Shown here: positions 1 through 64,000 of the stretch, piece after piece
How the letters are laid out: the number at the start of each line of letters is the position of its first letter
Position numbering within the stretch: position 1 is the stretch's first letter
Assembly: GCA_963665325.3 (NCBI GenBank)
Contig: CAXXWS020000002.1
Span: 32,001 to 96,000, forward strand
From: Alphaproteobacteria bacterium
GTDB lineage: Bacteria; Pseudomonadota; Alphaproteobacteria; Bin95
Direction: 5' to 3'
DNA: 64,000 nt
Made by a program: the position numbers and the translations under genes
The notes under the pieces: model-generated
Databases searched by the model: none
Seen by the model: the letters and a program-made list of their open reading frames with translations, nothing else
Told to the model about the DNA's origin: nothing

Positions 1-1
1 C

Positions 2-2773
2 GGCCTGCCGCTGATCATCCGCCCGTCGTTCACGCTCGGCGGGACCGGCGGGGGCGTCGCCTTCAACCCGGAGGAATTCGAGAACATCGTCCAGGGCGGC
101 CTGGACGCCTCGCCCGTCGGTGAGGTGCTGGTCGAGGAGTCTGTTCTCGGCTGGAAGGAATACGAGATGGAGGTAGTCCGCGACCGGGCGGACAACTGCA
201 TCATCGTGTGCTCCATCGAGAACGTCGATCCGATGGGCGTGCATACCGGCGATTCGGTGACGGTCGCGCCGGCGCTGACGCTAACCGACAAGGAATACCA
301 GCTGCTGCGCGACGCCTCGATCGCCTGCCTACGCAAGATCGGCGTCGATACCGGCGGCTCGAACGTCCAGTTCGCCGTCAATCCCGAGGACGGCCGGCTG
401 GTCGTGATCGAGATGAATCCGCGCGTCTCGCGCTCATCGGCGCTTGCGTCGAAGGCGACAGGCTTTCCCATCGCTAAGGTCGCGGCCAGGCTCGCGGTCG
501 GCTACACGCTCGACGAGCTGCAGAACGACATCACGCGCACGACGCCGGCCTCCTTCGAGCCGGTCATCGACTATGTCGTCACCAAGGTGCCGCGCTTCAC
601 CTTCGAGAAGTTCCCGGGTGCGGAGCCGCTTCTCACAACCTCGATGAAATCGGTCGGCGAGGCGATGGCCATTGGGCGCTGTTTTGCGGAGTCGCTACAA
701 AAGGCGCTGCGGTCCATGGAAACGGGGCTGACCGGGCTCAATGAGATCGAGATTCCCGGCGCACCGGCAGTGGACGACATCGTACAGCTTCTGTCTGAGC
801 CCAGGCCCGACCGCCTGCTGGTGATTGCCCAGGCTTTCCGCCACGGCCTCGACCGGGAACGCATACGCCGGGCCTGCCAGTTCGATCCCTGGTTCCTGGA
901 GCAGATCGAGGCGCTGGTGCGCGCGGAGGAGGAGTTGCGCGCTTCGGGCCTGCCGGAGACCGCGCAGGGCCTCCAGGCGGTCAAGCGCCTCGGCTTTTCG
1001 GACGCACGCCTCGGCGAATTGACGGGGCTTGCCGAGGCCGATGTTGCGGCCCGGCGCCGCGCGCTCGGCCTCGCGCCGGTTTACAAGCGCATCGACACCT
1101 GCGCCGCCGAATTCGCCTCCGCGACGCCCTATATGTATTCGACCTGGGAAGGCACGGGGCTGGTGCCTGCCGAGTGCGAGGCCGATCCAGCCGAGCGCCG
1201 GAAGATCATAATCCTCGGGGGCGGCCCCAACCGCATCGGGCAGGGCATCGAGTTCGACTATTGCTGCGTCCACGCCGTGTTCGCGCTCCGTGAGGCCGGC
1301 TATGAGACCATCATGGTCAATTGCAACCCGGAGACCGTTTCGACCGACTACGACACGGCGGACCGGCTCTATTTCGAGCCGCTGACGGCCGAGGACGTCA
1401 TCGAGATCGCCCGGGTCGAACGGGCGCGCGGCGAGCTGGTCGGCGCCGTGGTGCAATTTGGCGGCCAGACGCCGCTCAAGCTCGCTTCGGCGCTGGCGGA
1501 GGCCGGCATTCCGATTCTCGGCACCTCGCCCGACGCGATCGACCTCGCCGAGGACCGCGAACGTTTCCAGGGCCTGCTCTCGGAGTTGGGCCTCACCCAG
1601 CCCGAAAACGGCGTTGCCACCTCCGCCGGGGAAGCGGCCGCGATTGCCGGGCGGATCGGCTATCCGGTGTTGCTCCGGCCGTCCTATGTGCTGGGCGGGC
1701 GGGCGATGGAGATCGTCCATGACCGGGTTGCGCTCGACCGCTACATCCGGGTTGCGGTGGAGGTCTCGGGCACGAGCCCGGTGCTGGTGGACCGCTATCT
1801 GCGCGACGCGACCGAGGTCGATGTCGATGCGCTCTGCGACGGCCGGAACGTGGTCGTCGCCGGCGTGATGCAGCACATCGAGGAAGCGGGCGTGCATTCT
1901 GGCGATTCGGCCTGCTCGCTGCCGCCGCACTCGCTCATCCCCGGGACCGTCGCCGAGATCGAGCGCCAGACCGGGGCGCTGGCCCGCGCGCTCGGCGTGG
2001 TCGGCCTGATGAATGTGCAGTTCGCCGTCACGCACGGGCCGGAGGAAGACCGGATCTACATCCTGGAGGTGAATCCCCGCGCCAGCCGGACGGTTCCGTT
2101 CGTCGCCAAGGCCACGGGCATGCCGGTCGCCAAGATCGCTGCGCGGCTGATGGCAGGGGAGCCGCTCGCCGCGTTTCCCCGGCCGGTTGCGCGCGGGCAT
2201 ATCGCGGTCAAGGAAGCGGTCTTCCCCTTTGCGCGGTTCCCCGGCGTGGATACCGTGCTCGGTCCGGAGATGAAATCGACCGGCGAGGTGATGGGCATCG
2301 ACACGGATTTCGCCCGCGCTTACGCCAAGGCCCAGCTCGGCGCCGGCGTGACGCTCCCGGGCGGCGGCACGGCGTTCGTCTCGGTGCGCGACAGCGACAA
2401 GGCGGGCGCGGTCGAGGTCGCCCGGATGCTTGCCGCCAGCGGATTCCGGCTGATCGCGACCGGCGGCACGGCTCGCGTTCTCGAAGCCGAAGGGCTGGAA
2501 GTCCATGTCGTCAAGAAGGTGCTTGAAGGGCGGCCGCATATCGTGGACGCCATCAAGAGCGGCGAGGTGCAACTGGTCATCAACACGACGGAGGGCGTGG
2601 CCGCGCTCCGCGACAGCTACAGCCTGCGCCGAGAGACGCTGAACCGCCGCGTGCCTTACTTCACGACGCTTGCGGGCGCCCATGCCGCCGCCCGCGCCAT
2701 CGCTGCGGTCGAGGCCGCCCACCTTGAAGTAGCCCCCTTGCAGTCCTATTTTGATGGGTCGTTCCGGCTCTGA
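2..2773 (+). CDS. carB: Carbamoyl-phosphate synthase large subunit (5'-truncated by window edge)
   Basis: Frame open from position 2 ([18 protein letters not shown]); motifs [37 protein letters not shown]-terminal MGS domain; followed by greA as in other alphaproteobacteria. Confidence 0.98.
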
Positions 2774-2796
2774 TTCGATGTTTTGCGCAAGGGAAA

Positions 2797-3279
2797 ATGG
2801 CTGAGATGGACAAGGTGCCGATGACGCCCGAAGGCTATCGCCGGCTGGAGGAGGAATTGCGCCGCCTGAGGACCGTCGAGCGGCCTGCCGTCGTCCGGGC
2901 GATTGCCCAGGCGCGCGAGCACGGGGACCTTTCCGAAAACGCCGAATACCACGCGGCCCGCGAGCGGCAGTCCTTCATCGAGGGCCGTATGGCGGAGCTT
3001 GAGGACAAGGTCTCCCGGGCCGAGGTGATCGACCCGGCCCAGGTCTCGGGCGACAAGGTGATGTTCAGCGCGCAGGTGACCGTGGTGGACGAGGAGAACG
3101 ACGAGGAAGCCAGCTACCGCATCGTCGGCCAGGACGAGAGCGATATTGCGGAGGGCCGCCTCTCGGTCGCTTCGCCGATGGCGCGCGCGATGATCGGTAA
3201 GTCGGTCGGCGACCAGATCGAGGTCGATGCTCCGGGCGGGGCGCGCTACTACGAAATCGTGAAGATCGACTACGCCTGA
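2797..3279 (+). CDS. greA: Transcription elongation factor GreA
   Basis: AREHGDLSENAEYHAARERQ and SVASPMARAMIGK motifs. Confidence 0.97.
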   Translation: MAEMDKVPMTPEGYRRLEEELRRLRTVERPAVVRAIAQAREHGDLSENAEYHAARERQSFIEGRMAELEDKVSRAEVIDPAQVSGDKVMFSAQVTVVDEENDEEASYRIVGQDESDIAEGRLSVASPMARAMIGKSVGDQIEVDAPGGARYYEIVKIDYA

Positions 3280-3298
3280 GCCGGCGGCGCGGGACCCC

Positions 3299-5572
3299 GT
3301 GTCCTCCGGCGCGAGAGGAACGGTCGGCCGGCCGGTCGTCCGCAAGGAGGACTTCCGCCTGCTGACAGGGCAGGGGCGGTTCACCGACGACGTGGCGCGC
3401 CAGGACGGCGAAGCGGCGATGCATATCCTGCGGAGCCCGCATGCCCACGCCCGCATCCGCAGCATCGACACGAGTGCCGCGCAGGCCATGCCCGGCGTGC
3501 TGGCGGTGCTGACCGGCCTCGATGCGCGCGCCGAAGGCTTTGCCGACATTCCGCACGATCCTCTTCCCAAGACGCGCAACGACCTGGCGCTGACCGGCCC
3601 CGGCGGCTCGGAGGTCTTTATCGGTGCTCATCCGCTGCTGCCGCGTGACAAGGCGCGCTATGTCGGCGAGGCGGTTGCGGCGGTGGTTGCCGGGACGCCG
3701 GCGCTCGCTGCCGATGCAGCGGAGCGGATCGGTGTCGATTGGGAGCCTCTGCCGGCCGTGACGGACACCCGCGAGGCGGCGGCGTCCGGTTCGCCGCTCG
3801 TCTGGGACGGCCGCGCGGACAATGTGCTGGTCGATTGCCGATTCGGAGATGAGGAGCGCGTAGCGGCGGCCTTCGCCCGCGCCGCGCATGTCGTCGAGTT
3901 CGAGGCGCATTTGCCGAGGGTTGCCGGCGCGCCGCTGGAGCCCCGCGCGGCCCTTGGGACATTCGATGCCGGGACCGGGCGTTACACCCTTTACGCCGGC
4001 TCGGGCGGCGCGGTGCGCCACAAGGGAGAACTGGCGGTGGTGCTCGGAATCGACCCCGACCGGCTGCGGGTTGTCTGTGGCGATGTCGGCGGCAATTTCG
4101 GGGTGCGCAACCGCGTCTATGTCGAGTTCGGCATCGTGTTGTGGGCGGCCCGACTGACCGGAAGGCCGGTGCGCTGGGTCGCCAGCCGGTCCGAGGCGAT
4201 GGTGAGCGACTACCAGGGCCGCGACCTGGTTTCCCGCGCGGCGCTCGCGCTCGATGCGAACGGGCGCTTCCTCGCCTTGAAGGCGGACAATATCTCCAAT
4301 GTGGGCGCACGCTGCGTCTCCCTCTCTCCGCTCGGCAAGGGCGCCATTCTGGTGACCGGCTCCTACGACATTCCGGCGGCGGCCCTGCGCGCGCGGGCGG
4401 TGTTCAGCCATACCGTGCCGACTCAGGCCTACCGCTCTTCCGGGCGCCCGGAAGTCTGCTTCGTCATAGAGCGGCTGGTGGACAGTGCGGCGCGCAAGCT
4501 GGGTGTGGACCCGGCGGCGCTGCGCCGCACGAACCTCGTGCGCTCCTTCCCTTACCGGAATGCGCTGGGTGCGGTTTATGACAGCGGTGACTACGAAGCG
4601 GCTCTGGGCAAGGCGCTCGCGCTCTCCGATGAAGCGGGCTTTCCGGTCCGGAAGGCGGCGGCGGAAGCGCGCGGCCGCAGGTACGGGCGCGGTATCGCGC
4701 ATTATGTCGAATCCTCTATCGGGTCGCCGCGCGAACAGGCCGAACTGGTCCTCGCCGGAGACGGCCGGCTGCAAGTGCTGATCGGGACGCAGCCGAGCGG
4801 ACAGGGCCACGAAACCGCCTTTGCACAGGTGGCGGCGGACGCGCTCGGCATCCCCTTCGAACGCATCGACGTGGTGACGGGTGACACTGATCTCATCCAT
4901 ATCGGCGGGGGCTCGCATTCGGGCCGGTCGATGCGCATGGCGGGCGAGGTCATCCGGCTGGCGGCCGAAGACCTCATCGAAGCCGCGCGCCCGGTCGCCG
5001 CGCGCCGGCTGGCGAGCAACGATATCGCCTACCGGGCCGGCGGTTTCGACGGGCCGTCGGGACGGGTCGAGCTGGTTGCGCTCGGGCCGCTCGGCGTGCG
5101 GCGCGAAAACCTGTTCGAGCCGGCGGTCTATCCGAACGGCTGCCATGTCGCCGAGGTCGAAATCGATCCCGGGACGGGGGCCGTGCGTCTCGCACGCTAC
5201 GCTGCCGTCGACGATGTGGGCCGGGCGGTCAACCCGATGATCGTCGAGGGCCAGACCCACGGCGCCGCCGTGCAGGGTATCGGCCAGGCGCTGCTGGAGG
5301 AGGTCGTCTGGGATGGAGCCGGCCAGCCGCTTGCAGGCTCCTTCATGGACTATGCGATGCCGCGCGCGGACGACCTGCCGGCCTTCGCGGTCGCCCTCCA
5401 CGAAATTCCGTCGCCCACCAATGCGCTCGGCGTCAAGGCAGGGGGCGAGGGCGGGGCGGTGCCGGCGCCCGCTGCTGTCTTCAACGCCGTGGACGACGCG
5501 TTCGGCAGCGCGAATGCCCTTCCGATGCCGCTCGGCCGCCATTTTCGGCCTGCGCCCGCGAAGGACGAATGA
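3299..5572 (+). CDS. Xanthine dehydrogenase/CoxL-family molybdopterin-binding subunit
   Basis: RKEDFRLLTGQGRFTDD, LRSPHAHARI, VGGNFG, GQGHET, GVKAGGEGG motifs; active-site loop AYRSSGR. Confidence 0.92.
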   Translation: MSSGARGTVGRPVVRKEDFRLLTGQGRFTDDVARQDGEAAMHILRSPHAHARIRSIDTSAAQAMPGVLAVLTGLDARAEGFADIPHDPLPKTRNDLALTGPGGSEVFIGAHPLLPRDKARYVGEAVAAVVAGTPALAADAAERIGVDWEPLPAVTDTREAAASGSPLVWDGRADNVLVDCRFGDEERVAAAFARAAHVVEFEAHLPRVAGAPLEPRAALGTFDAGTGRYTLYAGSGGAVRHKGELAVVLGIDPDRLRVVCGDVGGNFGVRNRVYVEFGIVLWAARLTGRPVRWVASRSEAMVSDYQGRDLVSRAALALDANGRFLALKADNISNVGARCVSLSPLGKGAILVTGSYDIPAAALRARAVFSHTVPTQAYRSSGRPEVCFVIERLVDSAARKLGVDPAALRRTNLVRSFPYRNALGAVYDSGDYEAALGKALALSDEAGFPVRKAAAEARGRRYGRGIAHYVESSIGSPREQAELVLAGDGRLQVLIGTQPSGQGHETAFAQVAADALGIPFERIDVVTGDTDLIHIGGGSHSGRSMRMAGEVIRLAAEDLIEAARPVAARRLASNDIAYRAGGFDGPSGRVELVALGPLGVRRENLFEPAVYPNGCHVAEVEIDPGTGAVRLARYAAVDDVGRAVNPMIVEGQTHGAAVQGIGQALLEEVVWDGAGQPLAGSFMDYAMPRADDLPAFAVALHEIPSPTNALGVKAGGEGGAVPAPAAVFNAVDDAFGSANALPMPLGRHFRPAPAKDE

Positions 5573-5722
5573 CCGGGGAGGACGATGTTGCATTTCGCGG
5601 TCGCGGGGCCGCACCCTTACCCTCGTTTCGTGGGAGACCATGAACGCGTCGGCAATGCTACAAATGCCGGACGGGCGAACGGATCGTACCGGGCGCCTGC
5701 AACCGGAAAGGAGAGGCCGGAC

Positions 5723-6763
5723 GTGTTTACCGACCGCATAGAGGAACGCTGGATCGCCGCGTTCGACACCGTCTTCGGCCTGTGCAAGGTCGAGAAGGGC
5801 GAGGAAGTCGCGATCCTTTCGGAAACCCAGTCGCGGCGGCTCAATGTCGAACTGGCCGAACTCGCGCTGCTCCGGCGCGGCGCGCGGCCGTTCCATGTCA
5901 CGGTCGTTTCCCCGCCGCAGACCGCCCCCGTGCCGGTGCGCTCGACCGGCTCGTCGGCCGCTCTGCAGGGGCTGGGCCCGGCGATCAGGGCGCTTGCCGC
6001 CAGTTCGCTCGTCGTCGATGTGACGGTGGAGGGGATGCTCCATGCGCCGGAGCTTCCTGAAATCATCTCGGAGGGCGCGCGGCTCCTGATGGTCAGCAAC
6101 GAGCACCCGGATGCCCTGGAACGCCTGTTGCCCGACCCGGCGCTCACCGAGCGCGTCAAGGCGGCGGTCAAGCAGGTTCGGGCGGCGAAGGAGATGCGCG
6201 TGACCTCCGCCGCCGGCTCCGACCTCACCGTCGCGCTGGAGGGCGCGCCGAGCGCCGGAGTCTGGGGCTATTGCGACCGGCCGAGGACGGTCGCCCACTG
6301 GCCGGGCGGCATCGTCGTCGCTTTTCCTCCCGCCGGCTCCGTCCAGGGCCGGCTGGTGCTCGATACAGGCGACGTCAACCTGACCTTCAAGCGTTACCTG
6401 GAAGCACCAGTGGCGCTCACCATCGAGGACGACTACGTCACCGCCATCGAGGGCGAGGGCACCGATGCCGAGCTTTTCCGGCGCTACTGGGCTGCCTGGG
6501 ACGACCGTAACGCCTACGCCGCCTCGCATGTCGGATGGGGGCTGAACGAGGCGGCCCGCTACGAGGCGCTCGCCATGTATGACCAACGGGACTTCAACGG
6601 CACCGAAATCCGCGCGTTTGCCGGAAATTTCCTCTACTCGACCGGCGCCAACGAGTTCGCCAACCGCCACACGCTGGGTCATTTCGACCTGCCGATGCGG
6701 AACTGCACGGTGAGTCTCGACGGGGTGAACGTCGTCGAGGCCGGCCGGCTGGTCGACGCCTGA
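5723..6763 (+). CDS. NicX-like (2,5-dihydroxypyridine dioxygenase / M29 aminopeptidase fold) protein
   Basis: SHVGWGLN, RAFAGNFLYSTGANE, HFDLPMRNCTV motifs resemble NicX; GTG start at 5723 after AAGGAGAGG preferred over 5585. Confidence 0.75.
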   Translation: MFTDRIEERWIAAFDTVFGLCKVEKGEEVAILSETQSRRLNVELAELALLRRGARPFHVTVVSPPQTAPVPVRSTGSSAALQGLGPAIRALAASSLVVDVTVEGMLHAPELPEIISEGARLLMVSNEHPDALERLLPDPALTERVKAAVKQVRAAKEMRVTSAAGSDLTVALEGAPSAGVWGYCDRPRTVAHWPGGIVVAFPPAGSVQGRLVLDTGDVNLTFKRYLEAPVALTIEDDYVTAIEGEGTDAELFRRYWAAWDDRNAYAASHVGWGLNEAARYEALAMYDQRDFNGTEIRAFAGNFLYSTGANEFANRHTLGHFDLPMRNCTVSLDGVNVVEAGRLVDA

Positions 6764-6782
6764 ACCAACGGGGGCATGACGC

Positions 6783-8039
6783 ATGGCTTCCAGGACCGAG
6801 CGGCGCGATGCGCCGATGTTCGACCCCGACTATTACGGGCTCACTGACGAACAGGCGGCGCTCTGCACGGCGGCCCGGGAGCTCGGCGAGGACAGGTTTG
6901 CGGCGCGCGCCGAGGAGTGGGACCGCGACGCGATCTTCCCGATGGCGAACTACAGGGACCTCCACGAGACGGGCCTGCTGGCGGTGTGCGTGCCGAAGGG
7001 GCACGGCGGGCACGGCGCCGACCTCAAGACCTATTCGCTGATGGCGGCGGAGATCGGCCGTTACTGCGGCTCGACGGCACTCACCTTCAACATGCATGTG
7101 AGCTCCTGCCTGTGGACCGGGGCGCTTGCCGACGACCTGCGGATGACCCGTGAGCAGCGGGACGAGCACAACCAGCGGCGCGCGATCCACTACGCCCGGA
7201 TCGTCGAGAAGGGGGCGATCTACGCCCAGCCGTTTTCCGAGGGCGGCGCGGCGGCCGCCGGCTTCCGGCCGTTCGGCACGCTGGCCGACCGGGTCGAGGA
7301 CGGTTGGGTGATAAACGGCAAGAAGATCTTCGCCTCGCTCGCCGGCTCGGCGGACTATTACGGCGTGCTCTGCACCGAGAAGAAGGAGAACCTGAGCCGC
7401 CGCGACACGATGTATTTCGCCGTCCCCGCCGATGCGGAGGGTGTGAGCGTGGTCGGCGACTGGGACCCGCTCGGCATGCGCGGGACGGTCTCGCGCAACC
7501 TCCTGTTCGAAAACGTGTTTGTGCCGGACGACGCGGCGCTGATGCCGAAGGGGATCTATTTCAAGGCGGCGACCCGCTGGCCGCACATGTTCACCACGCT
7601 CACCCCGAGCTACATGGGGATCGCTCAGGCGGCATACGATTTCACCGTCCGCTACCTGCGCGGCGAGGTGCCCGGCACGCCGCCGGTCAAGCGGCGCATG
7701 TACCCGACCAAGCAGCACGCCGTCGCGGAAATGCTGATCGCGCTGGAGCAGGCCAAGGCGCTCTGGTTCCAGATGCTCGGCGAGGCCCGCGCGAACCCGT
7801 CCAAGGCGTCGGTGCTCCGGGCCTACTGCACCCAGTACACGGTGATGGAGACGGCCAACGACCTCTGCCAGAAGGCGATCCGCACCTGCGGCGGGCAGTC
7901 GATGCTGAAGAGCCTGCCGCTGGAGCGGCTCTACCGGGACAGCCGCTGCGGATCGCTGATGCTGCCATGGACGGCGGAGCTGTGCATCGACAAGCTCGGC
8001 CGCGAGGCCCTCTACGAGCGCGGCGAGGACGATGAATGA
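6783..8039 (+). CDS. Acyl-CoA dehydrogenase family protein
   Basis: WVINGKKIFAS, WDPLGMRGTVS, LERLYRDSR motifs. Confidence 0.92.
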   Translation: MASRTERRDAPMFDPDYYGLTDEQAALCTAARELGEDRFAARAEEWDRDAIFPMANYRDLHETGLLAVCVPKGHGGHGADLKTYSLMAAEIGRYCGSTALTFNMHVSSCLWTGALADDLRMTREQRDEHNQRRAIHYARIVEKGAIYAQPFSEGGAAAAGFRPFGTLADRVEDGWVINGKKIFASLAGSADYYGVLCTEKKENLSRRDTMYFAVPADAEGVSVVGDWDPLGMRGTVSRNLLFENVFVPDDAALMPKGIYFKAATRWPHMFTTLTPSYMGIAQAAYDFTVRYLRGEVPGTPPVKRRMYPTKQHAVAEMLIALEQAKALWFQMLGEARANPSKASVLRAYCTQYTVMETANDLCQKAIRTCGGQSMLKSLPLERLYRDSRCGSLMLPWTAELCIDKLGREALYERGEDDE

Positions 8040-9532
8040 ACGACCTGTCCGCGTGGGTCGAGAAGAACGCAGCTTTCGCCCCGTCGAAGACCGCGATCCG
8101 CTTCGAGGGCGAGGACATCGACTATGCCCGTTTCGCGATGACGGTTCGCAGCCATGCGTGGGCGCTGGAGACCGTGCATGGCGTCGAGCGCGGCGACCGG
8201 GTCGCGTTCCTCGGCTTCAACAGCCCGGCGATGCTGGCGCTGTTCTTCGCCTGCGCGCGGATCGGCGCGATGTTCTCGCCGCTCAACTGGCGCCTGGCGG
8301 CGCCGGAACTCGCCTATATCCTCGGCGACTCCGCGCCCCGGATCCTGGTCGCTGACGGTGACCACGCGGACCTCGCGCGCGAGGCGGCTGCGGATTGCCC
8401 GGACACCGCCATCGTTCCAGTGGACAGGATCGCCCGGGACGCGGAGGGGGCAGCGGGCGAAGACCTCGACCGCGGGGCCGGGCCGGAGACTCCCTGCCTG
8501 CTGGTTTACACCTCGGGCACAACGGGCCACCCCAAGGGCGCGGTGCTCGACCAGCAGGCGATCCAGGTCAACGCTCTCAACTGCATTCACTATGCCGGGC
8601 TGACCGACGCCGACCGCGTTCTGACGGTGTTGCCGATGTTTCATGTGGGCGGGCTCAACATCCTCACCTCGCCTGCCTTCTATGTCGGGGGGACGGTGAT
8701 CCTGCACCGCCGATTCGAACCCGAGGCGACGCTCCGCGCGATCGTCGAGGAGCGCCCGACGCAACTCGTCCTGGTCCCGGCGACAATCCAGGCGGCGATC
8801 GACCATCCGGATTGGGCGGATACGGACCTTTCCAGCCTCCGGCTGCTCACCACCGGCTCCTCCATCGTGCCGCTGCATCTGATCGACGCGGTGCAGGCGC
8901 GCGGCATTCCCGTATGCCAGACCTACGGGCTGACGGAGACCGCTCCGGTCTCGATCTACCAGAAGCCCGGCGACGGCTTGCGCAAGCCCCGCTCGACCGG
9001 GAAATGCGGGCTCCACTGCGAGATGAAGATCGCCGACGACGACGGCAACGAAGTCCCGGTCGGCACCTCCGGCGAAATCCTGATCCGGGGCGGCAACGTC
9101 CTTCGCGAATACTGGAACAACGAGGAGGAGACGCGCCGCGCGCTCAAGGACGGCTGGTTCCATACCGGCGACGTGGCTTACCGCGACGAAGAGGGCGACG
9201 TGTTCGTTATCGACCGCAAGAAGGACATCGTGATCTCGGGCGGGGAGAACATCTACCCGGCGGAGATCGAGCAGTTGATCCATCGGATGGACGACATCGC
9301 GGATGTGGCGGTAGTGGGACGCGAGGACGCGAGGTGGGGCGAGGTGCCGGTAGCCGTCATCGTCCCCGCCCCGGGCGCGAGGATCGCGGCATCGGAGTTT
9401 CTCGCCCGCTTCGAGGGCCGGATCGCCCGCTTCAAGCACCCCAAGGACGTGCTGTTCCTCGACGCGCTCCCGAGGAACGCGATGGGCAAGACCCGCAAGC
9501 ACGAGCTGAGGGAGAGGGTGAAGCGGCGTTAG
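8036..9532 (+). CDS. AMP-dependent acyl-CoA synthetase/ligase
   Basis: YTSGTTGHPKG, YGLTE, GWFHTGD, SGGENIYPAEIE; ATGA overlap with upstream gene. Confidence 0.95.
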   Translation: MNDLSAWVEKNAAFAPSKTAIRFEGEDIDYARFAMTVRSHAWALETVHGVERGDRVAFLGFNSPAMLALFFACARIGAMFSPLNWRLAAPELAYILGDSAPRILVADGDHADLAREAAADCPDTAIVPVDRIARDAEGAAGEDLDRGAGPETPCLLVYTSGTTGHPKGAVLDQQAIQVNALNCIHYAGLTDADRVLTVLPMFHVGGLNILTSPAFYVGGTVILHRRFEPEATLRAIVEERPTQLVLVPATIQAAIDHPDWADTDLSSLRLLTTGSSIVPLHLIDAVQARGIPVCQTYGLTETAPVSIYQKPGDGLRKPRSTGKCGLHCEMKIADDDGNEVPVGTSGEILIRGGNVLREYWNNEEETRRALKDGWFHTGDVAYRDEEGDVFVIDRKKDIVISGGENIYPAEIEQLIHRMDDIADVAVVGREDARWGEVPVAVIVPAPGARIAASEFLARFEGRIARFKHPKDVLFLDALPRNAMGKTRKHELRERVKRR

Positions 9533-9674
9533 ACACCCCGGTTCCTGATTGATGGGTTAGGCGTGCTTCGCCGTAAGCCTCGATGCATGACGGCATCTGC
9601 CGATGGCTGCCGCGGGCGGACAGTGTTGAAAAACCGTTACTCCCGGCCCGATGGCGCCGGATACCGCACTACCC

Positions 9675-10349
9675 TTACCAGGGCAGAGAGCGGCCTTGCC
9701 AGTCCAGGAAGGTTCCGGACTGCCTGTCGGTGAGCCGGTCCGCGATACGGCGCATGCCGCGGGCGCTTTCCTGCGGCGAAACCGGGGCGGCCCTCCCGCC
9801 CATGTCCGTGGCGACGTGGCCCGGATGGAGAATGGCGACCCGCACCCGGCCGGCAAGTTCGAACGCAACGGTGCGGGCCGCCATGTTGAGCGCGGCCTTG
9901 GAGCTGCTGTAGGCGTAGCGGCGCACGCCCGCAGCCTGGGCGATGGAACCGAGCTGGCTGGTGACGAAAACCATGGTGCGCCGTTCGCTTGCGGCGACAT
10001 GCTCCGCGAAGGCGGCCGCGAGCACCACCGGCGCAATCGTGTTGACGCGCAGGCACCGTGCCCACTCGTCGGTGTCCAGCGGCCGGGCGAGCGAGCGGGT
10101 GTTGGGCGAGTCCACGCCCGCATTGTTCCAGAGCACGTCGATACGCTCGTCTCGCCAGCGCTCTGCGAGCGCGGCGATGGCGCCGTCGTCGGTGACATCG
10201 AGGCAAGCCGCATCGGCGATGCCATCGAGGCCGGTCAGTGCCGCGGGGTCGCGGCACACGGCCAGAACTCGCCAGCCGTCGGCCAGATACTGGCCTGCAA
10301 GGGCGCGGCCGATGCCGCGTGCCGCGCCGGTAATCAGGGCCGTGGGCAC
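9675..10349 (-). CDS. Short-chain dehydrogenase/reductase (CsgA-like)
   Basis: [28 protein letters not shown]. Confidence 0.9.
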
Positions 10350-10723
10350 TGGGCCGTGACTTCGATCTCGATCTTCATGGCGGGATCGACCAGCCCGGCG
10401 ACGACGACCGCCGTGGCGGCCGGCCGGATGTCGCCGAAAACCTCTCCGAACACCGGCATGAGCGCGGCAAAGTCGGCGGCGTCGGTCAGGTAGTAGATGA
10501 CGCGCACGACATCCTCGAAGCCGGCGCCGGCCTCCGCCAGCGCGGCCTCGATAATTCCGAAGGCAAGGTGGGCCTGCTCGACGACATCATCAGGAATCGC
10601 ACCCGTCCCGGGGTCCGCACCGGTGGTACCCGCAACATGCACCCATCCGTCCTGCACCACGGCGCGGGAATAGCCGGCGGCCGCCTCGAAACGGCCGCCG
10701 GAGGAGATCAGCCGACGGGTCAC
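10334..10723 (-). CDS. RidA/YjgF family protein
   Basis: [25 protein letters not shown]. Confidence 0.92.
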
Positions 10724-11907
10724 GCCGCGCGTTCGATGGCCATCGCCGTCGCCTCGCCACCGCCGATGCAGATGGCTGCGACGCCCTTCGTCGCGCCGTC
10801 CTTCCGCATGGCGTTGATGAGCGTCGCCACGATCCGGGCGCCCGACGCGCCGACGGGGTGGCCGAGGGCGCAGGCGCCGCCATGGACGTTCACCTTCTCG
10901 GCCGGCAGCCCGAATTCGCGCATCGCCGCCATCGGCACCACCGCGAACGCTTCGTTGATCTCGTAGAACTCGACCTCGTCCTTGTCCCAGCCGGTCTTCT
11001 CGAACAGCTTCTTCATCGCGCCGATGGGCGCGGTGGTGAACCAGCGCGGCTCCTGGCTGTGCGAGGTATGGGCCACGATGGTAGCGAGCGGGGTGAGCCC
11101 CCGGCGCTCGGCCTCGGAACGACGCATCAGCACCAGCGCGGCCGCGCCGTCGGAAATCGAGCTGGAATTGGCGGGCGTCACCGATCCGTCCTTGGCGAAG
11201 GCCGGCCTCAGGCTCGGGATCTTCTCGATATTGGCGGAAAAGGGCTGTTCGTCCTGCTCAACGACTGATTCGCCGCGCCGGGTCTTCACCGTCATCGGCA
11301 CCATTTCGCCGGAGAAGGTGCCGTCCTCGTTCGCTACGCGGGCGCGGTTCAGCGACCGGATCGCAAATTCGTCCTGCTCTTCCCGGGTGAACTGGAAGTG
11401 CCGCGCCGTCTCCTCGGCGAAATGGCCCATGAGCGCGCCCGGCTCGTAAGCGTCCTCCAGGCCGTCCAGGAACATGGCGTCCTCGAAGCGGCCGTGGCCC
11501 ATGCGCATGCCGGCGCGCGCCTTCTCCACCATGTAGGGGACATTGGTCATGCTCTCGAAGCCGCCGGAGACCATGACATCGTTGGTGCCGGCGAGCAGCA
11601 GGTCGTGGCTCAGCATGGTGGCCTTCATGCCGGAGCCGCAGAGCTTGTTGATCGTGGTGGCGCCCGCCGATTTCGGGATCCCGGCGTGGATGGCGGCCTG
11701 GCGGGCCGGCCCCTGCCGCTGGCCGTGCGGCAGCACGCAGCCGAGGATCACCTCATCAACGTCATCCGCCGCGACGCCCGCGCTCTCAAGCGCGCCGGTA
11801 ATCGCGCGGGTGCCGAGTTCCGGCCCCGTCGCGTCCTTCAGTACGCCCTGGAAACTCCCCATCGGCGTGCGCGCCATGCCCACAATGACGACCGGATCCG
11901 CGTTCAT
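10720..11907 (-). CDS. Acetyl-CoA C-acyltransferase (thiolase)
   Basis: [24 protein letters not shown] catalytic motifs. Confidence 0.96.
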
Positions 11908-12000
11908 GACTCACTCCTTTGTTGCGGTGCAGCATTCATCATATTGCGTCCGCCGCGCTTGTCCACTCCTCAGGCGCAATCGGTCGCAGGTGACGGCCGG

Positions 12001-12867
12001 TCAGTTGTTCGCGGCCCGCCGGCTCCATTCTATCCAGGAACCGTCGTAGAGGTGCAAGCGTTCCAGAGGATAGCCCATCAGGTAGAGCGCGAGCATCGGC
12101 GTGGCGGCGCGCACGCCGGAATGACAGTAGAAGATGTGGTCCTGCTCCGGCTCGAAGCCGGCCTGCCGGAGCAAAGCGCCGATTTCGGCGGCGGCCCGGA
12201 ACTCCGAGGGCCGGCCCTCATCCGCCCTGCGAAACGCCCGCCAGCCGATGAAGCGGGCCTGCCCGATGGGGCCCGTTTCCTTCCACTCCGGCGGGTCGCG
12301 CGCATCCCAGATATGGGTTCCCGCCTCCGGGCGGGCTTCGGAAACCTCGCCGATGCCGGCTGTCCAGCCGGCGAGCGCAGGCGCGGCGATGAAACTGCCG
12401 GCCTCCGGCGCCGCCCGGCCGGGTCCGCGTTCGACGGGATAGCCCGCCTCATCCCAGGCCCGCCAGCCGCCATCGAGTATCCTCACATCGGTCTTTCCAT
12501 AGAGCCGGAAAAGCCACCAGAGGCGCGCGGCATCGTAAGCGTTGTCGTAGACGACCACGGGGGTTTCGTCGTTTATGCCGAGCCCGCGGGCGAAGGCTTG
12601 GAAACGGGCCCGGTCCGCCGCCATGCCGTTACGGTCGGTATAGGCGCGGCGCGGGACGTGGCGCGCGCCGGGAATGTGGCCGAGCAGCCAGCGCCTCTTG
12701 CCGACAGTTCCGAGCACTACGGGGCCGGGGTCAGGACCGTCCAGCGCGGCTTTCAGTTCGGCGGCGGCAATCAGCGCATGGCCGCGCGGGAAGCCCTTGT
12801 ACCGTTCGGCATGCGCGGGGCTGCACAGGAGGGGAACGGCGAGTAGCAGGAGGATGGCGCGGAGCAT
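12001..12867 (-). CDS. Secreted tandem-domain rhodanese/sulfurtransferase
   Basis: Signal peptide MLRAILLLLAVPLL...AHA; GHIPGA, YCHSGVRA, LYDGSWIEW. Confidence 0.88.
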   Translation of the reverse strand: MLRAILLLLAVPLLCSPAHAERYKGFPRGHALIAAAELKAALDGPDPGPVVLGTVGKRRWLLGHIPGARHVPRRAYTDRNGMAADRARFQAFARGLGINDETPVVVYDNAYDAARLWWLFRLYGKTDVRILDGGWRAWDEAGYPVERGPGRAAPEAGSFIAAPALAGWTAGIGEVSEARPEAGTHIWDARDPPEWKETGPIGQARFIGWRAFRRADEGRPSEFRAAAEIGALLRQAGFEPEQDHIFYCHSGVRAATPMLALYLMGYPLERLHLYDGSWIEWSRRAANN

Positions 12868-12901
12868 CGCTACCTCTGTTGCAGACCCCGGGGCGGCGAC
12901 T

Positions 12902-13264
12902 CTACGGCCCGCTGCCGAAGATATCGTAAAGCATGGCGGCGACTTCGCCTTCGAGCGGGAAGGAGAGCATGCCGAGCACGGAATATCCGAGCAGCCAAGG
13001 CATGACATAGAACCGGAACAGGAAGAAGAACCAGGCGACGAACAGCGGCACGACGGGGTCGATCAGGAAACCCGGCGTGATCGGCTTGAAGACCTTCAGG
13101 ATCGGGTCCGTCATCTTCACGAAGGCCTTCATGAAGAAGAAATCGGAGGTGACGGGCAGAAAGATGTTCATGGCGGAGCGGCCGACCAGGGTCCACATCG
13201 CTACGCCCAGAACATAATCCAGAAGCACCACCCAGCCGGGCAGCGTGTGTGCGAGGCTATCCAT
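12902..13264 (-). CDS. YggT-family membrane protein
   Basis: Small hydrophobic protein with F..MTDP.L..F motif, in operon with symporter. Confidence 0.65.
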   Translation of the reverse strand: MDSLAHTLPGWVVLLDYVLGVAMWTLVGRSAMNIFLPVTSDFFFMKAFVKMTDPILKVFKPITPGFLIDPVVPLFVAWFFFLFRFYVMPWLLGYSVLGMLSFPLEGEVAAMLYDIFGSGP

Positions 13265-13296
13265 GCCGCCTCGCCCGGCAACCTGTGGACGCGGAT

Positions 13297-13322
13297 GGAG
13301 GCGGGGCCGAAGCCCCGCCTCC
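13297..13322 (-). other. Stable intergenic hairpin with C(UUCG)G tetraloop (mRNA stabiliser or weak terminator)
   Basis: Minus strand GGAGGCGGGGC-TTCG-GCCCCGCCTCC, 11-bp perfect stem directly after symporter; no U-tract on the coding strand. Confidence 0.7.
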
Positions 13323-13348
13323 TTTAGCGCGCGAAGACCGGTCTGCGG

Positions 13349-15166
13349 TCAATGCGTCTCCGCCAGGATCGAATCGCCCGTCGGGATACGGGTTTCATCC
13401 ACCATGGCCTGCGTTTCCGCATCCGGCTCCGGTGTCATCAGCGACACCACCACCATCGTCACCAGCGACACCGGCATGCCGATCATGCCGAAGCGCAGAT
13501 GGTCGATGGACCAGAGCTGAGCTCCGCCGCCATACACATGGTAGAGGTAGATCGACCCCGCCAGGAAGCCGGCGATCATGCCGGCTATGGCGCCCTGCCG
13601 ATTGGCCCTCTTCCACCAGATGCCGAGCACCAGCGGGAAGAACAGCCCCGAGCAGGCGAAGCAGAACGCCCATGCCACCGCGCCCAGGATACCGGTGAGC
13701 TTCAGCGAAGCCACAGCGGCAGCCAACACGCCGATACCGACCAGCAGCACGCGGGCCACAATCAGGCGGCGGCGCGTATCGGCCTGCGGGTCGATGATCT
13801 TGTAGTAGAGATCGTGGCTGAGCGCATTGGCGATCGCCAGCAGCAAGCCGTCGGCGGTGGACATGGCAGCCGCCATGCCGCCAGCCGCGACCAGGCCGGA
13901 GATCACATAGGGCAGGCCGGCGATCTCCGGAGTGGCCAGCACGACGATGTCGGGCCGCATGAAGAACTCGTTGAGCTGCACGATGCCGTCGCCGCTCTGG
14001 TCGACGACCGACAGCATGCCCACGGCCGACCAGTTCTTCACCCACTCCAGCGCCATTACATCTTCCACCGCCTTGCCGACCACCGCAGTGGCGAGGGTCG
14101 GGTCCAGCAGCTGCAGCTTCGTCAGCGTGGCGAGAGCCGGCGCCGAGAAATACAGCAGGAAGATGAAGAACAGCGACCAACCGACCGACTTGCGCGCCTG
14201 GCGCACCGACGGCGTCGTGAAATACCGCATAAGGATATGCGGCAGCGACGCCGTGCCGGCCATCATGCATAGCGCCAGCGTCACGAACTTCCAGCTGTCG
14301 AGCGAGGTTTGCGGGTCGAAATGCGCTGTCGTCAGCACTTTCAGCCCCGCTACGGCCTCGGCCGCCGGCTGCAGTCCGTACTCCGCCTCGAGCTGGGCTA
14401 TCCGCTGTGCGGCCTCGCCGTAGCCGAAATGCGGAATGATGCCGAAGCCCTGTTCGTTCGACATCCAGATCAACGGCACCAGATAGGCGATGATGAGCAC
14501 GATATACTGCGCCACCTGCGTCCAGGTCACGCCGCGCATGCCGCCCAGCATGGAGCAGAGCAGGATACCCAGCAGTCCGAACCACACGCCGAACTCGAAC
14601 GGGATGGAGAGCGCCCGCGCCGCGATCGTGCCGGTGGCGTTGATCTGCGCCGTCACATAGGTGAAGGACGCCACCACGAGAACGAAGACCGCGCAGAACC
14701 GCGCCAGGTTGCCGCCGTAACGGGTGCCGATGAAGTCAGGCACCGTGTAGCAGCCGAACTTGCGCAGATAGGGCGCCATCAGCGCGTTGACCAGCACATA
14801 GCCGCCGGTCCAGCCGATGACGAAGCCCAGATAGGGATAGCCGCCGAAATAGATGCCGCCGGCAAGCGCCACGAAGGACGCGCCGGACATCCAGTCCGCC
14901 GCCGTCGCCATGCCGTTGTAGAGGGCCGGGACCTCCCGTCCCGCGACGTAATAGGCATCTACCTGCATGGTGCGCGACAGCCAGCCGATGGTGGCGTAGA
15001 TCGCGAGGGTGAAGAGCAGGAACAGCACGCCGATGGTCCTGGCGCCGGCGCCGAACTGCTCGATAATGGCCATGAGGGCGAAGAAGGCGAGGAAACCCAG
15101 CGTGTACAAGCCGTACACCTTCCCCAGCTTATCGACGAACCTCGTGCCTTGCGCTTGTGCGTTCAT
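13349..15166 (-). CDS. Sodium:solute symporter (ActP/VC_2705-like)
   Basis: NGMATAADWMSGASF, GGMRGVTWTQVAQY, LPHILMRYFT, AAMSTADGLL. Confidence 0.94.
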   Translation of the reverse strand: MNAQAQGTRFVDKLGKVYGLYTLGFLAFFALMAIIEQFGAGARTIGVLFLLFTLAIYATIGWLSRTMQVDAYYVAGREVPALYNGMATAADWMSGASFVALAGGIYFGGYPYLGFVIGWTGGYVLVNALMAPYLRKFGCYTVPDFIGTRYGGNLARFCAVFVLVVASFTYVTAQINATGTIAARALSIPFEFGVWFGLLGILLCSMLGGMRGVTWTQVAQYIVLIIAYLVPLIWMSNEQGFGIIPHFGYGEAAQRIAQLEAEYGLQPAAEAVAGLKVLTTAHFDPQTSLDSWKFVTLALCMMAGTASLPHILMRYFTTPSVRQARKSVGWSLFFIFLLYFSAPALATLTKLQLLDPTLATAVVGKAVEDVMALEWVKNWSAVGMLSVVDQSGDGIVQLNEFFMRPDIVVLATPEIAGLPYVISGLVAAGGMAAAMSTADGLLLAIANALSHDLYYKIIDPQADTRRRLIVARVLLVGIGVLAAAVASLKLTGILGAVAWAFCFACSGLFFPLVLGIWWKRANRQGAIAGMIAGFLAGSIYLYHVYGGGAQLWSIDHLRFGMIGMPVSLVTMVVVSLMTPEPDAETQAMVDETRIPTGDSILAETH

Positions 15167-15178
15167 GAGCCGCTCCCC

Positions 15179-15442
15179 TTACTCTTCGGCCACCCCGTGC
15201 TCTTCGTCGATATTGTCCTGGAAGATGTTTTGGACAACGATCAGAAGCACGAAGATGATCAGCGAGCCCTGTACTATGAAATAGTAACCGAGCGGGAATC
15301 CGAGGAAGGACGCCCCGTCTAAGTCCTTGGCGAACCATGGCACCACGTATCCGAACAGGAACCAGATCGCCAAGACTATATAGGTTAGGGTGGACGTCTT
15401 CCTCCAGTGAGATTGCCGAGTTTCGGCGCTAACTTCCGCCAT
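15179..15442 (-). CDS. DUF4212 / solute:sodium symporter small subunit
   Basis: HW.KT..LT, GFPLGYYF..QGSLIIFV; directly upstream of symporter. Confidence 0.88.
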   Translation of the reverse strand: MAEVSAETRQSHWRKTSTLTYIVLAIWFLFGYVVPWFAKDLDGASFLGFPLGYYFIVQGSLIIFVLLIVVQNIFQDNIDEEHGVAEE

Positions 15443-15582
15443 GCGTCTCTCTCCCCTTCCTTTTTGTTGTTCGGACGTCGGCCTCCCCAGCCTTTCCGAT
15501 CGGCACTCAGGACATATTCTCAGGATCGGGGATACCATACCGCACCGAGCCACAGTCGCCTATAATCGAGATTCCTGCGCCT

Positions 15583-16266
15583 GTGAACCCGAAAAAAGCG
15601 GATATGTTGCGCAAGAGCGTCGTCGGTCTTGGAGCAATTGTGGAAAGATTTCGTCCGCGTTTCGAGCGCCACAGGCTCGATACGCCGGATACGCTTGCCG
15701 ACTTTCTGCGCACCCGCTCTTCCTATGTCGCGCAGACCGCGCTGTACGGTTATCTGAAGACGCGAATGGGTACGAGCTACCGGAGTTATTTTGAGGATGA
15801 CACCTTCTCGGCCTCGATCCGCACGGCTGCCCAGAAGCTTTTTCTGTCCTGTCTTGCGGATCTGACAGTATTTGCGGCGGCGCTCTCTGAAAGGGACGGC
15901 GCGCTGCCGCGTGGCGGAGCGGTAGCGCTGGCGCTGCGTTGTTTCCGGCAGGCGGCGGAGCACAGCCTTGCCGAAGCGGGCGCCGGTCCGGTGCCGGCCG
16001 ACACGCTGGAGCGATTCGCCCTGCGTGTGCGGGCAATCGACTGGGCGGCGGCGGCGGAAGGCCGGCACGCCTTTGCGGGCAGCGAGGCCGATCTGGTGCG
16101 ATTCGCGCCGGTCATCGACGAATACAAGGAGCTTGACCGCGAGATCGTGACGAACTCGATCCGGTTCCGCTGGCGCGACGTGCGCGACCAGCTTCGCCGC
16201 CGGCTCGACGCCCCGGCGCTGGGCGGCGCCATGCGGCAGGACGGCGCCGCCGCGTCAGACTGCTGA
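15583..16266 (+). CDS. Conserved hypothetical protein
   Basis: Protein-like composition (SYVAQTALYGYLKTRMGT, NSIRFRW); divergent from symporter operon; start uncertain. Confidence 0.75.
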   Translation: MNPKKADMLRKSVVGLGAIVERFRPRFERHRLDTPDTLADFLRTRSSYVAQTALYGYLKTRMGTSYRSYFEDDTFSASIRTAAQKLFLSCLADLTVFAAALSERDGALPRGGAVALALRCFRQAAEHSLAEAGAGPVPADTLERFALRVRAIDWAAAAEGRHAFAGSEADLVRFAPVIDEYKELDREIVTNSIRFRWRDVRDQLRRRLDAPALGGAMRQDGAAASDC

Positions 16267-17640
16267 AGCGCCGCCCCGGTCCGATGGACTGTCCTGCTTC
16301 GGATGCAATTGCCTGCCCGCGACCCAGCTTGCGCGGACGACGCGGTCGTCGCCCAGGATCATCAGGGCGAGCAGCGTGTCGGCGAGCGTCTCGCTGAGGG
16401 CGTCGCGCGCGGCGAGAAGCGGCGTTGCGCAGGGATCGAGCACGACGAGGTCGGCGTAACGGCCCGGCTCAAGCCGTCCGATTTCGTCCTCCAGGCCCAG
16501 CGCTTCGGCATTGCCGAGGGTCGCCAGGTAGAAGGCGCGCTCCGGCGATAGCCGCCGTCCCCGCAGTAGCGCGGTGCGATAGGCGGAACCGAGGGTCGCG
16601 GGGAGGGAATAGCTGGTGCCGCCGCCGATGTCGGTGGCGACGGCGAGACGGGGCGCGGCGTTTCCGGCGGCCGGTGAATAGGGCCCGATATCGAACAGGC
16701 CCGAGCCCAGGAAGGCATTCGAGGTCGGGCAGTGGACCACCGCCGAGCCGGCTTCGCCCAGCCGCTCGCGTTCGCGCGCCGAAAGGTGGACGCCGTGGGC
16801 AAACAGGCTCTGCGGCCCCAGCAGGCCGAAGCGGTCGTAAACGTCGGTGTAGTCGGCGCAGTCCGGGAACAGCCGGGCCACTTCGGCGATTTCCTCCTGC
16901 GTCTCGGACAGGTGCGTTTGCATCAGCGCGTCCGGATAGCTCTTGAGGAACTCGCCGCCGGCGGCTAGCTGCGCCGCCCCCGATGTAACGGCGAAGCGGG
17001 GCGAGAGCGCATAGCGCAGGCGCCCCCGCCCGTGCCAGCGGGCATAGAGCCGCTCGCTTGCGCGCAGCCCGGTTTCGGCGTCGTCGCGGAGTGCTGCGGG
17101 CGCGCCCCGGTCCATGAGGGTCTTGCCGGCGGCGAGCGCCATGCCCCGGCGTTCCGCGGCCACGAACAGCCGGTCGGCGGCCTCCTCGTGGACCGTGGAG
17201 AAGACAAGCGTGGCGGTGGTGCCGTGGGCCAGCAGGAGGTCGAGGAAAGTCTCGGCCGCCGCCGCGGCATGGTCCGCATCCGCATAGCGCTGCTCTTCCG
17301 GGAAGGCGAAGCGGTCCAGCCAGTCCAGGAGGCCGCGGCCTCCTGCGGCGACGATGCGGTATTGGGGGAAGTGGACATGCGGGTCGACAAATCCCGGCAG
17401 GACCAGGCATCGGCCGTAATCCCGCTCCGGCGCGTCGGCAAAGTCCGCAGGCAGGTCGGCGGCAGCGCCCCTCCAGGCGATGCGGCCCTGCCTCAGCGCG
17501 AGCGCGCCGGCGGGAAGATCGCGGACGGCGGCGCTGCCGAGCGCCGCCGGGTCGCCGGACCAGTCGATCAGGCGTCCCAGAACGACGCAATCCGCGCCGT
17601 TCCGGGAAGATGGGCCGCTACTGGGGCAGCTTGTCGTCAA
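16255..17640 (-). CDS. guaD: Guanine deaminase
   Basis: PGFVDPHVHFPQ, SPRFA, QTHLSE, HCPTSNAFLGSG, ATDIGGGTS; start uncertain. Confidence 0.92.
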   Translation of the reverse strand: MTTSCPSSGPSSRNGADCVVLGRLIDWSGDPAALGSAAVRDLPAGALALRQGRIAWRGAAADLPADFADAPERDYGRCLVLPGFVDPHVHFPQYRIVAAGGRGLLDWLDRFAFPEEQRYADADHAAAAAETFLDLLLAHGTTATLVFSTVHEEAADRLFVAAERRGMALAAGKTLMDRGAPAALRDDAETGLRASERLYARWHGRGRLRYALSPRFAVTSGAAQLAAGGEFLKSYPDALMQTHLSETQEEIAEVARLFPDCADYTDVYDRFGLLGPQSLFAHGVHLSARERERLGEAGSAVVHCPTSNAFLGSGLFDIGPYSPAAGNAAPRLAVATDIGGGTSYSLPATLGSAYRTALLRGRRLSPERAFYLATLGNAEALGLEDEIGRLEPGRYADLVVLDPCATPLLAARDALSETLADTLLALMILGDDRVVRASWVAGRQLHPKQDSPSDRGGASAV

Positions 17641-18682
17641 CGCCCTTCACATACCAGTTCATGCCGAGCAGCATGCCGTCATCGGCCCGCTCGCCCTCTG
17701 CGATGCGGAGCTTGCCCTCCTGGTCGTGGATCGGGCCGGTGAAGGGATGGAACTCGCCCGAGCGGATCTTCGCCTCCATCGCGGCGGCGTCCGCGGCGAC
17801 ATCCTCCGGCAGGTCGGTGTAGGGGGCCATGACCACCATGTCGGCGTCGAACCCGCCCCACACGTCGCCCGATTCCCATGTCCCGTCGAGAACGGCCTTC
17901 ACGCGGGCGATGTAATAGGCGCTCCAGTCGTCGATGATCGCGGTGTAGTGGGCGCCGGGCGCGAACGCATCCATGTCGGAGGCCTGGCCGAAACCGTGCA
18001 CGCCGCGCTCGCCGGCGATCTGGATCGGCGCCGGGCTGTCGGTGTGCTGCGTGATGATGTCGGCGCCCTGGTCGATCAGCGCCTTGGCCGCGTCGGCCTC
18101 CTTGCCGGGATCGAACCAGGTGTTCACCCAGACGATCTTCAGCTTGAAGTCGGGGTTGACCGACTGCGCCCCGAGCAGGAAGGCATTGATGCCGCGCACA
18201 ACTTCGGGAATCGGGAAGGACGCCACATAGCCCGCAACGCCCGACTTGGACATCTTCGCCGCGATCTGGCCGATGACATAGCGGCCCTCATAGAAGCGCG
18301 CGGAGTAGGTCGCGACATTGTCGGCCCGCTTGTAGCCCGTGCCATGCTCGAACTTCACGTCCGGAAAGCGCTTGGCGACCTTGATCGTCGGGTTCATGAA
18401 GCCGAATGAGGTCGTGAAGATGATGTCCGCACCCTCGCGCGCAAACCGCTCGATGGCGCGCTCGGCGTCCGGGCCCTCCGCCACGTTCTCGACATAGAGG
18501 GTCTCGACCTTGTCGCCGAAGGCCTTCTCCACGGCGAGGCGGCCCTGGTCGTGCTGGTAGGTCCAGCCATGGTCGCCGATCGGGCCCACATAAACGAACG
18601 CCGCCTTGACGGGATCGGCGGCCTGGGCGGCCGGAAACGCCAGCGCCATGGCGAAGGCGGCGAGGATGGTAGCTCTCAACAT
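17618..18682 (-). CDS. BMP-family ABC substrate-binding protein (purine/nucleoside)
   Basis: YVGPIGDHGWTYQH, TSFGFM, WFDPGKEADAA, QHTDS. Confidence 0.93.
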   Translation of the reverse strand: MLRATILAAFAMALAFPAAQAADPVKAAFVYVGPIGDHGWTYQHDQGRLAVEKAFGDKVETLYVENVAEGPDAERAIERFAREGADIIFTTSFGFMNPTIKVAKRFPDVKFEHGTGYKRADNVATYSARFYEGRYVIGQIAAKMSKSGVAGYVASFPIPEVVRGINAFLLGAQSVNPDFKLKIVWVNTWFDPGKEADAAKALIDQGADIITQHTDSPAPIQIAGERGVHGFGQASDMDAFAPGAHYTAIIDDWSAYYIARVKAVLDGTWESGDVWGGFDADMVVMAPYTDLPEDVAADAAAMEAKIRSGEFHPFTGPIHDQEGKLRIAEGERADDGMLLGMNWYVKGVDDKLPQ

Positions 18683-18757
18683 TCCCTGTTCTCCAACTGG
18701 GCCCGAGGGCCGTATTTCCATGCCCGGCCGGTCGGGAGCACCGGGAGACGGCGGCCC

Positions 18758-19678
18758 CTACCGGTCGGGGACGAAGACCTGTCCGAGACATGCCGGCGAG
18801 TCGTTTCTCGCCCTCCATCGGTCGCGCGAGAGTATCACCAGCGCCGCGATCGTCGCAATATATGGCAGGGCCGAAAGGAACTGCGACGGCAGCGGGATTC
18901 CTTCAGCCTGTGCATGAAATTGGAGGATGAGCGCGCCGCCGAAGAGATAGGCCCCGATGGCGGCGCGCAGCGGCATCCAGCTTGCGAACACCACGAGCGC
19001 GAGCGCGATCCAGCCCCGCCCGGCGGTCATGCCCTCGACCCATTGCGGCGTGTAGGCGAGCGAAAGATAGCCGCCCGCCAGCCCGGAACAGGCCCCGCCG
19101 AACAACACTGCCAGGAAGCGCGTGCGAATGACGTGCACGCCGAGCATGTGAGCGGATCCGTGGTTGTTGCCGACGGCGCGAAGCGCAAGGCCGGCGCGCG
19201 TATGGAAAAGGAAGCGGGAGACGCATACCGCCAGCGCAACCGAGACATAGACCAGCGGATCCTGCCCGAACAGGACGGTCCCGACCACCGGCAGGTCGGT
19301 CAGGAACGGGATGTCGATCCGCTCGAGCCTGAGGCCCGGCTGGCCGATGAACGCCTCTCCGATCATGCCCGAGAGGCCGAGCCCGAGCAGGGTGAGCGCG
19401 AGCCCGGAGGCGACTTGGTTGGCCGCAAGCCGCAGCACCAGGAAGCCGAACAGGCTGGCAAGCGCCATGCCGCCGGCCATGGCGGCGCACGCTCCCAGAT
19501 AAGGCGAGCCCGTCAATTGGGCGCCGGCGAAGCCCGTTACGGCCCCGACGATCATCATGCCCTCGACGCCGAGATTGAGGACGCCCGAGCGCTCTGTCAC
19601 CAGTTCGCCGAGCGCTGCGATCAGCAGCGGAGTCGCCGCGGTGACGATGGTGAGGATGACCGCCTCGAAGCCGGTCAC
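18758..19678 (-). CDS. Nucleoside/purine ABC transporter permease
   Basis: ERSGVLNLGVEGMM, AGRGWIALALV. Confidence 0.93.
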   Translation of the reverse strand: MTGFEAVILTIVTAATPLLIAALGELVTERSGVLNLGVEGMMIVGAVTGFAGAQLTGSPYLGACAAMAGGMALASLFGFLVLRLAANQVASGLALTLLGLGLSGMIGEAFIGQPGLRLERIDIPFLTDLPVVGTVLFGQDPLVYVSVALAVCVSRFLFHTRAGLALRAVGNNHGSAHMLGVHVIRTRFLAVLFGGACSGLAGGYLSLAYTPQWVEGMTAGRGWIALALVVFASWMPLRAAIGAYLFGGALILQFHAQAEGIPLPSQFLSALPYIATIAALVILSRDRWRARNDSPACLGQVFVPDR

Positions 19679-20763
19679 GGCGCGTCCTCCGCGCGCCTTG
19701 CCGGGCGCCGCGTCGGTTGGATGTGGACGCGGTAGCGGATGAACATGTCGCAGGCCAGTACGAAGATCAGGATCGCCCCCTGGAACACGCGGGCGATCTT
19801 GTCGGAGACACCGAGCGAGACCTGGGCCGACTCGCCGCCGATATAGGTGAGCGCCAGCAACAGCGAGGCGAACAGCACGCCCACCGGGTTCAGCCGGCCG
19901 AGAAAGGCGGCGATGATGGCCGTGAAGCCGTAGCCGGGCGAGATGGAAGGGTGAAGCTGCCCGATGGTGCCCGACACTTCCGAGATGCCGGCAAGCCCTG
20001 CGAGGCCGCCGGAAATCATCAGCACGGTCATGATGGACCGCCGTTCGGAAAACCCGGCGAAGGCGCCCGCACGCGGCGACGCCCCGATGACCCGGAACTC
20101 GAACCCCTTGAGCGTGCGTCCGAGGACGATGGCGAGCGCCGCCACTGCGATGAGGGCGAGCACCGTGCCGTAATGCATCCGCCCGGCGAGCGCCGGTATC
20201 ACCGCATCGGCTTCGAAGAGCCGCGATTCGGGGAAATTATAGCCTTCCGGATTGCGCCACGGGCCGCGCACCAGCCAGTCGAGCAGGAGTTGCGCCACAT
20301 AGACCAACATCAGCGAGGTCAGGATTTCGCTGGCGCCGAATCGGACGCGGAAGAAGGCGGGTATCGCCGCCCAGGCCATGCCGCCCAGCACGCCGCATAC
20401 CAGCACGGCCGGCAGCAGCAGCGGCCCCTGCAGATCGGGCAGCATGACCGGCAGGGTTGACCCGCAAACGGCCCCGATCGTGTATTGCCCCTCCGCGCCG
20501 ATGTTCCAGACATTGGCGCGGAAGACGACTGCCAGGCCGACGCCGATCAGGGCCAGCGGCGTCGCCTTGACGACAATTTCCTCCAGCGACCACGCCTCGG
20601 TAAGCGGCTTGACGAAATAGACGTACAAGGCCCGGAGCGGATCGTATCCCATCGCTGCGAACAGGAAGGTGCCGAAGACCAGCGTGAGGCCCAGCGCCAA
20701 TAGCGGCGACAGCCAGACCATGAGCCGGGAGTCTTCGCTCCGCTGCCGGAGTTCGATCCGCAT
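19675..20763 (-). CDS. Nucleoside/purine ABC transporter permease
   Basis: WNIGAEGQY, EILTSLML, GYGFTAI..AFLGRLNP. Confidence 0.93.
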   Translation of the reverse strand: MRIELRQRSEDSRLMVWLSPLLALGLTLVFGTFLFAAMGYDPLRALYVYFVKPLTEAWSLEEIVVKATPLALIGVGLAVVFRANVWNIGAEGQYTIGAVCGSTLPVMLPDLQGPLLLPAVLVCGVLGGMAWAAIPAFFRVRFGASEILTSLMLVYVAQLLLDWLVRGPWRNPEGYNFPESRLFEADAVIPALAGRMHYGTVLALIAVAALAIVLGRTLKGFEFRVIGASPRAGAFAGFSERRSIMTVLMISGGLAGLAGISEVSGTIGQLHPSISPGYGFTAIIAAFLGRLNPVGVLFASLLLALTYIGGESAQVSLGVSDKIARVFQGAILIFVLACDMFIRYRVHIQPTRRPARRAEDAP

Positions 20764-20768
20764 GCCGG

Positions 20769-22289
20769 TCAGTCCCCTGCGCCGCCCATGAGCAGGCCGA
20801 TGGCCTCCCGAGTGGTCTCGCCCGCCGGGACCGCCGGGGAGAGCCGGCCCCGCGAGATCACGGCGACGCGGTCCGAGATCTCGAGGATCTCGTCGAGGTC
20901 CTGGCTGATGGCCAGCACGGCCGCGCCGCTGCGTGCGAGCGCGGCGAGCGCGCGGCGGATTTCGGTCGCCGCGCCGACATCGACGCCCCAGGTCGGCTGG
21001 CTCACCGCCAGCACGCCCGGCTGGCGGTCGAGTTCGCGCCCGACGACGAATTTCTGGAGATTGCCGCCGGAAAGCGCCCTGGCCTCGGGGTCGCCGTCGG
21101 GTGCGCGAACGTCGAAACGCTCCACGATGCGCCGCGCGAGGCCGCGAGCGCGGGAGAGGTGCAGAAGGCCGCCCGTCGCCAGTTCCGTGTCGGTGCCGTG
21201 CCGGGTGAGGACGGCGTTTTCCGAAAGGCGCATGCCCGGCACCGCCGCATGGCCCAGCCGCTCCTCCGGGATGAAGGCCGCGCCGAGGCGCCTCCGCCTC
21301 CGCGGTCCCATCCGTCCGCAGGCCCGCCCGTCGATTTCGACGGCGGCACCGTCGGAAGCCGGCGTCTCACCGGAGAGCGCGGCGAACAGCTCGTCCTGCC
21401 CGTTGCCGGCGACACCCGCAACGCCGACGATCTCGCCGCCGCATACTTCGAGCGAGATGTCTTCCAGCGAGATGCCGAAGGGCGTGTCGGCTTCCAGCGA
21501 GAGGCCGCGAACGGCGAGCCGGACCGGGCCGGCCGCGGCGGGCTGGCCGTCGCGTCTTCCAACGCCTTCGACATCGGCGCCCACCATCAGCCGGGCAAGG
21601 TCGGCCGCGGTTGCGGCGTTCGGGTCCGGCCGGCCGACCACCCGCCCGTGCCGCAGCACGGTCGCGCTGTGGCAGAGCTGGCGGACTTCTTCGAGCCGGT
21701 GGCTGATATAAAGCACCGCGCAGCCCTCGCCGGCGAGCCGGCGCAGGGTCTCGAACAGCCGTTCGGCCTCCTGCGGCGTCAGCACCGAGGTCGGCTCGTC
21801 CATGATGAGCAGGCGCGGGCGCTGCAACAGGCAGCGGACGATCTCGATGCGCTGGCGAACGCCCACCGGCAGACTGGCGACGCGCGCCGCGGGATCGAGC
21901 GGCAGGCCGTAGGCCTCCGACACCGAGCGGACATCGTCGGCGAGCGCGCCGCCCGCCGCGCCTTTCGGCAGCGCCAGCGCGATGTTCTCGGCGACGGTCA
22001 GCCCCTCGAAGAGCGAGAAATGCTGGAACACCATGCCGATGCCCAGCGCGCGCGCCTCCGCCGGGTTGCCGATGGCCGCCGGCAGGCCCTGCCAGCTTAT
22101 CGACCCAGCATCCGGCTGGAGCGAGCCGTAGAGGATCTTGACGAGCGTCGATTTGCCGGCGCCGTTCTCGCCCAGCAGCGCATGTATCTCGCCTGCATGA
22201 ACGGAGAGGTCGATGCGGTCGTTTGCAGCGAGGTCGCCGAAGCGCTTGACGATGCCGCGCGCTTCCAAAAGGACATTTCCGCCCGGCAT
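20769..22289 (-). CDS. ABC transporter ATP-binding protein (CUT2 type, two NBDs)
   Basis: GENGAGKST, MDEPT, LSGGNLQK, QPTWGVDVGA. Confidence 0.95.
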   Translation of the reverse strand: MPGGNVLLEARGIVKRFGDLAANDRIDLSVHAGEIHALLGENGAGKSTLVKILYGSLQPDAGSISWQGLPAAIGNPAEARALGIGMVFQHFSLFEGLTVAENIALALPKGAAGGALADDVRSVSEAYGLPLDPAARVASLPVGVRQRIEIVRCLLQRPRLLIMDEPTSVLTPQEAERLFETLRRLAGEGCAVLYISHRLEEVRQLCHSATVLRHGRVVGRPDPNAATAADLARLMVGADVEGVGRRDGQPAAAGPVRLAVRGLSLEADTPFGISLEDISLEVCGGEIVGVAGVAGNGQDELFAALSGETPASDGAAVEIDGRACGRMGPRRRRRLGAAFIPEERLGHAAVPGMRLSENAVLTRHGTDTELATGGLLHLSRARGLARRIVERFDVRAPDGDPEARALSGGNLQKFVVGRELDRQPGVLAVSQPTWGVDVGAATEIRRALAALARSGAAVLAISQDLDEILEISDRVAVISRGRLSPAVPAGETTREAIGLLMGGAGD

Positions 22290-22530
22290 GCGCAGCGTCC
22301 CCAAGCAAGGTCACCCGAGGTTAGAGCATAGGCCTGCCGGATTGAACCCGGATCGTCGGCCGCTCCCGATTTCGGCCGGGGGCGTGCCCGGGGGCGGCCG
22401 ATGGCACGGCCTTTGACTCACCAGGCCAACTCTGCAAACTCGAAGTCGACTGTCTGACCCGGAGATCCGGGTCGGTGCCGCGACCTCGGACAGACAGCGC
22501 ACCTGTCTGACCGACCTCGGGAGATTTGCA

Positions 22531-22944
22531 ATGTGGCGGACCCCTCTTTTCCTCGCTGGCGCTCTCGCCATTTCCCTTGCCGGCGTTGCCGAAGCGCAGA
22601 CGATACCGCTGGCCGAAAATTGCGTTTCGACACAAGCTTTGCCGGACCGGTCGACAGGCAGCGACCATTGGTACCCAAAATATCGGTTCACGAATGGCTG
22701 CCGCTACGAGGTCTTTGTGCGCGTACGCCATAATTTCGGAACCAGATCGATCAAATGTTCAAGTCCGGGCGGGATCGAGGTACGTGCTGGCGGGTCACAC
22801 GTTTACGATGCGGGACCGCTTCCGAGGGGCGTGCAAAGCTATATCAGGTATTGCGCGCAGTATGACGACAGGGAAATACAAAGCAGAACCGGTTACGCGA
22901 CCTGCTATGAGTCGAATTCGCCGTCATGCCCGCAGTTGCAATAG
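22531..22944 (+). CDS. Small secreted Cys-rich hypothetical protein
   Basis: Sec signal MWRTPLFLAGALAISLAGVAEA, six Cys in mature part, GGGAGA RBS, visibly lower GC than flanks. Confidence 0.7.
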   Translation: MWRTPLFLAGALAISLAGVAEAQTIPLAENCVSTQALPDRSTGSDHWYPKYRFTNGCRYEVFVRVRHNFGTRSIKCSSPGGIEVRAGGSHVYDAGPLPRGVQSYIRYCAQYDDREIQSRTGYATCYESNSPSCPQLQ

Positions 22945-23307
22945 GCTCTTGCGGAGCGCGGCCGCCGGACCGACGAGGACTGCATTCAGGCCATCGGCCA
23001 TTTCCGTCGAGGCCGGGAGCCGCGTCAGTAACCTATGGCTGACCGCCTCTTCCCTCTGCCTGGAGGCAGACACGATACCCTGGGGCCGTCGGCGGCGGAT
23101 GCTTACATTCCTGCCACGATGTTCGCCGGGATGAACCTGTCTGTCGCCTGACCGACTTTTGCCAGGCTGTCGCCCGCGGAAACCGATGGCTCGGGAATTG
23201 CGCCACTGCGACCGGCCCGGGACGGCGTTGCTGGCAGCGCCGGCGCGAAAGCGGGCGCGCGACCCGGATCGTCGCGCGCCCGCCGGTTGCAGGAAGGGCG
23301 CCCGCCG

Positions 23308-24651
23308 CTAGAAGAGCGGCGAGGAGCCCCGGCCGAACTCGGGATAGGCCTCCATGCCGAGCTCGGTCTTGTCGAGGCCGTCGTCTTCCGCCTCTTCGGA
23401 GGCCCGGATGCCGAGGAGGAGCTTCAGCACGAACCAGGCCGCGAGCGAGGCAGCGAAGACGAAGGTGCCGATGGCCAGCACGCCGATGAGCTGCACCCCG
23501 AAGTCGCCGCCGCCGAAGATGCCGACCGCGAGCGTGCCCCAGATGCCGGCGACCAGATGGGCGGAGATCGCGCCCACCACATCGTCGATCTTCAGCCGGT
23601 CGAGGGCCGGGACCGCGAACACCACCAGCACGCCGCCGACACCGCCGATGACGAGCGCCAGCACATGGTTCTGGAGGTCCGGGCCGGCGGTGATCGAGAC
23701 AAGGCCCGCGATTGCGCCGTTCAGCGCCAGCGTCAGGTCGATCTTGCGGTACATGACATAGCTGGTCGCCATGGCCGCGATCACGCCCGCCGCGGCGGCG
23801 AGGTTGGTGTTCACATAGACGATGGAGATCGCCACCGCGTCGAGCGCGGAGCCGAGCGCGAGCTGCGAGCCGCCGTTGAAGCCGAACCAGCCGAACCAGA
23901 GGATGAAGGTGCCGAGCGTCGCGAGCGGCAGATTGGCGCCAGGCATCGGGTTGATGCTCCCGTCCGGCCCGTATTTGCCCTTGCGCGCGCCGAGCACCAG
24001 CGCGCCTGCGAGCGCCGCCCAGCCGCCGGTGGAATGCACCAGCGTGGAGCCGGCGAAATCGCTGAAGCCCATCTCGTTCAGCCAGCCGCCGCCCCAGACC
24101 CACGACGCCTGGATCGGGTAGATCAGCGCCGACAGGAGGACGGTGAAGATCAGGAAAGGCAGGATGCGGATGCGTTCGGCGAGCGTGCCCGAGACGATGG
24201 AAGCGGCCGTCGCCACGAACACCATCTGGAAGAACCAGTCGGACATGACCGAATAGCCGCCTTCGACGACGGCAGCGACCTGTTCGGGCGTCGCCTCTTC
24301 GGCGTTGAGGAGCGCGAGTTCGGTGTCGGACGGGTTGTAGAGGAAGTTGAAGGTGCCGATCCAGCCGCCGTTCACGTCCGTGTACATCACGGCATAGCCG
24401 ACGATGTAGAACATGATCCCGGCGAGCGAGTAGAGCGCGATGTTCTTCAGGCAGATCGCCGCGGTGTTCTTGGTCCGCACGAGCCCCGATTCCAGCATGG
24501 CGAAGCCGGCCGCCATCAGCATCACCAGGAAGCCGTGCACCAGGAAGGAGAAGGTGTTGAAGATGAAGGCGATCTCGCCTTCGACTGCCGCAGCGGCGGG
24601 CGATGCCGCCAGCACGAAGAGGGCCGCGAGACCCGGAATGATGCGAAGCAT
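23308..24651 (-). CDS. amtB: Ammonium transporter
   Basis: DFAGSTLVH, ILWFGWFGFNGGS, IDDVVGAISAH. Confidence 0.96.
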   Translation of the reverse strand: MLRIIPGLAALFVLAASPAAAAVEGEIAFIFNTFSFLVHGFLVMLMAAGFAMLESGLVRTKNTAAICLKNIALYSLAGIMFYIVGYAVMYTDVNGGWIGTFNFLYNPSDTELALLNAEEATPEQVAAVVEGGYSVMSDWFFQMVFVATAASIVSGTLAERIRILPFLIFTVLLSALIYPIQASWVWGGGWLNEMGFSDFAGSTLVHSTGGWAALAGALVLGARKGKYGPDGSINPMPGANLPLATLGTFILWFGWFGFNGGSQLALGSALDAVAISIVYVNTNLAAAAGVIAAMATSYVMYRKIDLTLALNGAIAGLVSITAGPDLQNHVLALVIGGVGGVLVVFAVPALDRLKIDDVVGAISAHLVAGIWGTLAVGIFGGGDFGVQLIGVLAIGTFVFAASLAAWFVLKLLLGIRASEEAEDDGLDKTELGMEAYPEFGRGSSPLF

Positions 24652-24666
24652 GTTCTTATCTCCTTA

Positions 24667-25026
<360 letters not shown>

Positions 25027-25057
25027 TCATCCGTCGGTCGGACTTGAAGGGTGAGAC

Positions 25058-25073
25058 ACAAGAACCGGGCCAA
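25058..25073 (-). promoter_or_regulatory. Putative sigma54 (-24/-12) promoter of glnK-amtB
   Basis: Minus strand TTGGCCCGGTTCTTGT vs consensus TGGCAC-N5-TTGC (GT instead of GC at -12). Confidence 0.55.
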
Positions 25074-25136
25074 GACCTATAACATGTTGATAATATGAGA
25101 AATATCATCGAATTGGGGAAAGATGAGGCAATTTAA

Positions 25137-25153
25137 TGCACAAATCGCAGGCA
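25137..25153. promoter_or_regulatory. Putative NtrC-binding site
   Basis: TGCAC-AAATCGC-AGGCA vs TGCAC-N7-GTGCA in AT-rich tract upstream of the sigma54-like promoter. Confidence 0.5.
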
Positions 25154-25310
25154 CAAAACTGACAGTCAGACTAAGTTGATGAAATTATATGCAGTTTATT
25201 GTCGACGCCGGCGGTCCCGCCCCCGAACCCTCAGGCCATTGCGCTCTGCCTGCGCGGGGATGACGAAAGGGGGCCGGGGCGACAAAAAAGGGCGGCGAGA
25301 GGCATTTGCG

Positions 25311-25800
25311 GACCAAGAAAAATTCCTAAAAATTCCTATTTTGTTTCAAAATGGGCTTGACCCTGGAAAAAGTGTGCTACACTGTCACCGAGGGAAGTGG
25401 CGTCCGGGGCCGTTTCCCTCGGATCCGAAAAAGACACCCGCAAAACCGACGGGAGACGTGCGCCCTGCGCCAGCCTCGCGCGCGGGCGCAATCAGGCGCG
25501 CGAAACGCGCCGGCGCTAGCGGGCGCGCCCGCCCGCGCGCGAAACGCGCGAAAAGGGGCGCTGGCCGCCGCCTCGATTCCGCTCGAAAGGAGACCCGATG
25601 ACTGCAACCGACCCCCGCCCCGAACCGCGATCCGGGGTTGCTCCGAGAACCGAGGCTGGGCCCCGGCTCGGAGGCCGGGGCGACGGTTGGGGGACATGCC
25701 CCGTCCGCATGCGGAACATGACATCTCGTGACACATGGCAGGGTGGACCCCTGACGCCGCATGACGAAACATGACACTTCATGACACTTGCGGGGATATC
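25311..25800 (+). repeat. Dispersed element copy A (promoter-hairpin-core-short ORF-CATGACA array)
   Basis: Shares AAACCGACGGGAGACGTGCGCCC (25443-25465) with 33346-33368 and GCGCAATCAGGCGCGCGAAnCGCGCCGGCGC (25486-25516) with 33402-33432 and revcomp 52075-52105; heptamers at 25750/25760/25770/25780; boundaries approximate. Confidence 0.85.
25598..25774 (+). CDS. Putative 58-aa ORF inside element copy A (may be a relic)
   Basis: GAAAGGAG RBS then ATG; ends ...HDET* in the CATGACA array, like the TerS-like ORF of copy C (...HDRT*). Confidence 0.3.
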   Translation: MTATDPRPEPRSGVAPRTEAGPRLGGRGDGWGTCPVRMRNMTSRDTWQGGPLTPHDET

Positions 25801-25977
25801 CCGGCGGCCCGCCGCGTGGCATCCGTCGGAACCCGGCCAAGGCTCCTGACCGGCGCCATAAACTCGGCGCGTCTTGTCGCCGGCTGTGGAGACAGCCAGA
25901 GTCGGCGCGCCAGGGGCAGGCAGGGTACAAGGCTTTGATGGATGAACGACGGTAGAGAGTCGCGGAGTAGCTGCTCC

Positions 25978-27195
25978 ATGAGCAAGTTCGATGTGATCGT
26001 CGTCGGAGGCGGCCTGGTGGGCGCGGCGGCGGCGCGGGCCTTTGCCTCGGCCGGGCTGGAGGCCGCACTGGTGGACCGGGCCCCGGTGGAGACGGGCGCG
26101 GCGTTCGACGGGCGCACCACCGCGATCTCGCACGCCTCCGTGCAGGTGCTGCGGGGCGTCGGCCTCTGGCCGGCGATTGCGGCGCATGCCGAGCCGATGG
26201 CCGACATCCGCATCACCGACGGCGAGGCCCCGGTGTTCCTGCACTACGACCATCGCGAGGTCGGCGACGAGCCGTTCGGCTATATCGTCGAAAACCGCCT
26301 GATCCGCGCGGCCGCAGCGGCGTTGCTGGAGGATACGCCGAATGTCTCGGTGCTCTCTCCGGCCGTGGCCGAGAGGAGCGAGCGGAGCGGGGGCTTCGCC
26401 AGGCTTTCCCTCGCCGGCGGGGACGTGCTGGAAGCGCCGCTCATCGTCGCCGCCGACGGGCGCAGCTCGCCGCTGCGCCGCGAAGCCGGGATCGGCACCG
26501 TGGAGTGGGCTTACGGACAGAAGGCGCTGGTGCTGACCGTCAGCCACGAGCAGCCGCACGGCAATGTGGCGCATGAGCGGTTCCTCGCGGGCGGGCCGTT
26601 CGCGATCCTTCCAATGACCGACGGCCCGGGCGGCGAACACCGCTCCTCCATCGTCTGGTCGGAACGCAGCGACCTCGCGGATGCGCTGCTCACGCTCGAC
26701 GACGCCCGGTTCCTGCAGGAGCTCGAATGGCGTTTCGGCGATTTTCTGGGCGACATCCGGCTCGTCGGCCCGCGCTGGTGCTGGCCGGTCGGGCTGGTTC
26801 TGGCCGAACGGTTCTATGCCGAGCGGCTGGCGCTTGCGGGCGATGCGGCCTGCGGTATCCATCCCATCGCCGGGCAGGGATTCAACCTCGGCATTCGCGG
26901 CGTTGCCGCACTCGTCGAATGCGTCGTCGATTCATTCCGCCTCGGGCTGGACATCGGCGGCCCGGCCGTGCTGGAGGACTACCAGCGCCGGCAGCGGGCC
27001 GACAGCGTCCTGCTCGCCGGCGTCACGGACGGGCTGAACCGCCTGTTCTCGAACGACATTCCGCCCGTCCGGGCGGCTCGGCAATTGGGCCTCGCCGCCG
27101 TCGGACGGATGCCGGGCCTGAAGCGCGCCTTCATGCGCCACGCCATGGGCGTCGCCGGCCAGCCGCCCCGCCTCGTCCGGGGCGAGCCGCTTTGA
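25978..27195 (+). CDS. UbiH/UbiL/COQ6-family FAD-dependent ubiquinone biosynthesis hydroxylase
   Basis: GGGLVG, AADGRSS, AHERF..GPFAILP, GDAA..IHPIAGQGFNLG. Confidence 0.93.
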   Translation: MSKFDVIVVGGGLVGAAAARAFASAGLEAALVDRAPVETGAAFDGRTTAISHASVQVLRGVGLWPAIAAHAEPMADIRITDGEAPVFLHYDHREVGDEPFGYIVENRLIRAAAAALLEDTPNVSVLSPAVAERSERSGGFARLSLAGGDVLEAPLIVAADGRSSPLRREAGIGTVEWAYGQKALVLTVSHEQPHGNVAHERFLAGGPFAILPMTDGPGGEHRSSIVWSERSDLADALLTLDDARFLQELEWRFGDFLGDIRLVGPRWCWPVGLVLAERFYAERLALAGDAACGIHPIAGQGFNLGIRGVAALVECVVDSFRLGLDIGGPAVLEDYQRRQRADSVLLAGVTDGLNRLFSNDIPPVRAARQLGLAAVGRMPGLKRAFMRHAMGVAGQPPRLVRGEPL

Positions 27196-27201
27196 CGCCG
27201 C

Positions 27202-27855
27202 CTACGGCTCGGCGGCGAGGTAACGGCGGAGCGTCGCTGCCATCTTTGCGGCGGGCGTGTCGTGCGGGAAGAGCGTGCGGAACTTCCCGTCCGGCCCCAC
27301 CAGGAAGGTAAGGGTCGCATGGTCCACCAGATAGTCGTCCGCGTCCGCGCCGGCCTCGGACGGCACCTTGCGGCGATGGATGCGCCAGGCTTTCAGCACG
27401 GCGCGGGTCTGGGCGGGCGTTCCGCGCAGCGCTAGGAAGCGCGGGCCGAAATGCGCCATATAGTCCCTGAGCGCCGGCAGGTCGTCGCGTTCGGGATCGA
27501 CGGTGACGAACAGCGGCTGCACCCGTTCGGCCTCAGGACCGAGTTCATCCAGCGCCGCGGCCACGGTCAGCAGGTTGGTCGGGCAAAGGTCCGGGCAGAA
27601 GGTGTAGCCGAAATAGAGGAGCGCGAAGCGGCCCCGGAAGGTCTGGTCCGTCACCGCCCGGCCGTCATGGCCGGTCAGCGCGAACGGGCCGCCGAAGAGC
27701 TTTTCAAGCGGCGGTGGCGAAGAGGGCGGCGATGGGGGCGGCGGCGCGGCGGCGCCAGCGCCGCCATTCGTAGCGTTCGCCGCGCTGGGCGCGGCGGCGG
27801 CGAGGCAGAGGGCGGCGAGCGCCGCCGCAACCACGCGCCCCGCCGCCCCGGCCAT
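27202..27855 (-). CDS. SCO family copper chaperone
   Basis: GGPFAL, YFGYTFCPDLCP, VTVDPERD, YLVDH; signal peptide; start overlaps stop of upstream gene. Confidence 0.93.
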   Translation of the reverse strand: MAGAAGRVVAAALAALCLAAAAPSAANATNGGAGAAAPPPPSPPSSPPPLEKLFGGPFALTGHDGRAVTDQTFRGRFALLYFGYTFCPDLCPTNLLTVAAALDELGPEAERVQPLFVTVDPERDDLPALRDYMAHFGPRFLALRGTPAQTRAVLKAWRIHRRKVPSEAGADADDYLVDHATLTFLVGPDGKFRTLFPHDTPAAKMAATLRRYLAAEP

Positions 27856-29507
27856 CAGGTCGAATATTGCGCGAAGGCCACCGTGCCGGCGCGGGCGCGG
27901 TAGTCGGTGACGACATTGATGACGGCGACGCGGCCCTGGTCCACTTCCGCCTGGCCCCGTTCCAGCGCGGCGCGGATCTCGCCCGGCTCCTCCACCTGCT
28001 CGCCATAGCAGCCGAGCGCCTGGGCGATCTTGTCGAAGCGCACATAGCCGAGATCGCGGCCGATCTTTTCCCGGCCCGGATCGGCGGTCCACCCGCCGTT
28101 GCAGCTGATCACCACCAGCACCGGGATGCCCTGGCGCTGGGCGGCTTCGAGCTCCATCGCATTGAGGCCCATGGAGCCGTCGCCATGCACGCAGATCACC
28201 TGCTTGTCCGGCTTGGCGACCTTGGCGCCGATGGCGTAGGGCAGGCCGACGCCCATCGTGCCGAACGGGCCGGAGTTCAACCGGTGGCCCGGCGCGTAGG
28301 TCGGCATGGACTGGCGGCCGTAGTTCAGGATTTCCTGGCCGTCCACCACGAGAATGGAATCCCGGTCCATGAAGTTCTTGACTTCCTCGCAGAGTCGGAG
28401 CGGGTGGATTGGCGTGTCGTCCGAGAGGGCATTTCCGCCCGGCCGGGCGCGCTTCTCCGCCTCGCCCTCGGCCAGCCGGTCGCGCCAGGCCTTGAAGCGG
28501 TCGGCGTCGAAGCGCCCGTCGATGGCCGCCATGAGCTGCTCCAGCGCCGTGCGGACGTCCGCGACGATGCCGATGTCGATGGGCCGCGGGCTCTGGGCGA
28601 TCTCGGTCTGGTCGATGTCGATCCGCACGATGCGCGCATCGGCATTGAAACGCGGCGGGGCGGCATGGCCGACGATGTAGTTGAGCCGCGTGCCGAGGAT
28701 GAGGATGCAGTCGGCCTCCCGGAAGGCGGTCGAACGCATGGTGGCGTAGTGCCAGGGATGGTCTTCCGGCACGACGCCGCGGCCCTGCGGCGTGGTGTAG
28801 AAGGGGATGCCGGAGGCATCGACGAAGCGCTGCATCGCCTCCGAGGCTTCCGACCACAGGATGCCGGAGCCCGAAACCATCACCGGGCGCTCGGAAGACG
28901 CCAGGATCGCGGCGGTCTCCTCGATCAGGTCCTGCTGGCCCGCGGGGCGGCTGCGGAGCAGCGGGCGCCCGGAGGTCGTCCAGTTGATCTCCTCCTCCGG
29001 CACCTTCGTGTAGAGCACGTCGCCCGGCATATCGATATAGACGGGGCCCGGCTTGCCGGCCATCGCCTGCTGGAAGGCGATATCGACGATTTCCGGGATG
29101 CGGCGCGGATCGTAAACGCGGGCCGACCACTTCACGCAACCCTCCATGATCCGCATCTGGTCGATTTCCTGGAAGACGTCCTTGCCGAACTGGCCGACCG
29201 GCGAGCAGCCGCCGACCGCGACCACAGGCGTGCAATCGACCAGCGCATTGCAGAGGCCGGTGACCAGGTTGGTGACGCCCGGCCCGGACGCCGCCATGCA
29301 GGTCGCCGGCCTGGTGCGCAGCCGCGCATAGGCGTGCGCCATCATCGCCGCGGCCTGCTCGTGGCGCACATCGACCATGCGTATGCCTTCATTCGCGCAT
29401 TCGGTCTCCGCCAGCAGCATCGGGCCGCCCATCAGGAAAAACATCTCGTCGCAGCCCTGCCTGCGCAGCGCCTTGGCGAGGATCGCCGAACCCGTCAGTT
29501 CGCTCAT
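27855..29507 (-). CDS. ThDP-dependent enzyme (oxalyl-CoA decarboxylase / 2-hydroxyacyl-CoA lyase-like)
   Basis: DVRHEQAAA, SGPGVTN, FQEIDQ, GPFGTMGVGLP, GDGS...N ThDP motif. Confidence 0.88.
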   Translation of the reverse strand: MSELTGSAILAKALRRQGCDEMFFLMGGPMLLAETECANEGIRMVDVRHEQAAAMMAHAYARLRTRPATCMAASGPGVTNLVTGLCNALVDCTPVVAVGGCSPVGQFGKDVFQEIDQMRIMEGCVKWSARVYDPRRIPEIVDIAFQQAMAGKPGPVYIDMPGDVLYTKVPEEEINWTTSGRPLLRSRPAGQQDLIEETAAILASSERPVMVSGSGILWSEASEAMQRFVDASGIPFYTTPQGRGVVPEDHPWHYATMRSTAFREADCILILGTRLNYIVGHAAPPRFNADARIVRIDIDQTEIAQSPRPIDIGIVADVRTALEQLMAAIDGRFDADRFKAWRDRLAEGEAEKRARPGGNALSDDTPIHPLRLCEEVKNFMDRDSILVVDGQEILNYGRQSMPTYAPGHRLNSGPFGTMGVGLPYAIGAKVAKPDKQVICVHGDGSMGLNAMELEAAQRQGIPVLVVISCNGGWTADPGREKIGRDLGYVRFDKIAQALGCYGEQVEEPGEIRAALERGQAEVDQGRVAVINVVTDYRARAGTVAFAQYST

Positions 29508-29588
29508 CGGGTTTCCCTCTCTTCCGTCTTCGGTTCGTTCGGTGGATTGCGTGGGAGCATAGGCGGGCGGGCCGCCGGGCGTAACCGC

Positions 29589-31204
<1,616 letters not shown>

Positions 31205-31208
<4 letters not shown>

Positions 31209-32197
31209 GCCGCGAAACCCCCGCCGAGTTCGTCCTCGATGAAGATGCGCACGATCTCCTCGAAGTCCGCGTCGGTCTCGAAGCCGAGCGCCTGCCCCCG
31301 CGCCGGGTCGAAATGCGTGGCCCAGCCGTTCACGATCTCCTGGATGAACGGGTCGGGCTCGAAATGCACGCGCGCCGCCACCCGCTCGCCCGCAACGGCG
31401 GCCAGCGCTGCCAGCATTTGCTCGACGGTGACGGTGAGGCCCGGCAGCGCCAGCATCCGCGCCGGCCCCCAGGCCTCGGGCGGCATGGCGGCCGCCTTGA
31501 GCACCGCGTCCACCACCTTGCGCGGCGACAGCACATACATCGCCTGGTCCGGCTCTACCGGACAGACGGCTTCCTGGCCCTGGAGGGGCTCGCGGATGAT
31601 CGAGCTTGCCCAGGTCGAGGCCGCCTTGTTGGGCTTGCCGGGCCTTACCACGACCGTCGGGAAGCGCAGCGCCCGCCCGTCCACATGGCCCTTGCGCGCA
31701 TAGTCCTGCACCAGCAGTTCGCCGATGGCCTTCTGCGTGCCGTAGGAGGTCTGCGGGTTCAGGATCAGTTCGTCCGGGATCGTCTCCGGCATCGCACCGC
31801 CATAGACCGCGACCGAACTTGCGAAAACCATGCGCGCGGGCTTCGGCAGGTCCCGGGCGGCGGCCAGCACATTCATCGTGCCCTGGAGGTTGACCGTCAT
31901 GCCGAGGTCGAAATCCTCCTCCGCCCCGGCGCTCACCACGGCGGCCAGGTGGAACACGGCGCCCGTGTCGGGCGCGATGACGGCGCGCACCTGCTCGGGG
32001 TCGCCGATATCGCCGATGCCCGCCTCGACGCGCGGGTCCTGCAGCAGGTACGGGTCGGGCGCGGCTCGGTCGAACAGCACGATGCGCTCGACCGGCTGCT
32101 CGCGGCCCGCGGAATCCGTGAGCGCGTTGAGTTCGAGCAGCCTGAGCGCGAGGCGCCGGCCGATAAAGCCGGCGCCGCCGGTAATCACGACGCGCAT
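31205..32197 (-). CDS. denD: D-erythronate dehydrogenase-like NAD-dependent epimerase/dehydrogenase
   Basis: TGGAGFIG, HLAAVVSAGAEEDFDLG, SYGTQK, RPGKPNKAAS..ASSIIREPL. Confidence 0.8.
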
Positions 32198-32348
32198 GAG
32201 CCTTGCGTCCTCCTTGCAGGCAGGGGCCCCGGAACCACCGGGGACGGCGAGAAAATAGCCGGGAGGACAGGAGCTGTCACGGCGATTGCCCGGCGCCGGT
32301 CCGCATGTCAGGATGGCCGTCTTGCCGGATGCAAGGAGGGGGATCGCC

Positions 32349-32831
32349 ATGGGCGAAAAGCTGGGCATCGGCGCAGCATTTCCGACGCTTTCGCTAAACC
32401 TGCTGGAGCGGGGGCCGGCCGAGGTGCCGGCGGACATGCCGGGCGCATGGAAAGTGGTGCTGTTCTACCGCGGCCACTGGTGACCCTATTGCCGCCGTCA
32501 GTTGGACGGCTTCCAGGAATTATGGCCGGAGTTCGAGGCGCGCGGCGTCTCCATCCTCGCCGGCAGCGTTGACGACGAGGGCAATGCCCGAAAAATCGCG
32601 GACGGCAAGAGCTTCCCCTTCGCCTGGGGCATGACACGCGCGGATGCGGATCGGATTGGCGCCTGGTGGGAAGACCGCCGCAACATCGTCCAGCCCTCCG
32701 AGTTCATTCTCGACGGGGACGGCAAGGTCGAGGTGTCCAGCTACAGCGACGGCCCGCTCGGCCGCATGGACGCCGCCGACGCGCTCAAGCTGATCGACCT
32801 GTATGAGTCGCGGAGGAAGGCCGGAGGCTGA
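32349..32831 (+). CDS. AhpC/TSA (peroxiredoxin-like) selenoprotein with UxxC motif; UGA at 32481-32483 read as Sec
   Basis: AAGGAGG RBS; FYRGHW-TGA-PYCRRQL continuous in frame with a thioredoxin-fold C-terminal half; hairpin GCCGTC-AGTTG-GACGGC follows. Confidence 0.88.
32494..32510 (+). promoter_or_regulatory. Putative bacterial SECIS element
   Basis: 6-bp perfect stem, loop AGUUG begins 16 nt after the UGA with G(U) at loop position 2. Confidence 0.7.
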
Positions 32832-32877
32832 GTTGCGGGCAGCGGCCGCTCAGACTGAACACAAGGCGAAATTCTGC

Positions 32878-33000
32878 GTGACCGGGGCCGGGTTCTGGGT
32901 CTCGGCGCCGATCCCGGCGGGGTGAACGCGTTCGGTTTGGCGTTCCTCGACAGCTCCGGTGGAGTGGAAGGCCTTACGGTCTCGTCTGTCGATGAATCCG
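32878..33000 (+). pseudogene. Frameshifted N-terminal fragment of a DUF429-like (RNase H-fold) gene
   Basis: FWV/GADPGGVNAFGLAFLD...VSSVDE with a 2-nt shift just before GADPGG; no continuation. Confidence 0.3.
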
Positions 33001-33212
33001 GTCACGGGGTCGGCGCGAGGCTGTTCCAGTTGAAATCCTTGAACAGCGGCAGGGCTTCCGGATCGATATGGAAGCTCCGGTATTTGGGGCCCATGGTGCC
33101 GATGCTGGGTTCGATTGCCCCCGTCCTCCCGGAAGGCGTCGCCCGCGCCAGTATGGCCGAAACCGGTTGCTGTGGCGAACGGGGACATCCGACCTGCGCC
33201 CCAGGATTGCGA

Positions 33213-33660
33213 TTTGTTCATAAAATAAGAAAATTTACAGAAACAACTTGACTCCCGGAAGGTTCGGCCCTAGATGGGGCGGGAGGAAGGAAGCGGCATC
33301 CGGAGGCCGTTTCGTTTGGCGCCGGCGCGAAGAAAGACCCCCGAGAAACCGACGGGAGACGTGCGCCCCGCGTTTGTCTTGCCTTGCGCGCGGGGGCACA
33401 GGCGCAATCAGGCGCGCGAACCGCGCCGGCGCCAACGCGCCGGCCCGCGCGCACGCGATACGCGCGAAACAGGGTCCCGCCGCAAGGGGAGACGGGCGGC
33501 GGGGAAATAGAACAAAACAGGATTTTCAGGAGGGGCCAATGCCGAAGACAGGGACGAGAACGAACCGGACGGAATACCCCGAGCCCCTGCCCGAAAGGAC
33601 TGGACGACATGCGCCCTGCGTATGCGGATCATGACAAAACATGACACTCCCGGGGTGTTC
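33213..33660 (+). repeat. Dispersed element copy B
   Basis: TTGACT at 33248, hairpin GAAGCGGC/GCCGTTTC, both core blocks, CGCGATACGCGCGAAACAGGGTC shared with copy C, AGGAGG-ATG at 33539, CATGACA at 33630 and 33640. Confidence 0.85.
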
Positions 33661-33705
33661 CGCAGCGGAAACCGGCCGCGCCGGTTGCGGACCGGGGCGA
33701 GGCCG

Positions 33706-34251
33706 TCACCCCCGCCCCGCCTGCCTCCGCCGCCAATGGCGCGGGTCAAAGGCGACCTTGTGGCCCCACAGGCCGCGCCGTTCCCGCCGGGCTTCGCGTT
33801 CGACGTCCTTGTAACGGTCTCCATAGGCGGCGATGGCGTGGCCGTTGCGGACCAGCCAGGCGCCCACATCCTTGTCGTCGCAGGTGACGCAGCCCAACAC
33901 GCGGCCAAACCGGTCGATGCCCTCCACGGTCACTTCGACATGCCGACCGCCCACCGCCCGGATGAGCGCGCGCTTGACGCGCTTGCCATGCTTGAACCAG
34001 GTGCCGTCGCGGCGCTTGGCCCACTGGTCCAGTTCCGGTGCATCGAGGCCGGCGAAACGGACCCGATAGCCGGAGACCCGCAGACCGTCACCGTCCGTCA
34101 CCCATGCCTTGCCGGCAATGACGCTGCCGGCTTCCGGCGTCGGCAGGCGCCGGCCGCCTTGCGCGTGGCGCCGGCGGGGCGCCCACCGCCGAGGCCGCTT
34201 CCTGAGAAGCAGGAAGGCGGCTGCGAGGACAAGGACCGCAACGAATTCCAT
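33706..34251 (-). CDS. Thermonuclease (SNase-like) family protein with N-terminal membrane anchor
   Basis: VTDGDGL, RFAGLDAPE, DRFGRVLG, LVRNGHA, EARRERRGLW. Confidence 0.92.
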   Translation of the reverse strand: MEFVAVLVLAAAFLLLRKRPRRWAPRRRHAQGGRRLPTPEAGSVIAGKAWVTDGDGLRVSGYRVRFAGLDAPELDQWAKRRDGTWFKHGKRVKRALIRAVGGRHVEVTVEGIDRFGRVLGCVTCDDKDVGAWLVRNGHAIAAYGDRYKDVEREARRERRGLWGHKVAFDPRHWRRRQAGRG

Positions 34252-34321
34252 GACCCGGCCCGCTTAGCATGTTTACGGCATGCGGGCATCCGCTCCGCCG
34301 GTGCGTTCGTCTCGCCCCGAG

Positions 34322-34508
34322 AAGCTTGGCGGGGGAGAATGCTTGGTAAGATGGGAATGGAGGAAAGGCGGCTTCCCGGAGCCGCCTTTTCGAATTCGGA
34401 AGGCGGGGGCGAGAGGGATATTCCCGAAAGGAACAGGAAACATGCGCCCGGCGCAGGGAGCCTCATGACATCGCATGACATTTCATGACACATCGCTGGA
34501 GTGGGCCC
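34322..34508 (+). repeat. Dispersed element copy D (minimal: promoter, hairpin, RBS, CATGACA x3)
   Basis: TTGGCG-N15-TAAGAT, hairpin GAAAGGCGGC/GCCGCCTTTTC, CATGACA at 34464/34474/34484; 34484-34508 matches revcomp 50926-50950 at 24/25. Confidence 0.75.
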
Positions 34509-34608
34509 TTTGGGACCGTCAGGCGGCGGCCCGGTTTGCGTGTCCGGAGGAAGCGGCTATACCTCTGGGCGGCCCGGAACGGGCGGCCGAGAGGCGGTAT
34601 CGAAAGCG

Positions 34609-35657
34609 ATGACGAAAGACAGCACTGCGGCGCTGGAGGCGGCGGCGGGGGAACGCATCCTCGTTCTAGACGGCGCGATGGGGACCATGATCCAGAAGCT
34701 CAGCCTGGACGAGGCCGACTTCCGCGGCGCTCGCTTCGCCGACTGGGACCGGGACCTCAAGGGCAATAACGATTTGCTGAATCTGACGCTGCCGGACGCT
34801 GTGGGCGATATCCACAACGACTTCCTGGACGCCGGCGCAGACATCCTCGAGACCAACAGCTTCAACGCCACCCGGATCGCGCTGGCCGACTACGGCATGG
34901 AAGCTTTCGCCCGCGAGATCAACGAGACTGCGGCCCGAATCGCCCGCACCGTCGTGGATCGCCGCCGGGACGGCCGGCCGCGCTGGGTTGCTGGCGCCAT
35001 CGGGCCGACCAACCGCACCGCCTCGATTTCCCCCGATGTCGAGGACCCGGCGGCGCGCAATGTCGATTTCGACACGCTCGGCGCCGCCTACCGGGAGGCC
35101 GCCGAAGGCCTGATCGACGGCGGGGCGGACCTGCTGATCGTCGAGACGGTGTTCGACACGCTCAACGCCAAGGCGGCGCTCCACGCCATCGAGGAAGTGT
35201 TCGAGGCGCGCAGCCTCCGTCTGCCGGTCATCGTGTCCGGCACGGTGGTGGACCTGTCCGGACGCACGCTGTCCGGCCAGACGCCGGAGGCCTTCTGGTA
35301 TTCGGTGCGCCATGCCGCGCCCTTCGCGGTCGGGCTCAATTGCGCGCTCGGGGCGGAGCAGATGCGCGGCTTCCTCGCCGATATGGCGCGCTCGGCGGAT
35401 ACGCTGATTTCCGCTTATCCCAATGCCGGCCTGCCCAACGCCTTCGGTGGCTATGACGAGACGCCGGAAACGACAGCGTCCCATCTGGGCGCCTGGGCGC
35501 GGGACGGGCTGGTAAACCTTGTCGGCGGTTGCTGCGGCACCACGCCCGCCCATATCGAAGCCGTTGCGGAGGCGGTGGCGGGCGTGGCCCCGCGCAAGCC
35601 GCCCCGATTGGAGCGGCGCATGCGGCTCGCCGGGCTCGAACCCTTCGTCGCCGCCGC

Positions 35658-35661
<4 letters not shown>
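34609..35661 (+). CDS. metH: Methionine synthase, homocysteine-binding N-terminal module (split MetH part 1)
   Basis: [41 protein letters not shown]. Confidence 0.95.
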
Positions 35662-38296
<2,635 letters not shown>

Positions 38297-38312
<16 letters not shown>

Positions 38313-38950
38313 AGGGGCGGCCGGCTGCCGCCCGTCGGTGCGGGAAACGCATGTTCCGGCCGATAGTTGGCGAAGCTCGACAACATTTGAGCGTCGCATT
38401 CCTGCTGCCAGCGTGAGTCGGGTAGGACGGCGGAGACGCAGCGATACTTCTCGCGGAATGCTGCGGTGCGCTCCGTGCTTTCGATGGCGATGGCGACAAG
38501 GCCGGCGACGCGGCCCTTCTGGCGTTCGATGAGGGCGGCGGCGCCTTCCATGGTTCCGCCGGTCTCGATCCACTGGTCGACCAGCAGGACCCGCGTCCCC
38601 GGGGCGAAGGCCGGCAGGCGCATCTCCATGTCCTGGGTCCGGCCCGAGTAGTTCGTGAACGCCACATTGTCCGTATCGACACACAGCTTGCCAGCCTTGC
38701 GAATTGGCAGGAACCCGACATCCAACCTCGTCGCAAGGGCCGCTCCCAGAACGAACCCCATGGCGTCCAGCCCTGCGACGACGTCAACCTCGATACCCTC
38801 CAGATCGGCGTACAAATCGTCCAGCAGGTCGTGAAAGGCTGCCCCGTTGATGTAGATGGAAGTCGGGTCCAGCCAGGCGAACCCGCCGCCCTTGGTGTTC
38901 GGCGCCATCAGCCGCAAATACCAGCGGTCGTCGCGGGGACCCTTATCCAT
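38297..38950 (-). CDS. Adenine phosphoribosyltransferase-like PRTase
   Basis: [16 protein letters not shown], variant PRPP loop [12 protein letters not shown]. Confidence 0.8.
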
Positions 38951-39686
38951 GGCTGCCGATCTCCCGTGCGACCCGCATCAGCTGCGCCAGCCGGGCGGGG
39001 TCGATATTGTAGAAATCGCCGGACCGGTTGATCCCGGTGGCGACCAGGAAGGCATCGACATCGGCATATCTCCGCGCGTTCTCCGGCGTGACGCCCGAAG
39101 CCAGCGCGAGCGGCGCGTCGCCGATGCCGGCCCTGAACTGACGGACCTTCTGCAGGTCGGCCTCTTTCCCGGTCGCGAGGCCCGAGGTGGTGACGACATC
39201 CATGAATGAAACCGCTTCGCGCGCTGCGTCCTGCCAGTGCGCCGGGTTCACATGGCGCTGCTTCTTGAATGCCGTGCCGCCGAAATACAGCCCCGACCAT
39301 CCGCTGGCCGCCCGCACATCGGCAATCTGCCGGGCTTCGGAGAGGTCCGACCCCGTTTCGTCGATCCGCGCATTGTCGGCCCAGTAGGCATCTACCGGGC
39401 AGCCTGTCTTCGCCAGATCGCCCAGGATCGGGAACGCATCGCGGCCGGTGACGGCCAGAAAGTTGACCCCCATCCAGAGCGATGGCCACGCAGTGCGGAC
39501 CTCGCGAACGATCGGCAGAAACTCGTCCACGCCATAGTCGTGATTGATCAGAAAGCAGCCGGAGGCGCCCTCGCCGACCAGGATGCGGATGTTCTCGGTT
39601 ACCTGTCCGGCATCCAGCGCATGGATTACGGGCAGGACGACCGGGCCGGGCGCCTTGAAAAGCTTGTGAAATTCCCGAAGCGTCAT
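38943..39686 (-). CDS. BtpA/SgcQ-family TIM-barrel protein
   Basis: LPVIH, GVNFL, FKKQ, VVTTSGLATG, LASGVTPEN, FLVATG. Confidence 0.75.
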   Translation of the reverse strand: MTLREFHKLFKAPGPVVLPVIHALDAGQVTENIRILVGEGASGCFLINHDYGVDEFLPIVREVRTAWPSLWMGVNFLAVTGRDAFPILGDLAKTGCPVDAYWADNARIDETGSDLSEARQIADVRAASGWSGLYFGGTAFKKQRHVNPAHWQDAAREAVSFMDVVTTSGLATGKEADLQKVRQFRAGIGDAPLALASGVTPENARRYADVDAFLVATGINRSGDFYNIDPARLAQLMRVAREIGSHG

Positions 39687-39789
39687 GCCGGGAAACTTGC
39701 CGCCGATTGGCGGGACAGTCAAAGATGTTCCTTGCCGCACGGTGCTTCTTGGGGTTGGATGCAAACAGCAACCGACGGGAGGTCACACG

Positions 39790-40911
39790 ATGAGCGAACA
39801 GGTGAACCTGACGCGCCGCAAGGTGCTTATGGCAACCGGCGCGACAGCACTTAGTGCCCCGTTCGTAGGCCGCGCCTGGGCCTCGACGACCGAGATCAAC
39901 ATGCTCGCCTGGTACGGTCACGGCGAACCCGACATCGTTGGCGCATTCGAGGAAGCCAACAATGTGAAGTTCAAGCCGAAATACTATGCCGGCGGCGACA
40001 ACATGCTGGCGCTGATCGCCCAGTCGCCCCCGGGCACCTATGACGTCATCCTCTCGGACGCCGAGTTCGTGCAGCAACTGAATGCGGCCGGCTATATCGA
40101 GCCTCTGGACGCGAACGACTACCCGTTCGACGACATGCTGCACGATGACTTCACGAAGTTCCCCGGACACTGGGTCGGCGACTCGCTGTTCTCCATGATG
40201 GTGCGGTTCGGGCATCTGGGCGTCAGCTACAACACGACGGCGATCTCGGCCGAAGAAGCCATGAGCTACAAGTGCTTCTGGAAGCCTGAGTTGAAGGGCA
40301 AGGTCGGGCATTTCGACTGGCATCTGCCGTCTCTGGGCATGATGAGCCTCTATAACGGCAACGGTGCAGGCCTCTGGGACCTCGACGATGACCAGTGGAA
40401 GGCGGTGCAGGAGACAACCATGAGCCTGCGCCCGCAGGTCGGCGGCTATTTCGACTACGGAGGCACCTTCAACAGCCTGAAGAACGGTGAGATGCTGGCC
40501 ATGTGCGGCATCGGCGACTGGATCACAGGCGTGCTGGAAAAGGATGGCGCGCCGGTGGCCTCGGTCATTCCGAACGAGGGCGGCATCCAGTGGGTGGAGA
40601 GTTACTGCATCGGCAAGGGCTCGTCCAAGGCAGATATCGTCAAGAGTTTCATCCAGTACATGCTCAGCCCCGAGGGGCAGGTGAAATCGGCCCAGATGGC
40701 CGCCTATCCGGGCAATTGCATCACCAAGGGCGGACGCGCGGCATTGATTGCTGCGGACCGGGCCGAGGCGGAGCGGACCAACCAGGTGGACGGGAACCCG
40801 ATGGACCCGATCACGCTCATCAAAGAGGGCCGCATCCACTACCGCGACATCCCGGTCAATCAGACGCTTGAGGACTGGAACGACTTCTGGTCCGAGTACA
40901 AGAACGCCTGA
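39790..40911 (+). CDS. PotD/PotF-like ABC substrate-binding protein with Tat signal
   Basis: LTRRKVL twin-arginine, FEEANNVK, YDVI, IPNEGGIQW. Confidence 0.88.
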   Translation: MSEQVNLTRRKVLMATGATALSAPFVGRAWASTTEINMLAWYGHGEPDIVGAFEEANNVKFKPKYYAGGDNMLALIAQSPPGTYDVILSDAEFVQQLNAAGYIEPLDANDYPFDDMLHDDFTKFPGHWVGDSLFSMMVRFGHLGVSYNTTAISAEEAMSYKCFWKPELKGKVGHFDWHLPSLGMMSLYNGNGAGLWDLDDDQWKAVQETTMSLRPQVGGYFDYGGTFNSLKNGEMLAMCGIGDWITGVLEKDGAPVASVIPNEGGIQWVESYCIGKGSSKADIVKSFIQYMLSPEGQVKSAQMAAYPGNCITKGGRAALIAADRAEAERTNQVDGNPMDPITLIKEGRIHYRDIPVNQTLEDWNDFWSEYKNA

Positions 40912-40924
40912 TGACTGTGCGAAA

Positions 40925-40956
40925 GCGTCCGGGATCCTTCGTAAGGCCCCGGACGC
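40925..40956 (+). other. Intergenic stem-loop after SBP gene (likely mRNA stabiliser)
   Basis: GCGTCCGGG...CCTT-CGT-AAGG...CCCGGACGC inverted repeat. Confidence 0.5.
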
Positions 40957-41058
40957 TGCGACTGAGATACATCGCGCCGGAACCGCCTGTCAGAGGTTCC
41001 GCAAAGTCGTGACGGCGCCGAACCGGCTATGCCTCCGCTACACGTCGGAGCGGGCGCC

Positions 41059-41895
41059 ATGACTCGTTTCGCGCTCGCGTTCCGCCTTCCGATCATCGTC
41101 TGGCAGGGGCTGTTCTTCCTCGGCCCCCTGTTCTTCATGATCGCGATGAGCTTCTTCCTGGTGAAGAACTACCGGATGGAGGAGGCGTTCGAGCTCAAGA
41201 ACTGGGCGCGAATGCTGACCAGGGGCTATGTGTGGGACAGCTATTGGTACACGCTGAGCATGGCGGGTTCGGCCACGCTGGTGGCGACGCTGGTCGCTTT
41301 TCCCGCAGCCTATGCCCTGGCGTTCCGGGTATCGGAGGCGGTACGGCGCTGGGCGATCTTTCTCCTCATCATCCCGTTCTTCACGTCTTATCTGGTGCGC
41401 ACCTTCTCCTGGTACGTGATCCTGGCGGAATCGGGCGTGATCAATGCCGGGCTCGGCAATGTCGGGCTCGGCCCCTACACGATGCTCAACACGCCCTTCG
41501 GCACCGTCGTTGGCTACCTGACCCTGACATTGCCGCTGGTCGTAATCCTGCAGACCATCGCGCTCGCGAACATCGACCGGAACCTGGTTCAGGCCGCGCG
41601 CAACCTGGGCTGTCCGCCCGAGCGCATACTGTTCGCCATGATCGTGCCCCTGGCGAAGGCGGGGCTTATCGTCGCCGCATTGTTCTGCTTCATCCTGTCG
41701 TTCGGGGACTTCGTCGCGCCCTATTACCTGGGCGGGTCCAAGCCTCCCACGCTGCCGATACTGATCATCGACACCACGAAATCCGGTCAGCAATGGCCCC
41801 GCGCCGCCGTTGTCGCGGTGATGATGATGCTCACGCTCTTCACTATCGCCGCCACCTCCATCTGGCTGGCCTATCGCAAGCGGGTATCGGCATGA
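41059..41895 (+). CDS. PotB-like ABC permease
   Basis: IPFFTSYLVRTFSW, EAA-like QAARNLG, FILSFGDF. Confidence 0.92.
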   Translation: MTRFALAFRLPIIVWQGLFFLGPLFFMIAMSFFLVKNYRMEEAFELKNWARMLTRGYVWDSYWYTLSMAGSATLVATLVAFPAAYALAFRVSEAVRRWAIFLLIIPFFTSYLVRTFSWYVILAESGVINAGLGNVGLGPYTMLNTPFGTVVGYLTLTLPLVVILQTIALANIDRNLVQAARNLGCPPERILFAMIVPLAKAGLIVAALFCFILSFGDFVAPYYLGGSKPPTLPILIIDTTKSGQQWPRAAVVAVMMMLTLFTIAATSIWLAYRKRVSA

Positions 41896-42680
41896 GCGCA
41901 CGGATCGGGACCGTTCTGCTGCTCGGTTGGCTGTTGGCCGTGTTCGTCTTCATCTTCGCGCCGATCGTTGCGTCGGTCGTCTTCTCGTTCAACTCGGACC
42001 GGTTCCCCACGATCCCGCTGGGCTCGTTCACAACCCATTGGTACGACACGATCTTCGCCGACGCCGAGATCGGCGAGGCGGCCCGCAACTCCATCGTCGT
42101 CTCACTGTCTACATCCGTTATCGCGACGGTGCTGGGCTTCGCGACCGCCTACACCGACTACCGCTACAACTTCCGTCTCAAGGGGCCGTATCTGGCGCTG
42201 ATCCTGCTGCCGCCGACGATCCCGCTGATCATCATGGCGCTTGCCATGCTGGCCTGGCTGTCCTGGATCGGGGCGTCGGGCCAGCTCTGGTCGGTCGTCG
42301 TCGCCCATTCCGTGCTGACGGCGCCCTTCGCCATGGCGATTATCCGCCTGCGCCTGAACCAGATTGACCCGAACCTGGAGGCAGCGGCCTGGAACCTGGG
42401 CTCCTCCGAGTGGAGGGCGCTCCGGTCGATCATCCTGCCCTTCTGCCGGCCCGCCATCATCTCCGCCGCTTGCCTGACCGCCGCCGTTTCCTTCGACGAG
42501 TTCGCGGTGGCCTGGTTCGTAAGCGGCCTGAACAAGACAGTGCCGGTGATCGTCCTGGAGATCGTTCAGGGCAACATCGACCCGCAGGTGAACGCCATCG
42601 GATCGCTGGTGTTCCTGACATCGATCACGCTGGTGGTCCTGGCGCAGGTCTTCTTCATCGCGCGGGTCGGCCGCGCATGA
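41892..42680 (+). CDS. PotC-like ABC permease
   Basis: FSFN, LEAAAWNLG, SFDEF, PQVNAIG. Confidence 0.92.
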   Translation: MSARIGTVLLLGWLLAVFVFIFAPIVASVVFSFNSDRFPTIPLGSFTTHWYDTIFADAEIGEAARNSIVVSLSTSVIATVLGFATAYTDYRYNFRLKGPYLALILLPPTIPLIIMALAMLAWLSWIGASGQLWSVVVAHSVLTAPFAMAIIRLRLNQIDPNLEAAAWNLGSSEWRALRSIILPFCRPAIISAACLTAAVSFDEFAVAWFVSGLNKTVPVIVLEIVQGNIDPQVNAIGSLVFLTSITLVVLAQVFFIARVGRA

Positions 42681-43732
42681 CCGCTCCGCTCGTCATCCTC
42701 TCGGGTGTGGTCAAACGGTTCGGGGACTTCACGGCCGTGCACCGCCTGGACCTGGAAATAGCAGCGGGCGAATTCATCGCGATCATGGGCCCGTCCGGCT
42801 GCGGCAAGACGACGACGCTTCGGATGATCGCCGGGCTGGAAGCGCCGAGCGAGGGCGAGATTCGCATCGGCGGACGGCTGATGAACGATGTGCCGGTCCA
42901 CGAGCGCGACACGCCCATGGTCTGGCAGTCGCTGGCCCTGTTCCCTTTCCTGAACGCCCGGGAGAATGTCGAGTTCGGGCTGAGAATGCGCAGGATCGAC
43001 GCCGCCGAGCGGCGCAGGCGTGCGCTCGACTGGCTGGAACGGCTGGAGATCGGCGAGTTCGCCGAGCGCAATATCGACACGCTGTCGGGCGGGCAGCGCC
43101 AGCGCGTGGCCCTGGCGCGCTCGCTGGTGACGGAGCCGCAAATCCTGTTGCTGGACGAACCCTTGTCGGCGTTGGACGCCCACCTGGTCATTCGCATGCA
43201 GGGCGTGCTGACGCGCTTGCAGCGCGAACTCGGCATCACCTTTGTGTACGTCACACACTCGCAATCCGAGGCCTTCGCCATGGCCGACCGGATCGTGATC
43301 ATGTCCGAGGGCCGTATCGTCCAGGTAGGCCAACCGCGCGAGATCTACCGGGCGCCCGAGAACCGCTTCGTGGCCGAGTTCGTGGGCCGCAACAATATCC
43401 TGGCCGGAACCAGCCGCGGCGACGCGATCGAAACGCCGCTCGGCATCTTTCCCGCTGCCGGCCTGCCCGCGACAGGCAACCCTGCCACCCTGGTTGTGGC
43501 CGCCGACCTGGTCCGGATCGGCCGGACGCCGTCTGAAGGCGCCATCCCATGCTCTCTGATTTCCGAGGAGTTTGTAGGTGCGACGGTTACCCTGTTCCTC
43601 GAGGCAGCGGACGGGACGGAACTGAAGGTCCAGCTGCCGGAACGCGCGCTGGGAGATCTGGACCCGCATGCCGGCGGCCAATTCCATCTCAGTTGGCCGG
43701 CCGATGCCGGGCACGTCCTGGCCGAGAGCTGA
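42677..43732 (+). CDS. PotA-like ABC ATP-binding protein
   Basis: GPSGCGKTT, LSGGQRQRVALAR, LLDEPLSALD, C-terminal TOBE. Confidence 0.95.
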   Translation: MTAPLVILSGVVKRFGDFTAVHRLDLEIAAGEFIAIMGPSGCGKTTTLRMIAGLEAPSEGEIRIGGRLMNDVPVHERDTPMVWQSLALFPFLNARENVEFGLRMRRIDAAERRRRALDWLERLEIGEFAERNIDTLSGGQRQRVALARSLVTEPQILLLDEPLSALDAHLVIRMQGVLTRLQRELGITFVYVTHSQSEAFAMADRIVIMSEGRIVQVGQPREIYRAPENRFVAEFVGRNNILAGTSRGDAIETPLGIFPAAGLPATGNPATLVVAADLVRIGRTPSEGAIPCSLISEEFVGATVTLFLEAADGTELKVQLPERALGDLDPHAGGQFHLSWPADAGHVLAES

Positions 43733-43744
43733 CCGGAGGCGCAG

Positions 43745-44626
43745 ATGATCCGGAACCCGATTCCCTGGCCGAACGGCGCAAGATGCGCGGTTGCAATCAC
43801 CTTCGACATGGACGCCGACAGCCTGATCCACATCGCGCGGCCGGAGGACGGGTTCGACCGGCTGTACCCCGTCTCGATGGGCCGCTACGGACCGACGGTC
43901 GCGATCCCCCGCATCCTCGCGACCTATCGGCGGCTGGGGATCAGGCAGAGCTTCTTCATTCCCGGCTGGTGTCTGGAGACGTACCCCGGCGCAGTCGAGG
44001 CGATCCTGAGCGACGGGCACGAGATCGGGCACCACGGCTGGATCCACGAGGATCCGGTGACGACGCGCGGGCCTTCCCAGGCGGAAGCGTTCGAGAAGGC
44101 CCTGGACGCCCACCGCCGGACCTGCGGCGTCCTCCCGCGCGGCTACCGCGCGCCGGTCTATAACGTCACGCAGCAGGTCATCGACCTGATGGTCCGGCAC
44201 GGGCTGCGCTATGACAGCTCGCTCATGGCGGACGACATCCCCTACCGGCTGACGACCGCCGAGGGTGCGCTCTGGGAGATGCCGGTCCACTGGGGCACCG
44301 ACGACTGGCCGCCCTTCGCCCACTACGATGAGATCGGTTACATGATGCCGGTGCGCGGGCCGTCCGCGGGTCTGGCCGGTTTCTGGGAGGAGTTCGAGGC
44401 GCAGTACGAGGCCGGCGGCTTCTTCATGCCCATCCTCCACCCGTTCCTGACCGGCCGGCTGGCTCGCTGGCGATTGGTCGAGCGCTGGCTGGAGGAGATC
44501 ATGGCGAGCCGGAAGGTCTGGGTCGCCCGGCTGGAGGATATTGCCGACCACCTGGACGCCCTTTCCGCCCAGGGGCATGACATCCGCACCGAACGGCTCC
44601 CCTATTATCGAGGACCGCAGACATGA
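43745..44626 (+). CDS. Polysaccharide deacetylase family protein (PuuE/HP0310-like)
   Basis: WPNGARCAVAITFDMD, GHEIGHHGWIHE, GYRAP, YDSSLM, DDWP, LHP. Confidence 0.9.
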   Translation: MIRNPIPWPNGARCAVAITFDMDADSLIHIARPEDGFDRLYPVSMGRYGPTVAIPRILATYRRLGIRQSFFIPGWCLETYPGAVEAILSDGHEIGHHGWIHEDPVTTRGPSQAEAFEKALDAHRRTCGVLPRGYRAPVYNVTQQVIDLMVRHGLRYDSSLMADDIPYRLTTAEGALWEMPVHWGTDDWPPFAHYDEIGYMMPVRGPSAGLAGFWEEFEAQYEAGGFFMPILHPFLTGRLARWRLVERWLEEIMASRKVWVARLEDIADHLDALSAQGHDIRTERLPYYRGPQT

Positions 44627-45075
44627 GCCTGACAGACACCGACCGCCGGATGCTGCGTATCGCCTACGAGGAAGCCAGGGCCGGGTTCGACGAGGGCGGT
44701 TGCCCTATCGGCTCGGTGCTCGCCCGCGGCGACACGGTGGTCGCGCAAGGCCGGAACCGCCGCGTGCAGCAGGGCGACCCCATCGCGCATGGCGAGATGG
44801 ATGCGCTGCGCAAGGCGGGACGCCAACGGACCTACCGCGACACGACCCTCTATACCTCGCTCTCCCCCTGCATGATGTGCTCGGGCACCATCGTCCAGTT
44901 CGGCATACCCCGTGTCGTCATCGCCGAGAATACGACTTTCGGGGGCAATGAAGGGTTCCTCAGCGAACGCGGCGTCGAGGTGGTCGTCGCCGGCGACCAG
45001 GACTGCATTGCGCTTATGACCCGCTTCATCGAAGAACGGCCCGAACTCTGGGCCGAAGACATCGCCGAAGACTGA
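44623..45075 (+). CDS. Cytosine/nucleoside deaminase (yeast FCY1-like CDA fold)
   Basis: EGG.PIGS, HGEMDAL, TSLSPCMMCSG, ELWAEDI. Confidence 0.9.
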   Translation: MSLTDTDRRMLRIAYEEARAGFDEGGCPIGSVLARGDTVVAQGRNRRVQQGDPIAHGEMDALRKAGRQRTYRDTTLYTSLSPCMMCSGTIVQFGIPRVVIAENTTFGGNEGFLSERGVEVVVAGDQDCIALMTRFIEERPELWAEDIAED

Positions 45076-45081
45076 CAGCCC

Positions 45082-46767
45082 TCACGAAAGGGAAAGGCTG
45101 CCCGCGCGGTTAACGGCGCTGGTGACCGCCTTGAGGGAGGCGGAGACGATGTCCGGGTCCATGCCGGCGCCGTGGACGGTGCCGCCGTCGGGCCGCGTCA
45201 TCTGCACGAAGGCTGCGGCCGTGGCGCTGGCGCCCTTTCCGACCGCATGCTCATGGAAGTCGGTCAGCGTGAGGTCGAGGCCGTAGGTGTTGCGCAGCGC
45301 ATCCATATAGGCGTCGATCGGCCCGTTGCCGCGCCCCGTGATCGACCGCTCGACGCCGTTCTCGCGCAGCGTCGCGGTGATGATCCGCATTTCCGAGGCG
45401 TGGGGATCGGGACGGGTCGCATCCGAGACGAACTCCAGCGGTGTCGCGGCCTTGAGATAGGCGCCCTCGAACGCCTCCCAGATGCGCGCCGGCGCCAGCT
45501 CTTCCTCGGTCTCGTCGGCGATCTGCTGCACCTGCTGGCTGAACTCGACCTGCACCGAGCGCGGCAGCGAGATGCCGTATGCGCGTTCCAGGATATAGGC
45601 GATGCCCCCCTTGCCGGACTGGCTGTTGATTCGCACCACCGTCTCGTAGGTGCGGCCGAGGTCCGCCGGGTCGATGGGCAGGTAGGGCACCTCCCAGACC
45701 GGGCTGTTGGCCTGCTCCAGCGCGGTGAAGCCCTTCTTGATCGCGTCCTGGTGCGAGCCGGAGAAGGCGGTATAGACCAGCTCGCCCGCCCAGGGATGGC
45801 GCGGATGGACCGGCAGGCGGTTGCAATGCTCCGCCACCTCGATGGTGTGGTTGATGTCCGAGAAGTCGAGGGCCGGATCGACGCCCTGGGTGTACATGTT
45901 GATCGCAAGCGTCACGATATCGACATTGCCGGTGCGCTCGCCATTGCCGAACAGCGTCCCTTCGATGCGTTCCGCGCCGGCCATGAAGGCGAGCTCGGCG
46001 GCGGCCACGCCCGTGCCCCGGTCGTTGTGCGGGTGCAGGCTCAGCACGATGCTGTCGCGCCGGGCAAGGTTGCGGTGCATCCACTCGATCTGGTCGGCGT
46101 AGATGTTCGGCGTCGCCATCTCCACCGTCGCCGGCAGGTTGACGATCATCTTGCGCTCGGGCGTCGGCTGCCAGACTTCCGAGACCGCATCGCAGATGTC
46201 CCTGGCGTAGTCGAGCTCGGTGCCGGTGAAGCTCTCCGGCGAATACTGGTAGATGACCTCGGTTTCCGGGACCGTCGGCGTCAGCTCCCTGATGAGTTTC
46301 GCGCCATCGACGGCGATCTTCGTGATGCCGTCCCGGTCCTGGCCGAAGACGACACGGCGCTGCAGCGTCGAGGTCGAGTTGTAGAGGTGCACGATGGCCC
46401 GGCGCGACCCGGCGATGGCCTCGAAGGAGCGCCGGATCAGCTCGTCGCGCGACTGGGTGAGCACCTGGATGGTGACATCGTCGGGGATCATTCCCTTGTC
46501 GATGATGTGGCGGCAGAAGTCGAAATCGGTCTGGCTGGCGGAGGGGAAGCCGACCTCGATCTCCTTGAAGCCGAGGCGCAGGAGTTCCTCGAACATGCGC
46601 AGCTTCCGCCGGAGGCCCATCGGCTCCACGAGCGCCTGGTTGCCGTCGCGCAGATCGACGGAGCACCAGATGGGCGGGCGGGTGATGACGGCGCCCGGCC
46701 AGGTCCGGTCGGGCAGGTCGATCGGCTGGAAGGGCGGGTATTTGTCGGCGGGGTCGATACTGGGCAT
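45082..46767 (-). CDS. leuA: 2-isopropylmalate synthase (yeast/Mycobacterium-type)
   Basis: WCSVDLRDGNQAL, HPHNDRG, GNGERTGN, AFSGSHQDAIKKG, GNGPID. Confidence 0.97.
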   Translation of the reverse strand: MPSIDPADKYPPFQPIDLPDRTWPGAVITRPPIWCSVDLRDGNQALVEPMGLRRKLRMFEELLRLGFKEIEVGFPSASQTDFDFCRHIIDKGMIPDDVTIQVLTQSRDELIRRSFEAIAGSRRAIVHLYNSTSTLQRRVVFGQDRDGITKIAVDGAKLIRELTPTVPETEVIYQYSPESFTGTELDYARDICDAVSEVWQPTPERKMIVNLPATVEMATPNIYADQIEWMHRNLARRDSIVLSLHPHNDRGTGVAAAELAFMAGAERIEGTLFGNGERTGNVDIVTLAINMYTQGVDPALDFSDINHTIEVAEHCNRLPVHPRHPWAGELVYTAFSGSHQDAIKKGFTALEQANSPVWEVPYLPIDPADLGRTYETVVRINSQSGKGGIAYILERAYGISLPRSVQVEFSQQVQQIADETEEELAPARIWEAFEGAYLKAATPLEFVSDATRPDPHASEMRIITATLRENGVERSITGRGNGPIDAYMDALRNTYGLDLTLTDFHEHAVGKGASATAAAFVQMTRPDGGTVHGAGMDPDIVSASLKAVTSAVNRAGSLSLS

Positions 46768-46884
46768 GGGACTAAAGCGGTCCTCGGTTTCCGCGCGGCG
46801 CATATCGGGCGGTCAGCGCGGCTTCGAATCTTGGAAATGCAGGGACGTTCGACGGCGGTGAGGTCACACCCGCCGGGCAGCCGT

Positions 46885-46941
46885 TCAGGCCCGGCGAGCG
46901 CCGGTAAGGCCCAGAAGCAGAATGCCGCGAAGGTCGAACAT
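46885..46941 (-). CDS. Leucine-rich leader peptide of leuA (MFDLRGILLLGLTGARRA)
   Basis: 18-aa ORF with 5 Leu codons (three consecutive), about 120 nt upstream of leuA on the same strand. Confidence 0.7.
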   Translation of the reverse strand: MFDLRGILLLGLTGARRA

Positions 46942-47050
46942 GATGGACCGGCTTATAGGGGAGCGCCGCCGGGCCTGTCAACGGGTTCTGGACCGGCGCT
47001 CCGGAACGGGCTACCGAGGGGGCGTGCTTTCGAGGAACGGGAGACAGAGG

Positions 47051-47776
47051 ATGCGTTTGCAGGGTCGGGTTGCGGCGGTGACGGGGGCTGGCGGCGGGAT
47101 CGGCGGGGCGGTTGCGGCCGCCTTCCGCGCCGAAGGAGCCATCGTGGTGGGGGCGGACCTCAAGGCGGACGGGCTCGGTCCGGACGGCCTGGTCATAGAC
47201 GTGTCGAATCCTGAGGATGCGAGGCGCCTTGTGTCCGAGACGGTCGCGCGCCACGGCCGCATCGACATTCTCGCCAATGTGGCGGGCACCAGCCTGCGGC
47301 ATGCGTTCCTCGACGTGACGCAGGAAGACTTCGACCGCATCCTCCGGGTCAACCTCCACGGCAGCTTCTACTGCGCGCAGGAGGCGGCCCGCGCCATGGC
47401 CGAAGCCGGCTACGGGCGCATCGTCAATATCGCGTCCATCTCCGGTGTGCGCGCGGGCGCCGAGCGCACGGCCTACGGCATATCCAAGGCGGGTGTCATC
47501 GCGCTGACGCAGCAGGCGGCGCATGAGCTGGCGCCCTTCGGCATCACGGTGAACGCCATCGCGCCGGGGCCGGTCGATACCGAGCTTACCCGCGTCCATC
47601 ACACGCCCGCCGCCCGCGCCAACTACAAGCGCATGATCCCTGCCGGCCGTTACGGCCTCTGCGAGGAGATGGCGGACGCGGCAGTGTTCCTCGCGGGCGA
47701 GGCGGCGGCTTACGTTAACGGCGTCGTGCTCCCCGTGGACGGCGGCTACCTCGCCGCCGGCGTTCGCGAGGACTGA
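47051..47776 (+). CDS. SDR family oxidoreductase
   Basis: TGAGGGIG, YGISK, VNAIAPG, VDGG. Confidence 0.92.
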   Translation: MRLQGRVAAVTGAGGGIGGAVAAAFRAEGAIVVGADLKADGLGPDGLVIDVSNPEDARRLVSETVARHGRIDILANVAGTSLRHAFLDVTQEDFDRILRVNLHGSFYCAQEAARAMAEAGYGRIVNIASISGVRAGAERTAYGISKAGVIALTQQAAHELAPFGITVNAIAPGPVDTELTRVHHTPAARANYKRMIPAGRYGLCEEMADAAVFLAGEAAAYVNGVVLPVDGGYLAAGVRED

Positions 47777-47793
47777 CGCTCGAATCCGGGCCA

Positions 47794-47822
47794 TTGACAA
47801 GCCGCGCCCGGCAACCACTATT
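47794..47822 (+). promoter_or_regulatory. Putative sigma70 promoter of argD-argF-hslO
   Basis: TTGACA then CACTAT(T) at 16-17 bp spacing. Confidence 0.45.
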
Positions 47823-47887
47823 GCGCGCTTCCCCGCCGGCTCGCGGCGGGGATGTCGTTTGAAGAACTCTCTGAAGGAGACCCACTC

Positions 47888-49069
47888 GTGATCGCCCCCC
47901 TGATGCCGACCTATGGGGATCGGGACATCGCTTTCGAGAAAGGCGAGGGACCGTACCTCTTCGCGTCCGACGGGCGGCGGTTCCTGGACTTCGGCGGCGG
48001 GATTGCCGTGACCGCTCTCGGCCACGCCCATCCCGGCCTTGTTGCCGCGCTCCAGGATCAGGCCGGCCGGCTTTGGCATACCTCGAACCTGTACAATATC
48101 CCCAACCAGGAGCGAGCCGGGCGACGACTGGCCGACAACAGCTTCGCGGACACGGTCTTCTTCTGCAATTCCGGCCTCGAGGCCATCGAGTGCGGCATCA
48201 AGCTCGTGCGCAAGCACTATGCCGACAAGGGCGAGCCGGAACGCTTCCGCATTATTACCGTCGAAGGCTGCTTCCACGGCCGCTCGCTCGCCTCCATCGC
48301 GGCTTCCGGCCAGGAGAAGCTCTACAAGGGCTTCGGCCCGGTGACGGAGGGCTTCGACCAGGTGGCCTTCGGCAATCTCAACGAGCTGCGCGCCGCCGTG
48401 ACGGCTGAGACCTGCGCCGTGCTTGTCGAGCCGGTGCAGGGCGAGGGCGGCATCCGCCCGATGTCCACGGATTACCTGAAGGGCGTCCGCGCGCTTTGCG
48501 ACGAATTCGGTCTCTTGATGTTCCTCGACGAGGTGCAGTGCGGCATGGGCCGCACGGGCAAGCTGTTCGCCTATGAATGGTCCGGCATCCGCCCGGACGT
48601 GATGGCGCTCGCCAAGGGCCTCGGCGGCGGCTTCCCCGTCGGCGCCTGCCTCGCGACGGAAGAGGCAGCGTCGGGTATGGTCGCCGGCACGCACGGCTCC
48701 ACCTTCGGCGGCAACCCGCTGGCGACGGCGGTCGTCAACGCCGTGCTGGATGCGCTGCTGGCCGAGGGCTTCCTCGATGGCGTGCAGGCGCGTGCTGCGG
48801 ACCTGCACGGGCGTCTGGAGGCGCTTGCGACACGCTATCCCGACACGATTCTGGACGTGCGCGGCATGGGCATGATGGTCGGCATCCGGGTCGGCCCCGC
48901 CAATGGCGAGTTCGTCGGCGCGCTGCGCCGCCAGGGCCTGCTGGCGGTGCCGGCGGGCGAGAATGTCGTGCGCCTGCTGCCGCCGCTGGTCGTCGAGGAT
49001 GCGCATGTCGGCGAGGCGGTCGGCATGGTCGAAGGCGCTTGCCGGGAATTTGCCGCCGCCGCTGCGTGA
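47888..49069 (+). CDS. argD: Acetylornithine aminotransferase
   Basis: LWHTSNLY, FHGRS, EPVQGEGG, DEVQCGMGRTG, AKGLGGG, HGSTFGGNPL; GTG after GAAGGAGA. Confidence 0.94.
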   Translation: MIAPLMPTYGDRDIAFEKGEGPYLFASDGRRFLDFGGGIAVTALGHAHPGLVAALQDQAGRLWHTSNLYNIPNQERAGRRLADNSFADTVFFCNSGLEAIECGIKLVRKHYADKGEPERFRIITVEGCFHGRSLASIAASGQEKLYKGFGPVTEGFDQVAFGNLNELRAAVTAETCAVLVEPVQGEGGIRPMSTDYLKGVRALCDEFGLLMFLDEVQCGMGRTGKLFAYEWSGIRPDVMALAKGLGGGFPVGACLATEEAASGMVAGTHGSTFGGNPLATAVVNAVLDALLAEGFLDGVQARAADLHGRLEALATRYPDTILDVRGMGMMVGIRVGPANGEFVGALRRQGLLAVPAGENVVRLLPPLVVEDAHVGEAVGMVEGACREFAAAAA

Positions 49070-49075
49070 GAGCGT

Positions 49076-49978
49076 ATGAACGCGCCGCGCCACTTCCTCG
49101 ACCTTAAGGACTACGACGGGGCTGCGCTCCGTCGTATCCTCGACCGCGCCCTCGCCTTCAAGGCGGGGGACCCGGCGCGGCCGCTCGAGGGCAAGACGCT
49201 CGCCATGATCTTCGAGCAGCCCTCGACCCGCACCCGCGTGTCCTTTGAGGTCGCCATGCGCCAGCTCGGCGGCCATGTCATCGTGCTTTCGGGCCAGGAC
49301 ACGCAGGTCAAGCGCGGCGAAAGCTGGGCCGACACGGCGCGGGTGCTGTCGCGCTATGTCGATGCGATCATGATCCGCACCGACAATCACGACAAGCTGA
49401 CCGAGCTCGCCGCCAACTCGGAGGTGCCGGTCATCAACGGCCTGACGGACCGCTCGCATCCCTGCCAGCTCATGGCGGATGTGATGACCTTCGAGGAGCA
49501 GCGCGGCGCCATCGCGGGCAAGCGCGTCGCCTGGAGCGGCGACGGCAACAATGTCGCGACGAGCTGGATCCACGCCGCGGCGCGTTTCGACTTCGATTTC
49601 GCCGTCGGCTGCCCGCCGGAGCGCCGACCGCCGGCCGAAGCGCTCGCCTGGGCGGAGGCGAACGGTGCGCGGGTGAGCGTCCATGACGACCCCGTTGCCG
49701 CCGTGCGCAATGCGGACGCGGTCGTAACCGATGTCTGGGTCTCGATGAACGACGGCGGGGAACAAAGCCGCCACAATCTGCTCGCACCGTACCGCGTGGA
49801 CGAACGCCTGATGGCGCGGGCGCTGCCGGACGCGATTTTCCTGCATTGTCTGCCCGCGCACCGTGAGGAAGAAGTGTCGGGCGCGGTGATCGACGGGCCG
49901 CAATCGGTCGTCTGGGACGAGGCGGAAAACCGGCTGCACGCCCAGAAGGGCATTCTCGCCTGGTGCCTCGGGCGGTAG
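49076..49978 (+). CDS. argF: Ornithine carbamoyltransferase
   Basis: [29 protein letters not shown]. Confidence 0.97.
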
Positions 49979-49987
49979 CGCCGGCGC

Positions 49988-50884
49988 ATGGACGGACAGG
50001 CGGCGTTTCGCGACGATTATGTGCGGCCCTTCCGGCTCGGCGGCACGCGGGTGCGCGGTCGCCTTGTGCGGCTCGGGCCGGAAGTCGCGCAGATTCTCGA
50101 CCGGCACGCCTATCCCGACGCGCAGGCAGAGGTGCTCGGCGAATCGCTGGCCATTGCGGCCGCGCTCTCGCAGTCGCTCAAGGCCGAGGGCATCTTCACG
50201 CTCCAGGTCGAGGGCAAAGGTCCGATCCGGCGGCTGGTGGCGGATATCGACGCATCGGGGCTCATGCGTGGCTTCGCGGGCTTCGACGGGGAGATGCCCT
50301 CGGACGGGTCCGGCGGTGCACCCTTCGGGTCCGGCTATCTGGCGTTTACTTTCGACCCCGCGGACGGCGGCGAGCGCTACCAGGGCGTGGTCGAACTGGC
50401 GGAGGGCGGCCTGACTGCCTCCGTGTTGCACTATTTCCGCCAGTCGGAACAGATCGACACCTGCCTTGCGGCTGCCTGCGGCCGGCGCAGCGGCGACTGG
50501 CGCGCGGCGGCGCTGATGCTCCAGCGGCTGCCGGATGAACATCCGGACCCGTCGGAGGAAACCGGCGAGCTCTGGACCAGGCTCGGGCATTACATGCAAA
50601 CCGTCGGGCCGGACGAGCTGCTGGATCCCGCGCTGCCGGGGGATGCGTTGCTCCTGCGCCTCTTCCACCGCGACGAGTTGCGCGTCGATCCCCAGCGCCG
50701 GCTCCGCGACGGCTGCCGCTGCGGCGGCCGGGCACGGATGGAGACCGTGCTCCGCGCGCTGTCCGCCGGCGAGACGGACGACCTGCGCCGTGAGGACGGC
50801 TCGCTGGAGATGGTCTGCCAGTTCTGCGGCCGCGCCGAAGCCTTCTCCGCCGACCAGGCCACCGCCCTCGTCCGCACCTCGTAG
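49988..50884 (+). CDS. hslO: Hsp33 redox chaperone
   Basis: VRGRLVRL, RYQGVV, YFRQSEQ, CRC...CQFC zinc switch. Confidence 0.93.
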   Translation: MDGQAAFRDDYVRPFRLGGTRVRGRLVRLGPEVAQILDRHAYPDAQAEVLGESLAIAAALSQSLKAEGIFTLQVEGKGPIRRLVADIDASGLMRGFAGFDGEMPSDGSGGAPFGSGYLAFTFDPADGGERYQGVVELAEGGLTASVLHYFRQSEQIDTCLAAACGRRSGDWRAAALMLQRLPDEHPDPSEETGELWTRLGHYMQTVGPDELLDPALPGDALLLRLFHRDELRVDPQRRLRDGCRCGGRARMETVLRALSAGETDDLRREDGSLEMVCQFCGRAEAFSADQATALVRTS

Positions 50885-50955
50885 CGGCGCCGGGTTCCGA
50901 GAGACGCGATGCAGCGCGTCCGCCGGGGCCCACTCCAGCGAAGTGTCATGAGTTG

Positions 50956-51936
50956 TCATGTTCTGTCATGGTCCGGCGCGGAACCGGCGCCCTCGAGCCC
51001 GGTCTTCCTTCCCCTCTTCTTCTTTTTCTTTTTCGTCGCCGGTCCACTCCAGTCACCGTCTTCGCCGCCGCCCCGTTCTTCCCGTTCGAGGCGGTTCCGC
51101 GTTCGCTGCCCGACCTCCTCCGGGGCCCAGGGGGCGTAGATTTCGTCGTAGCCGTTGCGGCGCTGGTAGAGCCAGTCATGTTCGGCGCCGTCGGCCCTGT
51201 CACCGTCGACCCTGTCCTCGTCGCCGGACCCTTCGCCACCTGCCCACGGGCAATCCTCGTAGGTCTCCTCGGGCGGGTCGTCGGCGGGGGGCCGGTCTTC
51301 GGGCGAAGCCGGTTCGGGGGCCTCGAAGCAGACGGGCAGTCGCGTCCGCTCCTCGACGGCCCCGGCGAGCCTGCGGGCAACCTCCTCATGCGCGGCCCCG
51401 TCGAAGCCCTCCTGCGCCTCAAGCTCCTCCCGGCTGGCATGGTGCCGCGCGAGCGCGCATCGGGCGCGGTCGAGGCCGCTGCGCACGGCCTCGACGAGCG
51501 GCCCGGGTTCGGCTCCGGCCTCCTCAGCCTCGCCCGCTTCGATCTCGCCGAACTCGTCCTCGTGCGGCAGCGGCCAGAGCCCCGCACGGCGCGCGGTCGT
51601 CGGCCCCGTAAGCCCCGCGATCTCGGCCTGGAAGCGCAGCACCCGGAGCATCGTGTAGGCCGAGCCGCTGGCGACGGCCGCGTCCCACGCCTGCTCCAGC
51701 CGGGCAAGCAGGATGCGGGCCTCGTCCCGCTCGGTGCGCTTCCATGACAGGCGGATGCGCCGCAGCCGTTCGACAATGTAGGGTCGTTCCAATAAGGCGC
51801 AGCCGGTCTGGCGGGCGGAGCGCCCGGAGTAGCCGGCCTGCCTTGCAGCGTCTGCGGCATTGCCGGAGACGGCATAGTGGCGGCAGAAGGCTTCCTGGCG
51901 TGTGGACAGCGCGACGGCGGGTTGGATGATGGGCAT
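50956..51936 (-). CDS. Terminase small subunit-like HTH protein with long low-complexity tail
   Basis: N-terminus LSTRQEAFCRHYAVSGNAADAARQAGYS..SARQTGCALLERPYI fits Terminase_2 (PF03592) pattern; AAGGAG RBS. Confidence 0.75.
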   Translation of the reverse strand: MPIIQPAVALSTRQEAFCRHYAVSGNAADAARQAGYSGRSARQTGCALLERPYIVERLRRIRLSWKRTERDEARILLARLEQAWDAAVASGSAYTMLRVLRFQAEIAGLTGPTTARRAGLWPLPHEDEFGEIEAGEAEEAGAEPGPLVEAVRSGLDRARCALARHHASREELEAQEGFDGAAHEEVARRLAGAVEERTRLPVCFEAPEPASPEDRPPADDPPEETYEDCPWAGGEGSGDEDRVDGDRADGAEHDWLYQRRNGYDEIYAPWAPEEVGQRTRNRLEREERGGGEDGDWSGPATKKKKKKRGRKTGLEGAGSAPDHDRT

Positions 51937-51953
51937 GGGGCGGAGCTCCTTTC

Positions 51954-51968
51954 GTTCCGCTAACGTTC
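51954..51968. promoter_or_regulatory. Alphaproteobacterial LexA (SOS) box
   Basis: GTTC-CGCTAAC-GTTC, exact GTTC-N7-GTTC, immediately upstream of the RBS of the TerS-like gene. Confidence 0.7.
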
Positions 51969-52282
51969 TTTCGAGTCGAACCTGATTTCAGGGCCGACAC
52001 ACAGCCATCACCCCGACCCGTCTCCGGAGCGACCCTGTTTCGCGCGTATCGCGGGCGGGCGCGGGCGCGTGTTGGCGCCGGCGCGGTTCGCGCGCCTGAT
52101 TGCGCGCGCGAGCCGGAGGACGCACTTCGCCTGTTTGTTGAATCGGGGTTGTTCTGCGCCGGGCCGGCGCGAAGGGAAGCGGACCATGGATACCGCTTCC
52201 CTCGGAGCCATTGTAGCATAATTTCCTGAGGGTCAAGCCTGTTTCGGAATTAATTCAAAACAAGAGAACAAGAAGTCATGCC

Positions 52283-52560
52283 GGCGGCTTCACCGCCGGG
52301 CGCGTCATCGGCAAGTGGATCGGCTTCTACAACACCATCAGGCCGCACTCGGCGCTGGGCGGACGGACGCCGGCCGAGGCCTACTGGGACGGCCCGCCTG
52401 TGGATATGATGGACGAGCCGCTTCGCGCCTTGACCACATCCCCACAGGCGCAGCAGCAGCAACAGGAAGATCGACTCAAGGGGATTCTGGCGGCCTGAAC
52501 TTCAACCGGGATACATCTTAACTCAGCCGTCAGGCTGTCCGACGAACCGAGGCCACCTCA
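52283..52560 (+). mobile_element. IS3-family remnant (3' end of OrfB and right end)
   Basis: Frame encodes GFTAGRVIGKWIGFYNTIRPHSALGGRTPAEAY (stop 52496-52498); terminus CTGTCCGACGAACCGAGGCCACCTCA ends in CA. Confidence 0.85.
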
Positions 52561-52587
52561 GACGTTCTGAGCGGGGAGAGGGCGCGC

Positions 52588-53058
52588 ATGCTCAAGGACC
52601 ACACCTATACCGCGACCGTCACCTGGACCGGCAACCGGGGCGATGGCACGCGCCGATACCGGGGCTACGGCCGGGAGCATGACATCGCCTGCCCGGGCAA
52701 GCCGGTCCTCCGCGGCTCGGCCGACCCGGCCTACCGGGGCGATGCGGACCGGCACAATCCGGAGGACATGCTGGTCGCCGCACTCTCGGCCTGCCACATG
52801 CTCTGGTACCTGCATCTCTGCGCGAGCGCCGGGGTCGTCGTCACGGCCTATGAGGACCACGCAGAAGGCACGATGCAAACCCACGCCGACGGCGCCGGCG
52901 AGTTCGCCAGGGTCACGCTCCGGCCGCGCGTGACGATAACCGGGGAGAGCGATCCGGCAACAGCGGAACGGCTGCACGAACAGGCCAACGCGATGTGCTT
53001 CATCGCCCGCTCGGTGACCTTCCCGGTCGGCCATGCGCCGGAGATCGTGCGGGCCTGA
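52588..53058 (+). CDS. OsmC family protein
   Basis: WTGN.G.GT, GSADP..RGD...NPE, SACHMLWYL, CFIARSV. Confidence 0.93.
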   Translation: MLKDHTYTATVTWTGNRGDGTRRYRGYGREHDIACPGKPVLRGSADPAYRGDADRHNPEDMLVAALSACHMLWYLHLCASAGVVVTAYEDHAEGTMQTHADGAGEFARVTLRPRVTITGESDPATAERLHEQANAMCFIARSVTFPVGHAPEIVRA

Positions 53059-53116
53059 CGCCGCGCCATTCGATACGCCGCGGATTTCATCCGCAGCTAC
53101 TCAGGGTGAGGAGATG

Positions 53117-53186
53117 GTGCCGGGAAGGGAAACCCTTACAAACCTCCCTCATTCCGAGTAGCCCCGGACTTGTTCCCGGCATGACG
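53117..53186. repeat. Degenerate REP-like palindrome
   Basis: GTGCCGGGAA...CCCCGGACTTGTTCCCGGCATGAC between convergent genes, resembling alphaproteobacterial GTCAT...ATGAC REP elements; a related half-site CCTGCGCGGGGATGAC lies at about 25249-25264. Confidence 0.35.
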
Positions 53187-53255
53187 ACGAGAGGACGCGG
53201 CACGAAAGAGGCGCACACTTCCCGGTCAGGTCGGGAGGGCCCGGTTGCTTTCGGA

Positions 53256-54491
53256 CTACGCCGCCTTTCGCGCCCCTGCCTTGCTCGGAAGATTGAAGAC
53301 GCGGGCGGCGTTTCGGCCGAGAATGTTCCGCTTCTGATCTTCCGTGAGGAACGGGATGTCGTAGATGACGCGCGGCGCGTCGAAGTCGAAATGCGGCCAG
53401 TCCGAGGCGTAGAGGAGCTGCGTCTCGGCGTTTATCATCTCGAAGGTCGCTTTCAGGCCGACCTCGCTGCTCTTCTCCAGCGGCTGGCAGGTGTAGAAGC
53501 AGCTTTCCCGCATGTAGTCGGACGGCATCTTGGTCAGCAGCGGCGCTTCGCTCTGGCGCATCAGATACTGGTCGTCGAGGCGCTGCATCAGGAACGGGAC
53601 CCAGGAAAGCCCGCTCTCCACCCAGAGGCTGTTCAGATTAGGGAAACGCTCGGGGATACCGTTCAGGATCCAGTTGGTCATATGCACTAGGTTGCACCAC
53701 ACGAACCCCAGCGCATGCATGCCGAGGAAGCTGTTGCAGGTGGCGAGCGATGGGTCCTGCCAGTGGTAGCCGGCATGGAATGCGATGGGCTTGCCCGTTT
53801 CCTCGATCATCCGGTAGAGGCGCATATATTCGTTGGAGTGAACCGGCTTGTAGCGCGTCGAGGTGACGGTGAAGCCAATGACATTGGGGTTGGCGCCGAA
53901 CTCCTCGACCGTGCGGCAGGCGGCGTCCGGCGAGTTGAAGGGCAGCACGGCGAGCGACAGGATGCCGTCCTCGGCCGATAGCACATTCTCCGCCAGCCAG
54001 CGGTTGTAGGCGTTCGACAGAACCGCCTCCATCTCCACCTGCGGGTGCATGCCGATGAACAGCATCGGCGTCGGGAAGAGCACCATGTAGTCGACCGAGA
54101 GCGCTTCCATCGCCCGGCGCGTCAGCGCCACGTCGAGATGCACGCCCGGCTCGTCCACCTTCTCGCGCCGCGAGGACTGGTGCGGGATGCGCCCGCCGAC
54201 ATCCTGGTAGCGCAGGCCGAGATCGCCGTTGAGGCCGTAGGGCGGCGCGCCGATGCGCTCCTTCTGGTACATCGTCGCCTGGTGGCGCAGCACCGGATCC
54301 TCGATGTAATCGATGATCTCGTGCCAGTGCACCGTCTCGACATGGTGGGCGTCGATATCGACGATGGTCCAGTCGGCATAGCCGGCCTTGCGGGCATGGG
54401 CGCGGGCATGGGCCAGGTAATCGCGGGTGTCGGTCTCGACGCCCATTTCCTGAATCGGCATCGCGCTGGCGGTTCGGATCGCGGCATCCAT
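53256..54491 (-). CDS. Amidohydrolase_2 family protein
   Basis: VDIDAHH, LFPT, AYNRWL, FHAG, ESGLSW, YASDWPHFDFD. Confidence 0.9.
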   Translation of the reverse strand: MDAAIRTASAMPIQEMGVETDTRDYLAHARAHARKAGYADWTIVDIDAHHVETVHWHEIIDYIEDPVLRHQATMYQKERIGAPPYGLNGDLGLRYQDVGGRIPHQSSRREKVDEPGVHLDVALTRRAMEALSVDYMVLFPTPMLFIGMHPQVEMEAVLSNAYNRWLAENVLSAEDGILSLAVLPFNSPDAACRTVEEFGANPNVIGFTVTSTRYKPVHSNEYMRLYRMIEETGKPIAFHAGYHWQDPSLATCNSFLGMHALGFVWCNLVHMTNWILNGIPERFPNLNSLWVESGLSWVPFLMQRLDDQYLMRQSEAPLLTKMPSDYMRESCFYTCQPLEKSSEVGLKATFEMINAETQLLYASDWPHFDFDAPRVIYDIPFLTEDQKRNILGRNAARVFNLPSKAGARKAA

Positions 54492-54495
54492 GGGC

Positions 54496-54873
54496 TCAGG
54501 CCTCCTCTTGCGTCGCCGCAGGCGCGGCCTCGCTCAAATGGTAATCCTCCGGGCGGCGGCGCGCCCAGAGGCCGAATTCCATCGGCCCGAGGCGCAGCGC
54601 GCGCAGCAATTCGGTGACGGCGGTGAGCGCCTCGGTCGGCGTCACCACCTCGTCATAGCGGCCGCGCAGCGGGCGGAAGCTGCGGTCCTCGCCGTCCGCC
54701 TTGGCGGCGTAGAGCTTGACGGCGGCGGTCATCAGGTCGGCAACCGCGCTGTCCGGTATCCGGTGGGCCTCGCCGCGCTCGACCGCTTCGGCGGCCAGCG
54801 ACCAGAGCCGGCGCGCGTCCTCGTCGAAATCCGCATAGGGATCGTTATGGCCCCTCAGGTCAGAGGGAGACAT
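54496..54873 (-). CDS. Hypothetical protein coupled to Rieske gene
   Basis: LMTAAVKLYAAK, VTPTEA..AVTELLRA..L..MEFGLW; overlaps Rieske stop. Confidence 0.75.
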   Translation of the reverse strand: MSPSDLRGHNDPYADFDEDARRLWSLAAEAVERGEAHRIPDSAVADLMTAAVKLYAAKADGEDRSFRPLRGRYDEVVTPTEALTAVTELLRALRLGPMEFGLWARRRPEDYHLSEAAPAATQEEA

Positions 54874-55228
54874 AGACCTCTCCGTTCTGCACCTGGACCG
54901 CGACAGGCTCCAGCGCCATGCCGTCATTGCCGGGGTGGCGGCCGGTGCGGATGTCGTATTCGAGCCCGTGCCACGGGCAGACGATATTGACCCGCTCCTC
55001 GTCATAGCGCCGTCCGAGCGAGCGGCGCCCGGCGTCGAGCGCCTCCAGCACCCGATTGTAGATGCGCCCCTGGCAGACCGGGCCGCCCTGGTGCGGGCAG
55101 GTATTGCGCCAGGCGTAGAAGCCGTCGTCGAGGCGGAAGACGCCGACCTCCTCGCCGCCGACCTCGACCACCTTCCTGGCGGGCAGCGGCGCAAACTCCT
55201 CGACCGACCCGACCCTCACCGTCTCCAT
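54860..55228 (-). CDS. Rieske (2Fe-2S) ferredoxin
   Basis: CPHQGGP...CPWHG. Confidence 0.93.
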   Translation of the reverse strand: METVRVGSVEEFAPLPARKVVEVGGEEVGVFRLDDGFYAWRNTCPHQGGPVCQGRIYNRVLEALDAGRRSLGRRYDEERVNIVCPWHGLEYDIRTGRHPGNDGMALEPVAVQVQNGEVYVSL

Positions 55229-55303
55229 CGACCGTCCCCTCGCCAGCACCGGGCGGTAATCTGCCGGAGCCCGGACGCGGCGTCAATTTCGCCGCACTGT
55301 CGG

Positions 55304-56860
55304 TCAGCCGCCCGTCGCCTCCCCGTATGCATCGGCGAACGCCTGCAAGGCGGCGAAGAGTTCGCGGTCGTTGACGATGCGGGGCACCTTGTTCTGTCCG
55401 CCGAGCTTGCCGCGGCTCTTCATCCATGCGGCGAAGCCGCCGGGAGGCATGATGCGCACGCGGGCGGCGTCCAGGCCGTAGCCGTCCGCACGGTGGGCGT
55501 CATAGTCGTCGTTGAGGCGGCAGAGCGTCGCGTCCAGCGTTTCGGCAAAGCGGGCATGCCGCTCGCGGTCGATGCCGCCCTCGCCAAGTTCGGCTCCAAA
55601 CTCGACGATGTAGAGGTGTCCGCCGCGCGCGCCGGCCTCCTCCGGGAAGAGGCTTCCGGCGGCGAAGTCGCTGACCGTCGCGCCGATGTCCCTTGCGGCC
55701 TCCGCCACGGCGCGCTCGACCTCGGCGCCGATCACATGTTCGCCGAACGCGGAGAGCATGTAGCTCGTCCGCCCGGTGACGAGGACGCGCGGCGGGTCGC
55801 GTTCGACCAGGGTCACCGTGTCGCCGATGAGGTAGCGCCAGAGGCCGGCGCATGTCGTCACCGCGAGCGCATAGTTGACGCCCGGCTCCGCGTCGCCGAT
55901 CCAGCGGCAGTCCGGTTCGGCACTGTCGAGTTCGTCGAGCGGAATGAACTCGTAGAAGATTCCCGTATCGAGCAGCAGCCGGAGACCCTCGCCGTCCCCG
56001 CGGTCGGCAATGCCGAAGAATCCCTCGCTTGCCGGATAAACCTCGCGCGTTTCCGCGCCGCTGCCCTCGAGCAGGGCGGCGAAACGGTCGCGGTAGGGCG
56101 CCCAGGCGACGCCTCCGTGCGACAGCATTTCCAATGCGGGATAAATGTCGGCAATCCGGCTCGCACCGCCGGCGATCTCGGCCAGGCGCTCGAAAAAGAT
56201 CAGCAGCCAGCTCGGCGTGCCGGCAACGCCCGAAATCTCTTCGTCCAGGGAGCGCTCCGCAAAGCGGTCGATCTTCTCCTCCCAGTCGGTGATCGTCTCC
56301 AGGTCGTGCGGCGGGAAGTAGCGCAGCCTTGCCCAGCGGGGCATTTCCGCCGCCGCGATGCCGCTCAGGTCGCCGCTGGAGACCCCCGGCGCCTGCCGGA
56401 CCAGCCCGGTCGAACCGCCGAGCATGAAGACACGGCCCGCGAGCAGCCGGGTTTCCGGCCGGTTGGCGACATGGTGGACCATCAACTCGGTGCCCGCGCG
56501 CACATTGGACCGGCGCATTTCTCGGCTGACGGGGATGTATTTCGTCGCGCCGGTCGTCGTGCCGGACGACACGGCGAACCACGGAATGAGCCCCGGCCAG
56601 GTGCAATCGGTCAGGCGGGGGAAGGGGGCGCGCCAGTAGCTTTCCCAGAAGGCATCGTAGTCCCTGAGCGGGACGTGAGAGCGGAAGTCGTCGAGGGACC
56701 ATGCGTCGGAGAACTCGTGGTCGCGCCCGAATTGCGTGCGGCGCGCATGCCGGATCAGGGACGACAGAACGCGGCGCTGCGCCCGTTTCGGGTCCATATG
56801 CTCCAGATGCCGAAGCCGCCGGCGGGCATAGAGGCGGAGAAGCCAGGTCGCGTCGTACAT
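55304..56860 (-). CDS. Bacterial GH3 (acyl-acid amido synthetase-like) family protein
   Basis: SSGTT.G..KYIP, YPASEGF, YEFIP, GLWRYLIGD, GKLGGQNKVPR. Confidence 0.92.
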   Translation of the reverse strand: MYDATWLLRLYARRRLRHLEHMDPKRAQRRVLSSLIRHARRTQFGRDHEFSDAWSLDDFRSHVPLRDYDAFWESYWRAPFPRLTDCTWPGLIPWFAVSSGTTTGATKYIPVSREMRRSNVRAGTELMVHHVANRPETRLLAGRVFMLGGSTGLVRQAPGVSSGDLSGIAAAEMPRWARLRYFPPHDLETITDWEEKIDRFAERSLDEEISGVAGTPSWLLIFFERLAEIAGGASRIADIYPALEMLSHGGVAWAPYRDRFAALLEGSGAETREVYPASEGFFGIADRGDGEGLRLLLDTGIFYEFIPLDELDSAEPDCRWIGDAEPGVNYALAVTTCAGLWRYLIGDTVTLVERDPPRVLVTGRTSYMLSAFGEHVIGAEVERAVAEAARDIGATVSDFAAGSLFPEEAGARGGHLYIVEFGAELGEGGIDRERHARFAETLDATLCRLNDDYDAHRADGYGLDAARVRIMPPGGFAAWMKSRGKLGGQNKVPRIVNDRELFAALQAFADAYGEATGG

Positions 56861-56891
56861 GGTCGGTTGGCGCGCGCCTCCGTTTCCCGGG

Positions 56892-59174
56892 TCAGTTCTC
56901 CAACGACAGCACGTGCGGAAAGTTCGCGCGCACCTCGGAAGGCGTGAGCGGCATGCGCACATATTCGCCCTGGCGCCACAGTTCCCACTGGTCAAGCACG
57001 GTCGAGCTGTTGAACCAGCCGTCCTGCCCGCCCAGCAGTACGAAATAATTCTCGTCCGGGTCGGACAGGTCCGAAATGTGGCGCGCGTTGGACCCGTAAG
57101 TGACGGTATGGCGCTCCGCCGTGGCCCTGTGCGCAGTCTTCATCACCGTTTCCGAGCTTCCGCCGACGCCCGCTTCGGCAAAGCGGTACCGCCCGCCGAT
57201 GAGCGGAATGGCCGACAGAGGATGCGCGAGGCGGAGGCGGTGCATGTCTCCCCAGCCGGAGAAGGTCTCGAGACCGTCCGCAGCCGCACGCAGCCCGGCT
57301 ATCAGCGCCGCGCGCACGGTCTGCTCATCCGCAACCGCGATATCTTCCGCCAGCAGGGCTGTGCCCCGGCGCATCTTCGCGAACGCTTCGCCGTCGTCTT
57401 CCCCGTAGCGAAGGAGGTAGAAGCGTCGGGCGAAACCGTGGCGAAACTGCTCGAACGCGACTGCGCCCAGGGACTCGCGCCGGTACTTGCCGTCCCACCC
57501 GCGCAGCCGGTCGATCGCCTTGGCGCCCTGCGCGTCGGCCGCCGGGCTCAATCCCAGTCCGTCCAGCCTGGAAAGGAAGAGGTCGCGCAACCGGACCGAG
57601 GACGACATGTAAATGTCCTGCTGCAGCGCCTTGAGAGTGTCGATGCCCACCGCAGTTTCGTCCGCGATCAGCGCGGTCATGCGCCGTACCCGATCGTCGG
57701 GCGAGAAGAAGAATCCCACGGGAATGTCCGTCTCCGAGGGACGGTTGTTGGCCGAGACCAGGAAGCCGGTTTCCGGGTTGAGGCTGTAGGGAAGATCAGC
57801 CCCGGTGCGCATCGCGCCCCAGGATGCGTCGGCTGCGGAACCGTCGAGAAAAATATCGGCAGGCGCCGCGCGGCGTGAGGGCAGCCGCACCGCCATGACC
57901 TGGCCGATATTCCCGTCACGGTCCGCATAGAGCATGTTCTGCCCCGGCACGGCGAAGCTGTCGAATGCGGCGCGGAACTCCGGGAAGCTCTTCGCCCGGC
58001 TTGCCGCGAGCATGGCGCCGATCTCGTCACTTGCGCTGTGCCCGGTCCATTTCAGTGCGAGCGGCGGCAGGTCGTATTTCGCGAGAAGCGGCGCGTCGGT
58101 CACGATCGGCCCCAGGCGGGTCTCGCGGACGGTCGCCTCCGTGTCGAACCACCAGCGCACGCCGATCCGCTCGCGCCGCTCCGCTATCTCCGACGCCGGC
58201 ATGTCCTTCACATCGTAGAGATCGCTGGAGGCCGCGCGCATGTTCGTGCCGCCCCAGGCGATGTGCGGATTGCGGCCGATGGCGAAGATCGGCAGGCCCG
58301 GCGCCATCAGACCGACCGCGCGATAGGAAGGCGAGTGCACGCCCGCGATCAGCCAGACGCCCGGAACGAAAATGCCGAGATGGGGATCGTTGGCGATGAG
58401 TGCGCCGCCGGTGGTGCTGCGTTGCCCCGACACGGCGACGCTGTTGCTGCCCGACCTGGGGACTCCGGCGAGCCACGAGGGCACCGCGGCCGTCTGTAGG
58501 GGGCCGCCGAAACTGGCAAACGACGTGCCGCCCTCCTTCACGAGACGCGCCCAGATTTCAGGCCAGTCGGGCCGCGCGCGGAGCGGCAGGAGATCGGCCC
58601 AGACCAGCCAGTTCACGTCGGTGCCGCCGAGACGCCCGATGGCCAGGACGTCGGCAACGGTCCAGGTCTCGGGCTCCAGGCCCAGAATGCCGAAATCGTG
58701 CGGCAACTCGGCGGCGGTGTCCTGGTAATGGTTGATGCCATCCACGAAACGCCGGACCCAGAGCAGGGCGGCTTCGTCCATGGTCCGCTCGATCTCCGCT
58801 GCGGCGCGGCTGTAGGAGAGGGTGCGCAGGCCGCGGTCGATGTCGATGCCCATGGGGCCGATCATCTCGGACACCCGCCCCCGCGCGAGCATGCGCGCCG
58901 TCGCCATCTGTCCGAGCCTGAGATGCGCGTGCACGAGGCCCAGCGCGAACGCCGCATCACTGTCGCTGTCCGCCTCGATGAAGGGAATCTGCCGCTCGTT
59001 CCAGCGGATCGTCACGCGCCCTTCCAGCGGCAGGCCGCGTGTGGGGAACGCTTCAAGACGCGCAGGGACGCCCTTCGGCTTCGGCAATGGCGCGAGCAGC
59101 GCACAGGCCGAGAGCGCGAGCGCCGCCGCGCCGACGGCAAGCCCGGCGGCGATGGAGGAGAACTTGGACGGCAT
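56892..59174 (-). CDS. Penicillin acylase family (Ntn hydrolase) lipoprotein
   Basis: Lipobox LSAC; GSNS autoproteolytic site, ANDPHL, QNMLYAD, SANN. Confidence 0.92.
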   Translation of the reverse strand: MPSKFSSIAAGLAVGAAALALSACALLAPLPKPKGVPARLEAFPTRGLPLEGRVTIRWNERQIPFIEADSDSDAAFALGLVHAHLRLGQMATARMLARGRVSEMIGPMGIDIDRGLRTLSYSRAAAEIERTMDEAALLWVRRFVDGINHYQDTAAELPHDFGILGLEPETWTVADVLAIGRLGGTDVNWLVWADLLPLRARPDWPEIWARLVKEGGTSFASFGGPLQTAAVPSWLAGVPRSGSNSVAVSGQRSTTGGALIANDPHLGIFVPGVWLIAGVHSPSYRAVGLMAPGLPIFAIGRNPHIAWGGTNMRAASSDLYDVKDMPASEIAERRERIGVRWWFDTEATVRETRLGPIVTDAPLLAKYDLPPLALKWTGHSASDEIGAMLAASRAKSFPEFRAAFDSFAVPGQNMLYADRDGNIGQVMAVRLPSRRAAPADIFLDGSAADASWGAMRTGADLPYSLNPETGFLVSANNRPSETDIPVGFFFSPDDRVRRMTALIADETAVGIDTLKALQQDIYMSSSVRLRDLFLSRLDGLGLSPAADAQGAKAIDRLRGWDGKYRRESLGAVAFEQFRHGFARRFYLLRYGEDDGEAFAKMRRGTALLAEDIAVADEQTVRAALIAGLRAAADGLETFSGWGDMHRLRLAHPLSAIPLIGGRYRFAEAGVGGSSETVMKTAHRATAERHTVTYGSNARHISDLSDPDENYFVLLGGQDGWFNSSTVLDQWELWRQGEYVRMPLTPSEVRANFPHVLSLEN

Positions 59175-59234
59175 CCGGTCCTCCAGTCAGCGCAGGGCGC
59201 GCGACCGAAGCACTGTCGTTCGCCTGCCCGCCGG

Positions 59235-60659
59235 TCAGCCCCCGCAGAGCGCGGCGTCGAGTTCCTTGAGGTCGGGGGCGCGGTCGAGGGTCATGACGGC
59301 CTCGAAGATGCGCTCCACGCGCTCCGGGTCGACGGCGCGTGCGGCGTTGTCGCGGAACTTGTCGCAGATGTCCTCGGCCGAGAGCGGGTTGGCATCCGAG
59401 CCGCGGTTGACCGACTCGCGGTGGCGGAGCTCCCGCCCGTCGCGGGTGCGGACCCTGATCTCGCCGGAATAGTAGCGCGGGAAGGCCGACTCGGGATCGA
59501 TCTCGAAGCCCACCCGGTCCGCCAGCGCCAGCACCTCAGGGTCCGAGATCGCGTTCGGGTCGATCTCATCGAGCGTGAAGCGCCCGTGCGTCAGTGCCGC
59601 CGCGATGGTGTAGTGCATCGAGAACTGGGCGTCGTAGCTGTTCTGCGGGCGCTTCTTAGTCTCCTCCGGACGGCAGACGACATTGGCCTGCGCGTCGGCG
59701 ATGTAGCCTGTGATGCTGTCCACATCGTCGGGCCGGAGCCCGTGCTCGCGCCGGAGCGCCAGCGCCGCATCGGCGAAGGCGTGGTTGAAATGGCAGGCGG
59801 GGTAGGGCTTGAAGGCCACATTCTCCAGCTCCCAGACCTCGCCCAGAGCGGCCGTCGCCATGTCGAGGCGCGCCTCGTGGTCCGCGCCGAGATGCAGGTT
59901 GTAGAGGCCGTAGCGGCCCTCATAGGGTGCGCTCGGGCCCTGGAAGCCGCCGCCGGCGAGCGCGGTGGCGGTGATGCCCGCCACGGCCGCCCAGCCTGGA
60001 TGCATGCGCTTGGTCCAGGCGCCGTCGGAGAGGAACTCCAGGCTGCCGGCGGCCATGGAGAGCGCGATGCCCTGCGCCATCGCCGCCTCGCGCTCCGACA
60101 GGCCGGCGAGGCGGGCGGCCGTCAGAGCCGCGCCGAATGCGCCGACAAGGCCGGTCGGGTGGTGGCCGCGCACATGGAAGCCGCCCTGCGCCGCTTGTCC
60201 GATCCGCGACGACGCTTCGACGCCGACGAGATAGGCCGCCAGCAAATCCCGGCCCGAAGCTCCGGACGCGAAGCCCTGCGCCAGCGCGGCGACGAGGGCC
60301 GAGGCCGAGGCATGGACCACGCCGTCGGAGTGCGTGTCGTCGTAGTCGAGGCCGTGGACCAGCACCCCGTTGACCAGTGCGGCATCGCGCATCGGCAGGC
60401 GGACATCCGTGCCGATCACGGGCGATGGGCCCTCGCCGGCGAGCCCGCGCATGGAGTCAAGCGTCTTGCGGCCGAAATCGTAGCCGGTCGAGGCGAGCGC
60501 GATGCCGATGCAGTCGAGAATGTGAAGGCGAGCGCGCTCCATCACCCGGTTGGGAACCGCCCGGTCGTCGAGCCCGCAGGCGAATTCCGCCAGCATGGCG
60601 GCTATCGGCCGGTTCGCTGCTGCCGTTCCGTCGCTTACTGCCGTCTGGAGCCCGTCCAT
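59235..60659 (-). CDS. MmgE/PrpD family protein
   Basis: HGLDYDDTH, HPTG, KRMHPGWAA, KPYPACH, AQFS. Confidence 0.93.
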   Translation of the reverse strand: MDGLQTAVSDGTAAANRPIAAMLAEFACGLDDRAVPNRVMERARLHILDCIGIALASTGYDFGRKTLDSMRGLAGEGPSPVIGTDVRLPMRDAALVNGVLVHGLDYDDTHSDGVVHASASALVAALAQGFASGASGRDLLAAYLVGVEASSRIGQAAQGGFHVRGHHPTGLVGAFGAALTAARLAGLSEREAAMAQGIALSMAAGSLEFLSDGAWTKRMHPGWAAVAGITATALAGGGFQGPSAPYEGRYGLYNLHLGADHEARLDMATAALGEVWELENVAFKPYPACHFNHAFADAALALRREHGLRPDDVDSITGYIADAQANVVCRPEETKKRPQNSYDAQFSMHYTIAAALTHGRFTLDEIDPNAISDPEVLALADRVGFEIDPESAFPRYYSGEIRVRTRDGRELRHRESVNRGSDANPLSAEDICDKFRDNAARAVDPERVERIFEAVMTLDRAPDLKELDAALCGG

Positions 60660-60765
60660 GTTCCTGTCCTCGCCTCGATAGACCTGTCTTCGACGGCAAT
60701 CATAGCCCGGCGGGCCAATTGCCGCTATTCCAGTCCCTCTGCGTTCCCGCCGGAATGGATTCCCC

Positions 60766-61656
60766 TTGCCGCCGCGCCATCGCCCGTCCCTCGGTATCCC
60801 GCTCATGCTCGCCGCCATGGTCGGCATCACGGCCGTCGATGCCATCGCCAAGCATGTGGCGTCGAGCCTGAGCGGCGTGCAGGTTGCGTGGGGCTATTTC
60901 ACCTTCATCACGGTGACACTCACCACCGGTTTCCTCATTGCCCGCGTCCCGCCCCGGCGCTGGCTGCGCACTCGCAATCCCGGCTTGCAGGCATTGCGTG
61001 CGTGTTGCCTGGTGGGTTCGCTCTCCATGCTGTTCGTGGGCCTGCAATATCTGGCGCTGGCCGATGCGACGGTCATCAGCTTCGCCGCGCCGCTCTTTCT
61101 GACCGCGCTGTCATGGCCGGTGCTCAAGGAACGGGTCGGGCCGCACCGCTGGGCGGCGGTGCTGCTCGGCTGGGCCGGCGTCATCGTCGTCATCCGTCCG
61201 GGCCTCGGCGTCGTCCATTGGGCGGCGGTGCTGCCGCTCATCGGCGCGGTCTTCTTTGCAGGTTTCCAGCTTGTCACGCGCATCATCACGGCGCGCGACG
61301 ACCACCTGGCGACGCTGTTCTACACCTCGGCGGGCGGCGCGTTATTGCTCACCGCGGCCATGCCAGTTTTCTGGCAGTGGCCCGCCCCGGAGACATGGGC
61401 CTGGATGGCCGTGTCGGGCGCTATCGGCGCGGGTGCGCATTTCCTCATGATCAACGCCTTTGCCGTCACCGAGGCATCGTTGCTCGCACCCTTCAACTAT
61501 TCGCGCATTTTCTGGGCCTTGCTGATCGGGTGGTTCGCCTTCCAGGACCTGCCGGATACAGCGACGCTCGCCGGCGGCGGGCTGATCGTCGCCTCAGGCC
61601 TCTACGTCTTCTGGCGCGAGCAGGTCACACACCGTCGAGCGCATCCTCGACCATGA
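60766..61656 (+). CDS. EamA/DMT family transporter
   Basis: Ten-TM pattern, LKERVGPHRW, IRPG, ASLLAPFNY. Confidence 0.9.
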   Translation: MPPRHRPSLGIPLMLAAMVGITAVDAIAKHVASSLSGVQVAWGYFTFITVTLTTGFLIARVPPRRWLRTRNPGLQALRACCLVGSLSMLFVGLQYLALADATVISFAAPLFLTALSWPVLKERVGPHRWAAVLLGWAGVIVVIRPGLGVVHWAAVLPLIGAVFFAGFQLVTRIITARDDHLATLFYTSAGGALLLTAAMPVFWQWPAPETWAWMAVSGAIGAGAHFLMINAFAVTEASLLAPFNYSRIFWALLIGWFAFQDLPDTATLAGGGLIVASGLYVFWREQVTHRRAHPRP

Positions 61657-61705
61657 CATACCGGGTTTGCGCATCTTCCACTTCGTGAAGGCGTAGATCC
61701 GGCGC

Positions 61706-62803
61706 TCAGTCGAAGGTGAGCACGCTGCGGGCTACCTCGCCTGCCTGCAGCGCGTCGTAGGCCTCGTTGATCTGCTCCAGCGGGTAGGACCGGCTGATCA
61801 GCTCGTCGATCTTCAACCGGCCGCGCATGTACATGTCCGCGAGCCTGGGGAGATCGACCCACGGCCGCGCGGACCCGTACCACGAACCGATGATGGCGCG
61901 TTCGGTGCGCGGTATCGACAACGCATTGAATTCCAGCACGTCGTCTTCGGGCGCCATCCCCACGATCACCGTGGTTCCGCCCAGGCGGCACATCTCATAG
62001 GCTTGCTGTATCGCCTGCGGGTTGCCGATCGCCTCGAAGGCGAAGTCGACGCCGCCGCCCGTCATCTCCCTCACGCGCTCAGCGGCATCGCCGTTGCCGG
62101 CATTGATCGTGTCCGTCGCGCCGAACAGGCGGGCATATTCCAGCTTGTTGTCCAGGAGATCGATGGCGATCACGCGATCCGCGCCGGCCAGCGCCGCACC
62201 CTGCACCGCGTTCAGGCCGACACCGCCGCAGCCGATGACGGCGACGGTCTCGCCGGGCCTGACGCGGGCCGTATTTGCGACCGCGCCGACGCCGGTCATG
62301 ACCGCGCAACCGATAAGGCAGGCCCGGTCCAGCGGCATGTCCTTGCGCACCGGCACAGCGCCCGACTCGGGCACGACGGCGTATTCGGCGAAGCACGACA
62401 CTCGCGCCATATGGTGAATGTCCGCCCCGTGACGGTGGAGGCGAACGGTGCCGTCAAACATGGCCGAACGCGGCGTATCGATGCCGTCGCACAGCACGGG
62501 ACGCCCGACCACGCAGTAGTGGCAGTGGCCGCAGTTGGCGCGGAAATTCAGGATCACATGGTCGCCCGGCTTCACGCGGGTCACGCCGGCGCCCACCTTT
62601 TCGACGATTCCCGCGCCTTCATGGCCGAGCACCGCAGGCAGCGGCGTCGTCCACTCGCCCTTGATCAGGTGCAGGTCGGAGTGGCACACGCCGGCCGCGC
62701 CGATGCGAACCAGCACTTCTCCGTCGCTGGGATCGTCGAGCTCGACGGTCTGCACTTCCATCGGTTTGTTGGGTTCGTAAAGAACCGCCGCTTTCATCTC
62801 CAT
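61706..62803 (-). CDS. Zn-dependent alcohol dehydrogenase (class III-like)
   Basis: GVCHSD, GHEGAG, CGHCHYC......C, GCGGVG. Confidence 0.94.
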
Positions 62804-62850
62804 AAGAACTTCCTCCTGGCCCCGAAAGCCGGGGCGGTTCGTCGTTGCGG

Positions 62851-63039
62851 CTAGTGTCGCGAAGGCGGGAGCGGTCGTGGCCGGATCGAAAGGGCGCCCA
62901 ATTCGCCGGCCCGTACCTTTTCTCCCCTTGCCAGCGCCCGGCAAATCTCCTTGAACAGGCTGTCGACCGCAGCCCCCGCCGCCGTCCTGTCCAGTCCTGT
63001 ATTGGCGGCGACGCGCGCAACCAGTTCGGACCTCGTCAT
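62851..63039 (-). pseudogene. Truncated HU/IHF-family DNA-binding protein (62 aa)
   Basis: MTRSELVARVAANTGL...AVDSLFKEICRALARGEKV...LGALSIR matches HU N-terminal half; RNPxTG arm absent, early TAG. Confidence 0.7.
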
Positions 63040-63188
63040 TCGTTCGCTCCCGGTTTCGCGGCGGCGTTCCCGTCGCGGCCAGAGTAGCGAGTCCGATCCC
63101 GCGATGCGATAATTCCGGGAGCGAATGCTGTCGGCGGTGGCGGAACGAGCGTCGCCTCGGCGCCCCATCCGCCCGAACGGGTCATGCT

Positions 63189-63998
63189 CTAGCGGCACAT
63201 GGCGTTGGCGGATTTCCTTGTCGCTTTGTGAAGCGGCTTCTTTTCCGTCAGCGTTTCGAGAAAGGCGACGAGATCGGCCTGTTCGCGCGCGCCGAGGTCC
63301 AGGCGGCGCAGTATCCGTTCGCCTCCGGCGTGCAGCCGCTCCTCGTCGAGCGTCGAGTAATGGCGGACGACGTCGGCGAGCGTTCCGAGGCTGCCGGCAT
63401 GCATATAGGGCGCGGTGAGCGCGACGTTGCGCAGGCCCGGCACCCGGAACTCGCCGAAATTGCTCTGGCGCAGGCGGACGTGGCGGGTCTTGGCGGCGGT
63501 GGAGCGTTGCGCGTCGTCGTTGAAGGAGCCCAGCAGGGTGTACGGGCTCCGGCGGAGTTTGCGGATACCGCCCAGCCGGCCCGAATCGACGCGGCCGGGC
63601 TCGATAAAATGCGGCACGCCGGCATCGGCGAACTCGCCATTGGTAAAGGCCGGGCCAAAATGGCAGAAGGCGCAATTGCCCCGGCCGATAAACAGGCCAA
63701 GGCCGCGCCTGGCGGCGGCGGGATAGCGGGCCATGCCGGCGGCGTCGCCCAGCGCGAGCGCGTCGCGGAACTCGTCGAAGAGCGTGCGGCCGGTGACCTG
63801 CGTTTCCAGGAACGCCGCGAGCGCCTTGCCGAGATCGACGAAAACCCGTTTGTCGTCTGCGTCGGGCGCTGCGCCGAAAGCGCGCCGGTAGCCGCAGGAA
63901 AGCTCGCGGTCGGAGCGGACCAGCTGCGCCGCGCCGCCTGGGCCGACGCCCATTTCGCGCCGGTCGAGCAGCGGCCTGAGGTTTTGCGCCCAAAGCGT
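63189..63998 (-). CDS. Di-heme cytochrome c peroxidase/MauG family, C-terminal part (5' end outside window)
   Basis: RGLGLF.GRGNCAFCH.GP.FT, FRVPGLRNVALTAPYMHAGS, DLVAFL.TL. Confidence 0.92.
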   Translation of the reverse strand, partial: TLWAQNLRPLLDRREMGVGPGGAAQLVRSDRELSCGYRRAFGAAPDADDKRVFVDLGKALAAFLETQVTGRTLFDEFRDALALGDAAGMARYPAAARRGLGLFIGRGNCAFCHFGPAFTNGEFADAGVPHFIEPGRVDSGRLGGIRKLRRSPYTLLGSFNDDAQRSTAAKTRHVRLRQSNFGEFRVPGLRNVALTAPYMHAGSLGTLADVVRHYSTLDEERLHAGGERILRRLDLGAREQADLVAFLETLTEKKPLHKATRKSANAMCR

Positions 63999-64000
63999 GT

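Follow-up and report, generated by a model that had tools for sequence, protein, structure and literature searches.

Four copies of one element in the window

The window, the whole 64,000-nt stretch of DNA that was analysed, contains four copies (A to D) of an element with a common order of parts, adjoining genes for P-II, a UbiH-like FAD monooxygenase, a split MetH and Hsp33 (Table 1). These loci, their part order and their housekeeping neighbours had been reported in a preliminary description of the sequence and were all confirmed, as were the TGn directly before the -10 element in copies A, C and D and the 31-nt core, GCGCAATCAGGCGCGCGAA(A/C)CGCGCCGGCGC, which is common to A, B and C and missing from D. 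All four copies carry a GAAGCGG-type hairpin 3' of the promoter, then an RBS and an ATG opening an ORF of 8 (D), 31 (B), 58 (A) or 326 codons (C).

In the shared chassis, a UP-like AT tract and a sigma-70-type promoter are followed by a 5' hairpin that covaries, a 31-nt GC core that is nearly invariant, an RBS, an ATG and the cargo. The unit closes with an array of two to six CATGACA heptamers, each exactly one turn of the helix from the next. The window has 21 CATGACA, whereas shuffled sequences have 4.3 ± 2.3, and 0 of 100 shuffles reached the count of the window. Copy C starts at the AT-rich left end, TGTTC, and stops 4-6 nt beyond the last heptamer.

Table 1. Positions of the four copies and their parts in the window.
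Feature	Position	Strand	Description
Copy A	25316..25795	+	Complete chassis, M-type remnant ORF; leader hit C3:57323-57560
Copy A promoter-like site	25357..25383	+	TTGACC-N15-(TGc)TACACT
Copy A 5' stem-loop	25388..25423	+	CCGAGGGAAGTGGC...GCCGTTTCCCTCGG
Copy A GC core	25486..25516	+	31 nt, near-invariant
Copy A ORF	25598-25774	+	MTATDPRP..., 58 codons; contains inserted REP-like palindrome
Copy A heptamer arrays	25717..25786	+	CATGACA 25717, CGTGACA 25727; CATGACG 25760, CATGACA 25770 and 25780
Copy B	33213..33660	+	Complete chassis, 31-codon ORF
Copy B promoter	33248-33276	+	TTGACT-N17-TAGATG
Copy B GC core	33402..33432	+	31 nt
Copy B ORF	ATG 33539, stop 33632-33634	+	31 codons; stop within first heptamer
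Copy B heptamers	33630, 33640	+	
Copy D	34296..34522	+	Core-less short form; weak partial leader hit
Copy D promoter	34326-34352	+	TTGGCG-N15-TAAGAT
Copy D 5' hairpin	34362-34391	+	
Copy D ORF	34442-34468	+	8 codons
Copy D heptamers	34464, 34474, 34484	+	
Copy D IS3-IR-like sequence	34497-34508	+	TGGAGTGGGCCC, 3' of heptamers
Copy C	50944..52270	-	Full-length T-type element
Copy C heptamer array	50944..50970	-	Three CATGACA, 10-bp period
Copy C T gene	50956..51936	-	326 aa; N-terminal small-terminase HTH, family-specific C-terminal region
Copy C GAAC-N7-GAAC box	51954..51968	-	GAACGTTAGCGGAAC, just upstream of T RBS
Copy C GC core	52075..52105	-	31 nt
Copy C promoter-like site	52210..52236	-	TTGACC-N15-(TGc)TACAAT

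Family size, distribution and age

A genome-wide scan identified 65 full leaders in the window's own 5.58-Mb genome (G000), as the preliminary description had expected when it predicted many more copies; the genome contigs were also scanned with the exact GC core string of copy B as the query. An array, defined as at least two exact CATGAC[AG] heptamers at 10 bp, was found within 3 kb 3' of 63 of the 65 leaders, on the same strand, and within 1.1 kb downstream of 60; by our own arithmetic from array density, about 1.4 of 65 would be expected to be paired by chance. A full leader lies within 3 kb upstream, on the same strand, of 69 of the 76 arrays in the genome, and most of the seven others are near partial leader hits. 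Consecutive same-strand CATGAC pairs were exactly 10 bp apart in 157 cases genome-wide, the runner-up spacing, 21 bp, accounting for 18. The observation is real and much larger than the first, four-copy description.

Of 16 genomes of the genus, 13 have the leader, as against none of 14 genomes outside it; the family is restricted to one genus. A first look gave 100-200 candidate copies per genome in 13 of the 16 congeners. The cargo gene T was found in 12 of the 16 and the cargo gene M in 13; none of leader, T or M was detected in congeners G001 and G003, and G014, also without the leader, yielded a single weak partial M match only. Triple heptamers numbered 104 in G012, 33 in G008 and 9 in the T-less G009, with none in the leader-free G001 and G014 and none in a reversed-pattern control. 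The Rfam search gave no matching family.

Nearest-neighbour identity among the G000 copies had a median of about 0.80 and ranged from 0.71 to 0.94, with no pair reaching 95%. The copies are old, and this range gives no sign of recent spread.

Cargo genes

A full-length copy carries either of two genes, T (326 aa) or M (187 aa). Residues 10-58 of T match the DNA-binding domain of the SF6 small terminase (PDB 4zc3, 2cmp and 3zqp, E about 1e-4), and T matches PF03592 at 4.7e-12. Its conserved, acidic C-terminal region of about 230 aa occurs only together with the T N-terminus (42 cluster representatives among 1.84 billion proteins), and PF03592 was present in 9 of 9 tested representatives with this region. 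All five T copies in G000 are under purifying selection (paralogue dN/dS 0.16-0.31). The one TerL detected in this genome lies in a Mu-like prophage with its own gp27. No known domain was found in M.

T and M ORFs run into the heptamer array or stop at it, and all cargo ORFs stop within it, whatever their frame. The last codons of T in copy C, HDRT and the stop, are read from the heptamers, and an HD-x-[ST] ending, which is the translation of CATGAC..., recurred in 5 of the 10 distant T homologues inspected (33-50% identity). In 16 of 20 copies, drawn from several species, a GAAC-N7-GAAC box of LexA type precedes the RBS and start of T; five different spacers occur among these boxes, and the organism's own lexA promoter carries the same motif; the box noted earlier before a TerS-like gene is conserved.

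Many short copies appear to be internal-deletion remnants of T or M with both ends kept, several of them clearly so. Remnants of T include the MPIID... ORFs of 65-99 aa, and M remnant ORFs occur as well, that of copy A among them. The earlier proposal that the copies derive from a TerS-encoding element held for several short copies, such as those of the MPIID... type, but TerS was not the sole founder, since M has remnants of its own and the MPKT.., MQDTDG.. and MQERPG.. short-ORF families derive from neither gene.

Ends, orthologous sites and the search for mobilising enzymes

The ends of the five aligned T-type copies are sharp and, as previously stated, bear no terminal inverted repeats. 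Empty orthologous sites, to which the preliminary description had looked for the ends, were found in relatives: copy B is absent from G005 and G013 and copy D from G005, the site of copy A is compact (112 bp) in G014, and G005 also lacks the copy at G000:C1:289329 (486 bp versus 2 bp). The orthologue of copy A in G011 is missing the GC core. It is from presence and absence at orthologous sites only that we infer movement of the family.

Such a pattern, together with the high copy number, the intergenic location and the retention of both ends in deletion derivatives, would suit a non-autonomous transposable element, moved in trans by some transposase or recombinase, with T and M as passenger or accessory genes and with the leader and the heptamer array as two different enzyme-recognised ends. 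A possible 4-5 bp duplication (CGGCC) at one filled/empty junction, flanks that were not adjacent in at least one relative at 5 of the 8 copies examined, and two unrelated IS types that landed within or beside arrays point the same way. We nevertheless consider this explanation doubtful. The termini are not inverted repeats and G000 has no near-identical copies; Y1 transposases (IS200/IS605, RAYT; PF01797) were found neither in G000 nor in 15 of the 16 congeners (one positive), Y2 transposases (IS91; PF04986) neither in G000 nor in 13 of the 16 (three positive), and reverse transcriptases are not distributed in step with the element. Neither a Y1 nor a Y2 transposase explains the copies. The left end, moreover, coincides exactly with the start of the UP-like tract of the promoter, so that the unit resembles a transcription unit and not a transposon arm, and the deep linkage between T and the heptamers would be left without a reason.

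Sequence constraint

In the consensus of the 65 copies, the key positions of the -35 and -10 elements are conserved and, like the 5' hairpin, the RBS and the ATG, are kept in nearly all copies despite about 20% divergence. The predicted hairpin is supported by pairing (91% of cells, against 40-60% with the partners slid), by changes on both sides in 4 of 8 pairs and by greater stability on the forward strand in 47 of the 65 copies. In one copy orthologous between G000 and G011, 306 of 337 positions were identical, compared with 79 of 96 neighbouring third codon positions and 63 of 78 positions of the adjoining spacer. This slower evolution, the conservation of promoter positions, hairpin, RBS and ATG, the ending of cargo ORFs of any frame within the array, the finding of a 31-codon ORF type again in other species and an orientation leaning to that of the neighbours (same as the upstream gene in 44 of 63 copies and as the downstream gene in 39) would agree with host-domesticated, immobile genes for regulatory RNAs or small proteins with a common stabilising, translation-competent 5' UTR. 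The array might then be an end module, in which a threefold repeat at a 10-nt period gives a TGA stop and an ATG in all three frames, or be bound by a host RNA- or DNA-binding protein.

Domestication seems to us somewhat less probable again than a trans-mobilised element. Copies are missing at orthologous sites in congeners, three of which are without the whole family, and in 24 of 63 cases the copy and the downstream gene are convergent. Related copies read the conserved 3' segment in different frames, so this segment is not under peptide constraint, and the peptides, low in complexity and rich in Arg, are such as chance ORFs in 67% GC DNA would give. Furthermore, no strand asymmetry in folding was found for the whole leader (27 of 65), and covariation is almost nil beyond the first hairpin.

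A role as an anti-phage decoy, in which SOS-induced T on dozens of arrays would capture the large terminase of a phage, whether infecting or induced, and spoil packaging, is improbable: no PADLOC model matches T or M, and M and the many T-less copies would be unexplained, even though T is of TerS type, orphan and multicopy, and its gene has a strong promoter-like site and a LexA-type box in front of it, all five of its copies are under purifying selection, and packaging interference by satellites is a known theme in passages of PMC6092414. Chance resemblance or assembly artefact, for which no support was found and whose probability is negligible, is refuted by the shuffles, by the pairing of an array with 63 of 65 leaders, by the mutual divergence of the copies, already held against an artefact in the preliminary description, and by the presence of the family in 13 independent genome assemblies.

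Origin of the family

The copies form a family of small transcription units, each self-contained, that is confined to one genus and has multiplied through the genome. It is quite probably a proliferating family to which T and M belong as its own genes, many short copies being deletion derivatives, and the earlier interpretation as a whole is partly supported. Its origin is best read, tentatively and at somewhat less than an even chance, as a phage-satellite-like pac–terS module. The T-type unit would descend from a phage packaging-initiation module (promoter, repeats and terS) and behave as a minimal phage satellite. DNA damage would lift LexA repression and allow T to be made; T oligomers would load onto the phased heptamers at every copy; these TerS–pac-like complexes would serve the large terminase of a phage, induced or infecting; and the DNA at the copies would then be cut and packaged, new copies arising by transfer and recombination, without a transposase of the element's own.

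Binding of the heptamers by T falls just short of an even chance. According to passages of PMC4737164, the SF6 DNA-binding domain by itself is a weak, non-specific binder, so sequence-specific binding by T is not a given. The full packaging-hijack chain is unlikely. RNA contigs aligned to the region left the copies uncovered, a result that speaks neither for nor against their transcription. Several observations count against a packaging module. The LexA-type box stands about 250 nt 3' of the promoter-like site, an unusual place for an operator, and GAAC-N7-GAAC boxes are not enriched genome-wide (119 versus about 103 expected). The Pfam match of T spans only profile positions 2-71 of 141, no large terminase or portal gene lies next to any T copy, and IMG/VR yielded only distant TerS relatives (31-32% identity over the HTH). 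No copy lies on the 196-kb contig C2, and the age of the G000 copies also weighs against this reading. Finally, the packaging-module model gives no reason why T-less copies retain the promoter, RBS and GC core, and leaves the role of M unexplained.

Comparison with known systems

We found no described element that matches this mini-element family. MITEs, Correia/CREE, RIME and REP/BIME elements are likewise short, intergenic, high-copy and lineage-restricted, with possible promoters, internally deleted derivatives and a location at rearrangement points; unlike them, the present element has two unlike ends without terminal inverted repeats, a complete transcription unit with RBS and ORF, genes under purifying selection in some copies and no known parent IS. 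Asymmetric hairpin ends, without inverted repeats or obvious target duplication, recall IS200/IS605 PATEs and IS91/ISCR, and GTTC at the left border recalls IS91, which targets GTTC/CTTG; however, the HUH transposases that these require were not found in G000, and PF01797 and PF04986 were found in 1 and 3 of the 16 congeners, respectively. As in phage morons, the start of the unit coincides exactly with a promoter, its end follows directly on the ORF, and the ORF that fills this frame can differ; unlike morons, the units are chromosomal, outside prophage and multicopy, their leader is long and conserved, and a phased repeat array takes the place of a terminator.

In the Bacillus phages SPP1 and SF6, as described in passages of PMC4737164, a compact module combines a promoter with direct repeats and a terS-type gene. 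The same three parts occur together here, and the N-terminus of T matches the SF6 small-terminase DNA-binding domain. In contrast to SPP1/SF6, the repeats are heptamers with a strict 10-bp period that sit at the gene's 3' end, the C-terminal region of T is family-only, and the module is dispersed and multicopy, without neighbouring terL or portal genes.

SaPI and PICI satellites measure about 10-15 kb and occur in one or few copies, whereas the present element, of 0.4-1.4 kb, reaches 65 or more copies per genome, most of them without a terS-like gene, lacks an integrase, att site, repressor, replication module and capsid-remodelling genes, and carries a second, unrelated cargo, M, on the same chassis. 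Packaging operon I of SaPIs is reportedly LexA-controlled, going by the title of a paper cited in PMC6092414, and a conserved GAAC-N7-GAAC box precedes T. As in SaPI/PICI, the element is chromosomal and its TerS homologue is encoded apart from any large terminase. The TerS of SaPI-type satellites recognises the satellite's own pac site (passages of PMC6092414), and here too a cognate site is presumed to lie beside the TerS gene.

Copies in the window and across the genome

The four loci of the window (copies A to D) carried their parts in the order claimed in the preliminary description, with a hairpin of the GAAGCGG type in all four. The housekeeping neighbours were also recovered, as genes for P-II, a UbiH-like FAD monooxygenase, a split MetH and Hsp33 were found beside the copies. 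This methionine synthase (34501-38312, + strand) was split into two overlapping ORFs. The heptamer CATGACA occurred 21 times in the window, versus 4.3 ± 2.3 times in shuffled sequences, and 21 or more were reached in 0 of 100 shuffles. At the gathering score, Rfam returned 0 matches in the 64-kb window; over copy B, matches were at chance level only (E from 0.67 to 9.5).

The genome of the window (G000; 5.58 Mb in five contigs) was scanned with an nhmmer leader profile, seeded with copies A, B and C and taken through one iteration, matches above 130 bits being considered full length. As the density in the window had suggested, many further copies were present: 75 leader matches were obtained, 65 of them full length, and no copy was found on contig C2 (196 kb). 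Of the 65 full leaders, 63 had a same-strand heptamer array no more than 3 kb downstream, and 60 no more than 1.1 kb downstream; as to the remaining two, 40 kb separated one from the next array, and the other had none. Consecutive same-strand CATGAC pairs were spaced by exactly 10 bp 157 times genome-wide, the runner-up spacing, 21 bp, being observed 18 times. The 76 arrays that satisfied the strict rule contained three (40 arrays), two (20), four (10), five (5) or six (1) heptamers; a full leader lay within 3 kb upstream of 69, and most of the other seven were near partial leader matches. From a looser heptamer scan, we set aside some dozen fortuitous matches within coding sequence, as well as sequence internal to an insertion sequence (IS) present in eleven identical copies (G000:C1:1487054 and ten more places), whose CATGACGCTCCATGACC produced false positives. 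In one subfamily the heptamer arrays came in pairs, some 100-115 bp from one another and separated by a conserved spacer.

Features in the window (copies, LexA-type box, split methionine synthase) and members of the two-array subfamily in G000
Feature	Position	Strand	Description
Copy A	25316-25795	+	Full chassis order: AT tract, -35/-10, hairpin, GC core, RBS/ATG, ORF, heptamers
Copy B	33213-33660	+	Full chassis, GC core present, heptamers at 10-bp period
Copy D	34296-34522	+	Short form without GC core
Copy C	50944-52270	-	Full chassis, carries T, the 326-aa TerS-like gene
GAAC-N7-GAAC box GAACGTTAGCGGAAC	51968-51954	-	Exact; between leader and T RBS of copy C
Homocysteine S-methyltransferase ORF	34501-35661	+	Split MetH, first part
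Pterin-binding, B12-binding and activation domains ORF	35658-38312	+	Split MetH, second part
Two-array subfamily member	C1:848771/848878		
Two-array subfamily member	C1:270602/270499		
Two-array subfamily member	C4:737561/737673		
Two-array subfamily member	C4:449738/449621		

Distribution, empty sites and age

The leader was detected in 13 of the 16 congeneric genomes, the number of first-look candidates per positive genome being 102-198. None of 14 genomes from other genera of the class had it. The two large cargo genes, T (326 aa) and M (187 aa), were detected in 12 and 13 of the 16 congeners, respectively. G001 and G003 had neither leader, T nor M, and G014 had a weak partial M match only. 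All public records with the exact 31-nt core were titled as uncultured Alphaproteobacteria or Rhodospirillales metagenome-assembled genomes.

Comparison with orthologous sites in relatives, which had been proposed as a way to define the ends of the element, revealed empty sites: copies B and D were missing in G005 and copy B in G013. The B site of G005 retained a short remnant, consisting of a last-heptamer-like stretch and a stretch resembling the inverted repeat of an IS3-family element. About 370 bp between the upstream gene stop and copy B (window 32833-33200) were also missing in G005 and G013; an ORF of 123 aa on the minus strand of this segment matched nothing in Pfam. The glnK-ubiH spacer measured 112 bp in G014 versus about 905 bp in G000, and the copy A orthologue of G011 had lost its GC core. 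Copy G000:C1:289329 was absent from G005 (486 bp versus 2 bp) and present in G011, where its array was interrupted by an IS. The flanks were non-adjacent in at least one relative at 5 of the 8 copies examined. Two other blocks of G000, one of 1.65 kb (7225-8871 of L157, G000:C4:735000-749000) and one of 1.04 kb (14759-15798 of L155, G000:C1:270000-289999), were reduced to 7-37 bp in G011, in G005 or in both.

A non-autonomous transposon mobilised in trans is one rival explanation of the family. The filled/empty pair at G000:C1:289329 permits a 4-5 bp CGGCC duplication, but the inserted block, which starts with a hairpin containing CATGAC, exceeds the conserved unit by about 115 bp, and this evidence is too slight to establish a mechanism. 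At copy D, the junctions were too diverged for a target duplication to be read. The five T-type copies had sharp borders, similarity extending from near TGTTC to 4-6 nt past the last heptamer. A MITE would be expected to have terminal inverted repeats, whereas these five copies end in ...TGTTC(N)GAAATAATTCC on the left and ...CATGACACTTC on the right, sequences that do not constitute an inverted repeat; their aligned termini agree with the earlier remark that terminal inverted repeats are lacking.

Within G000, the identity of each leader to its nearest neighbour ranged from 0.71 to 0.94 (median about 0.80). The nearest sampled relative was in another genome in the case of 38 of the 65 leaders, the sample of other genomes comprising only loci with the exact core. 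Judging from this divergence, the copies in G000 are old. The GC core was almost invariant despite leader divergence, and its uniformity may reflect either selection on each copy or gene conversion of the GC-rich core. At the single locus used to compare constraint between G000 and G011, the orthologous copy was 91% identical, versus 82% for nearby third codon positions and 81% for the adjoining spacer.

Promoter and leader

The consensus of the chassis, i.e. the parts common to all copies, was built from 65 copies. At its left end, an AT-rich tract begins with TTGTTC about 38 nt ahead of the -35 box. In the promoter, a variable spacer of 15 nt separates TTGACC from (TG)cTAgaAT; the key positions were 80-99% conserved, the spacer was not, and we take the promoter to agree with the alphaproteobacterial housekeeping consensus. 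A first stem-loop and a short GC palindrome with an A-run come next, followed by a near-invariant GCGCAATCAGGCGCGCGAACCGCGCCGGCGCC, later by CGCGATACGCGCGAAACAGGG, and then by the RBS and ATG. The GC core was conserved at the sequence level, and may act either as DNA or as RNA.

A domesticated set of RNA or small-protein genes is a second rival explanation of the family. The first stem-loop was observed in essentially every copy, with stem sequences that differed. In its main helix, 91% of cells were paired and 4 of the 8 pairs were changed on both sides (53 copies from several genomes); the whole named structure was 82% paired versus 40-60% with slid partners, and its covariation score was matched by 3 of 500 shuffles. 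The forward strand was more stable than the complement in 47 of the 65 copies, with 143 versus 61 G-U pairs, but these counts are not independent trials because the copies are related. For the whole leader, the RNAalifold covariation term was -0.63, only 1 of 22 pairs was changed on both sides, and the strand asymmetry was absent (27/65), so that RNA structure is supported for the first hairpin only. RNA contigs from four runs, mapped over 32800-52400, were scattered, of low depth and on housekeeping genes, and left copies B, D and C uncovered.

M and the short cargo ORFs

An ORF with a good RBS directly followed the leader in nearly every copy, its stop being a TGA within the array; three heptamers at a 10-nt period put both a TGA and an ATG into each reading frame. 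M is acidic and rich in aromatic residues. One intact copy was present in G000, and M was multicopy in other genomes such as G013, which gave no fewer than 15 full-length matches. M had no Pfam match, it shares no homology with T, and neither protein matched PADLOC or NCBIfam.

The short copies had been proposed to derive from a TerS-encoding element. This holds for ORFs that are remnants of T (MPII...), but not for the remnants of M (MTATDPRP..., as in copy A of the window) or for the short ORFs that form families of their own, namely MPKT.SR.NRTEYPEP... (31-44 codons, including copy B of the window), MQDTDG... and MQERPG.... ORFs of 31 codons recurred. The conserved segment ahead of the array, which contains a CATGCGC...GCGCATG palindrome, was read in differing frames among related copies and is therefore free of peptide constraint.

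T and its small-terminase domain

Five copies of T were present in G000, copy C of the window being one of them. The protein has a small-terminase N-terminal helix-turn-helix DNA-binding domain: residues 11-80 matched PF03592 (E 4.7e-12), residues 10-58 matched the SF6 structures PDB 4zc3, 2cmp and 3zqp (E 1.4e-4 to 6.2e-4), and PHROG 51 was matched at 8e-14. The PF03592 match was limited to profile positions 2-71 of 141; the remaining ~230 residues are family-specific and well conserved. Only 42 matches to the C-terminal region were found in a library of 1.84 billion representatives, and all nine of these proteins that were checked share the N-terminal domain of T. In a word-index search, the best 120 among the 333 relatives listed were 64-100% identical to T, several of them coming from one contig, and in IMG/VR the TerS relatives were only distant. 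The five paralogues had DNA identities of 91-95% and dN/dS values of 0.16-0.31, which indicates that T is under purifying selection.

No large terminase or portal gene adjoined T, the five copies being bounded within about 1.4 kb by unrelated host DNA. A search of G000 with three Pfam families for the large terminase yielded a single PF03237 protein, in a Mu-like prophage at ~484 kb on C1 with its own gp27, and no match to PF03354 or PF04466. The Mu-like packaging module (L165; G000:C1:482511-486140) consists of gp27, a large terminase (Terminase_6N/6C) and a Mu portal.

Association of T with the heptamers and with a LexA-type box

In every genome inspected, the T and M ORFs ended in or just ahead of the array, and the invariant C-terminal His-Asp of T is encoded by CAT GAC. 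The C-terminus HD-x-[ST] was also found in 5 of 10 distant homologues (33-50% identity), and the association of T with the heptamer therefore predates the genus-level family. Triple heptamers numbered 104 in G012, 33 in G008, 9 in G009, and 0 in G001 and G014; G009 has leaders and one M gene without T, and G001 and G014 are without leader. The reversed heptamer pattern, used as a control, was counted 0 times in all these genomes.

The suggestion that T is preceded by an SOS box was borne out in part. GAAC-N7-GAAC, or GTTC-N7-GTTC on the other strand, is presumably the alphaproteobacterial SOS (LexA) box. It was present ahead of T in 4 of the 5 copies in G000 and in 12 of the 15 at loci of other genomes (16/20), with five different spacers, and it adjoins the RBS of T, with about 250 nt between it and the promoter-like site upstream. 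The lexA promoter region of G000 carries GAACTAATGTAGAAC, and recA only a version with one mismatch. Such boxes were not enriched genome-wide (119 observed versus about 103 expected), and the argument for an SOS box therefore rests on its conservation at the T position.

Insertion sequences and repeats beside the copies

An IS3-family IS of about 1.25 kb, with an rve transposase and the inverted repeat TGGAGTGGGCCCCTGGGGCCGGACAG, was located at G000:C3:954360-955617. The first 13-25 nt of this repeat alone lay directly 3' of 14 arrays, including those of copies D (34497-34508) and C (50925-50937), and the whole IS followed two arrays (C1:1379549 and C4:114329). Another type of IS, whose end reads CACTAGTGTCCGGTTGAGG, was found inside an array of G011 (L162, G011:C2:1618900-1621900) and, as an independent insertion, in an array of G000 (C1:1284087). 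The heptamer arrays thus seem to attract IS insertions. As seen by eye, the C-terminal part of a 5'-truncated IS3-type transposase (...GKWIGFYNTIRPHSALGGRTPAEAYW...; window 52285 to about 52560, + strand) abuts the left end of copy C. The REP-like palindrome GGCTGGGCCCCGGCTCGGAGGCCGGGGCGAC (window 25652-25684), within the short ORF of copy A, was also present in the orthologous spacer of G003 (L109, 707-738), a genome without the family.

Mechanisms rejected

The Y1 HUH transposase of PATE and REP/RAYT systems (PF01797) was found in none of the contigs of G000 and in 1 of 16 congeners, versus 6 of 14 reference genomes used as a control; the Y2 enzyme of IS91/ISCR (PF04986) was absent from G000 and matched in 3 of 16 congeners. 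Reverse transcriptase was not co-distributed with the element, G009 having the element without it, and G001 and G014 the reverse. KOPS- or Chi-like polarity gave no signal, 32 of 65 elements being co-oriented with the local G-rich strand versus 1634 of 3270 genes. CATG, considered as a restriction site, was not avoided (observed/expected 1.04), and an att-like left-end heptamer (exact CATGAC within 95 nt upstream of the -35 box) was observed in only 5 of the 65 copies. The copies had the same orientation as the downstream gene in 39 of 63 cases and were convergent in 24, a bias so mild that the family is not simply a 5' regulatory element. Translational coupling through the three-frame ATGA would require a downstream ORF open back to the array, which was the case for 13 of the 39 co-oriented copies and therefore fits chance at the estimated stop-codon frequency.

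Interpretation and comparison with known systems

The likeliest of the readings considered is that the family represents a minimal, multiplied, satellite-like pac-terS module. The T-type unit is laid out like the packaging-initiation region of a phage and satellites offer a TerS precedent, hence the satellite-like reading. T would oligomerise on the phased heptamers, and its expression would be coupled to prophage induction by the SOS box. That T would recognise a cognate pac site and recruit TerL has only indirect evidence, the invariant linkage of T with the array. The reading accounts neither for M nor for the retention of the leader in copies that lack T, and no helper phage is known. An anti-phage decoy is a third rival explanation.

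Beyond this, it is conceivable, though improbable, that a TerS-like protein and its dispersed landing pads spread without any transposase. SOS-gated T would then load on dozens of phased-repeat pads across all large replicons, and each pad would serve any compatible phage terminase as a starting point for packaging. As a distributed phage satellite, the element would render the whole host genome transducible in segments and copy itself via the ensuing recombination.

If true, the satellite-like module would be the smallest and most multiplied of its kind known, made of a promoter, a TerS-type protein and a repeat array with no integrase or replicon, and it would couple the packaging or rearrangement of DNA across the genome with the SOS response in a bacterial genus that is uncultured. 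T and M are two new multicopy protein families, and T shows that small-terminase DNA-binding domains are recruited outside phage packaging operons. The strongly conserved promoter-leader chassis is a possible expression tool, and the family is a clear marker of genome plasticity, because its copies lie at collinearity breaks and seem prone to IS insertion.

A literature search, with supplements outside its scope, returned nothing describing an element like this family. The packaging operon of SaPIs is reportedly under LexA control. In a packaging operon, TerS adjoins TerL and the portal, unlike T. For the small terminase of SF6, passages of PMC4737164 report weak, non-specific DNA binding by the domain on its own, a caveat for the proposed heptamer binding by T. 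PICIs are characterised by an integrase with a specific att site, a master repressor and a pri/rep-ori replication module, according to the relevant part of PMC6092414, whereas the family unit has a single ORF in 0.4-1.4 kb and none of these. The same part of that source describes SaPI/PICI satellites as encoding a TerS of their own, by which the satellite pac site is recognised, and the family likewise has its own terS homologue, T. Without having the defining features of either kind, the family resembles both phage satellites and small intergenic repeats.

Follow-up and report, generated by a model that had tools for sequence, protein, structure and literature searches.

A modular, high-copy intergenic repeat of one alphaproteobacterial genus as a candidate promoter-plus-leader element

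Results

The window analysed here, a stretch of 64,000 nucleotides, contains four copies (A to D) of one repeated unit. In copy A, on the plus strand, an AT-rich left block (25318–25356) with AAAATTCC repeats and TTTGTTT at 25340–25346 lies upstream of the −35 element of a promoter-like block (25357–25383), in which TTGACC (25357–25362) and TACACT (25378–25383) are separated by a 15-nt spacer, with TG at 25375–25376. The stem-loop that follows, here termed hp1 (25388–25422), pairs CCGAGGGAAGTGGC with GCCGTTTCCCTCGG (arms 25388–25401 and 25409–25422) around the loop GTCCGGG. Further downstream a GC-rich core (25448–25558) extends from GACGGGAGACGTGCGCC through GCGCAATCAG (25486–25495) to GAAAAGGGG and includes the hairpins GGCGCG-CGAAA-CGCGCC (25495–25511) and CGCGCG-AAA-CGCGCG (25536–25550). 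The cargo of copy A is a decayed 'MTATDPRP...' ORF of about 58 codons (25598–25774) behind AAGGAG (25587–25592); a separate GGGCCCCGGCTCGGAGGCCGGGGCGAC-type repeat breaks into this ORF, which stops at a TGA within the heptad array. The 3' module (25717–25807) consists of CATGACA heptads at a 10-nt period (25717–25733 and 25760–25786), followed by CTTGC-GGGGATATCCCGG.

Copy B (33205–33665, plus strand) has the same layout: a −35 element TTGACT (33248–33253), CTAGAT (33270–33275), hp1 with GAAGCGGC paired to GCCGTTTC (33290–33313), a core (33351–33474), a 3' hairpin at about 33475–33503, a short MPKT frame from 33540 and heptads at 33630–33646. Copy D (34320–34510, plus strand) is a short form devoid of the core, in which TAAGAT (34347–34352) is followed by hp1 (GAAAGGCGGC/GCCGCCTTT, 34363–34389), heptads (34464–34490) and CGCTGGAGTGGGCCC; its hp1 pattern matched once in the window against 0.00 expected matches. 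Copy C (50925–52300, minus strand) is a full-length member of what we call the T type, with TTGACC (52236–52231), TACAAT (52215–52210), hp1 (GAGGGAAGCGG/CCGCTTCCCTT, 52203–52171), a core at about 52133–52031, a TerS-like ORF of 326 aa (51936–50956), heptads (50970–50944) and then CGCTGGAGTGGGCCCC. Copies A, B and C match one another within the window at E values of 1e-24 to 1e-32, and the window holds 8 double-heptad matches against 0.01 expected. All sequences quoted in the initial annotation were recovered at their positions, among them the 23-nt block AAACCGACGGGAGACGTGCGCCC, which is identical in A and B, and an hp1 that starts close to the −10 element, 5 nt past TACACT in copy A and 7 nt past TACAAT in copy C.

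These copies belong to a large family. In the 5.58-Mb genome (G000), blastn returned 71 clusters, 68 of them at least 100 nt long, with 31 on contig C1, 19 on C3, 16 on C4, 5 on C5 and none on C2; a 24-nt core motif anchored 65 copies, and our covariance model R1 gave 67 matches. The unit was found in 13 of 16 congeners with 15 to at least 120 model matches per genome, adding up to about 1,100 matches over 14 genomes, whereas the same model search found it in none of the 10 genomes of either of two sister genera. It was also absent from all 16 genomes examined from other families. A leader common to the element copies had been proposed initially, and the sharing is real, but a scope of three to four copies was about 20-fold too low, the family being genus-wide. 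The order of parts is AT-rich block, promoter, hp1 (beginning 5–15 nt past the −10 element), a second GC hairpin with an A-run after it, a GC-rich core of about 110 nt, cargo and heptads, and a short GGGG/CCCC palindrome 3' of the heptads ends the unit; some units also carry a 52-nt two-hairpin module in one to four tandem copies. Measured from the −35 element, the last heptad lies at a median distance of 474.5 nt (range 317–2562; 1365–1386 nt in the T type); of 60 units sized, 58 were 320–1390 nt long and two reached about 2.3–2.6 kb.

In most copies a tTTGTTC ... GAAATAATTCC block stands 5' of the −35 element, and the sequence farther upstream is GC-rich and unrelated. Across 63 copies the −35 columns are conserved at C.79, T.97, T.95, G.98, A.86 and C.73, the TG motif at.81/.81 and the −10 columns at T.70, A.79, n, n, A.90 and T 1.00, while the spacer columns reach only.3–.7. 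We read the block best as a predicted promoter of the σ70 type with an extended −10 element; the leader's close proximity to it and strong conservation were borne out. Two observations weigh against a promoter-plus-leader reading of the unit, which we favour below: 48 of the 63 copies have a 15-nt spacer (16 nt in the other 15), and an E. coli-type σ70 scan, which demands 16–18 nt between TTGACA-like and TATAAT-like hexamers, called no promoter at A, B or D and, at C, just one that is unrelated.

Within hp1, pairing has been kept through sequence change, as originally suggested, with six of its ten pairs altered on both sides. Two-sided changes amount to 44 cells compared with 21.9 ± 3.4 in shuffles, a value that none of 500 shuffles reached, although these counts are not probabilities because the copies share descent. 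Pairing holds in 84.2% of hp1 cells, versus 39–59% when the partner is slid; the stem-loop is more stable on the sense than on the antisense strand in 46 of 63 copies, and its wobble count is 49 G-U to 39 A-C cells. Covariation within the unit is confined to hp1.

The core presents another picture. AATCAG of GCGCAATCAG (columns 87–92) is invariant in all 64 aligned copies, the GCGC columns before it are at least 90% conserved, and mean pairwise identity is 0.90 in the invariant blocks versus 0.63 (0.46–0.96) over the whole aligned core region. This difference, together with promoter positions conserved at 0.8–1.0 next to a spacer at 0.3–0.7, argues for selection rather than recency as the likely source of the conservation. 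The downstream hairpins had been expected to covary and to point to RNA by their tolerance of G-U pairs, and neither expectation survived. RNAalifold found 0 compensatory pairs; the five core helices are 86.4% paired compared with 86.0% in shuffles and have 3 pairs with two-sided change compared with 3.5, and no double changes occurred in the core among 105 copies from 13 species. Core helices contain 68 G-U versus 67 A-C cells, a G-U tolerance that is not strand-specific, and the core folds better in antisense than in sense orientation in 51 of 64 copies. A consensus fold built from single-sequence MFE structures was abandoned, as these disagree and no helix was common to more than about one third of the copies. 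The core hairpins are conserved as sequence but not demonstrably as pairs, and the missing support from pairing, sense-strand wobble bias and strand preference tells against an RNA role of the core in the promoter-plus-leader reading as well.

The view that the leader is not a known riboswitch stood up to a scan of the window with Rfam 15 at gathering thresholds, which gave 0 matches. For copy B, a scan at E ≤ 10 produced four chance-level matches of 13.6–17.9 bits against gathering scores of 42–80, i.e., 24.1–65.1 bits below them, and membership in a known RNA family was rejected. A search for RNA runs of the organism yielded none, and in metatranscriptome X2 the contigs with related copies had a depth of 3.5–6.4, not above the 3–6 of contigs with flanking genes, and may stem from DNA; this, too, counts against the promoter-plus-leader reading. 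An alternative that we regard as unlikely is a family of trans-acting ncRNA genes, in which an RNA of about 230–450 nt would be the product of 50–120 paralogous genes per genome, the ORFs would be secondary, and the invariant block would bind a protein partner or target. It would account for ORF-less copies that keep promoter and core despite an overall identity of 0.63, and the purine-rich, GGA-rich middles and tandem hairpin repeats look RNA-like. It is also in line with genome G009, where the promoter-plus-leader module is retained in all 13 copies examined, the 3' arrays have decayed and T was not found, and with the short ORFs, which we dismissed as conserved peptides: the MPKT frames differ by indels whose lengths are not divisible by three, stop in different heptads and are not maintained as proteins. 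On the other hand, the core lacks covariation, a terminator-like end was not seen, and we know of no sRNA family with 50–120 paralogues per genome. A Csr-type sponge is excluded for such an RNA, as CsrA (PF02599) has 0 matches in G000.

Five copies carry a TerS-like gene (T) as cargo and a few carry another ORF, one of them isochorismatase-like; the middle of most copies is short and non-coding, with short unconserved frames at best. T and M sequences are unrelated (BLASTP E 2.0), and neither has a PADLOC match, for which reason a defence system was discarded. Intact relatives of the 'MTATDPRP...' ORF, of 152 and 187 aa, occur in copies C3_952882 and C4_290209 and could be assigned to no family in Pfam, PHROG (E below 0.001), NCBIfam or PADLOC. 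Where the unit is of the T or M type, the leader lies between the promoter and the SD/ATG, the position expected of a classical cis-regulatory leader, riboswitch-like or attenuator, for the gene downstream, and its length, GC-richness and conservation would suit such a function. We nevertheless give this idea very little credence: it is largely refuted by the unrelated content downstream of the copies (TerS-like, an ORF of no known family, isochorismatase-like or nothing), and it is further at odds with a putative aptamer that shows neither covariation nor an Rfam match and with 50–120 copies per genome. In most copies the leader is not the genuine 5' UTR of any gene.

The T protein of copy C matches Pfam Terminase_2 over residues 11–80 (E 4.7e-12, 47.2 bits, cutoff 26.1) and the PHROG terminase small subunit (E 8e-14), while its C-terminal 200 aa are acidic, of low complexity and assigned to no family. 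T copies are 92–93% identical within G000, and identity to the window copy is 78–80% in G005, 73–74% in G012 and 66–67% in G008. The heptads form an array of at least two at 10-nt spacing, downstream and on the same strand, in 62 of 65 anchored copies, and 65 of the 78 heptad-array clusters of the genome lie behind a core. At this period CATGACA places TGA and ATG in all three frames. T-type units with the same leader and array are present in G005, G013, G002 and G004, where, as in 5 of 5 G000 copies, the array overlaps the T stop codon; in G008 the T gene has this leader in front of it, but a heptad array was not detected downstream of that unit.

That arrangement invites a DNA-level explanation, in which the HTH of T would bind the CATGACA arrays as a small terminase binds a pac or cos-binding site adjoining its own gene, the dispersed arrays would let packaging or recombination begin, and the leader would be the 5' UTR of T carried along into decayed copies. 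The Terminase_2 HTH at the N-terminus of T, the five T genes being the only Terminase_2 matches of the genome, the array running over the T stop codon and a 10-bp period that puts the heptads on one face of the DNA helix are all compatible with it. So is distribution: a search of 15 congeners found T in 11, and the 3 genomes that lack the element gave no T. Heptads are mostly lost in G009, where T was not found, with at least two heptads behind 3 of 13 cores; the corresponding figure for G008 is 10 of 13, and for ten further genomes that have T it is 15 of 15, so the contrast comes from one lineage. We consider this explanation quite unlikely all the same. The sole large terminase (the single Terminase_6N match, C1:484011–484640) belongs to an ordinary prophage equipped with a small terminase, portal and protease of its own, and none of the five T genes lies in that prophage; the long tail of T has no family; G009 has amplified the 5' module without T; and the conservation of promoter and core in ORF-less copies is left unexplained. 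Absence of a Pfam Phage_capsid (HK97-type) match speaks against it too, and with that result no RcGTA-like cluster is evident, so that a GTA link was dropped.

All copies are intergenic. With crude ORF calling, 37 of 60 downstream genes are co-oriented and 23 convergent, too weak a bias for the notion that the unit supplies promoters to the genes behind it. Some copies have received insertions of IS elements or an integrase island, and draft assemblies break at copies, as seen at contig ends. At the locus 3' of hslO, G000 has a T-type unit and G016 a short-type unit in the same place and orientation, the unit of G011 is disrupted by an IS, and G005, G013 and G003 carry none; these differences fit cassette exchange between conserved ends. 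Comparison of the hslO and ubiH loci across species gave no clean empty site, boundary or duplication, as neighbour genes differ between species and no clean boundary can be read. An interrupted transposase remnant next to copy C was too weakly homologous to fix where the element ends. In G009 the 5' module of about 260 bp alone is the repeated unit: pairwise similarity typically runs from about 160–180 nt upstream to about 80–86 nt downstream of the anchor, and modules are up to 100% alike.

Such features might be those of a plain selfish repeat, MITE- or REP-like and without host function, whose conservation would result from recent bursts or gene conversion and whose hairpins would be by-products of GC-rich palindromes. 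Copies do cluster by genome, as judged by T identities and the near-identical G009 modules, they are intergenic with no strong orientation bias, they break draft assemblies, and they serve as insertion sites for IS elements and an integrase island. To this proposal we assign a low probability, since the G000 family is old and diverged (0.63), yet its promoter positions and core blocks are fixed, and a copy stands at the same site in three species. Terminal inverted repeats and target duplications were not seen when left and right ends were compared by eye, a non-exhaustive comparison, and a REP/RAYT or IS200-type single-strand element was ruled out for G000, where PF01797 (Y1_Tnp) has 0 matches (the control detected it in 6 of 14 reference genomes). 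Ends that show no inverted repeats or target duplications and the want of a clean empty site also count against the promoter-plus-leader element in so far as it is mobile.

Discussion

The flagged 173 nt probably represent the transcribed front of copy A, one member of a genus-specific, high-copy, modular and interspersed promoter-plus-leader element; we hold this account to be somewhat better than an even bet. According to this account, the 5' module would be a portable promoter with its leader, transcribed in most copies, and hp1 would be the 5'-terminal stem-loop of the resulting RNA. The invariant block may be a recognition site whose sequence is read by a single factor that serves every copy. 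As DNA elements, the units would spread and homogenise by recombination or conversion at conserved ends or with the help of some enzyme, and would behave unlike a classical inverted-repeat transposon. In full-length members such as copy C of the window, the module may act as a 5' UTR of about 250 nt for the TerS-like HTH gene.

The best reading of the unit as a kind is that of a bacterial interspersed repeat. BOX elements of Streptococcus pneumoniae are intergenic, present in about 100 or more copies and composed of fixed end modules and a varying number of internal repeats; stable hairpins are predicted in their transcripts, and they have no transposase of their own. The likeness to our unit extends to intergenic location, high copy number, modularity, hairpins and a tandem inner module (here 52 nt in one to four copies), whereas the sequences are unrelated, the phylum is another, and here we find a promoter, a 110-nt block, heptads and some protein genes. 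Correia elements of Neisseria and other MITEs with internal or outward promoters are short, abundant and intergenic and can provide neighbour genes with promoters and RNA hairpins, a potential that our units share. The defining marks of a MITE are terminal inverted repeats, target-site duplications and a parental IS, of which none was seen here. The units have asymmetric ends, with the AT-rich block and promoter at the 5' end and directly repeated heptads at the 3' end.

Phage terS-pac modules (SPP1, P22, P1, lambda cosB) combine the gene for a small terminase with repeats of its binding box, placed within the gene or next to it, and our T type resembles them in a Terminase_2-type HTH gene that ends in direct repeats phased at about one helical turn. 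It differs in having no adjoining large terminase or portal, in the long acidic T tail of no assigned family, and in arrays dispersed over 78 sites, mostly without a gene. Multicopy sRNAs of Alphaproteobacteria ('cuckoo' RNAs, alpha-r) are likewise paralogous, promoter-driven units scattered on several replicons; each family numbers 2 to about 10 copies and is covered by Rfam, as opposed to 15 to at least 120 matches per genome and no Rfam match here. REPs are palindromes of 20–40 nt, often linked to RAYT, whereas the present unit is longer, ordered and promoter-bearing in a genome with no Y1_Tnp match. Br-REP1 and Br-REP2 of Bradyrhizobium are genus-level intergenic GC palindromes at 50 to about 200 sites that occur inside transcripts and differ strongly in abundance among related species (PMC5082802). 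The likeness is one of genus-level alphaproteobacterial intergenic repeats built from GC palindromes. Among the papers listed by literature searches on CATGACA intergenic repeats, terminase-linked repeats and multicopy sRNA families, none described our unit.

A bolder variant, which we put forward as a long shot, takes the module of about 260 bp as an autonomous, self-propagating RNA gene that would found a new class of abundant bacterial RNA with 50–120 genes per genome, with the invariant block of 60–90 nt as its working part, for instance an RNP subunit or guide, and with T and the arrays as an accessory DNA-targeting or packaging layer that some lineages, such as G009, would have shed.

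Returning to the promoter-plus-leader element, if its promoters fire, genomes of this genus would contain 50–120 small extra transcription units each, which could read into their neighbours, given 37 of 60 co-oriented downstream genes. Assemblies break at the units, which IS elements and an integrase island use as landing pads and which may swap cargo between conserved ends, as the hslO locus suggests. T genes are annotated as 'terminase small subunit' though they stand outside phage packaging modules, and the family ties this orphan small-terminase-like protein to dispersed repeat arrays. The roughly 1,100 natural variants offer a data set for learning what a GC-rich block of invariant sequence and an array of phased heptads do.

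Identification and Distribution of the Repeat Family

The initial annotation described a conserved leader at 25388-25560 (copy A) that recurs in the window, and its observations were confirmed: all quoted sequences were found, the quoted variants were located in copies B, C and D, and the 23-nt block is identical between copies A and B. Reading the sequence of copy A, a -10-like TACACT ends at 25383, followed by the 5' stem-loop hp1 (CCGAGGGAAGTGGC/GCCGTTTCCCTCGG, 25388-25422), GCGCAATCAG (25486-25495) and the hairpins GGCGCG-CGAAA-CGCGCC (25495-25511) and CGCGCG-AAA-CGCGCG (25536-25550). Within the window, copy A matches copy B with an E value of 1e-32 and copy C with 2e-24.

The scope originally given to the leader was too small, as it is repeated genome-wide. 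The window corresponds to C3:32001-96000 of the source genome (G000; 5.58 Mb, five contigs C1 to C5, 67% G+C). There, blastn with copies A, B and C as queries returned 71 clusters, 68 of them at least 100 nt long; by contig, there are 31 on C1, 19 on C3, 16 on C4, 5 on C5 and 0 on C2. A 24-nt core motif (up to 5 substitutions) is carried by 65 of the 68 copies; in the remaining 3 there is an inserted island or an internal deletion. The core was also described by a covariance model (R1; 87 positions, 17 pairs, derived from 45 of the 65 copies), which has 67 matches in this genome and from 15 to at least 120 per genome in 13 of the 16 congeners, with zero matches in the congeners G001, G003 and G014 and in ten genomes from each of the family's two other genera. 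A DNA search picks out the same 13 of 16 congeners and, among 16 genomes belonging to other families in the class, none. No description of the element was found in literature searches, supplements being outside their scope. What was flagged is thus part of a modular repeat family with promoter-like blocks, restricted to this genus and not described before.

Architecture of the Unit

Module order and orientation are constant across all copies. An AT-rich block containing tTTGTTC and GAAATAATTCC precedes a promoter-like block, whose -35 columns are conserved among 63 copies at C.79, T.97, T.95, G.98, A.86 and C.73, with a TG dinucleotide at.81/.81 and a -10 of T.70, A.79, n, n, A.90 and T 1.00; the spacer columns of these copies are conserved only at.3-.7, and the spacer is 15 nt long in 48 of them and 16 nt long in the other 15. 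An E. coli-type promoter scan reports nothing here because it needs a spacer of 16-18 nt. The CTTGAC/extended -10 form resembles what we take to be the alphaproteobacterial consensus. Next come hp1 (8-15 bp), a second GC hairpin (GCGCCGGCGCG, then an A-run; in one subfamily replaced by GGGGC, an A-rich loop and GCCCC), the core (consensus GACGGGAGAcGUGCGCC ... GCGCAAUCAGGCGCGCGAACCGCGCCGGCGC ... CGCGAUACGCGCGAAACAGGG) and, 3' of the core consensus, a further hairpin (UCCCGCCGC ... GCGGCGGGG). A variable middle leads to a small AUGCG...CGCAU hairpin, an array of CATGACA heptads with a 10-nt period, and the right end yTTCGC-GGGG(n)TCCC, often TGGAGTGGGCCCC.

The array lies downstream in 62 of the 65 copies carrying the core motif, and conversely 65 of 78 genomic array clusters follow a core on their own strand; most of the remaining 13 are core-deleted or truncated units. 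Units carry 3 heptads in 34 cases, 4 in 10, 5 in 9, 2 in 7, and 6 and 9 in one each, and the distance from the -35 to the last heptad has a median of 474.5 nt (range 317-2562). Since the period is 10, three heptads supply TGA and ATG in all three frames. Being G-poor and unstructured within an otherwise GC-rich transcript, and stopping translation in every frame, the tract might serve as a portable insulator or site of Rho entry. Copy D has the promoter, hp1 and the 3' module without a core.

Several variant units were also seen. A 52-nt two-hairpin unit (GGCGGCGTCAACGCCGCC ATCTGCAATGTT CGCCGCGTTCGGCGCGGCG) stands in 1-4 tandem copies between core and middle in C3_1198793, C4_243108, C4_746541, C1_684754 and others. 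At C1:1,882,780-1,883,200 a tandem pair occurs in which the first array runs straight into the core of a promoter-less second copy. A short D-like unit at C1:661,400-661,700, consisting of a promoter remnant, hp1, a short frame and degenerate heptads, begins immediately after the 3' end of an apparent tRNA gene (...GGTTCGAGTCCCTCAGCGGCCACCA).

Proposed RNA Structure of the Leader

The interpretation of the leader as a structured RNA was partly supported: pairing despite sequence change was seen for hp1 and not for the core. In hp1, 84.2% of cells pair versus 80.3% in shuffles, a value reached by 0 of 500 shuffles, and slid controls give 39-59% pairing; two-sided change affects 6 of 10 pairs, with 44 two-sided cells versus 21.9 +/- 3.4 in shuffles (again 0 of 500). 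For 46 of 63 copies, which are not independent of one another, the sense strand folds better than the antisense strand (Wilcoxon p 9e-5). As far as comparative data can say, hp1 is a structured RNA element.

For the core, RNAalifold gives 12 pairs with zero compensatory changes. Five core helices of our own definition pair at 86.4% versus 86.0% in shuffles, with 3 pairs showing two-sided change versus 3.5; helices P1, H3 and H5 show zero double changes after addition of 41 copies from 12 other species, H5 having many A-C or C-C cells in this set. Single-sequence MFE folds share no helix among more than about a third of copies, and the antisense strand folds better in 51 of 64. The argument that G-U tolerance points to RNA does not survive an unbiased count, which gives 68 G-U versus 67 A-C cells in the core helices and 49 versus 39 in hp1. 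The invariant blocks reach 0.90 pairwise identity versus 0.63 (0.46-0.96) for the whole aligned region, so that the core is clearly constrained at the sequence level.

We lean, somewhat beyond an even balance, towards a portable promoter-plus-leader unit whose transcribed 5' module is the flagged stretch. Here, hp1 would form the 5'-terminal RNA stem-loop, the invariant block would be a site recognised by sequence through a factor common to all copies, and the family would owe its maintenance to DNA-level processes, either recombination or conversion between the conserved ends or the action of some enzyme. A family of trans-acting ncRNA genes seems unlikely to us. A riboswitch-like leader has a very small probability. 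The leader belongs to no Rfam family, and a known RNA family was ruled out on this ground.

Cargo and Evolutionary Behaviour

Five copies, including copy C of the window, encode T, a 326-aa protein with matches to Pfam Terminase_2 (E 4.7e-12) and to small terminases in PHROG (E 8e-14) over residues 11-80; the rest is acidic and of low complexity with a lysine run, and no family was found for it. The five T genes are the sole Terminase_2 matches in the source genome, and its sole large terminase (Pfam Terminase_6N) lies in the head module of an ordinary prophage at C1:472,000-492,000, together with a small terminase, portal, Mu-F-like head protein, protease and endolysin. T thus belongs to the Terminase_2 HTH family by domain, not by genomic context. 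A second cargo, M (starting MTATDPRP..., 152-187 aa), has no family found and does not resemble T; copy A carries M in decayed form. An ORF of 204 codons, isochorismatase-like as judged by sequence, sits between core and array of one copy (C3:935,536-936,420) as if captured as cargo. Most copies have short frames only, such as MPKT..SR.NRTEYPEP in copy B; with indels between them whose lengths are not multiples of three, and with stops that fall in different heptads, these frames are conserved as nucleotides, not as peptides.

T homologues, with several to 17 matches per genome (fragments included), occur in 11 of 15 congeners searched and were not found in any of the three element-free genomes or in G009. 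Identity to the window copy is uniform per genome (92-93% in G000, 78-80% in G005, 73-74% in G012, 66-67% in G008), a pattern characteristic of lineage-specific bursts or concerted evolution. A purely selfish repeat is in our estimate very unlikely. T-type units of G005, G013, G002 and G004 retain both the leader and the array of the family; in G008 the T gene is likewise preceded by this leader, and no array was found behind that copy. G009 has at least 46 cores. All 13 copies examined there have an intact, homogeneous 5' module, and similarity between pairs usually begins about 160-180 nt before the anchor and stops about 80-86 nt after it. At least two heptads are retained at only 3 of 13 cores in G009, compared with 10 of 13 for G008 and with all 15 from ten further genomes that have T. 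As the G009 modules are intact, arrays are few and T was not found, this one lineage hints that the 5' module persists and multiplies without T and that arrays are retained only alongside T. We consider it quite unlikely that the system acts at the DNA level through binding of T to the heptad arrays, in the manner of a small terminase on its pac boxes.

At specific loci, the position 3' of hslO is occupied by a T-type unit in G000, a short-type unit in the same place and orientation in G016 and an IS-disrupted unit in G011, with no unit in G005, G013 or G003. Upstream (5') of ubiH, G003 is without a unit and G005 has only a promoter-plus-hp1 fragment; no clean empty site can be read there because neighbouring genes differ. 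Comparison of window positions 25810-25945 with congener loci revealed a gene of about 330 codons (MTDDFGIWEVDE...) directly 5' of ubiH in G011, G016 and G013, retained in parts only in G005 and G003 and deleted in G000, where the upstream GAGACAGCCAGAGTCGGCGC motif and the final codons are left. The cargo of copy A contains, at 25640-25695, an insertion of another GC-rich hairpin repeat (of GGGCCCCGGCTCGGAGGCCGGGGCGAC type). This repeat is found again close to other copies and at loci of G003 and G008, and therefore represents a second repeat family, independent of the first. Adjoining the left end of copy C (52260-52420, minus-strand reading) is the remnant of an integrase-core (rve-like) transposase C-terminus, to which another copy at C3:659,045-659,276 is just 72% similar.

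The same sequence (CGCACCTTCGGTGCTAACTATCTGACATGA...) interrupts two separate G000 copies at the same point within the CGCGATAC|GCGCG hairpin (C1 ~777,140-777,800; C4 ~14,300, copy C4_14298), and at the former a phage-type integrase gene comes after it, the encoded N-terminus having an arm-binding-like region. The repeat core appears to serve an integrating island as its attachment site. IS elements were also seen inside CATGACA arrays, at C1_1283667 and C4:317,070-319,700 in G000 and at one G011 locus (L078): one IS end (CTAGTGTCCGGTTGAGGCGG...) is common to an array in G000 and one in G011, and a different IS with the end GGGGATTACAAAGATGACTTGAC splits the array of C4_319676. Behind two arrays (L014, L047) lies an IS3-like element with its TGGAGTGGGCCCC... 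end.

Relation to Known Elements

The unit works most like modular interspersed repeats such as BOX elements, Correia elements and REPs; alphaproteobacterial REPs serve as the comparison case (PMC5082802). The unit does not qualify as a MITE, since no terminal inverted repeats or target duplications were seen in the copies, as a REP/RAYT system, since G000 has no Y1 transposase, or as a Csr sponge, since no CsrA was found in G000. Interest in this repeat family would rise if its transcription and a common binding factor were shown.

What the first reader, a model, noticed from the sequence alone, without database searches (positions are those of the whole stretch)
25717..25790. CATGACA heptamers at exact 10-bp period: helically phased sites that also put TGA and ATG in all three frames
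Seen: arrays at 25750/60/70/80 (plus 25717/27), 33630/40, 34464/74/84 and revcomp 50944/54/64. The 3-nt spacers vary while heptamer and period are kept. Because 10 mod 3 = 1, three units give a stop and an overlapping ATGA in every frame, and each RBS-led ORF of the four copies does terminate inside its array. Copies C and D continue with the same CGCTGGAGTGGGCCC tail. Inference: either iteron-like, same-face binding sites for an oligomeric HTH protein (such as the TerS-like ring, pac-like end), or a universal translation stop/restart cassette for variable cargo.
Basis: partly seen in the sequence, partly recalled or inferred. Interest (0 to 1): 0.75.

Follow-up and report, generated by a model that had tools for sequence, protein, structure and literature searches.

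The report
Scattered terminase-gene cassettes with phased repeats
These repeats are the tail end of a small DNA cassette copied dozens of times around the chromosomes of one group of uncultured bacteria; complete copies carry a lone phage DNA-packaging recognition gene, and the repeats are most likely docking sites that could let passing phages package the bacterium's own DNA.

Summary
The arrays are real: 6 exact 10-bp pairs against 0 in 100 simulations, though three listed units are degenerate. The window is an alphaproteobacterial chromosome, not a phage. Each array ends a dispersed cassette: AT-rich box, promoter with a 15-bp spacer, 5' hairpin, GC-rich leader, ORF, array. A capped GTDB scan gave 83 loci from 14 related genomes. 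All 66 leaders have an array downstream, at about 17 arrays per Mb. Full copies encode an SF6/SPP1-type small-terminase-like protein under purifying selection, or a second unknown family. No TerL, portal or capsid gene was found near 8 full copies, and there are no target duplications or inverted ends. Copies resemble each other within genomes. Stops in all three frames are used, but restart failed its test. The shared C/D tail is an IS3 end inserted at a fixed register beside the array. Best reading: phased binding sites for the orphan TerS, acting as pac-like sites with a borrowed TerL. Binding, packaging and the route to new sites are all unshown.

The parts
25310..25356 (+). Copy A: AT-rich upstream box (weak, 2-mismatch resemblance to an alphaproteobacterial LexA box); left edge approximate
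25357..25383 (+). Copy A promoter-like site: -35 hexamer, 15-bp spacer, extended -10
25388..25567 (+). Copy A leader: 5' hairpin (about 25388-25421) and conserved GC-rich block
25598..25774 (+). Copy A ORF, 58 aa. Only its first 8 residues match the second cargo family (P0270), so it is read as an internally deleted derivative. Stops in the second array.
25717..25736 (+). Array A1, two units (second unit 6 of 7)
25750..25789 (+). Array A2: degenerate units at 25750 (5 of 7) and 25760 (6 of 7), exact units at 25770 and 25780
33205..33538 (+). Copy B upstream box, degenerate promoter (-35 at 33248), hairpin and leader
33539..33634 (+). Copy B short ORF, 31 aa, stops in unit 1
33630..33649 (+). 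Array B, two exact units
34326..34463 (+). Copy C short leader: promoter-like site with 15-bp spacer (34326-34352), hairpin from 34363, ORF start at 34442 (8 aa)
34464..34493 (+). Array C, three exact units
34494..34515 (+). 3-bp target plus remnant left end of an IS3-family element (scar); right edge approximate
51937..52275 (-). Copy D upstream box, promoter (-35 at 52236, 15-bp spacer, -10 at 52215), hairpin (52203-52170), GC-rich leader and ribosome-binding site
50956..51936 (-). Copy D full-length cargo gene, 326 aa: TerS-type HTH and helices (PF03592, residues 11-80), acidic middle, variable tail; stops in unit 2 of the array
50941..50970 (-). Array D, three exact units
50922..50940 (-). 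3-bp target plus remnant IS3-family end (scar); outer edge approximate

Best explanation
The array is the 3' module of a dispersed cassette family (promoter, structured leader, cargo ORF, array). SHOWN: the anatomy; tens of copies per genome; full copies encode an orphan TerS-like protein under purifying selection; most copies are deletion derivatives that keep both ends; copies resemble each other within a genome over a tract from the promoter to the last heptamer. INFERRED: the heptamers, one helical turn apart, are binding sites for adjacent HTH domains of the cassette's own TerS-like ring, so each array is a pac-like recognition site. INFERRED, weaker: when a helper phage or GTA supplies TerL and capsids, this TerS starts headful packaging at the dispersed arrays, as SaPI TerS does at pseudo-pac sites. 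That would transduce chromosome segments, cassettes included, and may compete with the phage's own packaging. The three-frame stop is a by-product that insulates frameshifted tails. How copies reach new sites is not explained; ectopic recombination between copies is the likeliest cause of their homogenisation.
For: Linkage: 66 of 66 leaders have an array downstream; 4 of 4 leaders away from the scan centre do, against 0.6% of random windows. TerS identity: PF03592 E 4.7e-12, phrog_51; the top four fold hits are SF6 TerS chains (E 0.01-0.07); PDB profile hits are to SF6 TerS. dN/dS is 0.04-0.31 over residues 8-110 in 14 of 15 pairs of six genes, the other pair being identical. 102 of 120 close homologues and several representatives from separate 50% clusters end in the array peptide. 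Offsets between neighbouring arrays cluster at 21, 32 and 33 bp (14 of 27; resultant 0.53-0.58 at period 10.5-11; copies not independent). Passages of PMC4737164 say adjacent TerS HTHs are about one DNA turn apart. Passages of PMC9006064 describe SOS-induced PICI TerS packaging host DNA at pac homologues with any compatible TerL. No TerL, portal or capsid hit among 90 genes around 8 full copies, so any packaging partner must act in trans. Nearest leader relative is in the same genome for 31 of 56 copies against 7 expected.
Against: No binding, cutting or packaging data exist. The closest solved relative, the SF6 DNA-binding domain, binds pac DNA without sequence preference and ignores the pac repeats (PMC4737164 passages). 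Array orientation shows no relation to GC skew (43 of 76, p 0.30; a noisy measure). No helper prophage or GTA was seen in the loci examined, and whole genomes were not available. The second cargo family has no detectable link to TerS (hhalign probability 0.5%; no fold match above background). A LexA-like box is limited to 13 of 52 promoters at one mismatch and none perfect (2.3 expected), mostly one subfamily. The model does not explain insertion at new sites. 22 of 80 arrays had no leader detected, though many of these are split by IS insertions or have short leaders.
Confidence: 0.4

Rival explanations
1. The arrays are regulatory or architectural sites. The TerS-like HTH, or a host or phage regulator, binds them to control transcription or organise the nucleoid, as Ltr activators bind three 7-nt repeats at the end of their own gene. 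No packaging is involved.
For: PMC3753634 passages: RinA, ArpU and LtrC bind 2-4 direct repeats (three 7-nt repeats for ArpU) just distal to their coding sequence. The cassette has a conserved, atypical promoter (15-bp spacer in 29 of 32) and a covarying 5' hairpin (1 of 500 shuffles), so it is built for regulated transcription. No packaging partner was found nearby.
Against: Downstream genes are unrelated housekeeping genes, 32 of 81 convergent. In Ltr systems the repeats lie upstream of the terS promoter; here they follow terS. The protein is TerS-like, not Ltr-like.
Confidence: 0.2
2. The array is a recombination end of a non-autonomous mobile element, read by an unidentified trans-acting transposase or recombinase, or a priming site for RNA-templated copying. 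The TerS-like protein is a passenger or a targeting factor.
For: Genome-specific expansions. Both ends are kept in deletion derivatives. Identity between two copies in one genome runs from the promoter to exactly the last heptamer, and in another pair is 97% in the transcribed part but 74% in the promoter. Different subfamilies sit at the same orthologous site (rank 29 of 55 and 11 of 55). IS3 and IS66 elements insert at fixed registers in arrays.
Against: No target-site duplications or inverted ends. No recombinase or reverse transcriptase travels with the cassette (one search found one IS110-like neighbour). Several close pairs share the promoter too, and orthologous controls also diverge upstream, so an RNA intermediate is not required. 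No clean empty site was found.
Confidence: 0.22
3. The array is primarily a universal translation stop and restart cassette for variable cargo.
For: ORFs end in all three units (14, 15, 9). Both cargo families use more than one frame.
Against: Restart test negative: 29 of 47 open against 27.5 in control frames; array ATG in frame in 35 of 47 against about 31 expected. The heptamer is conserved outside TGA (406 of 425 exact, partly by ascertainment) and spacers are position-specific. Two-unit arrays are common (29 of 145). Arrays also persist where no ORF reaches them (12 of 50 rows end elsewhere).
Confidence: 0.08
4. The arrays are neutral remains of a 5-bp microsatellite that hitchhike with decaying elements.
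For: The unit is a degenerate dimer of a 5-mer, and pure 5-bp microsatellites account for 9 of the 19 non-alphaproteobacterial hits (8 flagged, one more by eye).
Against: Copy number stays at 2-5, spacers are polar and position-specific, and the link to the leader is complete even though the middle of the cassette diverges freely.
Confidence: 0.05

Closest known systems
SaPI/PICI small terminase (operon I) acting at pseudo-pac sites
   Same: TerS without TerL, needing a helper phage; can package host DNA from chromosomal pac homologues; SOS-inducible in SaPIs (PMC9006064 passages).
   Different: No integrase, excisionase, replicon or divergent repressor pair; 0.3-1.3 kb rather than an island; tens of dispersed copies, each with its own conserved array; packaging untested.
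SPP1/SF6 pac site and small terminase (G1P)
   Same: Same HTH family and fold; direct repeats near the terS gene; HTHs one turn apart.
   Different: pac spans the promoter and start of terS, whereas the array overlaps the stop codon; SF6 binding is sequence-independent; no terL follows; long acidic extension.
Ltr (RinA/ArpU/LtrC) binding repeats of Gram-positive phage late promoters
   Same: Two to four short direct repeats at the end of a DNA-binding protein's gene, next to terS regulation.
   Different: Different protein family; there the repeats lie upstream of terS and activate it, here they lie downstream of a TerS-like gene.
REP/BIME repeats as IS targets (IS1397, ISKpn1)
   Same: Abundant intergenic repeats that IS3-family elements enter at a fixed position (PMC1525189 passages).
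   Different: Direct, polar, non-palindromic repeats inside a promoter-bearing cassette; no RAYT-like gene seen beside the full copies.
MITEs and other non-autonomous IS derivatives
   Same: Full-length and internally deleted copies sharing both ends; expansions within genomes.
   Different: No terminal inverted repeats, no target duplication, and the full-length gene is not a transposase.
Caulobacter GTA cluster promoter region (GafYZ/IHF)
   Same: A regulated promoter and long untranslated leader ahead of a packaging cluster in Alphaproteobacteria (PMC11150451 passages).
   Different: No structural cluster follows; no sequence comparison was made.

Membership tests
PICI/SaPI | Integrase, excisionase, replication module and divergent regulators in the element | tested here: not met
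   The cassette holds one ORF; none of 90 genes around 8 full copies hit such PHROG families except one IS transposase; features from PMC6092414 passages.
PICI/SaPI | TerS homologue without TerL | tested here: met
   (within about 6.5 kb of each copy; whole genomes not searched)
PICI/SaPI | Helper-phage-dependent packaging and transfer | not testable with these tools
   Needs virion sequencing or transduction assays.
Small terminase, SPP1/SF6 type (PF03592) | N-terminal HTH DNA-binding domain | tested here: met
   Pfam 47.2 bits against cut-off 26.1; rmsd 1.4 over 55 columns to 4zc3; pLDDT 87-94 in residues 11-60.
Small terminase, SPP1/SF6 type (PF03592) | Ring-forming oligomerisation helices | tested here: inconclusive
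   Two helices at residues 69-106 with pLDDT 63-72; full-length SF6 TerS is the top fold hit at E 0.011; no complex prediction was obtained.
Small terminase, SPP1/SF6 type (PF03592) | Gene adjacent to terL in a packaging operon | tested here: not met
Small terminase, SPP1/SF6 type (PF03592) | Binds pac and recruits TerL | not testable with these tools
   Biochemistry needed.
MITE / DDE-type IS derivative | Terminal inverted repeats and target-site duplication | tested here: not met
   Shared k-mers between flanks at or below shuffled expectation for 53 elements; ends are defined only approximately.
REP/BIME | Short imperfect palindromes | tested here: not met
   The arrays are polar direct repeats.
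Known structured RNA (Rfam) | Match to a curated covariance model | tested here: not met
   0 matches at E up to 1 in the window; only 6S RNA, outside the cassettes, in four further loci.
LexA (SOS) regulon, Alphaproteobacteria | GTTC-N7-GTTC box at the promoter | tested here: inconclusive
   13 of 52 promoters at one mismatch against 2.3 shuffled, none perfect, window copies A and D at two mismatches; motif from PMC8565304 passage.
Known anti-phage defence system | Match to a PADLOC model | tested here: not met
   No hit for either cargo protein; library dated 2023.

The most novel reading that the evidence does not exclude
A decentralised, host-domesticated packaging-initiation system. Stand-alone TerS genes and 60-90 cognate phased sites per chromosome turn any compatible phage or GTA into a genome-wide transducing agent, and may divert its motor. 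The same design, with lineage-specific 10-bp motifs co-evolving with the HTH, may recur at orphan TerS genes across bacteria.
Probability: 0.25. Interest if true: 0.9.

Novelty: categorically new. Interest (0 to 1): 0.72.

Why it matters
If the arrays are TerS sites, this is a natural collection of hundreds of variants of one packaging-recognition site with its cognate protein. That would make the open question of how HTH-ring small terminases pick pac DNA (sequence or shape) directly testable with phase and spacer mutants. It would also add a minimal kind of phage parasite, smaller than any PICI and spread through the chromosome, as a route of gene flow in uncultured bacteria. Even without the packaging model, this is a repeat family at about 17 copies per Mb that sits at synteny breaks and acts as a fixed-register landing site for two unrelated IS families; none of the ten literature searches found it described.

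Tried and rejected
Phage origin of the window: rejected, housekeeping genes throughout. DNA similarity of copy D to annotated plasmids and phages: only short chance-level hits; the protein hits phage terS genes over its N-terminus only. Replichore orientation: none. Translation restart: not supported; a first crude count of 28 of 53 came from shadow ORFs and long GC-rich open frames and was replaced by the controlled test. Target duplications and inverted ends: none. Clean empty sites: none; syntenic pairs showed the same copy, a different subfamily copy, another mobile element or a rearrangement. Whole-leader RNA structure: RNAalifold kept only one invariant 5-bp long-range helix with no covariation, and single-copy z-scores were -2.2, -2.05 and -0.45; only the 5' hairpin covaries, tested on 13 sequences of one register chosen from 20. 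The standard promoter scan finds nothing because it needs a 16-18 bp spacer; my first promoter regex failed for the same reason. Second cargo family: no NCBIfam, Pfam, PDB or plasmid hit, a weak phrog_31793 hit (E 5e-4 and 0.03), chance-level phage hits, and only generic helical-hairpin folds. My recollection that such helical hairpins resemble ORFs upstream of terL in alphaproteobacterial GTA-like clusters is a lead from memory, not tested; the 'shorter' search covered only 30-78 aa. A test for 10-bp-periodic coding at the C-termini of 66 distant TerS-like proteins was inconclusive: 10 against a shuffle mean of 6.75 (maximum 12) and 9 in inner windows. RNA-templated copying: suggested by two pairs, not general. 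No oligomer prediction and no cluster-member names were obtained. Metagenomic and uncultivated-virus contigs stayed unchecked, so whether free phages carry these arrays is open. Literature: ten searches listed no paper whose title or abstract start describes this element; the library lacks most subscription papers.

Full report
Observation. The heptamer occurs 21 times in the window against 6.6 expected, and six times as exact neighbours 10 bp apart against none in 100 Markov simulations. Coordinates are as reported, except that 25727 and 25760 match 6 of 7 and 25750 matches 5 of 7. The window is a 67% GC chromosome with carB, greA, glnK-amtB, a ubiH-like hydroxylase, metH, leuA, argD-argF and hsp33 (Pfam families; gene names are my reading of them). 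The arrays are all intergenic or overlap the stop of a cassette ORF.

Anatomy. Copies A, B and D share a leader of about 250 bp, and C has a short version. The order is: AT-rich box; -35 and extended -10 hexamers; a GC-rich hairpin right after the inferred start; a conserved GC-rich block; ribosome-binding site; ORF; array. The spacer is 15 bp in 29 of 32 cassette promoters matching a strict pattern, and in 1 of 20 matches outside detected cassettes. That is short for sigma-70 by general knowledge, and suggests an activator or reliance on the extended -10 (inference). The 5' hairpin pairs in 91% of cells with covariation reached by 1 of 500 shuffles, on 12 distinct sequences of one register; structure in the rest of the leader is not established. 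No Rfam family matches.

Cargo. Copy D encodes 326 aa with a TerS HTH. The model's confident part matches SF6 small terminase; the rest is acidic and poorly ordered. The search found 333 homologues among 8000 scored candidates, and several contig lengths recur among the 120 listed, which points to several copies per genome. Of those 120, 89 end in the frame that stops at unit 2, 13 in the frame that stops at unit 3, and 18 otherwise. dN/dS is 0.04-0.31 in the TerS part and near 1 for most tail comparisons between subfamilies. A second family of about 200 aa (P0270; 160 homologues; 61 of 120 ending in the array peptide) fills the same slot. It folds as a helical hairpin plus two beta-hairpin/helix repeats and has no identified relative. 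Copy A keeps its first 8 residues. Short proteins joining the TerS start to the array peptide are also in the databases.

Distribution. The other 19 are 5-bp microsatellites (9) or unrelated arrays with no leader hit; eleven loci, seven of them non-alphaproteobacterial, were inspected for nearby ORFs by eye only. All 66 leaders have an array downstream and 58 of 80 arrays have a detected leader. Away from the scan centres there are 11 array clusters in 648 kb, about 17 per Mb. Six of the fetched loci carry most or all of the TerS gene. None of 90 genes around 8 full cargo copies is TerL, portal or capsid.

Dynamics. The nearest leader relative lies in the same genome for 31 of 56 copies, against 7 expected. 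Two copies in one genome are near-identical from the -35 region to the last heptamer and diverge at once beyond it. Orthologous sites hold either the same copy (rank 1 in two pairs) or a different subfamily (ranks 11 and 29 of 55), and several cassettes sit where synteny breaks. There are no target duplications or inverted ends and no clean empty site was found. Ectopic recombination between copies explains homogenisation and replacement; first insertion at new sites is unexplained.

The shared tail. A full IS3-family element (integrase core and HTH transposase domains) in L071 begins with the tail sequence and is flanked by a 3-bp duplication. Of 17 such ends in 1.15 Mb, 14 lie beside an array, 12 of them exactly 13 nt from the start of the last heptamer with varying target triplets; the other 3 are far ends of such insertions. 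Nine of 11 IS66-type ends also lie in or at arrays. The loci were chosen for arrays, but the fixed register is not explained by that. IS3-family targeting of REP repeats is known (PMC1525189, passages).

Stop or binding site. ORFs end in unit 1, 2 or 3 in 14, 15 and 9 of 50 rows with an ORF call, two of them duplicates, so the three-frame stop is used. Restart is not: the next gene's frame is open in 29 of 47 against 27.5 for control frames, and 32 of 81 next genes are convergent. The conserved non-stop bases, the polar spacers and the 21/32/33-bp offsets between arrays fit a protein binding one face of the helix. PMC4737164 (passages) gives both support, HTHs one turn apart on the ring, and the main objection, that SF6 TerS binds pac without sequence preference.

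Mechanism and rivals. I put 0.4 on pac-like sites for the orphan TerS working with a borrowed TerL, by analogy with PICI TerS (PMC9006064, passages); 0.22 on a recombination end read by an unknown enzyme; 0.2 on regulatory or architectural sites, by analogy with Ltr repeats (PMC3753634, passages); 0.08 on stop/restart as the main role; 0.05 on neutral microsatellite. SOS control is possible for a subset only (motif from PMC8565304, passage).

Membership and novelty. It fails the tests for PICI (features from PMC6092414, passages), MITE and REP, and matches no Rfam or PADLOC model. It may work like SaPI TerS at pseudo-pac sites without being a PICI. PMC11150451 was read in passages for GTA promoter design only. 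Ten searches listed nothing describing this family; for papers not named above I saw only search listings, and no supplements were read. The anatomy is new and well supported; the function is a hypothesis.

Noticed in passing
window 52283-52498 (+): Truncated IS3-family integrase remnant (rve_3, E 2e-7) directly upstream of copy D, with a single CATGAC at the junction.
   Followed up: partly
window 33706-34251 (-): Staphylococcal-nuclease-family gene between copies B and C; convergent with B and divergent from C, so probably a neighbour rather than cargo. Weak PADLOC hit at E 0.001.
   Followed up: partly
window 34610-38312 (+): Methionine synthase is split into two genes (methyltransferase domain; pterin/B12/activation domains), just downstream of copy C.
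   Followed up: no
window 25318-25338: Perfect 10-bp tandem duplication in the AT-rich box upstream of copy A's promoter.
   Followed up: no
window about 25640-25695 and 53160-53190: REP-like palindromes, one inside copy A's ORF; similar ones with CATGAC-like ends are common inside and beside cassettes in the related loci. The REP label is my recall.
   Followed up: no
L003 17150-19200; also L067, L039, L012, L031, L048, L091: An IS66-type element inserts inside array units; in L003 it lies within what looks like a group II intron end (by eye) inside a cassette.
   Followed up: partly
L018 9800-10600 and L020 9800-10030: In two more distant genomes arrays follow a different leader whose promoter has a perfect GAAC-N7-GAAC box; it may belong to a divergent SOS gene.
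   Followed up: partly
L016, L056, L075, L080, about 50-100 bp upstream of the -35: A DnaA-box-like nonamer precedes four cassettes (label from recall).
   Followed up: no
L011, L028, L033 (Dyadobacter flavalbus): Longer 10-bp arrays of a related motif; in two loci they form inverted pairs between convergent genes. No leader hit, and no TerS-like ORF by eye.
   Followed up: partly
Proteins P0214, P0229, P0239: Distant TerS-like proteins whose C-termini can be encoded by perfect 10-bp-periodic DNA of other motifs; the set-wide test was inconclusive and the DNA was not seen.
   Followed up: partly
L002 10100-10660: A host-type gene (isochorismatase-like by eye) lies between a leader and its array, the one case of apparent gene capture.
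   Followed up: no
L009 216-295: The IS3 left end runs straight into the start codon of the ubiH-like gene, where the IS's own first gene would begin.
   Followed up: no
window 42569-44578 (-), 42164-42535 (-), 5585-6763 (+): Long ORFs with no Pfam match; the first two may be shadow frames.
   Followed up: no

Follow-up and report, generated by a model that had tools for sequence, protein, structure and literature searches.

Phage small terminases (TerS), together with a few relatives found outside phages, provide the closest described parallels to the gene analysed here. In phages SF6 and SPP1 this protein is G1P (Terminase_2; PDB 3zqq, 2cmp, 4zc3), in which an N-terminal four-helix HTH is followed by a long helix that starts the oligomerisation core and by a beta-barrel. 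Direct repeats, grouped in sets within or adjoining terS, make up the pac sites of the SPP1 type (PMC4737164). In SaPI/PICI islands a TerS homolog works outside the phage genome, and its product redirects helper packaging to the island's own pac site. SaPI terS lies within a LexA-regulated operon (operon I of SaPIbov1; PMC3152322). The RcGTA small terminase, likewise of TerS type, works on the chromosomal DNA of its host (PMC6854486, abstract). A different kind of parallel is given by autonomous insertion sequences (IS) and their MITE derivatives, where few coding copies coexist with many short ones that have both ends in common.

The TerS-like gene (50956..51936, 326 aa; (-) strand, like all features of its repeat unit given below) lies in a window of 64 kb, the whole stretch of DNA that was analysed. 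Pfam Terminase_2 matches residues 11-80 only, covering profile positions 2-71 of 141 (E 4.7e-12; 47.2 bits, the cut-off being 26.1), and PHROG_51, 'terminase small subunit', matches with an E-value of 8e-14. In the AF2 model, an HTH at residues 12-50 is followed by helices at 52-120 and 146-198 and by a tail that is acidic and disordered and contains a run of Lys, in line with the helical middle and acidic region that the first-pass annotation had read from the translation. Foldseek ranks the small terminase of SF6, G1P, and the DNA-binding domain of that protein (2cmp, 4zc3) highest, with a TM of 0.82, an rmsd of 0.8-1.4 and 42% identity over 50 columns, E-values with the whole model as query being only 0.07-0.12. 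The TerS-type HTH proposed by that annotation is confirmed, and the HTH matches no other family. Distant TerS proteins of phage size align with residues ~5-120, and conservation is weak past residue 120. No Pfam family other than Terminase_2 was found on the protein, NCBIfam and PADLOC returned no family match, and an ESM Atlas search with residues 121-326 gave nothing usable. A complex prediction with four copies of residues 1-125 (alignment A2) scored 0.19 against a mark of 0.42, which speaks neither for nor against self-assembly.

Judging from these matches and from the model, the protein appears to derive from a phage small terminase, of which it has kept the HTH head and what would be the first helices of the oligomerisation core. 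It differs from G1P in being twice as long, in covering half of the Pfam profile and in the absence of the TerS beta-barrel from the model, where its place appears to be taken by additional helices and an acidic tail that evolves fast. The C-terminal two thirds consist of helices and disorder, and neither a transposase fold nor a catalytic domain was recognised by Pfam, NCBIfam or in the AF2 model. The basic TKKKKKKRGRK tail noticed at first pass is real, though few of the close homologs retain it. Copies and species differ in the Lys runs or Asp/Glu expansions of their tails, as might be expected of an interface that evolves in conflict with partners from phages.

The gene is not single. It is one of five paralogs in the source genome (G000), 92-93% identical and all intact, which are accompanied by one remnant. 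Their dN/dS is ~0.2 overall, 0.08 for codons 1-125 and 0.33 for the tail, so that selection on all five, as estimated from these sequences, is purifying. Full-length homologs with 64-93% identity occur across many genomes, and each of 12 sister genomes holds 5-17 gene matches, many truncated copies among them; four sister genomes lack the gene entirely. The family is limited to one lineage of sponge-associated Alphaproteobacteria. Copies group by genome in all seven genomes compared; those of G012 and those of G008 hardly differ from one another, although their flanks are unrelated. In a limited search of the open-access literature, no description of such a gene was found.

Upstream of the ORF, a perfect GAAC-N7-GAAC direct repeat (GTTCCGCTAACGTTC, 51954-51968; GTTC-N7-GTTC when read on the other strand) stands 4 nt from the Shine-Dalgarno GGAG (51946..51949, within GAAAGGAG), which itself lies 9 nt 5' of the ATG and is retained in all aligned copies. 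The GTTC-N7-GTTC motif is listed for Caulobacter LexA (PMC9578287, Table 1). A single perfect box is not above chance, as the window contains two against 1.55 expected, with at least two in 47 of 100 shuffles; its weight rests on position and conservation. The organism's own lexA promoter carries a perfect box (GAACTAATGTAGAAC), and recA, ssb and uvrA each have one with one mismatch within ~100 nt upstream. Of 45 copies of the gene from 7 genomes, 30 carry a perfect box, with a variable N7 spacer, and across 31 loci the box is present in 21/23 close and 0/8 distant homologs. Since the box is missing from the units of a second cargo family (see below), it is specific to the TerS-like gene. The first-pass reading of a LexA-type box beside the ribosome-binding site (RBS) is therefore borne out, and a motif of the alphaproteobacterial LexA regulon conserved among orthologs would place the gene, putatively LexA-controlled, outside the usual SOS set as an addition to it. 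Among 14 ORFs near 10 selected perfect boxes, lexA was the only classical SOS gene. On the other hand, the box adjoins the RBS some 240 nt downstream of the sole conserved promoter-like motif, a sigma-70 scan recognised no promoter adjoining it, and such a position is unusual for a LexA operator. In G008 the box has been lost from all seven copies, whose genes are still intact.

At its other end, the gene terminates in a CATGACA array, as the first-pass annotation had stated: three exact heptamers with a 10-bp period (50944..50970), the second of which contains the TGA stop. Three repeats of this kind supply TGA and ATG in all reading frames. The likeness to the SPP1 pac site (PMC4737164) lies in direct repeats in or beside the gene; the repeats here differ in being exact heptamers phased at 10 bp and overlapping the stop codon. 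The array pattern has 8 matches in the window against 0.01 expected, and 78 arrays were counted genome-wide, most with the same leader and without the gene. The array lies at the stop or at most ~50 nt past it in 43 of 45 copies (7 genomes), and homologs with 45-58% identity retain related arrays (CATGACG, CCTGACA). Protein and array show no clean joint switch, as groups with differing recognition helices have mixed CATGACA, CATGACG and CCTGACA repeats. A distant homolog (L063, 33% identity), whose context is not clearly phage, has three phased TGTTGAC-like repeats downstream.

The link between gene and arrays suspected at first pass extends to the sister genomes: both co-occur in 12-13 of 16, and both are missing, or nearly so, in the others. 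Exact array matches number 103-319 in every gene-positive genome, against 0, 0, 1 and 23 in the gene-negative sisters and 0-1 in other genera. G012 has the TerS-like gene, lacks the second cargo family and holds 217 array matches; G009 has the second cargo family, lacks the TerS-like gene and holds 23. Array abundance hence tracks the TerS-like gene rather than the other cargo.

Alignment of the five loci shows that they share a 1.35-kb unit only, with a single ORF. This unit comprises, in order, a putative promoter, a conserved leader, the box, the ORF and the array, and its ends are common to ~70 gene-less copies. The count of paralogs for which the first-pass annotation had called thus gave five copies, each with leader and array. 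The left end is approximately an AT-rich block (52237..52283, GTTC ... GAATTAATTC) and is fuzzy in alignments. It precedes the putative promoter TTGACC-15 nt-TACAAT (52210..52236), of the extended -10 type with a TG one base 5' of the -10 hexamer; a standard sigma-70 scan, with spacers of 16-18 nt, does not flag it, and the motif is retained in 54 of 67 leader copies. The GC-rich leader (51969..52203) has a core, GCGCAATCAGGCGCGCGAACCGCGCCGGCGC ... GATACGCGCGAAACAGGG, with 67 matches in the genome; its 5' hairpin shows compensatory changes, and its RNA fold (z = -1.75) is not distinctive. Neither leader nor array matches an Rfam family at gathering scores, and a permissive scan yielded only one chance-level match. 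The unit tail (50885..50943) terminates at the stop codon of hslO and includes a hairpin, GACGCG..CGCGTC, with a 6-bp stem (50903-50920); relatives have a homologous tail with an altered hairpin. The leader is found upstream of 64 of the 78 arrays, on the same strand. Forty-seven short units, with the leader at most 300 nt upstream, have no consistent array-ending ORF beyond a repeat-made frame of 7 codons. By blastn, pieces of the gene are present in only three gene-less units; most of the short units, therefore, did not arise by simple deletion. The same leader-array frame is also occupied, without the box, by a second protein family unrelated to the TerS-like one (hhalign probability 0.02).

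The positions of these units are polymorphic. The site downstream of hslO holds a full unit in the source genome and, among 10 relatives examined, a short unit in three, an array with an IS in one and nothing in six; two sites filled in the source genome are empty or hold a relic in G005, and array positions differ between species. In its multicopy state, its insertion polymorphism between related genomes, its few coding and many short copies with common ends and the grouping of copies by genome, the family thus resembles an autonomous IS with its MITEs. It departs from that model in a protein without a transposase fold and in a modular cargo, with two unrelated protein families in the same frame. 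Moreover, neither terminal inverted repeats nor target-site duplications were found in the five source-genome copies, in five near-identical copies of G012 or in two filled-versus-empty comparisons. Taken as a whole, the repeat would be a modular family specific to this lineage, whose full-length members carry the TerS-like gene as putatively SOS-gated cargo. The gene thus seems to belong to an element, mobile or DNA-mobilising, that has not been described before, rather than to be a stray phage gene.

As the first-pass annotation had proposed, the gene is an orphan: scanning the 48 other ORFs of the window revealed no phage gene, and no phage neighbour lies within ~8 kb of any of the five copies, where the neighbours are housekeeping genes. 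Nor do the homologs reside in prophages, a location which that annotation had named as speaking against its reading. Unlike G1P, the protein is encoded in several copies, none with an adjoining large terminase (TerL) or head genes; the HTH is that of a phage small terminase, and the large terminase and morphogenesis module expected beside it are missing. The comparison with SaPI/PICI holds for a TerS homolog outside phage, for LexA control, here suggested by the box, and for the proposed logic of packaging redirected to an own pac site. A SaPI spans roughly 15 kb, whereas the unit spans 1.35 kb, and it has no capsid-remodelling genes. An integrase, a replication module and att sites, as expected of such an island, are absent within ~8 kb of any copy. 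The copies and the hundreds of gene-less sites per genome also set the unit apart, and a helper phage is known for SaPI only.

The parallel with RcGTA lies in the putative action on host chromosomal DNA. A GTA TerS, however, is found in, or serves, a resident head-tail cluster. The source genome has no HK97 capsid match (PF05065), and 14 of 17 genomes of the genus lack a large terminase among the three Pfam families searched: Terminase_6N (PF03237) occurs in three genomes, in two of them above cut-off, and TerL_ATPase (PF03354) and Terminase_3 (PF04466) in none. The one TerL of the source genome belongs to a Mu-like prophage in another replicon region, far from every copy. A resident cluster of capsid, portal and TerL, as expected of a GTA, was not found by these searches. 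Furthermore, GTA packaging is not known to be site-specific, and here a defined array accompanies the gene. The scarcity of large terminases makes a resident-phage or GTA partner unlikely. Of the interpretation offered at first pass, the TerS-type HTH, the orphan state, the LexA-type box and the tie to the arrays were thus upheld, and the GTA-like or resident-prophage lateral-transduction role was not.

The reading that we tentatively prefer, with a probability of about 0.35, is that the product of the gene is a TerS derivative under SOS control, which binds the arrays and flags scattered pac-like sites to the terminase of an incoming phage. LexA bound to the GAAC-N7-GAAC box would repress the protein until DNA damage, phage induction or infection lifted it. 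The protein would then multimerise on the 10-bp-phased heptamers of its own unit and of the ~70-300 gene-less arrays per genome, as suggested by their co-occurrence and by the TerS/pac precedent. The resulting complexes might work in the manner of pac sites: the large terminase of a phage, whether induced or incoming, would be captured there, and array-adjacent host DNA, units included, would be cut and packaged at the phage's expense. Such packaging would spread units between cells and interfere with the phage. This reading draws on the TerS identity given by Pfam, PHROG, the alignment with phage TerS and the SF6 G1P structure; on the array kept at the stop, with its SPP1-type parallel; on the joint travel of gene and arrays across genomes; on a conserved, gene-specific box, with the SaPI terS parallel (PMC3152322); and on five intact copies under purifying selection with divergent tails. 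Against it, no partner was found in the TerL searches above, and for want of a resident one it requires exogenous phages. The half-covered profile and the missing beta-barrel, the box far from its promoter-like motif, its loss in G008 and the lack of satellite hallmarks around the copies weigh against it as well. According to PMC4737164, SF6 DNA-binding domains display little DNA sequence specificity. Packaging also leaves unexplained the 5-17 copies per genome, the gene-less units and the second, unrelated cargo.

If the protein does bind arrays and capture the terminases of phages, no smaller module for hijacking packaging would be known. Uncultured sponge symbionts, in which horizontal transfer is otherwise hard to study, would moreover have a means of exchanging genes and of interfering with phages. 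A bolder form, which we consider doubtful, is that protein and phased arrays make up a novel type of system for mobilising chromosomal DNA, a 'minimal satellite' without transposase or integrase. Its sole protein would make SOS-triggered starts of packaging or processing out of hundreds of dispersed sites; whole stretches of the symbiont genome would become transferable via any passing pac phage, with the units spreading as a by-product.

The multicopy cargo of a modular repeat and the unrelated second protein make a selfish-element reading as strong as that of a packaging hijacker. Here the TerS-like protein would be the DNA-binding subunit that recognises, by their sequence, the unit ends, that is, the arrays, and marks them for recombination or replication machinery of the host or of an IS, independently of phages, and would drive the copying, gene conversion or transposition of full and gene-less units, like an autonomous element with MITE-like derivatives. 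We regard this as possible, if on the unlikely side. It would account for the intact copies and the remnant, for the 5-17 matches in 12 sisters, for loci that share nothing but the unit, for the same-strand leader of most arrays, for the polymorphic sites and for near-identical copies in unrelated flanks, and it fits array numbers that follow this gene and not the other cargo. In addition, mobile elements are commonly SOS-gated. It is weakened by the absence of a catalytic domain in a protein whose Pfam match is confined to the HTH, by the missing inverted repeats and target duplications, by the fuzzy left end and by the rarity of gene pieces in gene-less units. Since the frame carries other genes, neither cargo need be the mobilising factor. 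Finally, G002 and the source genome have a copy at one and the same site, yet the tree does not group it by position, so that gene conversion alone could explain the clustering by genome. Should phage-independent propagation be true, the family would represent a class of mobile element without a recognisable recombinase.

A domesticated regulator or roadblock appears rather improbable. The protein made after SOS induction would coat the arrays at the 3' ends of units and stop or modulate read-through into neighbouring host genes, or organise the nucleoid. The promoter-like motif of the leader copies and the unit-terminal array beside host genes agree with such a role, as do the 10-bp phasing, which places all sites on one helix face, the purifying selection on all copies and the absence of an enzyme domain. 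However, host regulators are rarely kept as 5-17 diverging copies, each with its own array, and the four sister genomes without the gene, the array positions unconserved between species and the confinement to one sponge-associated lineage also argue against it.

Less probable still is a pure anti-phage decoy, an SOS-induced dominant-negative TerS mimic that would poison the terminase of an infecting phage, with the arrays serving for storage or activation only and host DNA not productively packaged. A TerS head joined to a divergent, fast-changing C-terminal tail, the putative SOS gating suggested by box conservation and the lack of a resident TerL to serve in 14 of 17 genomes (three Pfam families) are consistent with it; PADLOC, by contrast, recognises no defence family, defence genes are not usually multicopy within a dispersed repeat, and the conservation of the array at the stop and the hundreds of gene-less arrays would be left unexplained. 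That the gene is a functionless remnant of an old prophage, decaying and spread by segmental duplication, is very improbable, since the orphan context and the truncated copies of sister genomes are set against five intact copies (dN/dS ~0.2 overall, 0.08 for the HTH domain), full-length homologs in many genomes and a conserved box and array.

Under either a packaging or a phage-independent reading, one HTH protein and one 27-bp site form a clean pair that can be tested at the bench. The repeat family, with 100-300 arrays per genome, a conserved promoter-like motif and a leader, breaks short-read assemblies and deserves annotation; many contigs of these genomes terminate inside the TerS-like gene. 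A sequencing run labelled as a viral metagenome, which contains part of the stretch, covered the whole host region in a 14-kb comparison much as three other runs did; all of them consist of contigs and give no indication on packaging. At the borders of the unit, a truncated IS3-type transposase fragment adjoins it at ~52283-52555, and a 13-mer in the unit tail (TGGAGTGGGCCCC, 50925-50937), present downstream of 14 of the 78 arrays, is identical to the outer end of the inverted repeat of an IS3-family element.

The ORF at 50956-51936 (minus strand, 326 aa) encodes a small terminase-like (TerS-like) protein whose N-terminal domain belongs to the Terminase_2 family. No other Pfam family matches; the alignment (E 4.7e-12, 47.2 bits, cut-off 26.1) pairs residues 11-80 with the N-terminal half of the profile, positions 2-71 of 141. 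PHROGs likewise returned 'terminase small subunit' families, headed by phrog_51 (E 8e-14), and the NCBIfam search gave no match. An AlphaFold2 model built from 80 homologs (mean pLDDT 71.6) predicts a confident HTH at residues 12-50, helices at 52-120 and two more confident helices at 146-198, beyond which the chain is acidic and largely disordered. Among PDB entries, Foldseek ranks highest the SF6 G1P small terminase (3zqq) and the DNA-binding domain of that protein (2cmp and 4zc3, with a target TM score of 0.82, rmsd 0.8-1.4 and 42% identity over 50 columns); with the whole model as query, no PDB entry reached E 0.001. The HTH N-terminus, helical middle and acidic region described in the first-pass annotation are thus borne out, and the basic Lys-rich tail that it also reported is present in this genome, without conservation across the family. 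In the same acidic-tail region, where the copies of this genome carry the Lys run, those of the relative G012 (loci L125-L129) have GAC/GAT/GAG (Asp/Glu) tracts that vary in length among otherwise near-identical copies. The DNA-binding head is under strong constraint: dN/dS among the five paralogs of the genome is 0.16-0.31, rising from 0.08 in codons 1-125 through 0.26 in codons 126-215 to 0.33 in the tail.

The gene ends, as first described, in a CATGACA array, which has three heptamers at 10-bp spacing (50944-50970, minus strand); the second of them contains the stop codon. Following up the suggestion to count paralogs and their association with leader and array, the genome (five contigs, 5.58 Mb, 67% GC) was found to hold five full-length copies with 92-93% protein identity and one remnant with an internal deletion. 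Only about 1.35 kb is common to the five loci. From 5' to 3', this unit begins with an AT-rich block, a promoter-like motif and a GC-rich leader (about 230 nt); a short variable segment then leads on to a LexA-type box, the RBS, the ORF and the array, after which some copies have an extra tail of about 45 nt. The promoter-like motif, TTGAC-N16-TAnnAT with TG one base ahead of the -10 hexamer, is retained in 54 of the 67 occurrences of the leader core, and, owing to the 15-nt spacer between its hexamers, is missed by a standard sigma-70 scan. A hairpin at the putative transcript start displays compensatory changes (one pair is GC in 24 copies, AU in 11 and GU in 6); no Rfam family matches the leader or the array. 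The heptamer-pair pattern, allowing one mismatch, has 169 genomic occurrences, grouped into 78 clusters; the window has 8, against 0.01 expected. A leader on the same strand precedes 64 of the 78 arrays within 2.5 kb and 54 within 500 nt; for two more, both part of full-length copies, the leader had been included in a long match. The gene-less short units of the genome share no consistent ORF, and by blastn only three contain fragments of the TerS-like gene. Such units lie in the window at 25478-25786, 33207-33646 and about 34290-34520 (all plus strand), and another, with arrays at 684541-684598, occupies the divergent ssb-uvrA region together with an inserted gene (C1:684340-686700). CATGA includes an ATG as well as a TGA. 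With a period of 10 nt, three such repeats therefore provide a stop and a start in all three forward-strand frames, and the arrays close any ORF that reads into them. Read on the plus strand, 50944-50970 is TGTCATG repeated three times, with the TGTCAT core of a Pho box and no -10 element following. The Pho box consensus is CTGTCAT with an 11-bp period, compared with 10 bp here.

The perfect GTTC-N7-GTTC box noted beside the RBS was found as described: GTTCCGCTAACGTTC, at 51954-51968 on the minus strand, stands 4 nt from the GGAG. Perfect boxes as such are not above chance (2 in the window against 1.55 expected; 119 in the genome). In the promoter region of this genome's own lexA gene, GAACTAATGTAGAAC comes directly after CTTGAC. 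Boxes with one mismatch lie no more than about 100 nt upstream of recA, of ssb and of uvrA, and Table 1 of PMC9578287 gives GTTC-N7-GTTC as the Caulobacter SOS box. Upstream of the TerS-like gene a perfect box is present in 30 of 45 copies from seven genomes (4/5 in the window's genome, G000; 4/7 in G011, 10/10 in G005, 5/8 in G013, 5/5 in G012, 2/3 in G016 and 0/7 in G008), the half-sites being constant and the seven middle bases variable. Among homologs in named records, a set that overlaps these seven genomes, 21 of 23 close ones have it and none of the eight at 58% identity or less. Retained with fixed half-sites and only in close homologs, the box is, on sequence comparison, a conserved feature specific to this gene in the close clade. 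It adjoins the RBS, and about 240 nt separate it from the single conserved promoter-like motif, which lies upstream; the promoter scan recognised no promoter next to the box.

At least 333 proteins (E <=0.001) make up the family, many of them on megabase contigs and 64-93% identical over their full length. A scan of genome collections yielded 58 loci, all in uncultured Alphaproteobacteria or Rhodospirillaceae. Three of the records are titled 'Spongia_Bin9', 'SB0661' and 'COS4'; only the first title says sponge, and we take the other two to be sponge-derived as well. DNA sequencing runs containing the stretch are mostly labelled sponge metagenome. Within the genus, 12 of 16 relatives carry the gene (E <=1e-10) with 5-17 matches each, except G010, which has fragments only; it is absent from G001, G003, G009 and G014, whose genomes are smaller, and two sister genera gave a weak generic TerS hit in 1 of 20 genomes. 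Gene and helically phased array co-occur in a conserved link: exact array pairs number 103-319 per gene-positive genome, 0, 0, 1 and 23 in the four gene-negative relatives and 0-1 in other genera, and a reversed-pattern control gave 0 in all genomes. The gene is orphan, multicopy and polymorphic in its distribution.

The lack of phage genes nearby has held up, as phage, integrase and transposase domains are lacking from all 48 other window ORFs scanned. The exception near the unit is a truncated IS3-type transposase fragment adjoining it (about 52283-52555, plus strand), which retains the 3' transposase part (rve C-terminus) and the right inverted repeat and is cut exactly at the unit's left end. 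Housekeeping genes surround all five copies in the genome, and domains of the phage, integrase or transposase kind are absent to a distance of about 8 kb. The genome contains neither an HK97-type capsid nor TerL_ATPase, and its one large terminase (TerL), a Terminase_6N, lies in a Mu-like prophage at C1:~462-497 kb. This prophage (covered by L082/L083, C1:466000-500000) encodes transposase A and B, TerL, portal, protease, major head protein and two methyltransferases, and its TerL is the only one found in the genome.

From these features, together with a protein that presumably binds the arrays and may multimerise there and a gene that LexA would gate, a ranking of four readings follows. In the first, to which we assign a probability of roughly one in three, the arrays would work as pac-like sites, and a phage, whether induced or incoming, would have its large terminase captured by the protein. 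This would be the SaPI logic cut down to one gene, with the fast-changing acidic tail as the interface with the partner. A passage of PMC3152322 places SaPI terS in a LexA-regulated operon, and one of PMC4737164 describes SPP1-type pac sites as direct repeats at terS. Against it, most genomes of the genus have no resident terminase of the three Pfam families searched (Terminase_6N in 3 of 17 genomes, two over the cut-off; TerL_ATPase and Terminase_3 in 0 of 17), the predicted structure has no beta-barrel, and packaging does not explain the copy numbers.

Somewhat less probably, the protein would recognise the ends of a selfish element, which would spread or homogenise independently of phages. 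When 44 copies from seven genomes are placed in a tree, those of every genome form one group (support >=95%), and the copies within G012 and within G008 are near-identical with unrelated flanks. A HupE-adjacent copy occupies the same position in G000 and G002, and that of G002 groups with another G002 copy; clustering by genome therefore reflects, at least partly, gene conversion or repeated re-insertion and not recent bursts only. Downstream of hslO, where G000 has a full unit, the ten relatives examined differ: short units are present in three, an array with an IS in one, and nothing within 400 nt in six. At the G005 sites corresponding to the window units 33207-33646 and about 34290-34520, the unit is absent or a one-repeat relic. 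Against a selfish element stand the absence of a catalytic domain and of classical transposon ends: the left end is fuzzy, and neither unit alignments nor filled-versus-empty comparisons revealed terminal inverted repeats or target duplications. A second cargo also indicates that the frame does not need the TerS-like gene in cis. It is an unrelated protein family of about 150-210 aa, which starts with MTATDPRP, has TPEFRAW..ERR motifs in repeated form and ends HD(K/E)T* inside the array, and it occupies the same promoter-leader-array frame in at least four places in the genome (L140:223-786 (-), equivalent to C4:289625-290185; L141:189-647 (-); L142; L143). It has no Pfam match, its examined units lack the LexA-type box, and hhalign pairs it with the TerS-like family at a probability of 0.02. 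Its 126 homologs (E <=0.001) occur in the same genome set; it is missing from G012 (TerS-like gene present, 217 array hits) and present in G009 (gene missing, 23 array hits), a contrast between kin that represents few independent events.

A domesticated protein that acts as roadblock or regulator where these promoter-bearing units end is unlikely, and a purely dominant-negative decoy is more improbable still. A dead remnant is very improbable and is contradicted by the selection acting on the copies.

Judged by context, the protein as a whole does not qualify as a small terminase: TerL and a morphogenesis module are missing, and its ring-forming part is putative. The unit lacks the defining features of PICIs and of ISs, and the gene's setting those of a GTA as far as the HK97-type capsid and the three TerL families show; the GTA-like initiator is not supported in the form proposed. 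A limited literature search returned no description of such a gene, which is weak evidence of absence from print. What we describe is a new setting for a TerS-family DNA binder, element-borne, multicopy and probably SOS-gated; that gene and arrays define a new type of mobilisation system is doubtful.

The 13-mer TGGAGTGGGCCCC, the outer inverted-repeat end of an IS3-family element of about 1.25 kb (C1:1731658-1732908, C3:954359-955620 and C5:92629-93881), comes after 14 of the 78 arrays, sometimes with a complete IS and sometimes, as in the window, alone. Arrays downstream of hslO in G011 and at C1:1284134 in G000 contain a different IS. The whole genome has 23 over-cut-off ssb-family matches, which suggests many conjugative or other mobile elements. 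Finally, in a 'Candidatus Odyssella' record (L063, ~1504-1960), in a context not clearly phage, a 33% identical TerS-type HTH is directly followed by three TGTTGAC/TGTTTAC repeats at a 10-bp period and then by an endonuclease-like gene.
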